Part shown: in pieces, positions 1 to 64,000 of the stretch
Layout of the letters: each line of letters opens with the position of its first letter
How positions within the stretch are numbered: position 1 is the first letter of the stretch
NCBI RefSeq assembly: GCF_003704095.1
Contig: NW_020845097.1
Coordinates: forward strand, 248,001-312,000
From: Pocillopora damicornis
Lineage: Eukaryota
Direction of reading: 5' to 3'
Length of the DNA: 64,000 nucleotides
Program-made: the position numbers and the translations under genes
Notes under the pieces: model-generated
The model's database searches: none
What the model saw: the letters and a program-made list of their open reading frames with translations, nothing else
Told to the model about the DNA's origin: nothing

Positions 1-12000: not shown

Positions 12001-13455
12001 AAATTTGATTTTCATAAAATATTTAATGAAATTTTCAACAGGATGCAACTGGTGGACATGGTGCAGATGTTATTGTTGAAATGCTGGCAAATGTCAGTTT
12101 GGCCAAAGATCTTCAACTTGTTGCCATCAAAGGCCGCATAGGGGTATGTCAGCACTGCTTGTGACAATGAAACCATCTGTGCTTAGTTGTTTCCAAGTTA
12201 ATCAGTATCAGAAAAAAATTTGTCAATCAATATATGAAACAATTTGTCAATTAAAGGCAAATCAATTTACCTGCCAGTCAGTTAATCAATCAATCTATGT
12301 ATCTTTGAAACCCTTTGTCAATCAATTGCCCAGTCAACCAATTGATCAATCAACTCATCAATGGATTGATTGATCAATAAGTTAATCAATCAAATAATCA
12401 ATCAATCAGTCAGATTGTCAGTCAGTCAGCTTGACAGTCAGGCAGACCACAGGTCAGCAAATCTGTCTATCCATTCATGCATCTACCAGTCAGTCAGGTT
12501 TACAGCCAGCTAATTAGTTAGTCACTCTTTTTTATTTTGAAATTGTGCAAGAACAAAATGTTTATTTCTTCAATTTATAATTGCTGTTATGGTCTCCCAG
12601 CTTAGGAAAAGATGAAAATTAAGGCCTAAAATCAGTCTTGGTGTGAACCTTTCAGGTTGTTGGCAACAGAGGTACAACTGAAATAAATCCAAGAGAAACC
12701 ATGGCTAAGGAATCCAGTATTGTTGGTGTTATGTTAGGTAAAGCTGGTGAGGTAAGAAATACATCAAAGAGTCATTTTAATGCTAACCTATAATTTGCTT
12801 CAATTTTCTGAAATAATACATGAAAATTATGCATGCACGCATTTACCTCTTGAAAAGTGTTGCAGATCAAGCTAAGTGATTGTAAGCCAGAGAAAGTTCA
12901 GACTATGCTGGTTTTACAGTAGTTGGACACAAATGGGCGAAAAAAATTGGAAGGGTTCTGAGGAAGAGTCACAATGGAAAGAGTCTGCCCTTCCCTCTAC
13001 TCAGGCTCCCCTTGTTTTTTTTTCTTGCTTGCCTCACATTTCCCTCAGCCTCCAAACTGGCTGGCTGAGCATGTCAGCGAGAGGTGGGTTGACCCATGTA
13101 GTACATCCTGGCAGAGCTTTGCCCAGTTACAGTTGTGTGATGTCCCTAGGAGTTGTACCACCACCCCCCCTCCCCCCTACTTTCCTGAATGAGATGCTGG
13201 AGTCTCCCATATTCCAAATCAAGTCAAAGGTATAAATTGTATTTGTTTATTTTTTTATTTATTCTTTTTTTTTTACACTTTTGCCTTCTTTAGGAGGAGA
13301 AACAAGAAATAACAGCAGCAATAGCAGCAGGGCTCAAGGCAGGGTTTCTTAGTCCAGTGGTTGGACACGAATACTCATTACACCAAGCATCAGAGGCACA
13401 TAGAGATATTATAGAGAGCAAAGGAGCCAGGGGAAAACTAGTCTTACTTACATAA
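9052..13455 (+). CDS. CRYZ: NADPH:quinone oxidoreductase / zeta-crystallin (MDR family), 322 aa
   Basis: Exons 9052-9141, 9550-9702, 10240-10403, 11000-11051, 11734-11883, 12042-12143, 12656-12751, 13294-13455 (969 nt). Motifs [60 protein letters not shown]. Confidence 0.93.
12200..12500 (+). repeat. Degenerate (AATC)n/(GTCA)n tetranucleotide tract in CRYZ intron 6
   Basis: Many AATC/GTCA units visible. Confidence 0.7.
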
Positions 13456-13764
13456 TCAAAATATGTGGTGTGTGGCCTCATTACTAACTGTGGATGGTCC
13501 CCCAGTGATGACAGGTTGCAAAAGCCCATTTTTTGAGGGTTGGGATTCAAAGTTTCAAATTGTCAATGGAGTGTGAGTATTTTTTTTATATTTCTATGTG
13601 GTGGATTATGTGAAGTGAGCTAGTGGGTATTCGAAAATGGTATAGAGGTCACATTTAAATTAAGTTGTAAGGATAGTGATGATTTAGTGGAACCGATGGG
13701 GGTAACTTTGACTGTTCTGTTGTCTGATAAAGCATAGTGAATTAAAAAATGAGTTGTGCACAGG

Positions 13765-13900
13765 TGTTTTAGGTGGAAAGTTCAAGGTATGGTTTCTTAG
13801 TTCAGTGAATTGCTTGAATATTGATACTAGTTGTATCAAGCTTCAGAAGCTCATAGAGATATCACGAATGGTAAAATAGGAGAGCTAGTCCTATGAACAT
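13765..13900 (+). pseudogene. Decayed copy of CRYZ last exon
   Basis: GGTTTCTTAGTTCAGTG...CAAGCTTCAGAAGCTCATAGAGATATC...CTAGTCCTA parallels GGTTTCTTAGTCCAGTG...CAAGCATCAGAGGCACATAGAGATATT...CTAGTCTTA of exon 8. Confidence 0.7.
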
Positions 13901-13943
13901 ATTTTAACAAACAACATTGTACAAGCCACTATTAATGTATAAT

Positions 13944-14107
13944 AAAACAATTATTGAATTTGGTTTTTGCACGATATCTTGAATTATCAAACCTTGTATT
14001 TTACTGTGTAATCAGCCTCACCAAGCTTTTGGCTTTGGCAGAAAACTCAGACCTCGGCATTGATAATTTATGATAGCCTGCTCAACCTCATCCAATAATC
14101 GTCTATT
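13944..14107. mobile_element. Imperfect palindromic MITE
   Basis: AAACAATTATTGAAT... versus ...ATCCAATAATCGTCT inverted ends, with internal GAATTATCAA/TTGATAATTT. Confidence 0.55.
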
Positions 14108-14722
14108 GTATGGACACAAATGTGTGAAGTGAGAGAGGCTTAGAGCTAGATTGCACTAAATTTGTGAACAACAGTTGGTAAATTAAAATATTTTCTTCAA
14201 GCTCCATGTGACACATGATAAATTTGATTAAAAGAGTGTTATGTATGGGATAATAAGTATAGAACTATAGCAGCATAGACAATGAAAATAAATTCCAAAA
14301 AAAGGTTGGAAATAGATTTGTAATTTTTCAGGATATTGTGATACAATTATAATTTTGTTATGACTCCTTCTGCTATTTATACATGTATAAATAGCAGAAA
14401 CAGAAAACAGAAACAAACCTAATCCTAGTCAATTGAGAGATGGCAAACACATTGGTCAAGAATCTGTGCATCTATGAATGTTGTATTTGTTGGGTGGCAT
14501 GCTTTCTGGCTATAAGAACCAAGTCGTTTTAATGCAGGAGTTGTAAACAACTGTCTGTTTTAGTAATTATAAGTCATTGTAAATCTGTGAAACTGAAAAT
14601 GATAAATTTACAGGACACTAGTAACTATATAAGCTATTTGTTTGATAAAGCTTGGGTTTTCCTTTTCCCCTTACTTTGTTTTATTTTAAGATTTCTATTA
14701 TCTGTCCATTTTGATTACGGCA

Positions 14723-14830
14723 TTTTGCGCGACAGCGGTTCTCTCAGGTGTCTCCTTCCTAAAATTTGCGCGGGAAATTGGTTCGCAGACGGTCAGACTT
14801 GATTCCTTGCGCATGCCCGACGTCTGACCA
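14723..14830. promoter_or_regulatory. CpG-rich promoter-like segment with E2F-like and NRF1-like motifs
   Basis: TTTGCGCGGGAAA near 14765 and TGCGCATGC near 14808, within otherwise CpG-poor DNA. Confidence 0.35.
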
Positions 14831-15577
14831 CCGCGTTTAACTGCCAGGGCTCAACGCAGAAAGCAAAGAACTGGGTTCAAGAATCATTTCACAGTTGGTC
14901 GAGTCATACACTCTACGAGAAGAAGGCAAAGAAAAAAAAAACAAACCCAAGAGTTACAAAAAAAAAAACATAAAGGCGAGTATACTTAGTTGTTTGCATT
15001 TTGTTGCATGTATCTAAGATATCAATTGCGGTAGCTGGAAGTTGCAGCCGTGTTAGTTTTGACCAAGCTGGAAGACAATGACCAGTACTGTAAGAGAGAC
15101 TTCGCAGCCTGGCCAGCGACCTTCGTAACCAAACAAAAGGATTTCTGCAACAGTACTGAAGGAAATGAAAGCAATTCGAGCCTCTTCTCTCGGGGGCCTG
15201 AAGGCTTAAAGCTAGATTTAACTACACCAGTTCTGATACTCCTGTTTCAAGGAGCAGCTAGCCGGAGTTATTTTCGTATTTGTTTCAACACGTTCTGAGG
15301 GCGCGTGGTCCGACCGGAGAGCTTCATGTTTACTGTCGACCCTTCTTACAACTTTGACCAGATCTAGATTAATGTCATATGTAAGAGTTTGTGAGTAAAT
15401 GTTGAGGTGGTTAATTTTTTTTTCTACGTCCACAAATACGCAACAAAGTGTGTTTCCGGCATCTAAATTTTAGATAAATTGTTCTGAGATCGTAGACTTC
15501 TTTTTATTACCCTCCTAAATCCATTATTTTGAATTATTACATTAAGCATAATGAAAAATGTTTCTAGAGGTGAGCGA

Positions 15578-16422
15578 GTGGATATGCTAGCGAGTGTCAG
15601 TTGGGCTGATGGTATTGAGTTGGCTGTGTATTAAGGGTGCATAGGTGTATCTCCCTTTTGCATTAACATACAGAAAGTAATGTTGTGCTATATCATGACA
15701 TGCACTGGGCTGTTCTCTGGCGAAGCATGGGAGACAAACTTTTGTGTCTTGGTGACTTGTATAATCTCACCTTTAGGACAGCTTTCAGAGCTGGGCACCC
15801 AATACTTCTCAGGGAGATGTGGTGGCTATTTGGTTAGTGCCTTGGACTCCAGGTTAAGAGGTCTGGGTTTGAGACTGGGTGAGGTCAACATGCTGTTTTC
15901 TCAGCCAAAACACTTTGCTCTCATAGTACCGGTACCTCTCTCCTCAGGAGTATGAATGAGTGCTGGCAAATTGTCAGGGAAGCCTGATGAAATTCTGGGG
16001 GTAACTTCAGTTACTTGACTAGATCTGTATGGATGTTACTTTTACCCAAGACTTCTAAGACAAAAGCCTTCAGGCCCCTTGACAGGACAGTGTGATTTTT
16101 CTACAAGCATACATGTATCTTTCATGTTGATCAACAACATAAGTTGGCTGGGGGGTATTTCAGCATCTCCAGCAGCTTAAACCCTTCATAGTCATGCACA
16201 AGGACATGTGACTGTTTGTGACTTTCTTATAAATAATTTGTTCCCTTGGAGCTATAATACTTGCTGCTAAATGCCTTTTACACTTACAGTTAATGAGTTA
16301 CGTTGTGTCCTACTTTATATTTTTAGGTTGTTGGAAGTGGAGGTAGTGGCAATAATGCAATAGGGCAGGTTTGAAGGAAGGCTATATTTGTTATGAATAT
16401 CAGTTTAGTCAAGCTGCTTATG
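15578..16422 (+). pseudogene. Remnants of a CRYZ paralog (exon 6 copy 15578-15646; exon 7 copy 16327-about 16422)
   Basis: VDMLASVSWADGIELAVY*GCIG|gt versus [23 protein letters not shown]|gt; TTTAG|GTTGTTGGAAGTGGAGGTA...AAGGAA...AAGCTG versus TTCAG|GTTGTTGGCAACAGAGGTA...AAGGAA...AAGCTG. Confidence 0.7.
15812..16005 (+). mobile_element. tRNA-derived CORE-type SINE (degenerate)
   Basis: tRNA-like head GGTGGCT..TGGTTAGTGC..GACTCC..GGGTTTGAG, then core AAAACACTTTGCTCTCA...CTCTCTCCTCAGGAGTATGAATGAGTGCTGGC. Confidence 0.7.
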
Positions 16423-17327
16423 CACACATGGATATTACAGAATGCAAAGGTGCTAAAGGAGAATAATTATTATTATTGGTCTTGGTTGTTCAGTAGGAAA
16501 GTATGTGTTAGGCAGTTACATGTACCTACATGTAGTGGCATTTTAGAATTTTTCTCTGCTTATTAATATTGTATTTTTTAATACCTCAAACAATTCTGAT
16601 TTTGATAGAAATGTTGACCACAAACTGTGGCCAACTACTGCAATTGGTCTGTATTTAACATTTTGCAGTGACACATGTGTAAAGATTCTTCCTGAATTGG
16701 AAGCAAGCATTTAGCAAACAGATAATGAGTGGGTATTTTTCAACAAAGCAGGCTGAATTATATTTCATCATATGTTTTAGTACATTGTGTAAAATTAGTT
16801 TTGTTATGAATGAGAATTTCTGTTATGAAAGGTCTCTGTTGATGTTTTATTATAATTTATATCAAGACAATTATAAAATGTTGTTTTAGTGGGTAAATGT
16901 ATGTTCTCTCTGTTAATGCAAATGTTGCACTAGTCTCCAGTTATTAACCAGTTAACATGAGTGGTATTTCAATATATGGGAGGTGTAGTGTCACAGAATG
17001 ATTTTTAATTTGTTTATTTACAACCAAAATGCATTTGTACAAATACCAATTACCTTTCTTCAACTGTCTGCTCTTTTTTGTTTGTTTTATTTTCTTTTCC
17101 TATTGTTTGTGATTTTGTTTTCATGTCTCTTTACAAATCTTTTATGTTTTAAAATTGGGTTGTACACATACAAAATTGTTACAAAATAATATTATAACAT
17201 AGCTAGTAAATTTGTCTAATCAAATTCAATTGCACAAGCGTGCTTCATATTCCTAATGTGCATGGACATGACGTCAGCAAACAAATCCCTCGAGAAAAAA
17301 TTTTTCATCAGGTTGAAAATGTTATAA

Positions 17328-17517
17328 AACAATTGGTTCATATGTCAGCTGTGCGTTCATCAATATATGAAGCACTTGGGAAGTTTGGAGGGCACTCAAG
17401 AAGCTAGAGTTGCTCTTGGCTACACCTTGAGCAACTCTTATGCATCTTTCGTGCTCTCCAAACTTCCCACATGCTTCATATCTCGATGAACACATGCTGA
17501 CGTATGAACCAATTGTT
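17328..17517. mobile_element. Palindromic MITE (190 bp)
   Basis: AACAATTGGTTCATATGTCAGC...GCTGACGTATGAACCAATTGTT; hairpin over almost the whole length. Confidence 0.85.
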
Positions 17518-18420
17518 AACTGTGATGCATAAAAATACGGCTTGCGATCTTAAAAGGAAGTAAAGGTAAAAAGGTAAATTTTTTTAATTTGCAGTCAGTT
17601 AGTTACAAGCAGCAAACTGCAAATACAAAATAATAATCAATTACAATAATATGTTCTTTTTTTGTTCGTTTTTTTTATTTTTTTAGAATAATGTAGGTGC
17701 TCTATGGTTTTTATAATAACTAATTTCAACAATGTTTTTTATGTTTGGTTATGACATATTCCAAGAAGATTGTTTTAAGCATAGTAAAAAAGCTTGAAAC
17801 ATTCTCAGGTTTAATTTCACAACTAAAATATGATGACCATTCATCTATCATTACTGCAAATTACTGTTGTAATCATTGTTGTGCTTATTAAATGTCTTCA
17901 AACCCCTTAACCCTTTTACAAAAATATGAATCTCAAAAAATTGTTATAATTTACTGTATCAGAAGCATAGGTAATGTGCTTCTTTCTCTACACCATTACT
18001 TATTTCATATACACTAATGTACAAAGTCATGTACTTTGTAAATTCATCTATTTTAACTTTTGAGATGTAACCTGTTGTATCATCACATAATGGACAGTCT
18101 TAATTCCTTAGAGACAAAAATGTGATCAGGTTGAATGATTTGTTTACATTTACTTCTTCCTCAAAATTCTAAACTATTTTCAGATGTAAGTGGTTTTGAT
18201 TGGCCCCATACAGGGGGCTGTAAATTATTATTCATAAACCCCAGAGTCTTCACCAAGTGAATTTGAAACTACATAATATTGTACATGCACAAGTGTATGA
18301 CTTTTTTTGTACTCTGAGTATTTATGTTATGATACATGTAGTGTAAGAGCTCTCAGTTATTATCACCATCCACTTCATACGCTTTAAGTTCTGTTTACTT
18401 TCTTTTTGAAGGCACATCAT

Positions 18421-21400
18421 TTACCTCCTTGCACTGCGCAAATGTTGATGGATACGCAAAGCAACCTCTGGAAGCTGCACCTCTGGGCTCCTTAGGGTGT
18501 CCATAAGGTCAATAATTGTGAATTCCGGGTGTGTCGCTTTGATTGTTTCCAACAGTTGTCCAGTAGCAGGCTTTTCCATGGACTTTAAGTTTTCCCAGTA
18601 ATTAAGGTTATCCTGATTTACCCCCAGTACCTTGCCCACTTTTTTCCAGCCGTATTGTCCACTGCACGTCACTTCAAGTGTCTTTACGATTATGTCCTCA
18701 AGATCAGGCGATATGTCTGATAAACGAACACCTGCAATTTTTAAGAACATTTTGTCAAGTTAGTGACTAAATATTGCTCATTACGGACTGCGGCTGTGGG
18801 TTCTATAGATTTATGGAGAAGTTGTGGTTTTATAATCACTTTTGCTTTACAAGAAAAACTCGAATTATCACACTTGTTTTCATCGTGTAACAATTTGGTT
18901 TAGTTTATCATAGAATCATTATGAATAAAAGATTAGCACTCTGTTTTGAAATTATGATGACTAACTTTCAAGGTCAGAAGTAGTTGTGTATTCCTTTGAA
19001 AGTGTGCCTTCCAAATTGCCTCTGTTAAGGGTGACTCCTTGATAGAGACCTAAAAAAAAGTACAAAGACAATAAAGATATTTTAAGTAACTCAAACGTTT
19101 TACTTTCGCTTTCCTTGGACCCTCGCAATGGAACTTAACTAGTGCCATCTATTGTTTGCATTGAGCATGGGTATTTTTTGTGCATAATGTTATGCGTAAT
19201 TGGTGCCTACACGTATGGCTTTTCCTGTTAGACCAGAGCCGGCCATACGAACTTGTTGTGATTTGTGCTTGTCTGTGTAGTAGTTTTGGTCCTGGTTGAA
19301 TGAATGGCCTAATCTCGTTCAGTACAGATGAAAATAGTGATCACAGTCATTACTACGTAGAGATGAAGACATCATTCGCGCTTAACGTGTTGCTACTTTT
19401 GAATGAACATGAAGACCTTTTTTCTGATAAAAAACCGTTGAGTTCAACTAAAGTCTCACGAATGACCTCTGATTGTTGAAAATCATCAATCGCCGTAATT
19501 AACTATTGATATCTAACTACTACGTACCCTTTACGTGCTAATTGTACCCCCTCATGTTAGACACTGACTACTCCTCTTGTTTTGATTCTTCCATACATCT
19601 TTTCCTGGTAATATTCTCATAATTACTGAGGTAAAGTTAACCAAATGTTTCTAATACACCATGGGAAATTAGAGTATTCTGATCAAAGATATGAATGCCG
19701 GCGTTTCTTAAAGTTTACTTGTAGTAGTGTAATTTTTAACTATTCTTCTTTCGTTCCAATATCTAAGCCCCGTTGTATGTCGTTTTGTTTATCAAGTTTA
19801 CTTTCTTACCGGTTTGATATGTATTATCTCCCAAAAGCGACTTGTATTCTTCTGCACTTGTCGGATTTATCTTTATACAACAAATCACTTCACACCTACT
19901 TTGCCTTTTACAACAGAAGCATGCTATCATCACGCTCACTGAAATCAGCGCCAAAATAAGTATGGCTACAAGTACAGTTAGAGTTTTCACAAGTGTTGTG
20001 AAGTTTATTCCAAAGTAATTTGAAGCGGTTTGAAGTTTTGTCTCCGTAACATTCATTTCTTTGGAAGTGGTTCCAAAGCTCTCGTTTGAATGTTTGGCGT
20101 TAGCTACTGCAGTGCGCGAAATGCTTGGAAGCGAAGGGGTTTGTTCGGTAGCCATTTCATTTCCACTTCTTTCCAGGGCTTGTTGAACCTCTCGTGTAAC
20201 CCTCGTTCTTTTTAACATCTCCTGTACATTAAATGCCGATTTTGATGGGTTTTCTGAAGTGTTACTGCTACGGACATTTTGAATTGGCCCTGAGTTTGAG
20301 GGTGTCTTTCTCTTGGGAGTGTTAAGCCTCGGGGGATATAAAATCAACATTTGAGGATCGCTTCCCTTGGTTTTTATTTCTAGGGTGCAGTTTGTTCTTA
20401 AACATTGCCCTAGATTAATACACTCCAATGTAGCAAGGCGTTTCGTCCCGCAACACTTAAAACATTTTTTGCAAACATTTTCTGTCTTATTCCAAGGATA
20501 CGTTCCACGAGGGCAGGGTCCACATCGTGCATTTTTCCAAGCTAAACATGGACTGATGGTTTGTTTCGGACTACATTTCTGGCATGGGAGACAAATGCCT
20601 CGGCCTTGGCTATCCTTGTAGGCATTCGACGGGCATACTGTGCAAGCTATCACGGCGTTTTGCTGTATTTTGCTACCACATGGTGGAGTAAGTTGTCGCC
20701 CTGGGGGACAATCAGAGCAAGGTTGGCATCTGATTGTCGTATTCTGTTTACCAAGAATTTGGTATGATAACGCTGGGCATGTTCTATCTGGATAGCTGTT
20801 AGCTTGGGGAAGGTTCCAAAGAGTCCAAACCTGTTTAAGTGGATAGTAAGAGGTGAACATACGGCCAGACATTGCACTCTGTCCATTAGATATGACTCAC
20901 TTCTGAAATGGATGCAGTCGAACCTGTATTAAGCGGTCATTCACGGAGAATGGCGGGGTAATGGCGGAACCGCTTAATAAAGGGTTGACTGCCAAATACA
21001 GGTTCCACAGAATAGCATAGGGGTCCAACGCCATAAAAACCGCCATTTTGTAGTAATAGTCACAAGAGGAAAGATTATGTTTATTGCGCTGAGACATCTA
21101 CAATCAAAAGTGTCAAATTGATTTCGGGATATAAACATTGTACAAATTCGAATCGAGAGATTATTCTTAGTTTTATTTAAGTGGTTTTGGATTAAGTGAC
21201 CATTGGGTAAAAGTAAATGACAACGCAAACAGGCCATGGGGGACCACGACCACTTAATAGAGGCGGCGTCGACAAAATCGATCTGTGAAAGTGACTACAT
21301 GGAGTTTTGGGGCGGAAAACTTTCAAATGGGCCTGCCCTCCATTATGTCTCGCAGACTCTATTTTGGCTTGTTACATAGCATCTCTAATTTTTATTGAAT

Positions 21401-22984
21401 AGAATTTAATTTTTCATTCCCTCGATCCGTGATCCGATTCGTGAGGTTTTTGGGCCGAAAAAAATAAAAATTTCAGTTGGACCTGCGCTCAATTATGTCA
21501 CGCGACTTTATTTTGGCTTGTCACGCAAAATTTTAATTTTATTTAACATGATCCGATCCGTGATCCGATCCGTGATCCGATCCGTGATCCGATCCGTGAT
21601 CCGGTCCGATCCTGGTTCTGTTGGCGCCGCAATAGAAGTGAAAATGACGGTACTCACGGTGACAGCTTAATACGATCCCGCTTAATACAGGTTGAGCTGA
21701 ACATCCTCTCAACACCTTTATCTCAAATGACATCAACTCGGTCAAGTAAAAGCAGTTCGTGGCCCACAGCATATCCTTATACGTTGCTCAGTTTTTAAGA
21801 AGAGAAGGCAAACAGGATGCAGCGAATCGCCATTTCCGAGCGCAAATGACGAGCACGTGATTTTCCAAATGGTACTTTGCCCTTTCGCTTAATATGGACG
21901 GTCTCATGATTATCATGAGTGATTGTGATCCTTTCACCATTTCCATGTGACTGATGTCGAATCGCTTTCTGAATTGCTAGTTCGGAGAATTAACGATATT
22001 AAGAGTGTCTGTAACCAGACCACGAGATGCCGCCGAGAGGCGAAATAAAATGTATCTAAACGAAAGGTGTACTTGAAACATCAAACCTTAATCACAACAT
22101 CCTGCTTTAAAATAGCGTGAAACGGAAGGTATTTGAGTGCATGTAATTGTTTCCGTGACTTACTCGATGTATTTTGTCAATTTGTCTCAAGTTGTTCAAT
22201 TCATGAAGCGCGCAGATTGTGGAAAAAAGGTAAGTTATCACTTACAAAGCAAGTTATGAAGGCAATAGCGATAAACTTCCTGATAAGCTCCAGAATCTTT
22301 GTAGACCACCAAATAGATAGCTTTACCCTGTCAAATTTTATCGTGTAAATAGGATCTGCTTTTAACTGTATGCCTCTTGAATTTGTGGGAAGTATTGAAT
22401 CCTGCAATTAGAAAAGAACGACAGTGGTGCATTAAAGTTTAGCAACGTGACATCGACCGAGGAGTACAGCTGGCGAGGAACTTGAGTTCGAGGTGCTGAC
22501 ATTTTAGAGACATAAACGATCCAAGAAGTCTTTGATAAGTCATCGTCCACTATGCATGTATATGTAGGCGTAACCTACAAATTGTTATTATTGGTGGATT
22601 GACGATAGAACTGATAAACGTCAAGCAGCATTTAGCGTTACGTCCTTGATTGCACAGCCTAGAGTATCGTATATCTATGTTCATATGTTAATGTGCTTCC
22701 TTCTACAAATATTTAAAATACATGTCACCCTCTTTGGAATCACGAAACTTGATTTGAGCCAATATCAGCCCATTTTGTTCAGTCCTTAGATTCTTTTCAC
22801 TTAAATGTAACGGCACATATGTCTGTAGCAGCACGATTTCTAGGGCTTAAAGCTTGAATCAAATTAAAATTAGTATATGCAAGATGTAAATATAAAGCGC
22901 AGAGTTTAAATATGTTTTCAGAGTTATGTTACGCTCTTATTAGTAATCGCTAATGGAGACTGATACCTTATGATGTTTCCCCAT
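18421..22984 (-). CDS. TNFR-A: TNF receptor superfamily member, EDAR/TROY-type CRDs, TM, death domain (529 aa)
   Basis: Exons 22967-22984 (MGKHHK), 22246-22401, 19810-20830, 18966-19049, 18421-18731; 1590 nt in frame. CQPCSDCPPGRQLTPPCG...; TM LTVLVAILILALISVSVMIA; DD LEV...GWKKVGKVLGV...PATGQLL...TIIDLMDTL. Confidence 0.85.
20913..21695. mobile_element. DNA-transposon MITE (CAGTCGAACCTGTATTAAGCGG ends) interrupted by a nested element
   Basis: Left GAACCTGTATTAAGCGG, right CCGCTTAATACAGGTTGA; related copy at 38397-38856. Confidence 0.7.
21265..21628. mobile_element. Nested TIR element containing a 12-bp minisatellite (ATCCGATCCGTG)n at 21549-21612
   Basis: Ends GGCGTCGACAAAA / CTGTTGGCGCC; internal direct duplication and about 4.5 tandem 12-mers. 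Confidence 0.55.
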
Positions 22985-23085
22985 TTGACTGTTGTGAACT
23001 AAACGATTATTCAATGACTTGTTCGACGTAAAAACCAAATCTTCGTCAACCTATTTACCGAATGCCTCGCGTGATCGAAGCACAA

Positions 23086-23134
23086 GAAATCGAAACTATT
23101 GCCCATTCCTTTACAGGCATTTTGGGGACTCCCC
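23086..23134. promoter_or_regulatory. ISRE/IRF-like (GAAATCGAAACT) and kB-like (GGGGACTCCCC) sites upstream of TNFR-A
   Basis: Match to GAAANNGAAACT and GGGRNNYYCC, 100-150 nt upstream of the ATG; IRF-like position conserved in TNFR-C and TNFR-E. Confidence 0.5.
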
Positions 23135-23149
23135 TTTGGTATCATAGCA

Positions 23150-23400
23150 ACAGAAGCTGAAAAAGCTGTTAGGCTCTGGTGGTTTTGCTTGTTGAAGGAT
23201 TCCATTAAAGCTCTTCCGACAATGTCCGCTTGTTCGGGATCGAGTGGTCTGATCGCTGATTCAACTTTAGCCATAATCTCTGTAGCAGGTATGAAGTAAG
23301 AAGTTACGACGAACTTCAGGCCTTTCTTCAGTAGGGCAGTCTCGGAGTCGCTAAGGGACTTAGAAGATAATCACGCAATCCAAAACTTCCTGAAGTACTT
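23150..23400 (-). mobile_element. Penelope-like retroelement ORF fragment
   Basis: Minus-strand translation LSSKSLSDSETALLKKGLKFVVT..IPATEIMAKVESAIRPL resembles the PLE pre-RT LSxxxLT.....LxKGLxF motif. Confidence 0.5.
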
Positions 23401-25172
23401 CTTGTTCTATGTACGTAAGATCTTTAAAAAAATCATCACACCTCGAAAAAATTTTATCAATTTGTAACGCCACCAAGTTCTTAAAAGTTGCCTTAAAGAG
23501 CCCACGCAGCAAGTTTAGCGGGGGCCATAACAAAGAACACGTTAACGGTAATAACGTGCCAACGGAAGTCTTGATTTTAATTCCCCAAATTTATAGTGTT
23601 AAGAAGTTTTTAAACCCTCATTAAACGATTCTCAAATCAAAGTTATTATTAGTGCAATCAAATCTCTACCGCTGCTCATGATGTTTTCTGCTTCCTGAAC
23701 CTGATATTCAATATTTTTTCCAAACCTGCAGAAACATCACGGTATAAGACCAATCTACTGAGCTGAATGGAAATGAACAAAGCACCACTGCTCACTGAAA
23801 ATAAAATCAAGGCAGCGGCTGATATTAATTGCGCATCAGCAGTCCTCTTTCAGTTAATTTTCAGTAATGGAAAATTCGTTAGCAGTGTCAAGAAGAGGAG
23901 GTCTGTCTGATCTTTCTTCTCGTCAAGGTTTTTAAATTGCATTCCTGTTCTACGAGATCAACTTTAAATTTTCGGCCAGTAGCACAAAGAGCTTTTAAGT
24001 TATTAGCTTGCATATCAGATGTTGCTTACATTTGTCACTTACCTATCTGGGGTAAGCAAAACGTTCAGTTTATTCACGCACAAAGTTGTCAAAAAACAAC
24101 CCAAAAACACCCATTTTCTATACTGCCTTTACTATCTGAGACGATACCAAAACCAATTTCAACGATAAGGGAATGAATAATAATTTCGCCCTCATTCTGA
24201 ACCTGACAATCAAGGGCACTTGTTGGTTTTTTCGACATGTAAATTAAACCTGTCACGAACTTTCAAAGAAATTTGCAGAGGTCCGTTCGCCGGCAAAGGC
24301 CATTTAAAGGACGTATAACGGACATTTAGCACCAGCATGCAATGCATATGCCGAAGTTTGAGGGGGGACGACTTAAGAACAATTATGATCCTCTTGCCTC
24401 CATATCAGAATTAACTGTGCATATTAATAAACGTGAAAGAGTATGTAATACAAATTACTCATACATTCAATATGCTCTTACTTTGTTCGCTTGCCCGAAC
24501 CTTCTTCAATCCTTTTACTTAATTTATTCCTCTTGTTGATGAACGACTTGCTATAAACCCTAATTTATTTCTGTTATTCTTCAGTACTTTTTAATAAAGC
24601 ATAGTACTAGAAGCTGATGTTTCTTAAGTTTGAAAGTCTTTCTGAATATCTTACGTGTCTTCTTTACTACTCTATTTTTCCCATGATAATTACCCATATG
24701 TATCGTGTTCAATACTCATGGTTGGAACGAACAGTGGAAGAACGATGGGAATAAATCAAGTGCGGGACAAAAAGTTAGACAAAAAGCAAGACAGGAATGA
24801 ACGCTCTTAATTTGGATTCATTTCAGTCTTCATGTATGAAAACGGTTGCAGGCAGTCGAAGAAATTTTAACCGACGCTTTAACTGAGCACTGAAAGTGAA
24901 CTGCAGAATATACTGAGCTGCAGGGGGTGGGCAGGCTCGTTTTCTTTTTTCCCAAAGAAGGCCGCTTTATGCTGTAATGTTACAATTTTTCAAGAGAAGC
25001 TACATTTCTTTCTTCCTGGAGTTAACGTGGATTGAAATGAATGTGTGGATTCGCTCACTTTTCAAGTACGCGTTGATTAAGTGGTATCATTTAATTGAAC
25101 TTTCAACTTTGCATTTAAATTTTCTTTAGATAAAAATATAAATTGCATTAAAGAATGCGTGGAAACCACATT

Positions 25173-28100
25173 TTAGTTCCTCGGCACACGGTGCCGAATT
25201 ATCGTGTCGGCAACATTTCCAAGTTTTACTTTAGGTCTGTTGAGTACAGCAATAAGATCCGATATAGTCTTTCCTTGACTTCCCAATTTCTCAAGTAATC
25301 GTTTAGTTGGGCTTTCATCTTTAAGAGTTCCTAAGTGTTCATAGTATTTGAATTCTGTAGGAGGAATTCCAACCGCGTTTGCTACTATCTGCCAACCGAA
25401 TGTCCTGCTATGATGTACAGACTGTACGTCACCCTGTGGAACATCCAGACGCATCACCAGTTCATCCAGGAGGTCTGGGGGCATATCTGCTAGATTGAGA
25501 TCTAAGGTAGAATCGATTTCAATTCTTTAGTATTGTTTCTGTCATGTTTTGGTGTCTTGTTTCAAATATAGAGTTGGAGTGAATTTTTAAAATCTATGAT
25601 TTTTCAGAGATGATAATGTTCATGAAAAAACTTCACGCTTCTGATTGGCTGAAAGCGAGTGCAAATGTTGTAACACGAGTGCAAATTACAAATAGCGCGA
25701 GCTGTCAAAATTTTGTCTGTCTTGATTTATTGTGATGCTTTGTTCATGTAAATTACATGAAAGCCTGGTTCGCACCAATGAAAGAAAGACAAAACGACAA
25801 AAGCGTTATGAAAAGGCAAGGTCATTCCTTCGCTATCTTCTAGTGTGAAAAAGTAGAAATAACCACATCGGTACAACATAGTGATAGTATGTCAGGAATA
25901 TTGATATGAAGACATAATCAATTAATATCAACCTAACTAGCAACCTAGTCATAATGACATAATGAGAAAATTGATTTTTCCTCGGTGCCTTTGTGTCGTG
26001 TGTGTTGATCAGATACAACCGATCTTGGTTTCCTTACCCTGTGACACTGTAACAGTGCTTGCTTCGTTGAGGGTCTCATCGGTAGTTTCTCCTTCTGCAC
26101 TGTCCAAGGTGAAACCTAAGTAGTAATCATGAAAATATAATAATATATTTCGAGAGGAAAACTATTTAGAGAACTTACTTTGAACAAGCAGCTAAGAAAT
26201 AAAGCTCACTAGGAACGATATGACAACGGCGTGGCATAGTTGCAATTTTCTCAGTTTGACGTAGATCTCGATAGATAGTGGTATCGACTTAGTTGCTATT
26301 AATATATTCTTATGTTCTGACCCATTATTCTTCTTACCTGTACTTTGAGGTTCTGTGGAGTCTGATGACGTTCTTTTTAACTCCTTCGGGTCTTGTAGCA
26401 TCTTGCAGACACACTTTTTGTATAAGGTATACAAGAGAAGTCCCATAAGTACCAGAAAAACAGCGGCTAAAATTGTTCCGGCAAAGCTGCCGAGGGCCGA
26501 GTTCAGGAATTCATTTTGCGCAGCGTCATCGTGTGGTGTTACCTCTCCCAACTCTGTTACTTCTTTTAGTGGAGTCTCAGTTGTTTGAAAAGTGATGTAA
26601 TTTTTTCCAAGTGACGCTTGAGAAGAAACCTGCTCTTCCACTTCAATCGCAGGAATTTTGGTCCCGTTGAATCTCCTTTTCGGTGTTAAAAGATGGTTTG
26701 AATTTTTACTTTGGTCCGTTATTGGCTGCTCAACCTCCTCCTCCTTTATGTTTTTAATGGGAGGAATCCTAAGAAAATCTAATTCTTCTTCTAGTTCATC
26801 CCAGTAGGAATTTTTTCCCGTTTGGCTGTCCCTGTTGTTCAAAGACTGATCACTTTTTGATTCAACTTCGGCCTCCAAGTCTCGTTTTACTATAGTCAAT
26901 GAAACATTTTTGTCGTTGGAGTCCAATTGGTCAAATTGGCTCATATTTTTCATACGACTTTGCTTCAGTGACATAGTGGGTTCTTTCGTTAACGCTTCGT
27001 TGTTCATAGCATTCGTAGATCTTGCAATCTTTTTATTCAAATATTTCCTTGTTTTTGTCGACCGTGCGCAACTTTCTCTACATTTTTTCGATATCAAGCA
27101 TTCTATTTGAGCCGCATAACTTTTTGGACAACAACCAGAGCAAGGTTTGCATCCGTGTGTTTTTTCATCTTCGTAGTGTCTCTTTGGACAGTCTTGACAT
27201 TCTGTGTTTTTCTCTGTGGTGCAAGAGCTAATGATGTTTCTTGATTCACAATCACTGCATATCTTGCAGGACCTACTGTCGACTTTGTCTGAATATGTTC
27301 CTGGTTTGCAAGGTATGCATTCACCAGCAGGTTTTGTATCCAATGTAATACCACACGGTGCTGAAGGTTCCTTCCCAGGAGGGCATACAGGGCAAGCGAA
27401 ACATTTGATCCTTCCGCTTTCATCTTCATGAACAGTGTAAGTCTCTGGGGGACATTTAGTAAGACCGTCTGGGTAAAATTCACTGCTGTCTTGCAAATCC
27501 TCTAAAAAATTCCATAGCTGTACAATCAATAAGGAAAGAGAAAGTGTCACAATTGTTTTTGGAATATTCAGCTCTATTGCCTTATTTGTCGAACTATCAC
27601 TTATACAACATACAATAAGAATAATTGTTTGAATATAATTACTTGGAAGATCAACAAGGCTACTACATTTTAATTTACTTTCTTTAAGAAAAAGCAACAG
27701 ATCGTGCTTCGGCTAGTTAAAAAAAATTGTGCTTCGAGATAACTAGATAAATAGACAGTTTATTAAAATATTCAAATTACTAGCCTCCTAGGGCTGAATT
27801 GCATGAAATTTACTAAAAAGTTAAAGTTATGTACACATTTATAAAATAAACAATTTTATGTGCTATAAAACGATTATAGAAGAAACTACGTATAAAAGTT
27901 TTACCGATTGGACATGAATGTGTTCGTGTAACCATTAGAGTGCATTTTTGGCAACCTAAATTGCGATGGTTTTTAAAATTGTATCGATCTGGTAATGCTT
28001 TTGGGTAGTAACAGATGATGGAGTTTATGTGCAGTATTAGATACGACTGAGAGTCAAAGAGTTTATAACACCGTTCTTTCCGCCTGTCTCATTCAAACAT

Positions 28101-28519
28101 CTGATACAAAAGGCCAGGAGAAAATTCGAAAGCCAGGTAACAGTTGTTATTGCCGTACACGACGTGGTCAGAGCGAGATATGACTTCGTTCTCCATTAAT
28201 CAACAGAGCCTGTGCATCCCTCAGATCACGCAAGCTTTTAAATTAAGTGACAATATTCGTAGTATTCAATTAAGCATACGAATTCTATGCTGAAGCCCAT
28301 AACGTTAAGTAAGCAATCTGGTTTAAATTGAAATTAAAGCAAATACTATAAATGGCCTCATTTTTTAGGGAGATTAATTATTCTAATATTAGTTTCGTAA
28401 TAATTCATACTAGATGACTGACTTACCCACAACAAGAAGAGGAACCCCAAAATAAATAGCACTAGCATAAATGGCAATATTATTTGATAATAACTTCTAA
28501 TTCTGCCATATTTTGCCAT
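25173..28519 (-). CDS. TNFR-B: TNF receptor superfamily member with death domain (559 aa)
   Basis: Exons 28427-28519 (MAKYGR...LFLLW, signal), 26338-27517, 26038-26115, 25173-25501; 1680 nt in frame. CRDs CFACPVCPPGKEPSAPCG..CIPCKPGTYSD; TM FAGTILAAVFLVLMGLLLYTLY; DD LDV...GWQIVANAVGI...SPTKRLLEKL. Confidence 0.85.
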
Positions 28520-30784
28520 GATGGGATCATGTTGTCTTCTATCGACGGTGCTACGAAAGGGTCTTACCTGTATAACAATGATAAAATAGGAATAATATTC
28601 AATTTGCACTGCAAAGGCGCCGTGAGTAGAGCTAGAGGTTGGTTTAATAAGTGCATGTTTGCACAACAAGTAAATAAATGTAGCTCGTATGATTGATACA
28701 ATTTAAAAAACTATGAATACTGACAAAAATCAATTACAAAGAGTAGGTGTTGTCCTCTTTGATTATTTTGCAGAAATGTATTTTGCAAGTAAATTGAATT
28801 GTAAACCGGAAGCAATAATAAAAGTTGTATCAGTGATCATCTAATAAACCTTAAAAATTGCTTTTGCCTTGTGGAGGTAAGCTCAAACAAATGAATTTGT
28901 ATTTGCCTAATTAATCAATTCGAACAATGAAAGTTTTGATGGTAATTGAACAATTAATTCACATATTGAAAGCAGGCTTTATTTGTCATAGTCTGTAAGT
29001 CTGACAGACTTAGGAAACACTAACAGGAATTTTTGTGAACAAGTCAGTCAGAAATCTTGGTGACCTACATCTCGTGCATTGGTTATCTGGGAACCCTTGC
29101 TAGTGTCCACCTGAAACCTGACGCGCATTTAACGGAGATTCCGTTACTAGCGCGATAACTTAGCATAACTCGTAACAGATAGCAGCCATGTTGTTTATAA
29201 TTAAACTCTCGGAAGGTAAGAGTAATTTTTTTTCTTGGTCAAAGAACTCACTTTTCCTTTCTTCCCCCCAAGTGAAAATAGGCAAAAATTGACTGTGTAG
29301 CAAACTAGAATAATTATTTATCAACAAAGTATACGATGCATTAAATATTCGTTGTAAGGCTTAAAAATTTTCTACGCTATGTAAGCCTTCCGTTTGAGAT
29401 CGAGAATGTAGAGGCAATTGATGCAGGTCGTGAAAGGTCTCACACGACTCTACCATAGTAACGCCGCAACATCACTGAATTATTCTGTTGAAAGGAAAAA
29501 TGGTCCATATTATTCTGAAGAAAATTGGTCATTTTATGTCTTAATCTTTGAAATTGCACAACAAAATATCAATTTTCAACATCCACAATCATCAGCAACT
29601 GATATTGAACTCGTAAGACACGTATTGGTTTAGTTTACGATTACTCTTATCTCCACCGTTCTTGAAAACATAAGATCGGCCTTAAAAACAACGCAACTTT
29701 CAGAACGTGGAATTCAGAATTAACTACATCCTTACCGTCGAGGTCTTAAGAAGGAGAGAGTATGTTGCTTGGTCTGTTCGAGACTGAATTCCTGTTGAGC
29801 AGTTCTTCCTGTGAACGGTATACAGGAGTTATACGTCCAGAAGAGTCTCTCCTTCGATAGCCCTATCGTAGATAAATTTGAGTCTTAATTAGAAGATACC
29901 TTCCCGGAGTATATAAACGGATATAATGCTGTGTTGCTGGAAAATCCACAAGTAGATGTACTAACACTAATACCCGTCGTGATGAGCGTGACCTTGCTTG
30001 GTGAAGATTAATGCAAATTTGCGGCCGCTTTCTCGGAAATTGTACTGATTTGTCATTGGTCAACCAAGGGTGATTATATTAAGCTCTTGGATACTTTTCG
30101 TTTAAACTTCAAACCGGATCATTCTATCGTGAATAATACAGAAAGGACTTAATGACAGGAAACATTTATGTTTAAGGAGACATTCTTCTTTCCTTTCATA
30201 TACCGGAAGGACTTTATAATCCTAGTTAAATGTCAACTTGGCTGTCTTTCTGACGCATCCTAACAGGTCGGAATGCTTTATCCTTATTTTCATCGACAGT
30301 AGCCGGTGCACAAGGATTTTTTTCCATATTTTGGTATCTTTCGCTCTTCCTTTAAAGATTAATAAACGCAAATTAACCTCAACCCATCCTTGCATGGCAA
30401 GGAAGGTCGCGCTAATAAGATCGTGGTAATTTGTTTGGAGATTGGCGTTGTAATGTCTCTAATGGCCATCGGCTACGCTCAAGACCCCGAACATAATTGT
30501 TCTCGCTATGGACCTCTTGCCCTTTTAAAAGCGTTTATATTTTGTCTTTTCTTTTATGATAAAATACGCGCTTTATGCCAGGAAAATTGGTTGATGCAAA
30601 TTGTAAAAACTAGGCTTTCACAGAACATTTAAATGAACTTTAAATAGGAGGAACACGCTTCATGATCCTTCTTTGTTTGGAGAGAAATCGAACTGATAGC
30701 CTTTGTTTTCAGGCGGAAAATTATCTCTGATTTTTTTCCTCGGAAAAACAACGAATTTGAAAACAGGATTCTAAAAGAATTTCT

Positions 30785-30787
<3 letters not shown>

Positions 30788-30815
<28 letters not shown>

Positions 30816-31400
30816 ATGAGTAAAAGGAGAGACTCCCATACGCCTTTTCATTTACCTTACGGTTGCAAACATCGGCGAAGTGACACTCGTGAAGAGTACA
30901 GCCTCTAACTCGATTGAAATTTCTGCAAATATTTTTATCATCAGGACTGTAATCTGCGAAAGCTGTAGCCCCTGGGAGGCTTTGCCTAATGAAGGCCTGG
31001 TTGTAATTACCATCGGCTCTGAGGAAAATGTGTGCAGACGGTGGGTGCCAAAACTCCACGCGTAATCATAGATGGCTTGAATGTGATGAAATTCATCAGC
31101 AACCCTGATGGCCGGCTACGTTTAACACTAAGTTCCATAATTTTGAAGGTTTAGGCGAGATAGTACTACATATTCTGAAGGGATGGTCGCTTCGCACAAG
31201 AGGGCAACTGGTGGAAAATCCAACAGTTCCCTATAACCCGCTGGGCCAAGAACTGATTTTAGGTCTAGAGGAAATCGAAGGTTTCTCACCCTCTACAGTT
31301 TGGGTCGGATTTAAATACATCTTCAACTCTTGAGCAGCTTCAGGTCCCACCAGAGGCCCGTCCAGATTATTTGAAAACGTGCTCGGCTCAGCTGGATGGC
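30788..31400 (-). mobile_element. Degenerate retroelement fragments (DIRS-gag-like CCCH finger; Penelope terminal motif at 30788-30815)
   Basis: CRNFNRVRGCTLHECHFADVC; minus strand ACGAAGGGCTAACGCTTGAAACGTCAGC. Confidence 0.45.
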
Positions 31401-31684
31401 CAATTTGGTCTGTTTACGTCCCCGCAATCAACGCGTCCAGCGGTGTCTGTGGGATGCTCTTGGTTGCTCATATAGCCCTGGACGCACTTGTCCCAACCAA
31501 CATGGCCACCGAATATTGTTGAATGGTAAAACTGAGTTGTCGATCCGTACGGTCCGTACGGAGTGTCTAATATGTTCACGAATCGTAAGGCTGTGTGGCC
31601 ATAAACGGATTGATGATTCGTACGAGCCCTACGGATCGTCTACGACTCCTAAAGTTTTCTAGCCGATCCGTGATCCTCATGTGC

Positions 31685-31915
31685 GAAGTGCACAAACAAC
31701 AAGAGCACTCCACAGGCTACTAAAAAGCACCACGCAAAGTGCAGAAACAACAATAATATTCTACGTTCTACCAAAAGAGCACTGTACAGAGTGCACCAAC
31801 AACACGAGTATTCCATGTTCTACTTAGATGCACTGCGCAACAAGAAGTGCATTCCTCGTTCTGCTAAAAAGCACCGCGAAGTGCACGAACGAGAAGTTTA
31901 TTTCTTGATCTGCTT
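31685..31915 (+). repeat. Degenerate tandem repeat of about 45-50 bp
   Basis: Recurring AGTGCACAAACAACA...TTCTAC..AAAAGCAC units. Confidence 0.55.
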
Positions 31916-32266
31916 AAAAAAAAAAAGTATAAGAAATATGTAGTTTTTGTATCTAACAGATTGCGTGTGAAGAGATAGCATCTGCAATAGGAGCAAGTTT
32001 ACACGTAGGGCTTACTTGTCCAATAGTTGGAAAAGAGTATCAGTTGAGCCAAGTTGCCGATACATGCATGTATAGTGCAGAAGGAAAAGGTGCCAGAGGG
32101 AAATTGGTCTTGGTTGTTTAATTGGGAAAGTATTAGTTGGAAATTGCCTGCTTGTTTCTTTGATTATAATTAGTCTCGTCTAGGTTTAAAAATTATGTGT
32201 TTTCAGAAGAATTTTCTACTGTAGATAATGATTTCAAGATTAGGTTTGAAATAAGTTACTGTACTC

Positions 32267-32361
32267 GGTTTACGGTCAAGTCGCCCGGAAGTCAGCTCGC
32301 CCGACGTCACGTCACCCGGAACCTGAGTCACGTCGCCTAAAATATTCGTCATGTCGCCCGA
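32267..32361 (+). mobile_element. DNA transposon end with GTCGCCC subterminal repeats
   Basis: Five GTCGCCC/CTCGCCC/GTCACCC-like units within 95 bp. Confidence 0.4.
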
Positions 32362-33295
32362 TTTTTTTTGTTATCACTTGTAAAAACATCAGATAGCATA
32401 TTTTTAGAAACTGTGGAAGGTACCGATCGATCGAAACACCTTTTAGGGGTTCATACTTACGTTACCGATCCTTTACTAGCGAAATGTCACTGTAAATGCG
32501 ACCTGATTCTCAGTAGTTACAAATAGGATTAAATACACGGAGCTAAATTAATATTCTTTATCAAGGGAAAATCCTATTCAGGCATTATAACCATTATAAG
32601 TATCAAAATGCACAATACACTGCACAGAAAAATCAAGCATACAAAAATAATAACAGTACTTTAATTATGCAAAACAGCACCTTCACTAAAAACAATATTT
32701 AATGACAACTATGTAAAAAAATAATAATTTCAACTGTTTCTGCTTTTCATTAGTGCTTATTTGTTTTATCTTACTTTACAGATCATTTTACATTTAACCC
32801 TTTCACTCTCAAAATCTAACTCTCCTCATGATTTAACTTTCATTTCTAATGGTATTTCTGAGAATTTAGTAGTGAATTAATTGATGGTGTCCTGGTTGCC
32901 GTTGTACCTTTCTTTGTTCTCATCACCTGCCTACTTTTTATGCTACACTAGATATTATTAGGAGAAATTATGTGACACAATTATTCTCCAAAAACCTGAT
33001 TGGGTACCTCAAAAAAGTTAAATCCACTAAGTTAAGATAATTTCTCACTGTAGCTAAATCTCTATTCGCAATTAGTCCACCATTGAGCACATTTCCGGTG
33101 AAAATCATTGAATGATTGTTTTCCAGCTAGCCAATTTCATAATTCAGTCTACATGTGATTATTAGTTAGGACCACCCTAACTGGAAATGTAATCAGGTTT
33201 TTTAGAGGAAGAACTACATTTTGCTGTTTTTTTCGTGTTGGAAGCTATCTCCCAGAAGATAACCTCAAACGTTGTCAATAAAGTCTAAATGTCTT

Positions 33296-33533
33296 GCCCG
33301 GGTTGTTCAAATCTGAGTTAAGATAACCCAAGGTTAGCATGGAATTTGATTTCAGGTCTGAAAGCTTTAAAAGAAAATTCGGTTAAAACTTTTTGCTTGC
33401 AATTTGATCATTGAATGTTCTAAAAAGAATAGGGAAAATTTTCACTAAAAGGGTTTGGAAAAAAGAAGTATAGAAACCTGCATTAAAATTTAACCCTGGG
33501 CTGACACAAATCGGCCTTTGAACAACTGGGCCC
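33296..33533. mobile_element. MITE with GGCCCAGTTGTTCAAA-type TIRs
   Basis: GCCCGGGTTGTTCAAA...TTTGAACAACTGGGCCC. Confidence 0.7.
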
Positions 33534-34151
33534 TGAACTTTAAACTTACTTACATAACTAATGCAACTGTGTTTAAGTGTAATGATGTTTCATCTATTTA
33601 AACTACTGAGTTGTAAATATCCTATAATTTTTGGAGGAGAGAAGGTGACATTTTATCATTTTAGAGTTAATTTGCTACTTTCACAAGTGCCACAGCCCTC
33701 GATGAAAAATAATACCTCCAGTATTATGTTTCCTGACAAATTCATGCAATTCCCCGTGAACATTATAATCACTAATTATAATCTACATTTACTGGTAGTT
33801 AGGTTATCTCACGCAAAGTGTTATTTTGCATGATATAACATACATTAATTGTCATCAGACTGAAATTTTTAAAAATAACACTAGGAGATTTAAGTCAGTC
33901 AGGTTATTAATTTTTATGGCTTATTGACATGCATCAGTGAAAGGTTTGATTGATATCTATTATGTAGAAAGATTGAAAAAATTGACCCTTAAAATAAACG
34001 GTTTGAATTAGCCACTCAGAGTGGGCTGTAAGCAATGATTTTTAGACCCCCCAAAAATGTACTCAAAACTACACGTGAACTTCATTCATCAGCTACATGC
34101 ATACCAGGTAGCTGTCTGCAACTCTTTCTCTGCTTTTTGGAGTCAAGGTAT

Positions 34152-37100
34152 TCATTTTACTTCATTTTGTAAATGTAGACGGATGCGTTGAACAAAATCT
34201 CGACGTTTTACGTCTGGGCTCTCTAGGATATCTATAAGGTCAGCAATGGTGAATTCTGGACGTGTCGCTCTCAGTTTTCTTAACAGTTCTCCTGTAGCTG
34301 GACTTTCCATTGACTTTCCGTTTTCCCAGTAATCCAGATCGTCCTGGTCAATCTGTAATGCCTTTCCCACTTTTTTCCAACCACAGTCCACTTCAAGTTT
34401 CTTAACGAGGATGTCTTCAAGAAAGGGGGATATGTCACTTAAGGGTGTATCTGGAATTTAGGTACATATAGGTGATTGAAGTGAGATAAGATTATTAATA
34501 CTGTATCACTAGAACTTTTCATCTTGTCTTTTTTCATTAAGAAATCTTTTGATTGAAAAAGAACCTCTCTTTTAGAGTTACTCACTTTCAAGGCCAGCAG
34601 CAGATGTGCTTTTCTCAGAAAAGCTGCCTTCCAAATTGCCATTGATTAGAGAGACTTGTGTGTCGTCACCTAAAAAAAAATGAAAAGAGACAGTGGCGAG
34701 ATCCTACACAAAAGAAAAAAATATAATAAATTTTAGGTAGCTTGACTCTCATTAGTTTGACACTCCTTAATATTGCATCGTACATTTTTGTCATTTTCTT
34801 TTTTTAACCCTACCAACATCATATGTACTTACAAAACTAAGTTTATTTGCTGATTACAGAAAAAAACTTACAGAAAAATTTCTTACAAGCCAGAGACTAA
34901 TCAAAGTGCAAACACTGCATGAATACAGAGAAAGTAGGATGCTTAGAACCCAAAATGAATGGCCTCTTCTCTATGAAGCAAGTACATAAATTGTGAAAAT
35001 ACTGTGGCTGTGATTCTTACAGTTAAGTTATCCGAGGGTAATAAATGGCCATGGACCCCAAGAAATGAGATTGGCGGTTTATTTTGATCAAGGACGTGTC
35101 AAATTTGCTGGGGTTGTTTGATAAGTAGAATCATTTTTCAGGCAATGAGTCTCAACAGTTCAAAGATCTTTGCCTTTAGTTTATACATAGATTTTCTGGT
35201 AGAGACTTTTTTCTTACCGATTTGATGAGTTGTTTCATCCAGTAGCTGTTTATATTCTTCGGTACTCTTCAGATTTATACAACAATTAAACACACAATAT
35301 CTAGGCTGAAGATGTCTTGACTGCCTTTTACAACAGAAGTATACTATGACGCAAACTGTGAACAGCGCCAAAATAGATATGGCCACAATAACGATTATTA
35401 TAATCTTCACTAGTTTTGCGAAGTTCATTCCAAAACAGCTTGAAGCCATTTGCAAATTGGAATCGACAGTGTTGAAGTCAGTGGAGACAGTTCCAAATTC
35501 CTCGAATGATTTGGTGATGGTGGTTATAACAGTATCTGAATTATTGCTGAGAAGAGTGGCGATTTTTTCGTTTGCCAGTTTAGTGGTATTTCCTTCACTG
35601 ACTCCTTGCAGGACCTGCGGAACATCTCGTGTTACTCTCGTTCTTTTCAAAATGTTCTTCAATGCCAATTTCTTTGCGTTGCCTGAATTTTTACTGCTAG
35701 AAACACCTAGAAGTGGCGCTGGGTTTGGAGGATTTATTATCGTCGCAAACCTTTGAGAATTTATCTCCAATTTTTGAATATCATTTCCCTCATTTTCTAT
35801 TTCTTGAGTGCAGTTTGTTCTTAAGCATTGCCTGAGATAAAAGCACTCCACCTCAGCAAAGCGCTTCGGCGCACAACACGACGAACACTGTTTACAAGTG
35901 TCCACTGTGGGGCTCCATTGGAAGGTACCACGAGGACAGGTCCCACATTGTGCATTTTTGCTCGATGTACATGAGCTAACGGTTACTCTTGGACCGCATG
36001 TCAGACACAGTTTACAAATACCTCTTCCGCTAATGTCTTTAAAGGTTCCCGAGGGGCAAACGGTACAATTTATTAATGCATCTGGCTGTACTTTGCTGCC
36101 ACATGGTGGGGTAAGTTGTTGTCCTGGGGGACAGTCTGGGCATTCTTTGCATCCGGTTATCGAATTATGTCCTCCAAGAATCTGGTATGATGATCTTGTG
36201 CATGTTTCGCTTGGGTTGTCGTTAGTTTGGGGTATGTTCTAAATAGTATACAGCTGTTTCTGAGAAGCAAAATAAAATATTAAGTAATGCAAGCACCCTT
36301 TCATCAATTAAATGAACCTTTCCATCGGTGTTATCTACGGTGATCGGAATTCGTTATATAAGTTTCGCAATATAATCAGGTGACTCTGAGAATGTTTATT
36401 GGCTTTACCAAATAGGGTAGTTCGCGTGACTACCACTGGTTAAGAACATTGAGCGAATTGCAGTTCCTTCACAAATCCCTAATTGCTGCTGCTTTTGAAT
36501 TGCTCTACGAGTTCAAAGTTTTCCTTATGATGAGTTGTACGTTATCGCATATTCTACCGAGAGTGCTCGCATATGAATACTGCCATTTCACGTCAGCATA
36601 CCTTTAGCATTTAGATGCTAGAGGCGATTTGTTTTGCTGTAGTTGGCCTTAAAATCAGGTAACAAACCTGACACAAAGGTCTCTATAATTCATTGAGACC
36701 GGCCGCAAACGAAATTAATATAATTTAGAGAGCGAAATCAGACCACAAGTTGTCAAGTAGCGGCGAGTAAATCTTAATAATTCTCTTAGGAACCGTGCTT
36801 GGAATCAAATATATCTAGATAAAAAGTGGCGTTATACTTGAAGTTACTTGACTGCATGTAATTGCTTTCTAGACTTAAATTAATTTCGTACATTAGTTTT
36901 CTAGTTCTTCTGCTTACTTTATTCAAACATATAGTCAAAGAAAAACAATTGAACTGACACTTACAAAGCAAATTATGAATGTAACAAAGATGATCCAAAT
37001 AAATCTAAGGATCTTTGTACGCTCATGAACAGACAGCTCCATGGCTTCTCTTATCAAATAAGCGAGGGAATCTGTAAACTCCATCCTAATTGAACTTGTG

Positions 37101-37570
37101 GGGAGTATCGAAGCCTGAATTGAGAGAAGAAAGACAGCATTAAAAACCCAACGTTGTAAAATCAATTGATTTTCAGTCTAAACGGATGAGTAGCGTGGGA
37201 AGTGAATATGCCGAAATTTATAGTGTGACTTCCTAATGTTTACCTAGCGTTAAATCGTTGAGGTATACTAATTGAAGTTCTCGTCGCTTTACCCTCCTTA
37301 AGCCCTTATATGAATTTTCACATCTTATGAATCAACAGCTTGTTACAAGCCCCTATGAATAAATTACTTTCACGTTTTATATAATTCAATGTTGAAACGA
37401 GTAACGTGTAGTAACTGTGGAAATTTGTCTTTAAGCTTAAAAGAATATCGAAAGCCTCTCTAAGCTTGCTGTTGTAAATCAGAATATCAAGCAGTACAGG
37501 TGACAAATATCATTGAACAGCGATACTGTTCTTTAGTTATAAGGCATAGTACCTTACGATGTCTTCTCAT
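34152..37570 (-). CDS. TNFR-C: paralog of TNFR-A with death domain; in-frame TAG at 36239-36241 (pseudogene, or rescued by an alternative acceptor, 523 aa)
   Basis: Exons 37553-37570 (MRRHRK), 36965-37114, 35218-36253 (or 36238), 34586-34669, 34152-34450; otherwise open and collinear with TNFR-A. Confidence 0.75.
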
Positions 37571-38396
37571 GCTTGCTCTGAACTAACCAGATCGACTCCT
37601 GATACTTCTGGTGTGAAGACGTAACTTTCATCTGATTTTGCGGAGAGCTTGGTAAAGAAAAAATCGAAATTAGCTAGTGCCAGTTCCTCTGGTTCCGAGA
37701 TCGAATTGATAAATTTCTCTCCGATTATGTAAACGGTCGGGATTTATATTGATGTATGTTTTTTTTTTTTACTCTTATGTTTTTTTTTTTAGGCTAAAAA
37801 TTCGCCGGCAATCCTCTTGGTAACTTGAAATCCTGCTATTTTTGCGCATTAGTGTAACGCGGTCCCAAGTTTTATGAGAGTGGTTTTTGTGTGAGATCTT
37901 TACCCGAGATGCCAAAAGAATAATCTTGAGACCATGACAGAAGTACAGAATTAATCGTTTTTGCGCATGTGAACAATAGTTGCACTTTCTCTGCCTAACA
38001 ATTCAAGGGTTTTTTCTATTCCGGCGCAGAACTAATGAGTAGAGTCAGAGCAGAGTCACTAGCTACATCTGGCATTCTTTCACCTCGTTCTTTTATTCAC
38101 TTTTTTTCGAAAGAGAAATCATCAATGTAACTAATCTGACTTTAATCAAAAATGTTTTTGTGTGTGAAAATAACTCGGAGACAGAATCTCTCTTCAAATC
38201 TGAACCCTAAAACTTAACTGGCCCAGTTTTCTTTAACGGAAATGCTCCACTATTATAGATATTTGTTGAAGATACCCAACGCTGCAAATTCTCGTGCAAG
38301 TTTATATCGAAGACAGCACCGGAAACTGAACAACCCACTTAATGAACAGCTAGCCGTTCGCAAACATGTTTTTTTCATAAGTTACAAAAAAACATT

Positions 38397-38856
38397 TGAA
38401 CCTGTATTAAGCAGTTATACACGAGGAATAGCGGCCTGACCGTTTCATACAGTTTGACCAGCAAATAACTTGCGTGACATTGGTGCGTAATATTTGTCCT
38501 AACAATATTACTTAGGAAGAAAGATAGTCTGCAATATATTGAGGGCATTTCAACTCAAAACACTAATATTCATTCCGTGAGATAAACATAAAATGAATTT
38601 GACTCGAAAGATTACTCTTAGTTTTATTCGAGTGGTTCCACTTTAAGTAATCATTTAATATAGATAGGCCAGGAGAACAATACAAACAAGCCTTTGGGAC
38701 TTAGTCAAGGATGACCACGACCGCTTAATAAAGGTGTGACCGCTTAATAGAGATGAAAATTACTGTGCTTAAGGGAAAAAAATTTCGGGATTTCGACAAC
38801 AGACCGCTTAATACTGGATGACCGCTAAGTATGGTGCCGCTTAATACAGGTTCGAT
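38397..38856. mobile_element. MITE, same family as 20913-21695
   Basis: TGAACCTGTATTAAGC...GCTTAATACAGGTTCGA with repeated ACCGCTTAATA. Confidence 0.7.
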
Positions 38857-39912
38857 TTTATTTAAAGGATAATAAACCAAAGGAATATCATTAAACACAA
38901 TATCCTCCATTTGGTGCGAAACATGCTCGTTCGTTCACACTTTAAAGACGTGACTACTCATGTTTGCGGGAAACCCTTGGAAGTTTGGGAGTTAGCTGCG
39001 CACTCGCCACCGATATTTATGCATGCAAATTACCACCTGAAACCTGTAAGATTCATTATCTGCTTGGCGCGTCTTCTGGTTGTGAACAATGATATTCTAT
39101 AATTGCTATGATTTTTTAGTTTCGCTGCAAGCTCTGAGAAGCCTTTGATTTTATCAATGATTCCAATCAGCATACAACTTGGCTGATAGATAAATATTGA
39201 CCTGCTGATTCAATTCGATGATAAAAAGTTTGGATTACCAAACTTGTTCTTTTAGTTACAGGCGCATGAAATCGAAATTAGGGTGTTTCTATGTAAGGGG
39301 CTGCAGCGTAGGTGTGGTATTCTAATTTATCAATCAAACGATCATAACATATTCAGAAATATTTAGACATTTCTTGACACCGTTTTCAAGGGAACACCGG
39401 TAAAAATGGGTGGTAGTGTCTATCCGTCAAGTAATTGGAATTAAATCAAATGTTAAGCCCACATAAGCTTCGTGTTATTTCCTGCTTGGGCGCATGTTTC
39501 TACGATAGCAGGAGGTTTAATGAAAATGGTTTTCACTACATTTAAAATAAACTTTTATTTACACTAAACGAAATTATTTACACTATAATACAGGTTTCGT
39601 AAATGTTTACAGTCAGATGAGGCGGTAGGTTGTTTTGTGGCGAACTGTCCTAGATCCCTATACCTCATCAAATCAGAAACAGAGAACTAAAAGAATGAAT
39701 TTCCATAGGATTTGAATAATTGTCAAATTGCATTTTGAATGTGCTATTTTTTGATTTGACAAACATCCGTTTAGCAGCTTCTATGAAAAAAAAAATTTAC
39801 ACCCTGTTTAATCCTTAAACAGAATTGTACTCCTTAAACTGTTTTCTGGACAGCAACAGGCAGCGGGGTTAAAAGGCCAAAATCTTACCCGCGCAAATAA
39901 AAAAAATCGTTA

Positions 39913-42802
39913 TTATGCATGCTGGGAATTACTGACTGCTTGAATGAATTGAATGACGCGAGACGCGACATCGGGGCGGTTTACTTTATGACTCTTCAAT
40001 ACATTGATGAGGTCGGATATTGTCGCACATTTAGAAGTTCCAAGTTTCAATAACAGCTTGCTGGTTGGACTTCCGTTTTCTCTTTTGTATTCAATCTTTA
40101 GGTGACGGAGTTCATCTCTGCAGATCTCAAACGCAGCACCCACTTTTTGCCAACCATAGCGATGTTCACCTTTGCGTCGCACGTCCAGTTTCTCTACCAG
40201 TAAGACTTCAAGATCTGGAGGTAGCTCGGACAAAATGAGACCTGAAAAATTGAAGAATTTTGTCATAGTTGAAACTCGGATTTCCTCGGCAACCTGAAAT
40301 CGTTTGAAGTCAACAGCAAGAGGCATTAAATCTGGCTAATATTTGGTAAATGGCCCAGATATGTATTCTTGTGAATTTCAACGAATGACGTACTGTACTG
40401 ATTCGATACAACGCTTCGTTCCAATAAGCGCTGTCTCTCTATGAGGGGCTCCATCGAATTTGCTCTTTTTTAAAAAAGCCCGAATACCAATGAGCGGCCT
40501 CATTCCAATTAGCACTCCTATTCGGATAAGTGTCCCTATTCTGTTTCAGTAATATCACTGTTCGAGTACCATTACATTACATAAAGGGGCTCATTTTCCT
40601 CTAATGTCCTCATTGCAAAGACAGTGGTCTTCCTCACAGTCTCTCTATTATGCTCACGTGAGTGCACAGTTCCTTCAAGCAAATGACCTCGTCTTCATAT
40701 TTTGCAGCGATTATTATTATTTTGCTTGGCTGGTCGATCTGCCTAGGAAGAATCAGGAGCAAGTCCATTTTCCAGTCTTCCTGATCCTTTTGGGTAGACA
40801 TCAAAGCTTTGTTTCGCGCATACTGCTGTATTTCAAAAAAGAAATAAGCGCCCTGTCTCTAACAAGCGCCCTGTTCTGAATAGGGGCCCTCCCTTAAGGT
40901 ACCATAAGTCAATAAGCGCCCAGGCGCTAAATCAAATCAATACGGTAGTAATGGGGTATATTTATAACGCAGATGCAGCCTCTCACCTTTAAGATCATCA
41001 GGAGAGGTAGACAGGTCGGTTGAATTCTTTACGTTTAAATGATCAGCATCGTCAGAGGAGTACGACATTTCTATGAAAACAGATGAACAAGGTAAACGAG
41101 TTAGATGAAATAATACGCAAAGTTGACGCTCTATGTGAAAAGATATTTAAATGATTTCGGGTGCAATTTAGAACCAATAAGCACGATTATTTATTAATGT
41201 ACACAGATTGATTTTGTGACCGAAGAAAGATGTGTATAAAACGAAAAAGGACACAAGATTTATGGGTATTTTTTTTAAGCAAACACGATGCGGAATTAAG
41301 TTCCTAAAAAATAATTACAATACACATAATGATTTTTCGCCCACCTTCAATTGACTCTGCGCTCTTTAATCTCTGATAGTCTCGGCAATCCTTATTCCAA
41401 ATAATGTGTCTGATACTATTCAGAAGCCACACCACAAATCCAAGCAATACGGAAATTATGACAAGCACAACAACCACCACAACTTCGACCGACGGAAAAC
41501 CACCCAGCACATAAGTAATGTTTATAATCTGAGATCCCCAGGTGGCGTTAGATGTTTTTCCATGCAACCCTTCTATGTATGGTGTTGTGAAATGTTTTGG
41601 CCTTTTCGATTGCTGTATCAACGGTCGTCGTGGTCTACTTAATAGTAATGACTGGTTGTCATATTTCTTCTCCCAACGCTTAACCGTATACGGAAGGGAA
41701 TGTGCTCTAGATGGAACCGTCGTCGTGCGTGGTATATCCGGTGTAGACCTTTTATGTGAAAAAAAATGCTCATCCAGTTTTGATGAGTTTGAGTTATCAA
41801 GCCTCTCCGTCTTATAGATATCGTTCACCTCCAAAGGAGACCAGGTGAAAACTTTTCCATTTCGGATGCTGAGATGGTTGGTTCCTTTGCCATTTGAAAG
41901 GTATGTAAGTTTAATCCCCTCCGTAGGCAAATGAGTTTTCCTTGGTATCCTCTCAGTGGCGTGAATTGAAATTGGCACACACATCACAATGGTATCGAGA
42001 GTCACTGTTCTGCCACATGGCGGAGTAAGCTTCATGCCTGTACCACAGGGATGACAGGGCTGACATTTAATGATAGTACTGTCATTGCCGATCAACTTGT
42101 AATTTCCTGGTAAACAGGTGTTATTAGTTCCTGCGATATGGTCTAGCCGCCACCACCACCATTGCAACAATACCTGGCTCTGTAAACGGATGGATGAACA
42201 AACAATTATAGTATTTTCCATTCGACTGACTATCACAAGTGTTCGCATTTGGCTCCTAAAGTGTTTTACAATACAGGTTACACTGAAGATGAAACCAACG
42301 GCGAAATTACAGGTAGTTCAGGCATCTGAGCAATGATCATTTGCATGCTAAATGTTTGTATCTAAGTGTAAATAAAGACGTGGATAACCTGTTCCAACCA
42401 AGTTTAACCTCAATACCTCAATAAGACTATCAGGGTAAAGGAACGATGTCTTATCCAGCAATGACCCCCCTTCCCCTTCCTTAAGTCAGGAGGAGTACTT
42501 ATCAAATGAATCAGTTCTTAGAATGATGTCATGTGTAAGAGTAACTATAGGTGCATTTTGGGTAATCAACATCATCGAATTGCGCATGACCCCAAACTGT
42601 GGAAACAACCGAAAAAAAATGGCCCCAATGGCCCCAATGCCGCTACAAAAAAAATGCAATAACAAGCACTTCCACTGAACACTCCACAATTAGATTTTAG
42701 AAGTATTTATTAAATATTTATAGTTGTGGGAGACTGACTTACCAATATCAGCACTACCACGGCAAACAAGAGAAGCACAGCTTTCCATCCTGGAATCGCC
42801 AT
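39913..42802 (-). CDS. TNFR-D: single-CRD TNF receptor-like protein with long stalk, TM and death domain (433 aa)
   Basis: Exons 42743-42802 (MAIPGWKAVLLLFAVVVLIL), 41345-42173, 40987-41070, 39913-40241; 1302 nt in frame. One CRD CLPG...CQPCHPCGTGMKLTPPCG...C; DD LDV...GWQKVGAAFEI...SPTSKLL. Confidence 0.8.
40391..40947. mobile_element. TA-flanked DNA-transposon MITE with AATAAGCGCC subterminal repeats in a TNFR-D intron
   Basis: TACTGTACTGATT...AATCAATACGGTA ends; multiple AATAAGCGC units. Confidence 0.6.
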
Positions 42803-43105
42803 CAGCGTGGATGTTTCGTATTCTAGAGACAATTAAAGCGATTCGATTCTGGAACAGAACAGTTTTGAATATATTTGAGTTAAACTATATATACATATAT
42901 ATATATATATATATAACTCTGCAAAGCTTTAAATGACACACATGTCCGGAGTGCGATTGTTGCCATTTATCCTCATTCACTCCACGACTGCTAATTTAAG
43001 CATCTAACCCATTATACATGTGCTAAGCTAAACTTCCTCGATGTAAGCCATGGTGATCAAGTGGTCACTGTTGGAACACATGATATTGAAGAATTGCGTG
43101 ACATT

Positions 43106-46100
43106 CTTTCCCGATGGCTGCGAAATCATTACAGGGTTACTCGCATATGCCCAAACAAGATGATGATATTCACGAAAAAACTTGAAAATTGCACCTTGTG
43201 TTGTGTGATCGCTTTCGCTCAAAAAGGTTTTTCGCACAAAAACGATAGGGGACGCTGTAGACGAATACTCACAACTCCGTTGAGCCGAATCACAGACACG
43301 ACATTCATGTCTATGTTTGCATTTTATCAGATTGAGTGTGTCATGTAGGAAACCATTATATATTTTAACCTTAAAATGATTATCATACCCGTGTGCTTCT
43401 TGCGTGACCATTTCAATCGCTACTCTCAAGGACACGCAAATGTCAGCTCATGATAAATTAATGACCCTTCACTACCGTTCACTTGAACCCCATGCCGACA
43501 GACAATTGTTTACAATGACATTGTAAACAGCGAATATTTTAGCGCTTTATTTTTGGAAACGAAAAGTAGAGGCACGAGGAAAACATAGCGATTTTGTACA
43601 GATATGGATAGTGCAAAAGCCCCAAAACGTTTCCGTTTTAGATTATAATCAAAAGTAAGAAGTTTCGAGTCGAAGATTAATTACATCAGTGGTCAATCAA
43701 ATTACGACACGCGAACGAAAAGTAAGCTCACATGCTTATGCGTACAAACTTAAGAGCTAAGGAATACTGCAGTAAAAAAAAGTCACGAATTCGACTATCC
43801 GCCCTTATTTGGCAGGTCGTTTAGCTTTGTTTTGCCTTAAGTAGTTTCCTAGAAGGAAAGAACTTAAAACTTAAAAAAATCAAACTGCGCCGTTTCCATG
43901 TGAAGGCAGTCTTGCAATCATGTAGACAAATCGATTACCGGCTAGGGCTCGTTTGAATTTACAATTGAGTCGACGAATATGCAAAGTAAAAGTACCTTTC
44001 TTTGGCTAAGTCAGATGTTTGTGTTGAGTATACCAATCGCAAGACGGGATCTGTGCAGAACAAATCCGATGTTGCAGATAAAATAATTTAGTTGGGATCG
44101 CTGATTTGTTTCCTTGACAGATTATTACACCAATACTTGAATGCCAACACATTCCACAAGTTTAAGACGCTTCTTTTAGCAGCCTGTTTCGGAACCCACT
44201 CACGTAGCAAAATGACTAGTAGAGTTTGATATTTTGCAGAAAGGTCAGAAGCAGCGAGTGTTAGGAGACTGTTCAGGACATCTTNNNNNNNNNNNNNNNN
44301 NNNNNNNNNNNNNNNNNNNNNNNNNNNNNNNNNNNNNNNNNNNNNNNNNNNNNNNNNNNNNNNNNNNNNNNNNNNNNNNNNNNNACAAAAAAGATATCAC
44401 CATGTGACTTAAATATTCAACCACTAATGCAAAGAATGATAATTTTTCAGCCCACATTGCAAGGGTGTATAAAAGCAGTTTCATCTGGAAAGTTCTACAA
44501 AAAAGTAAGCCGTGTTTCGGAATCTTCAATCTGCGTATGCACACTTATCCAAATATTCTGAAGTAATATCCGAAGTACATTACCTGTGTGTTTCATTTCG
44601 CGAACTGAGGGAAAAAGTTGCGTGACTTAGATGAAATCAAAAGAAATGATGGCATTTACTTTTAATTTCAAAACAGTGTAAGCCATTTTAAAATGAAAGT
44701 GACAGAAGCTGTTATGAGAGCTACCTTAAGACTGAGTTGTTTACCGTTTTGGTGGATTTCCGCTCCTCGATCGATTTTACGTCTGAAATTTCGTTCCTTG
44801 GATTGATATGAGGTAGGTTCAGATGTTCCCTAAAGAGCCACGTTATTCGGGTGTATATGCTTCCACTTTTTCCAACCATTTTATTATCATACAGCCAGCG
44901 AAGTGTCAGCGGTAAAGTGGAGATTTATTACAGTGAATCAGAGGCCTTTATCATTCTTGCCAAATACGTCATCAAAGACGGTATGGTCAAGGGGATTCCC
45001 CGTTTGAGAAGTATTGCTCGTCAATAGGCCTCTATTTGGCATTGTTTCTGTTCTGGTTGTGTATTTGCAAGATGTCCTGAACAGTCTTCTAACACTCGCT
45101 GCTTCTGACGTTTCTGGAAAATATCAAACTCTACTAGTCATTTTGTTACGTGAATGGGTTCGGAAACAAGCTGCTAAAAGAAGCGTCTTCAATTGGCTTG
45201 ACTTGTCAAGGAAACAAATCAGCGATCCCAACTAAATCGTTTTATCCGCAACATCGGATTTGTTTTGCACAGATCCCGTCTTGCGATTGGTATACTCAAC
45301 ACAAACATCTGACTCAGCCAAAGAAAGGTACTTTTACTTTGCATATTCGTCGACTCAATTGTAAATTTAAACGAGCCCTAGCCGGTAATCGATTTGTCTA
45401 CATGATTGCAAGACTGCCTTCACATGGAAACGGCGCAGTTTGATTTTTTTAAGTTTTCAGTTCTTTCTTCTAGGAAGCTGCTTAAGGCAAAACAAAGCTG
45501 AACAACCTACCAAATAAGGGCGGATAGTCGAATTCGTGACTTTTTTTCTTGCAGTATTCCTTAGCTCTTAAGTTTGTACGCATAAGTATGTGAGCTTACT
45601 TTTCGTTCGCGTGTCGTAATTTGATTGGCCACTAAAAACGATGTAATTAATCTTCGACTCGAAACATCTAACTTTTGATCATAATCTAAAAAGGAAACGT
45701 TTTTGGGCTTTTGCACTATCCATATCTGTACAAAATCGCCATGTTTTCCTCGTGCCTCTACTTTTGGTTTCCAAAAATAAAGCGCTAAAATATTCGCTGT
45801 TTACAACCTCATTGTAAACAATTGTCTGTCGGCATGGGGTTCAAGTGAACGGTAGTGAAGGGTCATTAATTTATCATGAGCTGACATTTGCGTGTCCTTG
45901 AGAGTAGCGATTAAAATGGTCACGCAAGAAGCACACGGGTATGACAATCATTTTAAGGTTAAAATATATAATGTTTTCCTACATGACACACTCAATCTGA
46001 TAAAATGCAAACATAGACATGAATGTCGTGTCTGTGATTCGGCTCAACGGATCTGTGAGTATTCGTCTACAGTGTCCCCTATCGTTTTTGTGCGAAAAAT

Positions 46101-46221
46101 CTTTTTGAGCGAAAGCGATCACACAACACAAGGTGCAATTTTCAATTTTTTTTGTGAATATCATCATCTTGTTTGGGCATATGCGAGTAACCCTGTAATG
46201 ATTTTGCAGCCATTGGGAAAG
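43106..46221. repeat. Inverted duplication, arms of about 1.15 kb (43106-44284 and 45069-46221), with a spacer containing an N gap
   Basis: Arms are near-identical reverse complements; the same spurious ORF appears at 43028-43435(-) and 45892-46233(+). Confidence 0.9.
44991..45001. promoter_or_regulatory. Palindromic NF-kB-type site GGGGATTCCCC
   Basis: Exact match to the p50-type kB consensus, in the spacer of the inverted repeat within the TNFR cluster. Confidence 0.45.
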
Positions 46222-46248
46222 GGTGTATATTGATTCAAATGCTTACAG

Positions 46249-46560
46249 GTTTGAAATTGACCAACATATCCCAAGATGTCGAAGACATACTTGTGAAAAC
46301 ACTTGATGTACCCCTAATAGGGAAAACTGAATGCAGCTTTGAAAAGTAGGAAAGGCATTGGAGATTGATGACCTTAATCTTCAATACTTGAAGAACAACA
46401 AAGAAGGGAGTCCAACTTGGCAACTGTTGGAAATACTCAAAGCAAAATATCCACATTTCACTGTTGCTGATCTACTACACCCATTAAAGAACTAAAAGGA
46501 TATAAATATCTTCAGACATTGTTTTTATACACTTCAGTATTTAAACACAGTATGAAAGTA
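46249..46560 (+). pseudogene. Frameshifted TNFR death-domain exon (copy 1), opposite strand to the cluster
   Basis: TTACAG|GT LKLTNISQDVEDILVKTLDV..., a 1-nt deletion giving TAG, then VGKALEIDD...SPTWQLLEILKAKYPHFTVADLL in a shifted frame. Confidence 0.8.
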
Positions 46561-47482
46561 AACATACTGACCCAAAAATGCTACTCCAGAGAGTACCTTG
46601 GCAATTTAACTGTTTCACATGCAGGTTTGAGTAGTACTTTGTGTATACATGATTCTTGCCATGTCGTTTCCTGTGCCATCCTTTATTAGCATTATTTGAA
46701 CAGAGGTAAAAATAATTAAGTAGAGCTAACTTATTACCCATGAGATATTATAAAACACCTGTTTTATAAAATTTCTGATTAAGCAGGCAAAGAATTTGTT
46801 GATTTGAGATAGGGGAAGGATTTGGATGGGGGGGGGCATGTGGGGTGCCATGCTTAATTAAAATTTGCTGAGGGTTAAAAGTGTTTAATTCATCATTTCC
46901 CTTTTGAAGAGTTGGCCAAATTGAACAACAACAAAATGAGGTATGCACTTCTTTGTTGAAGAGCCTCTGACATTTACTCCTGAAACTGGAAGAGGAGTAA
47001 TGTTTTTCTCAACTTTAACCAAGATCAAAAAGTTGCAATAGTCCAGCCTATCATTAGACTATTTAGGCTGAATGTAAGGAGGGAGGAGGGAAACATATAG
47101 TGGAGGGCTTTAAACTCTCCCACCACCTGGGGTGGTGGGAGAGCTTATTCCTTGAACTTTGACTAGTTCAGGATTTTCCATTTACACCTAGCTGATCCCT
47201 GAATATGCCATGTAATGAAGACATGAATATAACAATGCTGTGATAGGCTGAATTTTCATCTGAAAGAGTTGCATGTTTTTTTTCAAAGAGGCCTTAAATT
47301 AGCAAAGACATAAATATCTCCAAAAATGTAAATATAGTCATTTTAAGGTGTGCAGTATTAAAATGTGTTTGTTTTATTAAACNNNNNNNNNNNNNNNNNN
47401 NNNNNNNNNNNNNNNNNNNNNNNNNNNNNNNNNNNNNNNNNNNNNNNNNNNNNNNNNNNNNNNNNNNNNNNNNNNNNNNNNN

Positions 47483-47789
47483 ATTGACCAACATATCCCA
47501 AGATGTCGAAGACATACTTGTGAAAACACTTGATGTGCCCCTAATGGGGAAAACTGAATGCGGCTTTCAAAAAGTGGGAAAGGCATTGGAGATTGATGNN
47601 NNNNNNNNNNNNNNNNNNNNNNNNNNNNNNNNNNNNNNNNNNNNNNNNNNNNNNNNNNNNNNNNNNNNNNNNNNNNNNNNNNNNNNNNNNNNNNNNNNNN
47701 NNNNNNNACCCATTAAAGAACTAAAGGACATAAATATCTTCAGACATTGTTCTTATACACTTCAGCATTTAAACACAGTACAAAACTAA
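47483..47789 (+). pseudogene. TNFR death-domain exon (copy 2, gapped); direct duplicate of 46257-47382 extending to 48588
   Basis: LTNISQDVEDILVKTLDVPLMGKTECGFQKVGKALEID, then an N gap; downstream sequence duplicates copy 1. Confidence 0.65.
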
Positions 47790-48811
47790 ACATACTGACC
47801 CAAAAAATGCTACTCCAGAGAGTACCTTGACAAGTTAACTTTTACACTTGCAGGTTGAGTAGTACTTTGTGTATACATGATTCTTGCCATGTCATTTATT
47901 ATCAGCAGAAATTGACTGTGCCATCCTTCATTAGCATTATTTGAATAGATGTAAATAATTAAGTAGAGCTAACTTATTAGCCATGAGATATTATAAAACA
48001 CCTGTTTTATAAAATCTCTGATTAAGCAGGCAAGGAATTTGTTGATTTGAGATAGGGGAAGGATTTGGAGGGAAGGCATGTGAGGTGGCATGCTTAATTG
48101 AAATTTGCTGAGGGTTAAAAGTGTTTAATTTATCATTTCCCTTTTGAAGAGTTGACCAAATTGAACAACAACAAAATGAGGTATGCACTTCTTTGTTAAA
48201 GAGCCTGTGNNNNNNNNNNNNNNNNNNNNNNNNNNNNNNNNNNNNNNNNNNNNNNNNNNNNNNNNNNNNNNNNNNNNNNNNNNNNNNNNNNNNNNNNNNN
48301 NNNNNNNNNNNNNNNATTGGAGAGCTTTAAATCTGGGGTGGTGGGAGAGCTTATTCATTGAACTTTGACTAGTTCATGGTTTTCTATTTACACTTAGCTG
48401 ATCCCTGAATGTGCCATGTAATGAAGACATGAATATAACAATGCTGTAGTGATAGGCTGAATTTTCATCTGAANNNNNNNNNNGTTTTTTTTCAAAGAGG
48501 CCTTAAATTTAGCGAAGATGTAAATATCTCCAAAAATGTAAATATAGCCATTTTAAGGTGTGTAGTATTAAAATGTGTTTGTTTTATTNNNNNNNNNNTT
48601 GAGAAAATAATATAAAAATGATACTAACATGTGATAAAATGTTTAACATTTTACAGGAAATGTTAATGGACAATTGTAAATTTGGGTGTTTTAGGANNNN
48701 NNNNNNNNNNNNNNNNNNNNNNNNNNNNNNNNNNNNNNNNNNNNNNNNNNNNNNNNNNNNNNNNNNNNNNNNNNNNNNNNNNNNNNNNNNNNNNNNTATT
48801 GCATAACTTGC

Positions 48812-50398
48812 CTTTTTTAGGTGTTGTGTCACATGTAACAGGCTCAAATCCTTCATAATTGCGATTTATGTATTGTGCACAACAGGTCATCGTAATACCA
48901 GTTTTCTGAGGTTTACAGCATATTATTATGAACAAACCAACGGAAGTAAGTGCAATAATTCCAAGTATCACTGCAAGTGAAATTAACACAGCTATCAAGT
49001 GTTTAATGGTTTCATTAAGGTAGCTTACAGCCATCAGCAACGTTGGCTCTACAGCATTCCCACTGGGAAGAGTTCCAAATCCCTTCTGTGGTCCAGTGGT
49101 GGTGTTGTGGGTACTGCTTGAGATGATTTGAGTTGAATGTATTTCTTCCTTGGCCACATTTGAAGTAGATTCTACATTTTCTCTTTGTATGGCCTGCAGC
49201 ACCTCTGTTGTAACTCTTGTTCTCGTTAACTTGGATACTATGACCTGTAAACCCTGTTTTTTTAGTTGGTCTGAGTTGTTACCTGAAGAAAGGTCATGGA
49301 GTGGCATTGGCACAGGAGGTGTCACTCTTTTAGGCATTCGCACACTTTGAGAATTTGAAGCATCTACTTGTTGAGGGTTGCGTTCCCCACTTTCCATTTC
49401 TTTGGTGCAGTTTTTTCTCAAGCATCGCCTCAGATAAAAGCATTCCACCTCAGCAAAGCGTTTTATTGCACAGCAAGTTGAGCATTTTTTACAAGAGTCA
49501 ACTGTGTAGCCCCATTGGTAGGTTCCACGAGGACAGCCTCCGCAGTGTGCATTTGTCTCTGATGTACATGGGCTAGTGGTCTCTCTCGGGTGACATGTCC
49601 TGCAGGCTTTACATGCTGCACTACCATGTCTCTCTTTAAAACTTTGGGATGGACATGTCGTACAGGTTATTGAGGCAGCATTTTGCTGTAATTTACTGCC
49701 ACATGGTGGAGTTAGTTGGTGACCTGGGGCACAGTCTGGGCAAAGCTGACATCCGATTGTCGTATTTTGGTGACCAAGAATAGTGTATGATGAAGTTGGA
49801 CATGTTCCATCAGGATTGTTATTAGCTTGGGGCAATTCCGGTAGAATAAACAACTGTGCGAGAAGAAAATGAGATGTTAAAGCACTTGCATAGCCTGTAT
49901 ACAGCCATCCCCTTCCCCAAATTTTAACTTTGGGGAGGGGGTCTGGCTGTACATTGGCTACTACTGAAATATTAAGGGAGTTCATTTGTTATCTGCAATC
50001 TACCCTGCACTCCCCTCGTAACTTATCCCAAAAATGGCTGCAATCTAAATTCGTTAATTTATCCGTGCATTTTGAAAAATCAGTGAAAATTTCAGGCCCA
50101 AATCTCTTAGAACTGCCTTAGAATCGCCATGTGAATCGTTATTCTCCCCTATAGTCACACTTGGATCACCTAGTACATACAAATATTTGTCCACTAAGAC
50201 CTTTCGGCCCAAAACCCCTGTTTACACGCTCGCGTACTCGCTAGAAGCACGTGATTATTAGATTCAAACAACAAAGTTAAAACCCAGGTATAAATATGGG
50301 TGTTTTTGGGCACCAAACCATACAGATAGCGAAATCAGAAGTCGCTAGAAAGTCACTAAATCAAACTTAAATAATGTCAAGAAAATGGCGATTTAAAT

Positions 50399-50455
<57 letters not shown>

Positions 50456-51486
50456 CTAACTGCAGACAGTACTGTTTCAGCCTTCTGGGCCTCATCAGTG
50501 CAGTGCTGATGCTAGGATGGAGGTAAGGCTATATAGCCACCCCAAGTGATCTCACACATGTGGTATCATCTAAGCCATGCCAGAGTGCTCAAACTAGAAA
50601 ACCTAGTGAGCATGCATAATATATATATATATAGGATAAAAATTTCAGTGATGGCGTGACACCAAAAACTACGCATGTGATAATAGGAATACAATTAAAA
50701 CTTTCAAGTTCTGCGCTTAATGTTCTTGGAAATTGTAACTCATCACTTACATTGCAATTGATTAGAGTGAGGAAGATGGCTGAGATGATTAGCAGAATTA
50801 TTTTCTGGATCCTAGTCGGCCAGAGACTAGATAGTGTCTTTCTAATCACATTTGCAGGATCTCCTTTGAGGTCTATCTTTCTTGAACATAAAGGGAGTAC
50901 CGAAGCCTGTAATCAGAAAAGAACGAAATTGCTTAAAAAATTCGGAAATATGCAATTTACTTTATCTTAACTACCTATACCTTTTCTAAACGGGTAAACT
51001 GCGAAGTAACTGTGATCCGTATTTGATCCTCTATTTCGAGCTGTTAATCTTTAGGAAAAAATTTTATCCCCTTGTTTTTCGAGAAATCTTCCATGTATGT
51101 AAGTAATACAAGGTATAATGTCGTATCAATATTATTATTAGTGAATGACTGACAAAACACGTAAACTCGAACTGTAATTTCATTGATCATGATGTTCCTA
51201 TGTTTGCACAGCATTGAGAATAGTATACAAATTCTTATCCTCGATGTTCGTTCAAGTCTTAAAATAGTATTATTTCATCCTGTCATTTAAAAGTTGATTT
51301 GAGCCCTTTCCAGTTATTTTTCAAACGGGCGTTTTAGATAACCTAAATGGTTAGTCATCGGCAATAGGTACCTAAAATCGAGATACATCGTAGAGTCGTC
51401 GATAAACAGTATAAGTGACGTCCAAATCTTCTAGTTTAGCCACCTAAGCTTTCATCGTAGATTAATACCTTATGATGTCTTCCCAT
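48812..51486 (-). CDS. TNFR-E: paralog of TNFR-A/C, 5' part only (ectodomain and TM); downstream exons missing, in gaps or inverted
   Basis: Exons 51469-51486 (MGRHHK), 50751-50906, 48812-49853, ending AAG|GCAAGT. CRDs CQLCPDCAPGHQLTPPCG; TM LIAVLISLAVILGIIALTSVGLFIII. Confidence 0.78.
50401..50454. repeat. (TA)n microsatellite
   Basis: About 27 TA units. Confidence 0.95.
50459..50504 (-). ncRNA. Type I hammerhead ribozyme (minimal, Penelope/retrozyme-like) in a roughly 170-bp insert flanked by TA repeats
   Basis: Minus strand ACUGCA-CUGAUGA-GGCC(CAGAA)GGCU-GAA-ACAG(UA)CUGU-C^UGCAGU: stems I, II, III, the complete catalytic core and a GUC cleavage triplet. Confidence 0.82.
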
Positions 51487-51574
51487 CTTTGTTGTGTACT
51501 GAAAATGATCCCGGATTCTCTATGAAAACTAGAAAGGTTTCCTGAGATACATTCACCGAGTGCTTCGACAGAAA

Positions 51575-51671
51575 GGAATCGAAACTAGAGCCAGTTCCTC
51601 GAAACTGACCTGGCCTGGGCCGAAGTGAAGTGAAAATCTACTTATTACTTGGGCTTCCTGTGGAAAACCCC
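51575..51671. promoter_or_regulatory. IRF-like (GGAATCGAAACT, GAAGTGAAGTGAAA) and kB (GGAAAACCCC) motifs upstream of TNFR-E
   Basis: About 90-185 nt upstream of ATG 51486; the IRF-like motif matches the TNFR-A position. Confidence 0.45.
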
Positions 51672-54051
51672 ACATTTAAAATTCGGTCGTTTACATCTGC
51701 GCAGGCCCAGGTTTTCAGGCTCCTAGGAAGGATTTGTGGTTACTTGGCAAAACCCAAAATTGATTTTTTATGTTCTTGAAAATTTGATATCATTTCTCCT
51801 TGAAATGCGGTGTTTGATAGGACAATGATATCAATTGTTTTTATCAAAACTTGCGTCTCGCGGTACGTCGCTCATTAAAATTTGCGTTGCAACGCGACGT
51901 TTGCAGAGTGTTCGCCTACTTGCAATTAAAAAAGAACCTCTTAATCTTCTGTCTCGAAACGACAAACCTCGGAGATATTTTATTTTTGTAAAAAAAAAGC
52001 TTTCAAATATCCACAGAATCAGTTACTTACAAGATCATAGTGCCGTTACTCGTTACTGCGTTACTTTGTTTAAAAACACCCACATCACAGAGGGAAGTCC
52101 AAGGGAAGGCCACTGTGGCCTCTTGTTTATCTATTATTTACTGTTTCTATTTGTCTTTTATTTTTGATGGACGTGAAATACAGAAAACAATACATTTGTT
52201 CGGATGGTTTGTCACGCAAACTAAGGCTACTAGTTGAAATATATAATTAATATTATCATTGCCATTTTCTTTATCATTATCATTGTAAACGTTATTGTCA
52301 TTATCGTTTCAATAATCAACAATCCTCTTTTAATTTCGGTTTATTCTTGTCTCTTGAGTGATTGTTTACTTTGAAAATTTTGTCATCTCAAGTACATTCT
52401 GTGCTAATCAGTGGTGTGAGAAAAAAAGGTAAAAGGAGGCCCTTTAAGATTCTTGGGTGTCATATTACTTTGACGATTAGTGTCCCCTTATTGCTAGCGA
52501 ATGACCGGTTTTCATACAATGGTATTCTTAATATTACAAGTATTAAACGAAATTTATACTCTGATGTAGCTCATTATATCATTCACTGAAAGCATCTCTG
52601 AGACCCAATTACTTTGGGCTCCAAGGTCATCTTGCCGAAAGATTTCAGTGTCCTTTGACTGCTTTCTATGTTTTGCGGTTAAGTATTGTTGACGAGATAC
52701 CTCATTCTTCTTAACCTGCTGCGAGGAACATATAAGACCTCTACTTAAACAATTTCGCATCTATTTTACCAGTTTAAACTCAAAACTTGTACAGTTGTAA
52801 TCCTGGGAATAAGATAAATATATAAATATAATGTTTGTGTTTCATGCTTTTAATTAAATTTGATGTAATTTTTTCCTTCAAGTGACTAGAGACAACCCGA
52901 ACAAACACCACTTTCTTATCAAGCAAGAAAGAATTAGAAAGAATAGGATACAGTCCTGCAATTTCCCTGAATTAATCTTCATGAATATGAAATAGGTTAA
53001 TGAACGAGCCTTGTATACTCTAAGGATTTCAATTTTAACAAGGCAAACCACAAATCTGCCGGTTCTTCGGGAGACCTTCTTTTAACTTGATGATAATCCT
53101 TTTAAATCCCCTTTGATANNNNNNNNNNNNNNNNNNNNNNNNNNNNNNNNNNNNNNNNNNNNNNNNNNNNNNNNNNNNNNNNNNNNNNNNNNNNNNNNNN
53201 NNNNNNNNNNNNNNNNNNNNNNNNNNNNNNNNNNNNNNNNNNNNNNNNNNNNNNNNNNNNNNNNNNNNNNNNNNNNNNNNNNNNNNNNNNNNNNNNNNNN
53301 NNNNNNNNNNNNNNNNNNNNNNNNNNNNNNNNNNNNNNNNNNNNNNNNNNNNNNNNNNNNNNNNNNNNNNNNNNNNNNNNNNNNNNNNNNNNNNNNNNNN
53401 NNNNNNNNNNNNNNNNNNNNNNNNNNNNNNNNNNNNNNNNNNNNNNNNNNNNNNNNNNNNNNNNNNNNNNNNNNNNNNNNNNNNNNNNNNNNNNNNNNNN
53501 NNAAAAAAAAGATGATGAAGAGAAGCTCTCCTTTTGCAGCCGTTTCTCTGACAACCGCAACCGTCGCTTGGTGCTCGCCACTAATGAATGAGAGCCTTTT
53601 TTTACGAAGAACTTCCCTTGTGGTCATGGAGACTCACAGCTTCTTTGCAATTACGCTTGCCTGTCACTACAATTGTTATGTTAAGGAGATCTTCACTTAC
53701 GGGATTATCACATAAACTGTTCTAATAAGCGGATTGACATCAAGTTCATGATGAAGGAAAAAAGTATAGTAGACATTACGATTTCGACGTATCTTTATTG
53801 CATCTTGAGTTTGACAGCCAAAAATGAGGGTTTCGTGGTTTTAAGGAAAAAGATGGTCTGAAAATCAAATGATAGATAGAACGTTCCGCGTTGGCAATTA
53901 GGGCCACCTTTTCAGTAACTATTCAGTTGACAAGAAGAACAGGTGGCATGTGAATGTTCACTCTCATAGGAAACGAAGTCGTACATGAAGCATATGTTTG
54001 GTTAGAGGTGTTACGCTCCACTCCGAGTTGTCGCGTTTTTTTGTTTTTAAC

Positions 54052-54912
54052 ATGAGCGATTGGTACTGGATGACAGCCTGGCTGCCTTCATTACTAGCTG
54101 TTCTTGGAAATGGTCTCGTTATTTATTTGGTTCTCTCACGTCCAAGACTTCGCTCCATACAGAACAGGTTCACCTTGTCGCTTGCCATAGCTGACTTTTG
54201 TGTTGGAGTTTGTTATTATCCAGGGCACGCAGTATGCCAATTTTTACTCAACTCGTGTAATAAGGTTATCAGAGATGACATTGCAGTGTTCATGATCTAT
54301 TCATCTGTATCGAACCTGTGCGCTATGGCTTTGGACCGGTACATCGCTATAGTCCGACCTTTGCACTACAGGTCCCTATTGACCACTAAACGCGCAAAAC
54401 TATTGGCCGCAGTAGCGTGGATGATTCCGTTGATAGTCTACTTGATTCCTTCTGTTTGTGCCAGCTTTGGCTTATTTCACATCAACTTCAAAATAAGTGT
54501 AGTTATTTGGACCACGATCTTCGAATTTTTTCCTTGCACGGCACTTTTTTTGACTACATTGCAAGTAATCGTGATCTCGAGGAGACATTGTCGCAGAGAT
54601 TCACAACGAAGTTTGAAATGGCGTCGAAATACATGTTCGGCTTCAGTGATAGGAACAGTTGTGACAGTTTTTCTTCTTTGCTATGCCGTGGAGGTTTACA
54701 GTTCGTTTTGTTATTTCACGTCGATATGCCAGCGAGATGAGCATATATATAACGTAGTGCGCTTTCTCGTGATAATTAACTCGGCAGCGAATCCTGTCGC
54801 TTATGCGTTTTTGAAGAGAGACATGAGAAGAGAACTCGATTTGATCATCAGCAAGAGATCTTTTATCAAAACAAGGTCAAGACGCAGTAATGAACGATCG
54901 TCTGGTATTTGA
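54052..54912 (+). CDS. Intronless class A (rhodopsin-like) GPCR, 286 aa
   Basis: GN in TM1, SLAIAD in TM2, DRY, W in TM4, NSAANPVAY in TM7; starts MSDWYW, matching the paralog start. Confidence 0.9.
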   Translation: MSDWYWMTAWLPSLLAVLGNGLVIYLVLSRPRLRSIQNRFTLSLAIADFCVGVCYYPGHAVCQFLLNSCNKVIRDDIAVFMIYSSVSNLCAMALDRYIAIVRPLHYRSLLTTKRAKLLAAVAWMIPLIVYLIPSVCASFGLFHINFKISVVIWTTIFEFFPCTALFLTTLQVIVISRRHCRRDSQRSLKWRRNTCSASVIGTVVTVFLLCYAVEVYSSFCYFTSICQRDEHIYNVVRFLVIINSAANPVAYAFLKRDMRRELDLIISKRSFIKTRSRRSNERSSGI

Positions 54913-57900
54913 CCTCTTGCAATGCATGTGAAAAGGCAAGATGAGTTGCCGCGATATAGGATTAAAGCATTGAATTTATATTCGGTTCGAAATCACTGAT
55001 GGCCCTCTGATGACTTTCAGATAAGGAAATAAGCACTAAAAGTTATTGTTTAAGGTTTTTTTAAATTTATATAAGGTCCCTTAAGAATCTTAAAACAGAG
55101 TTACGATTATAAAAAAAAAATATTCGCTATGTAGAGGGAGCACTAGTTCTCTTGTTTAAACTGATTGTAAAAATGTATACATGTACGTGTAATGACAAGG
55201 TTTGGTTAGTGTGCAATTTTCTTTTGACCAGTTCTTGTCAGAATGAATAGAAAACAGTGCCTCATGATATGTTATCTGTAAATTTACAACAAGTAGAAAT
55301 CTGGTCTTTTTTCATCAATTTTTAAAGCAATAAAAAACCTAATTTTTTTTGCGAGTCTAAAGATGAAAAATGGGAGCAAAAGTTGACAGATGTCTTGGCT
55401 TTTATATTATTTTGAGGCCTTTCTCGTAATACATTAATTAAAATGTTTTGTGGACATTTCGTAATTGACATCCCTTTCATTGGCCATCATTGAGTTGGAA
55501 AACATGACGTACAAAAGATGAATGATTCCCCAGTATTAACCCTTAATTAGGAAAAGTCATGGCGTGAATGAAGACAATCACCGTTCCTTAGAATATGCCG
55601 TTGATGTTGGCTTTCTTTTTATCATTTAGAGTCCATCACAGTGGGAGACTATTATTTTCTCGATCATTTCTTTGAATAAATCCTGTAAATCTGAAAATGT
55701 TATTCATGTTTTTAACAATGAGACTAATAATAAACATGCGGACGCGATTTTTGTAGGTGCTGAAAATAACTTGAAATTGCCAAGGTATTGATGAACTGTA
55801 AATCAATATGGAGAGATTGATTTTAGTCACAGACATCGAGGATATAGTTAACAAATTTAATTTATTTTCACTTTATTTTGCGAGCAATTTATGTTTTCGC
55901 TAACTCCTTGTCGTAATTTAATTACAGTTGGAATGTTAAAGTGGAATAAATGAACACTATAATTGGAGTGGCTAAACTAGGTGAGCCATGTTGATTTTGT
56001 TGTCAGAGGAGACTGTTTCAGTTGTAATTAAAGATCAACAATAAATCGCAATGTTAACAAAAAAGAAATGTTAACTTTACTAATGACATTTTGACCAAAG
56101 GGGGAATTTCGAACGAAACTGTATTGTCCGCGACTGTGTCTCTTGGCTACAGTCGTTGTCAATAATTTTGGGCTTTTTGCACACCATAAACACGTTTCTC
56201 ACTGTTTTTGAAGTGATTTTAATTAATCCACGGCGAATGTATTTTTCTTTTCTGAAGTGAATCGTTTTCTCCTATGCAAGTCGCATAAGTTAACACGATG
56301 ACCGATTGAAAATAGCTGTAATAAACTGCCTTTCAGGCATGTTAACTTATCCGTTTGTTTTCAATCGCTATGCAATCAGCTATTATTTACCACTGTGTTC
56401 TACATTACATAAGAGACAAATCTGAACAAAAATACGTAGAAATCGAAGAGTATGAAGTATCTGTGCAGTTGATTTGAGATAATAACATCGAACACGTACA
56501 AAAGCATGCAGCATGCATGTGAGCAGGAAGCCAGACGTCGACGACTGAAAGAAATCTAGACAGGTGATACTTCAGAACTCGAAGCAAAATAAAAATGCGT
56601 ACATGCGTTTATTTCTGACCAAAGGTGAATCCTATGTTGAAAATGACTCCTTAATCTTCTTAAAACCTTTTGATGAAGTTAACGAAGAATTATCGTATAA
56701 TCTTTAAAGGGAAAGCCTAGCCTAAATATGATTTTTATTAAATTATGGTACTTCCTTTGTTAAACAATCTGACAATTGACAACACCATAGGACAACTTTT
56801 TCCTAGTTAGTCATTTTAACTTGTCAACCTCATGGATGGAAATTTTATTTCGTCACTTGAGCATGCACCTTTCCTTTTTTTTTTCCATACTGTAACATGA
56901 AGGTCACGCTTCTAAACTAAAGCCGTGTGATTTGTAGCATTTTAAGTTCCAGTTTTGATCGGATAACCGCAAAAAATGTGGCTTAAACCCAAAATTTTGA
57001 ATTGCATAATCTAACACTGCAGGTGCCCTTTACAAATGGAAGATAACATCTCAGTAGTTGGCTGGCTCCCGAATCCTCCTTGAATCACTGACGTGATGAA
57101 GGTTTGGTAGAGAAAATGTAATCTTAAAATGCACTCGGGGAATACATTAGATTTGCGCGGACCTAACCAGTGTATAACGATAAAAAGCATTACGATAACA
57201 AACTGCGGCCCTAACATGATAATTATAGAAGCCTGTAAATCCTTTGAAAAGATTCGAAAGGACAGGATCTTGTTCTGGAATACCATTATTACATAACAGA
57301 TATGATGCACCAACTCGTCAATCATTCAAATTCTTAACCTGAAGGGGGCTTTTACCAACTATCAATTGCAAATTGTCAAAGAATACTGTTAACATTTAGT
57401 TCTAATAGGGGGGAAGGGTGTCAAGAAAACCCCGATAAGTACTTCATATTTTTTTACAATTACATGTTGGTCATAAAGACATCTTATTTTCACTTTATAG
57501 TAGTGGGAAAAAGGATGCTGAAATTAGTTTCATCTCGGGTGTTAATACTCTTATTTCTTGAAGTGACTGATTGAGGTCCTCTGAACTGTTTCTAATAATA
57601 AGAATAATAAAGCATTTCTCGCTCACTATAAAGAGAATATATATGCAATCTGGTTGCAATAAGTTAGGTTCAAAATTTACAAGTTGGATGTCCGCGGCTG
57701 AAAAGAATTAGAGTTTCATTAGGGTTTAAGTCTGTAGATTGAGCAAGTTCATGAAGCGAAATTGAGGCTGTCACTGCTGCATTTTGACATTTTTTATTTT
57801 CATGTCAAAGCACATTTGAAATTTGAAGCTTTGTTAAATTGATATGACATAATATACATAGTAAAAGTCAATATTACACGCTTAAACAAGAACAAGGAAA

Positions 57901-59081
57901 GATGCATGCGAAAGCGATAAAGTCAAGACAGTCAAATCTACATTTTTCAAAGTACTCATGAAAATAGCATAGGATATGCTTTAATTTATACAGAGGGCTC
58001 ATTTCATCAAGGGTTAAGTTATTTCAGATTTTTATGAGATAGCTAGGGCATCAGAATTAATTTGTATTTTGGCCCAGAGGTGTTATAATATATAACGACT
58101 TGAGTTTTCCAGGCTTTAAGTCTTCAATCTCATTAGTATCTAAAGATGAAATTCTTTTGGCAACGCTTAAACTAAAATGGATCTTAAATACATGCATTAA
58201 ACTCCCACAGTGTGCCTTTATCTTCCACCTGCTTTGTGTATGGGTCTCCTATTGTTCTTTCCGATTCAGTAACAGCAGAATACAGCAATTTTTCTTCATT
58301 GAAGCGGTATCCAGCAATGAAGCCCGCTAAACAATCACTCATCTTTAGAATAATGAATGAGAATTATGCAACATATTTATTTATACTGATTGATTCTTAT
58401 TTGGCCTTCTCCTTTTCAGTTTGTTTTTTAAACAACGTCGTTTCAATTAGGCGTAAATTATTGTAAATAGAATGCTATAATATTGTCGTAGAATCCAAAT
58501 AATAAATGTGCTCTTTTTATATCAACAGTCATTGTCGGCATACACGTTGGTCTCTCATGATCGAATCCCTAAGGAGTCATGACAAGACTTGTGACAACTG
58601 TAACCAAAAGAGGCCCTTCTCTTGCTGTTATGAATAACATCACTCCTTCGCATGTCACTTAAGAAAATAAATTTCATCTTGAAATTATAATATTTAATGC
58701 TGAATATTTAACGACAGAAAATGGTTACTCGATCGCACGCGCTTTGACCCTAATTATCCATAACTGGAGGAAATTTTTTTATTATTTTATAGCGTCAGTC
58801 AAAGTTCTTCAACGTTATGGAAGAGAGAGAACAGTAATACTTCATAGTAAATTCTAATGTAGTTTTGTCTTCATTTTGTCTTGTTTTCATCCGAAGTAGT
58901 CATTCTAGTTATTTCACAACAGGTCCGGATATAGGAAACGAGACAACAGGGTAAAATAAGCTTTTACGAGTAGGTATCCTTAACGCCTAATTTTATCACA
59001 TATTTTTTGTTCAGTCGCACCTTAGAACTCTGAAAGCGCAGCCGTATCTGTTTTCTTCCTAAGATATGCAGTTGTGATAAC

Positions 59082-59951
59082 TCAAAGACTGGTCGATCTT
59101 TCATTACTACGTCTCGACAAAAGGCTTGGTTTCGTGAAAGAGTTTTTGCAGATAAATTTATCAAGTTCTCTCTTCATGTCTCTCTTGAACAACGCATAAG
59201 CGATAGGATTTGCAGCCGAATTAACAATAATGAGAAAACGCACTGCGTTGTATATGTTATCATGTGGAGTACACAATGATGTAAAATGACAAAACGAGCT
59301 GTAAACCTCTACAGCATAGCAAAGAAGAAAAATAGCCACAACTGATCCAATCACTGATGTCGAAGCTTTTTGTCGAAGCGTTAACTGAGAGAAGTTTGCG
59401 TCTCTTCGGCGATGCCTCTTCGAGATAATGATAACCTGCATGGTAGCGAACAACAACAACGTGCACGGAATAAATTCGAAAATCGTGGTCCAGATTACCA
59501 CACTTATCTTAAAGTTTATGCTAAACAATTTCAAGCTGACACAAATGGCGGGAATAAAGTAGACTACCATCGGAATCATCCATGCTATTGTCGTCAGTAT
59601 TTTTGCGCGTGTAGTCGTCATGAGTGTTAAGTAGCGTAAAGGTCTGACAATGGCGATGTACCTGTCGATAGCCATGGCGCACAGATTGGACACAGAAGAG
59701 TAGATCATGTACACAGCAATGTCATCTCTAATCATCACATTGCACTTTGAGTCGAGCAAAAAGTTGCATATTACATGCCCTGGGTAATAACATGTCCCAA
59801 CACAGAAGTCAGCTATTGCAAGCGACAGAACAAATCTGTTTTGTAAGGTGCGCAGTCTAGGACGTGAACGAATCAAATAAATCACGAGGCCATTTCCAAT
59901 AATAGCTAATAATGAAGGCAACCATGCCGTCAACCAGTACCAATTACTCAT
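59082..59951 (-). CDS. Intronless class A GPCR, 289 aa, paralog of 54052-54912
   Basis: GNGLVIYLI, SLAIADF, DRY, NSAANPIAY; collinear high similarity to its neighbour. Confidence 0.9.
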   Translation of the reverse strand: MSNWYWLTAWLPSLLAIIGNGLVIYLIRSRPRLRTLQNRFVLSLAIADFCVGTCYYPGHVICNFLLDSKCNVMIRDDIAVYMIYSSVSNLCAMAIDRYIAIVRPLRYLTLMTTTRAKILTTIAWMIPMVVYFIPAICVSLKLFSINFKISVVIWTTIFEFIPCTLLLFATMQVIIISKRHRRRDANFSQLTLRQKASTSVIGSVVAIFLLCYAVEVYSSFCHFTSLCTPHDNIYNAVRFLIIVNSAANPIAYALFKRDMKRELDKFICKNSFTKPSLLSRRSNERSTSL

Positions 59952-62900
59952 GTTGCAACAGCTATCCCTTAAAGAAAAAAACGAAAGTAAAAATTTAGTT
60001 ATTTTGATTGACTTATTTTACTGTTAGAATACCTTCGATAAGCTCTCAATTGCGTCGAGCCGTAATTATACAAAAGCATCTTAAATACAGAGAAAAATTA
60101 GCATAAGGTTGTTGAGGTTTTGTCATTTGAAATCCGAGTCGATTTTTCCATCCTCATCTGTTACTTTTCCTATTCATCATCTTTTTCGAAATTGGTTTTA
60201 CTATCTTTCCCATCATGTCTATGTTCTATAGTTTTCGCTTACTGTTTGCCACTTTAAGGGTGCATCAAATGAGGCGAAAAAGAGTCTATAGAAAAAGAGG
60301 ATACATCCCAGAGATCAAGATTACCCACCTGTTTGGCAGAAAAGAAGAATAACTTTAGGTTTTTAAGCTTTTTCGCCCAATTCGTACTTCACTGGAGTTA
60401 AATTTGCGGATTAGCGTGACTTATTAGTCTCTAATTCGACCTACAAAAAAAGAAAGTATATCGTGGTAAACAGTATATCATCGTTCTTGAATGCACGACA
60501 AGATACCGGAGTTTAGCTCTTTACTATTTCCGCTGCTTCCGACAGACAAGAAACATATTTCATTCCTTTCAGACAATTAAGTATTTTCCTCTGATTTATA
60601 TTGGACCTGAATGGAGAGAAGACAATGATGTTTTAAATCGCTATTGTAAACATTGCCAATTTTAATCAATTTTGCCTTTTATATTTCACAGTTCTTTCAA
60701 AAGGTGAATATTGCATGCAGATTTCCTATACTACTTTTCATTGAAAAAAGTTCTGGTAGCTGTGTCATTTTTTTACAATTTTCTGACGTTTTTCTAAGGG
60801 CTATGGGTAATTAAAGGTTCTTATTATGGCAGCAAGAAATCTTGAAATCGTAGATTTGGTGATAACTACCACATTTTACTGAAGACGGGAAGATAATTTC
60901 TAGCGAGCGTTTTTTTTTTCTGCCATACAAAATCATTTCCCTTTTCTCTGTATGTTACGTACAGGGTCATTCTATCGAAATTAAACCTGCTATGAAGTCA
61001 AATCCTACGCAGTGCTTGTTATCTTGAAGGAAATTAACTTTTGATTTGAATTAATGGAGCGCAATTGTAGCCAAGGAACTGTAGCACCTTGTGGTACGTA
61101 GTAACTGCTCAAAAGATCATCCAAATTAGTAAATGTAGATGTAATAAATTCACTATGGTTGCATGTATTTCTGAACTGAAAATCAGTCTGCAATCATTTG
61201 CATAATGCAAACCGGATAGTGGTTGTCTTATGAAAGTGTTAATGATACTCAAGGTCATCGCGTTCATCTGTTTCTCAAGCGAACTCTGGGTAACCTTTCT
61301 GTCACTACCTAAGATTTATTTATTTTTTTCTTGTTTAAAACTTCAGGAAAAATTGTTGCAGGAGACTAACGTAATCATAGAACTCTTTTGACACGCTTTT
61401 CCAAACGATCGTTTTCCTCTTGTTTCACAATTTAATGAAATGGAACTCGAAAAAATGAATGTTTTGAATTTTCGGCTCTGCTGAAAAGAACGTCTACGTA
61501 CTTCACCATGTCAAGAAACGACTGAGCCACGCCATCGATTAGCCAAACTGCCATTGGGATTGAAAGCTTTGTTGTGTCGCCCTCAAAACGCATGAGATGA
61601 AAACTTGTCTGAAATTAATCTTTATAAAATAGCCAAAATACTGTTATAAGTAGGCATATTTTAAATTATTTGTTCCTGTGTTTAAAGCGAACAGAACATG
61701 GAAAACCACAATTAAGTTCATCATTTGAAGATTCCTTCGCTTATTCGTAAAATTTTTTTCTAATTTATGTCTTTAAACACACTTTTGCGAAAAGCAATCG
61801 TGGGCAAGCCACGGAGACACCTTTTGGTCACCATACTTAAAGCTTTTCCCATTGTTATTATAAATGCTTACCAACACTTTAACCGATCGTTTAACTCATG
61901 TTCTGGTGCCGAGAAAGCATTAACACCTTCTGCCGTCCTTTGGAGAACTGAACTAAATTGACTTAACATCTATTAAATTGTAATGGCTAAGTAAATTGTA
62001 TTGAGTTTTGTCCGTAATTTGATTATTGTCAATTTGATTATTGTACTACAAACATGGATTCTTTATGCATATTGTTACTCGAATTTTTCATTGACATTTA
62101 CTCCGTCTCAATGTTGGGAGATCCTAAGAAATAAACAAACAAGACAAATTTCTTTAGTCGTTAAAAATGAGAACTGTTTTCCTTTTGTTGTTCTTTTACA
62201 GGGCATTTAATCTGACAGAATTTTGAATCAAATGATAGATAGCTGTCAATCGAATGATGCCAGTAATCCCATAAAGAAAAAAAATTAGGCAAGTCTTAAT
62301 TGTGAGCATTAATCACTGAGGTTGTCATCATTTAAAAGAAATTAAAAAACATGATTTTCGTTTTAATATTCATCATTGAGAAGCCGTCGCTACCTAGTCA
62401 GCCATAAAAACCCCGCTTCTTCGAGAGAAGTCGAGGTCTGTCTTATTATAGAACGTATAAGAAGGGAAGAACAACTCACCATTTACATCTATTGATATCA
62501 AAGACAAGGATGTTTCCAAATCGGACAACAGTCAGATCGCTTGCCCGATCGTGGTTCTGCGTTACTGATTACCCGGTAAGCAAGTACTCGCAATCGAAAG
62601 TGGTTGTGGTTTTCGCTGCATTTCAATGCTTAGGATGATTACCGTGGCCTTGGTGGTTAGCAGATGTTATTACATCAACCAAATGATGGAAGCTAATTGT
62701 TGATATTTTCCAGTTTTTGTTTTGTGCCTCCATAAGTTTGTTCAGCACACAATAAAAGCACTTCTCTGGGAGAATGATTTGATACTAATTGTAGCTAAAC
62801 TGTTCAAAGCTCAAAAAGCAAATTGCCTCAGGCAGTACTGCATTGAAAGAGTTTAATTAGTGAACAAAACAATAAAACACGAGCAAACAACATTTTACGG

Positions 62901-64000: not shown

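What the first reader, a model, noticed from the sequence alone, without database searches (positions are those of the whole stretch)
18421..51486. Five-gene TNFR array with graded architectures: a possible receptor/decoy rheostat
Seen: five co-oriented genes share the exon plan [signal][CRD-stalk-TM][78-84-nt linker][DD], which is complete in A-D. They comprise two intact receptors (A, B), one conditional (C), one single-CRD form (D) and one lacking an intact linked DD in this assembly (E). Established: corals have expanded TNFR repertoires, and vertebrate TRAIL receptors pair death receptors with decoys. Inference: an independently evolved death-receptor/decoy cluster that tunes apoptosis or stress signalling.
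Basis: partly seen in the sequence, partly recalled or inferred. Interest (0 to 1): 0.7.

Follow-up and report, generated by a model that had tools for sequence, protein, structure and literature searches.

The report
Coral death-receptor array with clipped copy
Five neighbouring coral genes are spliced TNF-type cell-death receptors; four keep a complete signalling tail, and the fifth has lost the last helix of its death domain, so it likely dampens its neighbours' signal, much as a human TRAIL decoy receptor does, though this is untested.

Summary
The five-gene TNFR array is real, with exact bounds, and RNA contigs confirm splicing. The 'graded rheostat' is only partly right. A and B are intact. 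C is not splice-conditional: relatives have Trp where this window has TAG, and RNA uses the upstream acceptor. C does segregate several broken alleles, one leaving only signal plus three CRDs. D is an old single-CRD receptor with a complete death domain (conserved in Stylophora), the opposite of a decoy. E's 'missing' death domain is an assembly artefact: it lies in a mis-oriented, gappy block, and relatives make a 515-residue receptor. But E's domain ends before helix 6 in 13 of 13 listed relatives that carry it, while its CRDs stay conserved. Helix 6 and the loop before it form the type IIb assembly surface, so E is a plausible TRAIL-R4-like dampener or INCA-like cap (about 45%); drift is the main rival. 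Mixed TNFR arrays are common in this genome, and the scan noted another decoy candidate elsewhere in it. No ligand, adaptor or function was tested.

The parts
18421..22984 (-). Gene A: intact 3-CRD death receptor, 529 aa. Exons 22984-22967, 22401-22246, 20830-19810, 19049-18966, 18731-18421
   Evidence: Open model; all four introns joined in RNA contigs, the first in 1 of 4 runs and the others in 4 of 4
25173..29861 (-). Gene B: intact 3-CRD death receptor, 559 aa. Coding exons 28519-28427, 27517-26338, 26115-26038, 25501-25173; extra 5' non-coding exon near 29731-29861
   Evidence: RNA joints; P0120 is 100% identical over its length
34152..37570 (-). Gene C: 3-CRD death receptor, 528 aa in relatives. 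Exons 37570-37553, 37114-36965, 36253-35218, 34669-34586, 34450-34152
   Evidence: RNA joints; 528-aa relatives P0049/50/52/55; six-helix model
36239..36241 (-). Stop codon in C of this sequence, where relatives have Trp; it also creates a possible in-frame acceptor at 36238 (use not shown)
35764..35767 (-). Site of a segregating frameshift allele of C (not in this window) that ends the protein 14 residues after CRD3
   Evidence: 1-nt deletion in 3 of 4 runs, two DNA and one RNA; 6 proteins end there
39913..42802 (-). Gene D: single-CRD receptor with a complete death domain, 435 aa. Exons 42802-42743, 42179-41345, 41070-40987, 40241-39913
   Evidence: spliced in 2 of 2 RNA runs; Stylophora orthologue P0113, CRD 74% and DD 80% identical
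48812..51486 (-). Gene E, 5' part: exons 51486-51469, 50906-50751, 49853-48812 (GC donor); 3 CRDs, stalk, TM. The 84-nt linker exon falls in unassembled DNA
   Evidence: RNA cover of 49029-49853; spliced relatives P0009, P0023; linker not found elsewhere in G000
47483..47789 (+). E death-domain exon, gappy copy; open in the sequenced part, stop after helix 5, decayed helix-6 remnant behind it
46249..46555 (+). Second copy of the E death-domain exon, with a 1-nt frameshift near 46341 and the same stop after helix 5
   Evidence: three other runs lack the frameshift
43106..48696 (.). Mis-ordered, N-rich block: 43106-44284 matches 45069-46221 inverted (93%); 46256-47378 matches 47483-48588 (90-95%). 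Inferred tandem duplication of about 3 kb holding E's last exon
   Evidence: two alternative last exons in P. verrucosa models P0023/P0024

Best explanation
This is an old tandem array of spliced TNFR-family death receptors in a Pocillopora coral, in which A, B and D (and intact alleles of C) carry complete death domains, and E, whose death domain stops before helix 6, likely acts as a dampener of its close paralogues A and C. Shown: the gene structures, splicing, E's truncation and its conserved three-CRD ectodomain. Inferred: (1) E binds the same TNF-type ligand as A/C or joins their oligomers; (2) its stop lies in the last exon, so the protein is made; (3) losing the H5-H6 loop and helix 6 removes the type IIb surface, so E would enter a death-domain assembly but not extend it, or would occupy ligand without signalling. 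The rest of the variety (single-CRD D, broken C alleles, duplicated last exon) reflects ordinary gene birth and death, not a designed five-step dial.
For: E's domain ends at the same place in 13 of 13 listed cluster members that carry it (15 of 80 listed; the other 2 are models without the exon), including P. verrucosa RefSeq. Both window copies share the stop, and the DNA behind it is a frameshifted helix-6 remnant. AlphaFold2 gives six helices for C and five for E; E aligns to MyD88 19-95 against 20-115 for C, and to FADD 93-167 against 93-186. Of 25 other family domains I aligned, 24 carry helix 6 and one fragment ends within it; E alone has Phe at a Trp kept in 25 of 26 rows. 11 of 11 death domains in 19 fetched stretches of other arrays are complete. 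E's CRDs remain constrained: branch dN 0.13, dS 0.54; they are 52-78% identical to C's. Type IIb = H5-H6 loop plus H6, and INCA caps filaments through defective b surfaces (PMC11874512, PMC8403095, passages). Last-exon truncations of the EDAR death domain escape decay and act dominant-negatively (PMC12584329, passages). TRAIL-R4 precedent (PMC9500463, passages).
Against: No ligand, adaptor, cell type or assay. Helices 1-5 of E show dN/dS of about 0.30, like A and C (75 codons, wide intervals, computed on the frameshifted copy with one codon masked). This fits retained signalling or a recent stop as well as capping. The five-helix model is confident (pLDDT 91), and caspase-1 CARD polymerises with little or no H6 (PMC11874512). 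The truncation was seen only in E-like proteins at over 90% identity, the named ones from Pocillopora; no Stylophora E orthologue was found (limited search), so age and selection are unknown. C carries several broken alleles, showing that decay is under way in this array. A five-helix domain may simply misfold.
Confidence: 0.45

Rival explanations
1. Plain birth and death: E and C are redundant copies that are decaying; E's stop drifted to high frequency and E regulates nothing.
For: 9 of 41 C-assigned proteins end prematurely, at four different sites, and the window adds a fifth lesion (sampling is uneven). E's domain has 2-3 times the amino-acid change of A or C (dN 0.29 against 0.10 and 0.14). 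Other arrays in this genome hold partial copies. Tandem birth-and-death of immune receptors is pervasive in corals (PMC10236652, passages).
Against: E's frame up to the stop is open in nearly all listed relatives (2 of 32 flagged: one ends abruptly, one changes only the last residues). It is spliced in RNA contigs of 2 of 2 RNA runs, and its CRDs are constrained while the sequence behind the stop has already decayed.
Confidence: 0.3
2. E still signals: the five-helix domain folds and recruits an adaptor through its remaining surfaces, giving a changed rather than a lost output.
For: dN/dS about 0.30 on helices 1-5; confident five-helix model; caspase-1 CARD has little H6; TRAIL-R4 itself can activate NF-kB (PMC9500463).
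Against: Helix 6 is kept in 24 of 25 other aligned family members and in 11 of 11 domains in other arrays; E also lost the near-invariant Trp.
Confidence: 0.15
3. One reading: all five share a ligand and their differing architectures are tuned grades of one apoptotic switch.
For: All five are co-oriented and spliced; B-type and D-type domains lie four locus tags apart in Desmophyllum, so the cluster is old.
Against: C's grade is allelic. D keeps its death domain. B, D and A/C/E domains fall in three separate lineages (quick tree), and B and D CRD1 are only 28-37% identical to C. Mixed arrays occur elsewhere in the genome.
Confidence: 0.07

Closest known systems
Coral death-domain TNFRs, EDAR-like group (PMC4979521, main text read)
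   Same: CRDs, one C-terminal TM, death domain; expanded family; best solved-sequence match of C is EDAR (7x9g, E 0.003); 7 of 13 Acropora DD-TNFRs group with EDAR in that paper
   Different: Orthology to the Acropora proteins not tested; long stalk with a positioned dibasic motif; one member with a clipped domain
TRAIL-R4/DcR2 (TNFRSF10D)
   Same: Intact ectodomain and TM with a truncated death domain, beside intact paralogues (the human genes' clustering is recalled)
   Different: Independent origin; E keeps five of six helices (DcR2 keeps much less, recalled); ligand sharing and inhibition are shown for DcR2, not for E
INCA (CARD-only cap of caspase-1 filaments)
   Same: Death-fold protein with a defective type IIb side
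   Different: Soluble CARD, point defects in Ib and IIb; E is a membrane receptor missing helix 6; capping is only proposed here
Dominant-negative EDAR death-domain truncations (PMC12584329)
   Same: Last-exon stop that clips the death domain of an EDAR-like receptor
   Different: Disease alleles in one gene, not a maintained paralogue
Single-CRD TNFRs (Grindelwald type; 10.1101/2024.07.27.603686)
   Same: D has one CRD and may still bind ligand
   Different: D has CxxCxxC rather than the CXXCXXXC signature given for grnd-type receptors; its CRD resembles CRD1 of its neighbours

Membership tests
TNFR superfamily | One or more six-cysteine CRDs outside the cell | tested here: met
   TNFR_c6 hits in 5 of 5 (E 2e-12 to 2e-3; only B above cut-off); conserved Cys spacing; EDAR, HVEM and DR5 are the top solved matches
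TNFR superfamily | Single-pass membrane protein with cleaved signal peptide | tested here: inconclusive
   Two hydrophobic segments in each. The first is followed by aromatic residues in homologues; no signal-peptide predictor was available
TNFR superfamily | Binds a TNF-family ligand | not tested
   No complex prediction or assay was run
Death receptors (A-D) | Complete six-helix cytoplasmic death domain | tested here: met
   C model has six helices, Z 12.5 (rmsd 2.4, 91 aligned) to MyD88 DD; A, B and D align over the full length
Death receptors (E) | Complete six-helix cytoplasmic death domain | tested here: not met
   Five helices; ends before H6
Death receptors (A-D) | Recruit FADD/TRADD and trigger caspase-8 | not testable with these tools
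   Sequence profile is nearest IRAK3 DD (E 2e-5), then IRAK4 and FADD; fold matches to MyD88, Pelle, ankyrin and FADD are about tied
Decoy receptor, TRAIL-R4 type (E) | Intact ligand-binding ectodomain with truncated death domain | tested here: met
   All 20 ectodomain Cys kept, CRDs constrained; truncation
Decoy receptor, TRAIL-R4 type (E) | Shares ligand with, and inhibits, a signalling receptor | not testable with these tools
   Needs binding and co-expression assays
Decoy receptor (D) | Lacks a functional death domain | tested here: not met
   Full domain, 80% identical to the Stylophora orthologue
EDAR orthologues | Orthology with EDAR and use of EDARADD | tested here: inconclusive
   Only a weak best match; one preprint places the EDAR lineage after the cnidarian split (10.1101/2021.12.26.474206), another paper groups coral TNFRs with EDAR

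The most novel reading that the evidence does not exclude
Pocillopora evolved its own membrane-bound cap for death-domain signalling: receptor E keeps ligand binding and five helices but deletes the type IIb face, so it joins and terminates A/C signalling assemblies. It has also lost a convertase-like site that is kept in the family's stalk, while frameshift alleles of C supply a soluble three-CRD decoy that varies among colonies, giving heritable tuning of TNF signalling.
Probability: 0.15. Interest if true: 0.75.

Novelty: new variant of a known kind. Interest (0 to 1): 0.42.

Why it matters
Coral TNFRs respond to heat stress, but none has an assigned regulatory role in the papers I could search. 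E is a natural helix-6 deletion sitting next to near-matched intact controls (A, C), so it makes a simple test of whether decoy or capping control of death receptors arose independently in cnidarians. C's broken alleles are markers that can be scored across colonies. The locus also warns that draft models here invent missing domains and fused receptors.

Tried and rejected
(1) E lacks a death domain: rejected. (2) C is switched by splicing: not supported; no RNA from a TAG-bearing individual was seen, so rescue through acceptor 36238 is open. (3) D is a decaying copy: rejected; 0 of 47 D-assigned proteins end prematurely and the architecture is shared with Stylophora. (4) The 1.18-kb inverted repeat as a transposon: disfavoured; the junction at 46221/46226 and the run-on of E's 3' UTR into 44385-44565 fit a mis-ordered tandem duplication. 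Whether the duplicate is fixed, polymorphic or partly allelic is unresolved. (5) Loss of a juxtamembrane Tyr in E: dropped; E has another Tyr three residues away and B lacks it too. (6) Ranking expression: not possible from contigs. (7) Metagenome scan for E loci: 0 of 304 candidates confirmed. (8) Search with P0009 found 2 proteins among 1956 candidates, no E orthologue from another genus; weak evidence of absence. (9) Foldseek gave no match at E 0.001 or better. (10) The careful tree did not finish; only the quick tree is quoted. (11) No complex prediction was run: the ligand among about nine paralogues is unknown and TNF-TNFR pairs tend to pass by likeness. (12) Literature: nine searches; in the listings and passages I saw, none describes this locus or a cnidarian decoy TNFR; one search returned 2 papers. 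PMC9897584, PMC3726526 and PMC10806146 (passages) added nothing used. Subscription papers, and the table and supplements of 10.1101/2024.07.27.603686, were not seen and may cover these receptors.
Full report
1. What is there. Six-frame reading shows five large minus-strand exons, each with cysteine repeats, a Ser/Thr-rich stalk and a hydrophobic segment, and four terminal exons with death-domain matches. Models built by coordinate give A 529 aa, B 559 aa, C 528 aa (523 with the downstream acceptor), D 435 aa and a 405-aa 5' part of E, with matching intron phases and 78-84-nt linker exons. RNA contigs from public runs join every modelled intron of A, B and C and D. Contigs show presence only, not level. 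The nearest named proteins are Pocillopora damicornis and P. verrucosa gene models, labelled uncharacterised or hypothetical.

2. Gene C. This sequence has TAG five codons into the CRD exon. All 26 related proteins matched at that site have Trp; this count is biased, because a stop allele would not be called across the site. RNA uses acceptor 36253, upstream of the site, in 3 of 4 runs, and relatives are 528 aa. So C is normally intact, and the window holds an allele or an error. C is nonetheless unstable. A 1-nt deletion at 35767 occurs in 3 of 4 runs from three studies and matches 6 proteins that end 14 residues after CRD3; three more proteins break at other stalk sites. In all, 9 of 41 C-assigned proteins end early, against 0 of 47 for D, 2 of 32 for E, 1 of 14 for A and 1 of 6 for B (the B case is intron read-through) (listed cluster members only, uneven sampling). 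The short allele would give a secreted ectodomain if its RNA escapes decay (inference).

3. Gene D. One six-cysteine CRD, stalk, TM and a full death domain. A DNA contig matches 39042-42879 with no difference. The Stylophora orthologue has the same plan, with CRD 74%, stalk 71% and death domain 80% identity. D is therefore an old receptor that can plausibly signal, not a decoy. Single-CRD TNFRs that bind ligand are common in invertebrates (10.1101/2024.07.27.603686; abstract, section 9 and passages).

4. Gene E. Its death-domain exon lies on the + strand at 46249 (frameshifted) and 47483 (gappy). DNA contigs of both DNA runs join the end of E's TM exon to 46226 on opposite strands, and RNA contigs carry 84 bases before the exon that the window lacks. 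Spliced relatives and P. verrucosa RefSeq give a 515-aa receptor. The block 43106-48696 is best read as a mis-ordered tandem duplication of E's last exon (inference). The real anomaly is that the domain stops after helix 5 in 13 of 13 listed members that carry it. The DNA behind the stop aligns with helix 6 of A and C but is frameshifted. Predicted structures have six helices for C and five for E, and E's alignments to solved domains stop 18-20 residues short. In my alignment of 26 family domains, chosen from the hits, only E lacks helix 6 entirely, and only E has Phe for the conserved Trp. Two further E-like proteins also end there or in a short altered tail (output partly cut).

5. Age and context. 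In the quick tree, A, C and E domains group together (SH-aLRT 92), while B and D each group with domains from other corals (97 and 90). Desmophyllum has B-type and D-type domains four locus tags apart. The genome holds at least 29 CRD matches, 12 of them on one other contig. The 19 stretches fetched from three other arrays contain full, partial and apparently domain-less copies, and 11 of 11 death domains there are complete. Mixed arrays are thus the norm; a clipped domain is not. Tandem birth-and-death of immune receptors is described for corals (PMC10236652, passages, with no mention of TNF), as is the TNFR expansion (PMC4979521, main text). The scan's note e1-9561231 reports another decoy candidate elsewhere in this genome (not checked, not used as support).

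6. Mechanism. Shown: structure, splicing, truncation, and constraint on E's CRDs (branch dN 0.13, dS 0.54). From the literature: the type IIb surface is the H5-H6 loop plus H6, and INCA caps filaments through defective b surfaces; last-exon truncations of EDAR's domain act dominant-negatively; TRAIL-R4 inhibits by ligand capture or by joining death-receptor complexes. Inferred: E shares ligand or oligomers with A/C and weakens their output (0.45). Against: helices 1-5 of E are about as constrained as those of A and C (dN/dS about 0.3, noisy), caspase-1 CARD works with little H6, and nothing shows a shared ligand or shared cells. Rivals are drift (0.30), altered signalling (0.15) and the five-step dial (0.07). 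The output pathway is open: the domain's profile is nearest IRAK3 (E 2e-5), and fold matches to MyD88, Pelle, ankyrin and FADD are about tied, so NF-kB signalling is as likely as apoptosis.

7. A side feature. A Lys/Arg-Arg pair lies 48-72 residues after the CRDs in 16 of 20 family stalks (shuffle mean 3.0, maximum 10 of 20 in 2000 shuffles; median stalk identity 21%; 7 of 27 rows left out as D-type or lacking CRDs). The window was chosen after seeing the data, and slid windows reach 10-11. The fuller [RK]-x-[KR]-R motif (convertase consensus, recalled) is in 12 of 27 family stalks against 0 of 17 shorter stalks from other arrays. E lacks the pair in 23 of 24 members. Cleavage is a prediction.

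8. Verdict. Observation partly confirmed; interpretation partly supported. A known kind of array with one new variant, a receptor whose death domain lacks helix 6. Interest 0.42.

Noticed in passing
window 35764-35767 and other sites in gene C: Several independent truncating alleles of C segregate; the commonest would leave signal plus three CRDs, a possible soluble decoy or a null.
   Followed up: partly
stalks of A (about residue 264), B (242), C (259): Positioned dibasic, convertase-like motif conserved across the family and absent from E.
   Followed up: partly
first coding exons of A-E: The N-terminal hydrophobic segment follows a 40-residue leader in A, C and E and ends in an aromatic, often Trp-rich, belt; it may be an uncleaved anchor, which would make these two-pass receptors.
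   Followed up: no
database models of this locus: Stylophora P0011 fuses a C-like and a B-like gene, and one protein cluster mixes A and B members. The 'in-frame paralog' receptor A0A3M6TZR3 highlighted in 10.1101/2024.07.27.603686 has an accession close to those of D and E models and may be such a fused model; its sequence was not seen.
   Followed up: no
window 48811-48810: E's TM exon uses a GC donor, consistent with the spliced relatives.
   Followed up: yes
window 246-5911 (+): Gene with repeated Cys/Trp-rich exons lacking a Pfam match, followed by six EGF-like exons.
   Followed up: no
window 53989-54912 (+) and 59082-60017 (-): Tail-to-tail pair of intronless rhodopsin-family GPCRs, 76% identical in DNA.
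   Followed up: no
window 30593-31239: Between B and C, very high RNA contig depth in 4 of 4 runs with loose ends at 30784; probably a repeat or retroelement fragment.
   Followed up: no
G000 C4113 (L001-L011), C2200 (L012-L017), C521 (L018-L019): Three more TNFR arrays with full, partial and six-CRD forms.
   Followed up: partly
window 21549-21608: Five copies of a 12-base tandem repeat in the second intron of A.
   Followed up: no

What the first reader, a model, noticed from the sequence alone, without database searches (positions are those of the whole stretch)
50455..50632. Intact hammerhead ribozyme in sense orientation inside a TNFR intron
Seen: a roughly 170-bp insert between two TA tracts in TNFR-E intron 2 carries a full type I hammerhead on the transcribed strand (CUGAUGA, GAAA, GUC^, 6-bp stem I, palindromic ACAGUACUGU stem III). 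Established: such minimal hammerheads mark Penelope-like elements and retrozymes, and often cleave as dimers. Inference: it could cut the pre-mRNA and dampen or truncate this receptor's expression, and it may be a polymorphic insertion.
Basis: partly seen in the sequence, partly recalled or inferred. Interest (0 to 1): 0.7.

Follow-up and report, generated by a model that had tools for sequence, protein, structure and literature searches.

The report
Truncated retrozyme copy in TNFR intron
This is a cut-short copy of a common coral jumping repeat (a retrozyme) whose self-cutting RNA motif lies on the transcribed strand of a normally spliced intron of an immune-receptor gene; it is likely a recent, harmless passenger that some colonies probably lack, and its ends suggest which transposon enzyme would have copied it.

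Summary
The hammerhead is real (minus strand 50504-50459, cut site 50465/50464) and lies sense in TNFR intron 2: RNA contigs join exon 1 to 2 (4 of 4 runs) and exon 2 to 3 (3 of 4). It is canonical, not 'minimal', and not quite intact: only this copy of 52 has a G-U in place of the conserved G10.1-C11.1 pair. The insert is the last ~166 nt of a 244-nt non-coding unit with at least 42 dispersed matches, nearly all ending at the hammerhead in TA tracts: a non-LTR retrozyme of the kind described in Acropora. One of four DNA runs probably lacks it. Family copies near genes are not depleted in sense orientation (8 sense, 5 antisense), so a neutral passenger is most likely; mild allele-specific dampening is untested. 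The unit carries twice a bulged hairpin that also follows the 3' ends of Hydra-type Penelope elements of this genome, next to its fixed 3' end and its 5'-end hot spot; this points to Hydra as the copying enzyme. The scan has reported TA-targeted retrozymes and the Hydra hairpin before, on other genomes. New member of a known kind.

The parts
50455..50620 (-). 5'-truncated retrozyme copy: positions about +88 to +253 counted from the cut site of the 244-nt unit, ending TTAGT into the TA tract
   Evidence: 98% identical to the full-length copy in L003
50459..50504 (-). canonical type I hammerhead: stem I 50504-50499/50464-50459, CUGAUGA 50498-50492, stem II 50491-50479, GAAA, palindromic stem III 50475-50466, C17 at 50465
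50479..50479 (-). private U11.1 (family C), making G10.1-U11.1
   Evidence: 33 of 34 exact cores have C; 50 of 51 other copies C, 1 gap
50506..50511 (-). CAUCAG, complementary to the core CUGAUG; predicted competing hairpin, present family-wide
50585..50612 (-). bulged hairpin UGCUC-stem-UU-GAGCAC (second of two in the unit), shared with the tails of Hydra-type Penelope elements
50401..50454 (.). (TA)27 tract at the element's 3' end (target microsatellite)
50620..50633 (.). (TA)7 tract at the element's 5' end
49854..50750 (-). TNFR intron 2 (897 nt, GT..AG) holding the insert
50751..50906 (-). TNFR exon 2 (ends in a predicted signal-peptide-like hydrophobic stretch)
51469..51574 (-). TNFR exon 1 (coding from 51486, MGRHHK)
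   Evidence: joint in 4 of 4 RNA runs; paralogue MGKHHK at 22984
48812..49853 (-). TNFR exon 3 (cysteine-rich domains, stalk, hydrophobic segment); 3' boundary predicted only
   Evidence: Pfam TNFR_c6 E 5.9e-05, below the curated cut-off; its 5' letters are the loose end of exon 2 in 3 RNA runs

Best explanation
The insert is a 5'-truncated copy of a 244-nt non-LTR retrozyme lying in a TA microsatellite of TNFR intron 2; it was likely pasted there recently by a Hydra-type Penelope reverse transcriptase/endonuclease and is likely a neutral passenger for the receptor. Shown: family membership, fixed 3' end beside (TA)n, sense position in a spliced intron, private G-U at 10.1-11.1, and the hairpin shared with Hydra tails. 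Inferred: arrays elsewhere are transcribed, self-cut and circularised. The Hydra enzyme would bind the bulged hairpin, nick a TA tract and start copying just 5' of hairpin 1, 9-10 nt after the cut site. That start needs a circular or uncut multimeric template, because a cut linear monomer would give only about 9 nt. Copying would often stop near hairpin 2 (+88 to +95), which yields exactly this fragment. Any cutting of the pre-mRNA is inferred to be too slow or too rare to stop splicing.
For: 42 matches at 89-100% (lower bound, 40 of 82 candidates scored). Unit length 244 nt, 45% GC, longest ATG ORF 44 aa. 46 of 52 distinct copies have a TA-type tract 8-24 nt after the cut site, and 35 of 51 have one at the 5' end. 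5' ends: 13 of 52 at or before +9, 13 of 52 at +88..+95, some upstream of the cut site (also -8 and -7). The cut-site-to-unit-start junction occurs in RNA (X15) and DNA contigs (X1). Hydra-type elements with 3' hammerheads and TA ends are abundant (151 matches); they match Hydra-1_Amil by eye and carry the CxCX5C linker. Bulged hairpin: 19 of 21 distinct instances have an upper stem of 3 bp or more, against 5.7% in shuffles, in about six unrelated stem sequences. Splicing. Empty site: X9 record 32 leaves at 50619, the first base where a TA tract and the element differ, with 1,833 letters not on the element. Orientation survey: 8 sense, 5 antisense. Literature: coral retrozymes of 220-245 nt (PMC7229834, Results and Discussion read); Hydra targets (TA)n (PMC8557442, section 11); internal priming at a stem-loop by a Penelope RT (PMC11167929, parts 1-2 of 4); introns cut by a hammerhead can still be spliced (as reported in PMC2995048, passages).
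Against: No cleavage, circle or expression-by-genotype data. The genotype at the insertion is unknown for all four RNA samples, so the spliced mRNA could come from empty alleles. The letters beyond X9's exit were not shown, and X11 was uninformative. Long tandem arrays were not seen in the assembly: one 1.5-unit copy, and six unit starts run into gaps. No intact Hydra ORF was seen, and apart from the hairpin there is no nucleotide homology to Hydra (best 12-mers, E 0.8). The 21 hairpin instances are not independent. No copies ending at +88..+95 were found among 29 matches to the unit's first 86 nt, so hairpin 2 is not shown to be a second start site. The orientation survey is small, intron status is mostly not verified, and 298 of 404 candidate frames were scanned. 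A related coral hammerhead cuts at ~0.8 per min as a monomer (PMC7229834), and a fast engineered intronic hammerhead cut mRNA 13.6- to 20-fold in zebrafish (PMC11856399, passages), so an effect is possible. Xenopus retrozymes are under-represented in introns (bioRxiv 2026.07.22.740005).
Confidence: 0.72

Rival explanations
1. The same insertion, but it cuts a measurable share of TNFR pre-mRNA in cis and lowers expression from the filled allele (an accidental expression variant of an immune receptor).
For: Sense orientation and a complete catalytic core. G-U still pairs, and even U10.1-U11.1 hammerheads can cut (PMC3088659, passage). The related Acropora ribozyme is fast as a monomer (PMC7229834). 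Intronic knock-down by a fast ribozyme is documented (PMC11856399).
Against: The cut site is only 611 nt before the 3' splice site. The active fold is 2.6 kcal/mol weaker than the family's and is predicted to lose to alternative folds by 5.5-9 kcal/mol at 37 C (family 4.6-8.2; two-dimensional model, no tertiary contacts). Spliced mRNA is present. Sense copies are not depleted.
Confidence: 0.18
2. Abundant free retrozyme RNA pairs with the intronic copy through the palindromic stem III as a double hammerhead and cuts the pre-mRNA in trans, using the partner's wild-type core.
For: The 46-nt heterodimer is predicted to form the double-hammerhead fold (-35.6 against -27.8 kcal/mol for two monomers). 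The unit is present in RNA contigs of 3 of 4 runs.
Against: With about 70 nt of natural context the predicted duplex is not the double hammerhead. Pre-mRNA is short-lived. RNA contig depth cannot rank expression.
Confidence: 0.05
3. The insert is a solo end (pLTR remnant) of an autonomous Penelope element rather than of an independently amplifying retrozyme.
For: Truncated Penelope ends with hammerheads in TA tracts are common in this genome.
Against: Full-length copies close on themselves at 244 nt with the unit's own end upstream. No RT or endonuclease frame was seen next to 20 loci with variant or partial cores. The Hydra 3' ends have different hammerheads and sequence.
Confidence: 0.04
4. 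A domesticated, conserved intronic ribozyme that regulates this receptor.
For: Position and orientation only.
Against: 98% identical to dispersed copies, probably absent in one DNA run, absent from the four or more TNFR paralogues in the window (one descriptor hit), and carrying a private change in a conserved pair.
Confidence: 0.01

Closest known systems
Metazoan non-LTR retrozymes, especially the Acropora millepora 220-245-nt family (PMC7229834; bioRxiv 10.64898/2026.07.22.740005)
   Same: Non-coding unit of 244 nt, GC under 50%, one canonical type I hammerhead per unit, head-to-tail junction, present in RNA, many dispersed monomers, coral host (runs labelled coral metagenome hold this DNA).
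   Different: Here the assembled copies are mostly single, 5'-truncated and in TA tracts; long arrays were not seen. Sequence identity to the Acropora unit could not be checked because the supplement was unreadable. Cleavage and circles are untested.
Hydra-clade Penelope-like elements (PMC8557442)
   Same: (TA)n targets, 3' hammerhead, variable 5' truncation; the same bulged hairpin directly after the usual 3' end point.
   Different: The insert has no ORF, a different hammerhead, and two hairpins per unit; it works like a Hydra passenger but is not a Hydra element.
Minimal hammerheads of Penelope pLTRs (PMC4209133)
   Same: Type I topology, palindromic loop III.
   Different: Those have a 7-8-bp stem II, a 4-5-bp stem I, an extra base before 10.1 and hardly any stem III; this one has 4, 6, none and 3 bp.
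Conserved intronic ribozymes (HH9/HH10 hammerheads; CPEB3)
   Same: Sense position inside an intron; weak HH9 match.
   Different: Those are single-copy and conserved (from my own knowledge and search listings); this is a young, multi-copy, probably polymorphic insertion.

Membership tests
Metazoan non-LTR retrozyme | type I hammerhead in the unit | tested here: met
   27 of 52 copies have the perfect 46-nt motif
Metazoan non-LTR retrozyme | short (150-450 bp), non-coding, GC under 50% | tested here: met
   244 nt, 45% GC, longest ATG ORF 44 aa
Metazoan non-LTR retrozyme | occurs as tandem repeats | tested here: inconclusive
   One 1.5-unit copy; junction pattern at 6 places and in DNA and RNA contigs; six unit starts end in assembly gaps; no long array assembled
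Metazoan non-LTR retrozyme | multiple genomic copies | tested here: met
   42 matches, 58 core matches at up to 2 mismatches
Metazoan non-LTR retrozyme | self-cleavage | not testable with these tools
   needs in vitro transcription
Metazoan non-LTR retrozyme | expressed as circular RNA | not testable with these tools
   RNA contigs hold the unit and its junction, but the junction also stands in DNA
Minimal pLTR hammerhead | long stem II (7-8 bp), short stem I, extra base before 10.1, no real stem III | tested here: not met
   against PMC4209133
Hydra-clade Penelope element | RT + GIY-YIG ORF with CxCX5C linker | tested here: not met
   none in the unit or beside 20 variant loci; present in separate elements
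Hydra-clade Penelope element | insertion into (TA)n with a 3' hammerhead | tested here: met
   46 of 52 copies
Domesticated intronic ribozyme | fixed and conserved at the orthologous site | tested here: not met
   probable empty site in X9 (indirect); absent from paralogues in the window

The most novel reading that the evidence does not exclude
Coral retrozymes parasitise Hydra-type Penelope enzymes by carrying copies of the Hydra boundary hairpin, which sets where copying of the RNA circle starts and stops; and the resulting polymorphic sense insertions, such as this one in a TNFR intron, act as ribozyme-based expression alleles of immune genes, cut in cis or in trans by the abundant free retrozyme RNA.
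Probability: 0.1. Interest if true: 0.75.

Novelty: new member of a known kind. Interest (0 to 1): 0.32.

Why it matters
As a gene regulator it probably does not matter: it is one of dozens to hundreds of similar insertions. Two things are useful. First, the enzyme that spreads animal retrozymes has been proposed (Penelope-like) but not shown. A hairpin shared with Hydra tails, placed next to the unit's fixed end, names a clade and an RNA element that can be mutated in a reconstituted assay. I found no paper stating this link in searches; subscription journals are not covered and one key supplement was unreadable. Second, a filled/empty polymorphism in a short spliced intron is a ready natural experiment on whether wild retrozyme insertions change host expression.

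Tried and rejected
Rfam at gathering score: nothing. Bare core pattern: chance level. Free folding of the hammerhead region gives no excess stability (z -0.02 to -0.85; circular unit z -1.66, 12 of 200 shuffles as good), so folding energy is not evidence. A search for a second genomic copy of the upstream flank found only this locus, so there is no empty paralogous site in the assembly. A search for an autonomous element sharing this hammerhead found none: 16 loci with variant cores plus 4 more showed no RT/endonuclease frame; the pair 2.8 kb apart on C3729 flanks a pentraxin-like frame, not a Penelope ORF. The idea of a second priming site at hairpin 2 predicts copies ending at about +90; none was seen. 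DNA run X11 breaks at 50642 and says nothing about the insertion. Summed contig depth over the element is 130-630 times the flank's in four DNA runs, but the tool states that this is no copy number; I treat it only as a hint of collapsed arrays. RNA depth was not used to rank expression. One search picked the wrong locus as the window copy and kept duplicates; one search replaces it. No quantitative data on a G10.1-U11.1 hammerhead were found. Fong et al. 2009 could not be read; it and Dye et al. 2006 are cited only as reported in PMC2995048. No earlier scan note on this sequence or genome.

Full report
Observation. The minus strand at 50504-50459 reads as a complete type I hammerhead: stem I of 6 bp, CUGAUGA, stem II of 4 bp with a 5-nt loop, GAAA, a palindromic ACAGUACUGU stem III and GUC with the cut between 50465 and 50464. 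A helix-aware descriptor hits once in the window and in 0 of 200 shuffles; the core letters alone are at chance level. Rfam finds nothing at gathering score and a weak HH9 match, E 0.024.

Host gene. I predicted a minus-strand gene with exon 1 coding from 51486, exon 2 at 50906-50751 and exon 3 from 49853. Exon 3 matches TNFR_c6 (E 5.9e-05, under the curated cut-off), and a paralogue repeats exons 1 and 2 at 22984 and 22398. RNA contigs from four studies join exon 1 to exon 2 in 4 of 4 runs; in 3 of 4 the loose end of exon 2 is the start of exon 3, and the fourth contig ends there. The insert is therefore sense in an 897-nt spliced intron, 285 nt after the donor and 611 nt before the acceptor. 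The insertion genotype of these samples is unknown.

The family. The insert has 42 matches at 89-100% in the genome, a lower bound. Full-length copies show a 244-nt unit that begins with its own end, 45% GC and no ORF over 44 aa. Of 52 distinct copies at 90% identity or more that reach the cut site (three are short matches from sister families; hits under 90% or not reaching the site were dropped), 46 have a TA-type tract 8-24 nt after the cut and 35 of 51 have one at the 5' end. The 3' end is fixed and the 5' end varies: 13 lie at or before +9 and 13 at +88 to +95, where this copy starts. This is the pattern of target-primed retrotransposition (established knowledge), and the unit fits the coral retrozymes of PMC7229834 (Results part 1 and Discussion read; supplement unreadable). 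Tandem organisation is only partly shown: one 1.5-unit copy, the junction at 6 places and in DNA and RNA contigs, and six unit starts that run into gaps.

Is this copy intact? Position 11.1 is U only here: 33 of 34 exact cores have C, as do 50 of 51 aligned copies, one having a gap. G10.1-C11.1 is described as highly conserved (PMC4209133), yet weaker pairs there can still cut (PMC3088659, passage). The active fold loses 2.6 kcal/mol (-8.5 against -11.1). In two-dimensional models both this copy and the family prefer other folds, among them a CAUCAG/CUGAUG hairpin over the core; these models ignore tertiary contacts, so they bound nothing firmly.

Polymorphism. On 50455-51600, contigs of X1 and X8 run from the flank into the element (to 50599 and 50605). 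A 19,133-letter contig of X9, with 5 differences in 982, stops matching at 50619, the first base where a continuing TA tract would differ from the element, and has 1,833 further letters that do not lie on the element. X11 breaks at 50642. So 2 of 4 runs are filled, 1 is probably empty and 1 is uninformative. The letters beyond the exit were not displayed, and X9 may be another lineage.

Effect on the gene. Pfam scans of 298 of 404 candidate frames around 46 copies (frames overlapping the element or redundant ones were left out) gave host-gene domains near 13 copies, setting aside transposon domains. Eight are sense (L081, L082, L083, L090, L097, L098, L108, L120) and five antisense (L042, L095, L103, L107, L109; two of these probably outside the gene). 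L108 has a perfect core between sense exons. There is no sign that sense copies are purged, though the sample is small and introns are unverified. Papers cut both ways: hammerhead-cut introns can still be spliced while fast ribozymes abort splicing (as reported in PMC2995048, passages); an engineered fast hammerhead in an intron lowered mRNA 13.6- to 20-fold (PMC11856399, passages); Xenopus retrozymes avoid introns (bioRxiv 2026.07.22.740005, parts 1 and 3 of 5 and passages). I put neutrality at about 0.72 and measurable dampening in cis or trans at about 0.23.

Who copies it. One family copy sits in an endonuclease fragment with 151 matches in the genome. Among the 20 best loci most show a hammerhead 80-100 nt after the stop and then a TA tract. 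The proteins match Hydra-1_Amil by eye and carry the CxCX5C linker, and Hydra elements target (TA)n (PMC8557442, section 11, passages and supplement look-ups). No intact ORF was seen. Right after their usual 3' end these elements carry, in an optional tail, a hairpin GCUC-stem-UU-GAGCAC. The retrozyme unit carries it twice: from about +11, just after its fixed 3' end, and from about +97, just after the 5'-end hot spot. Upper stems differ in sequence yet pair in 19 of 21 distinct instances, against 5.7% when shuffled (about six independent types). A Penelope RT starts internally at a stem-loop, and the tail marks its start sites (PMC11167929). I infer that a Hydra enzyme primes just 5' of hairpin 1. 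Because that point lies only 9-10 nt after the cut site, the template must be circular or an uncut multimer, which fits the copies that begin upstream of the cut site. A role of hairpin 2 as a second start was not supported. I noted the hairpin before reading two earlier scan notes that describe it for Hydra elements in other genomes; other notes report TA-targeted retrozymes. These are unchecked AI notes and add no independent support.

Verdict. A real hammerhead in an ordinary setting: a young, truncated, probably polymorphic retrozyme insertion in a spliced TNFR intron, most likely without effect on the receptor. New member of a known kind; the modest added value is the testable Hydra-hairpin link and the natural filled/empty pair. 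Interest 0.32.

Noticed in passing
window 19820-20830, 26789-27553, 35321-36280, 41304-42317 (all minus); 39913-40335: Cluster of at least five TNFR-like genes on one strand, with a death-domain exon at 39913-40335.
   Followed up: partly
window 53989-54912 and 59082-60017 (+): Two similar intronless rhodopsin-type GPCR frames; the first matches 7tm_1, E 9.6e-27.
   Followed up: no
window 50396-50400 and 50634-50638: The flanks of the target read ATCC (TA)n GGAT, so the empty site would be a palindrome able to form a cruciform.
   Followed up: no
family 3' ends: Most inserted copies (31 of 52) end TTAG-TTA-TATA while the unit's internal junction reads TTAG-ATA-TAGC. A 3-nt realignment at the start of copying, or a master copy with that end, could explain it.
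   Followed up: partly
L062:1500-1570, L074:1311, L075, L076, L077, L078, L079, L073: Several sister families share nearly the same hammerhead with different upstream sequence; most also end in TA tracts, and some appear as loose ends in RNA contigs.
   Followed up: partly
L019:964-1666; L021:1050-1900; L149: Retrozyme copies lie directly beside or inside Hydra-type fragments in shared TA tracts.
   Followed up: partly
L097 (G000:C1153 near 44800): A sense copy sits a few bases after the donor site of an astacin exon, a better candidate for a splicing effect than the TNFR copy.
   Followed up: no
window 50751: RNA run X20 differs in the last codon of exon 2 (Asn to Tyr inferred from the loose end), and X19 has T>G at 50860; usable markers for allele-specific expression.
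   Followed up: no
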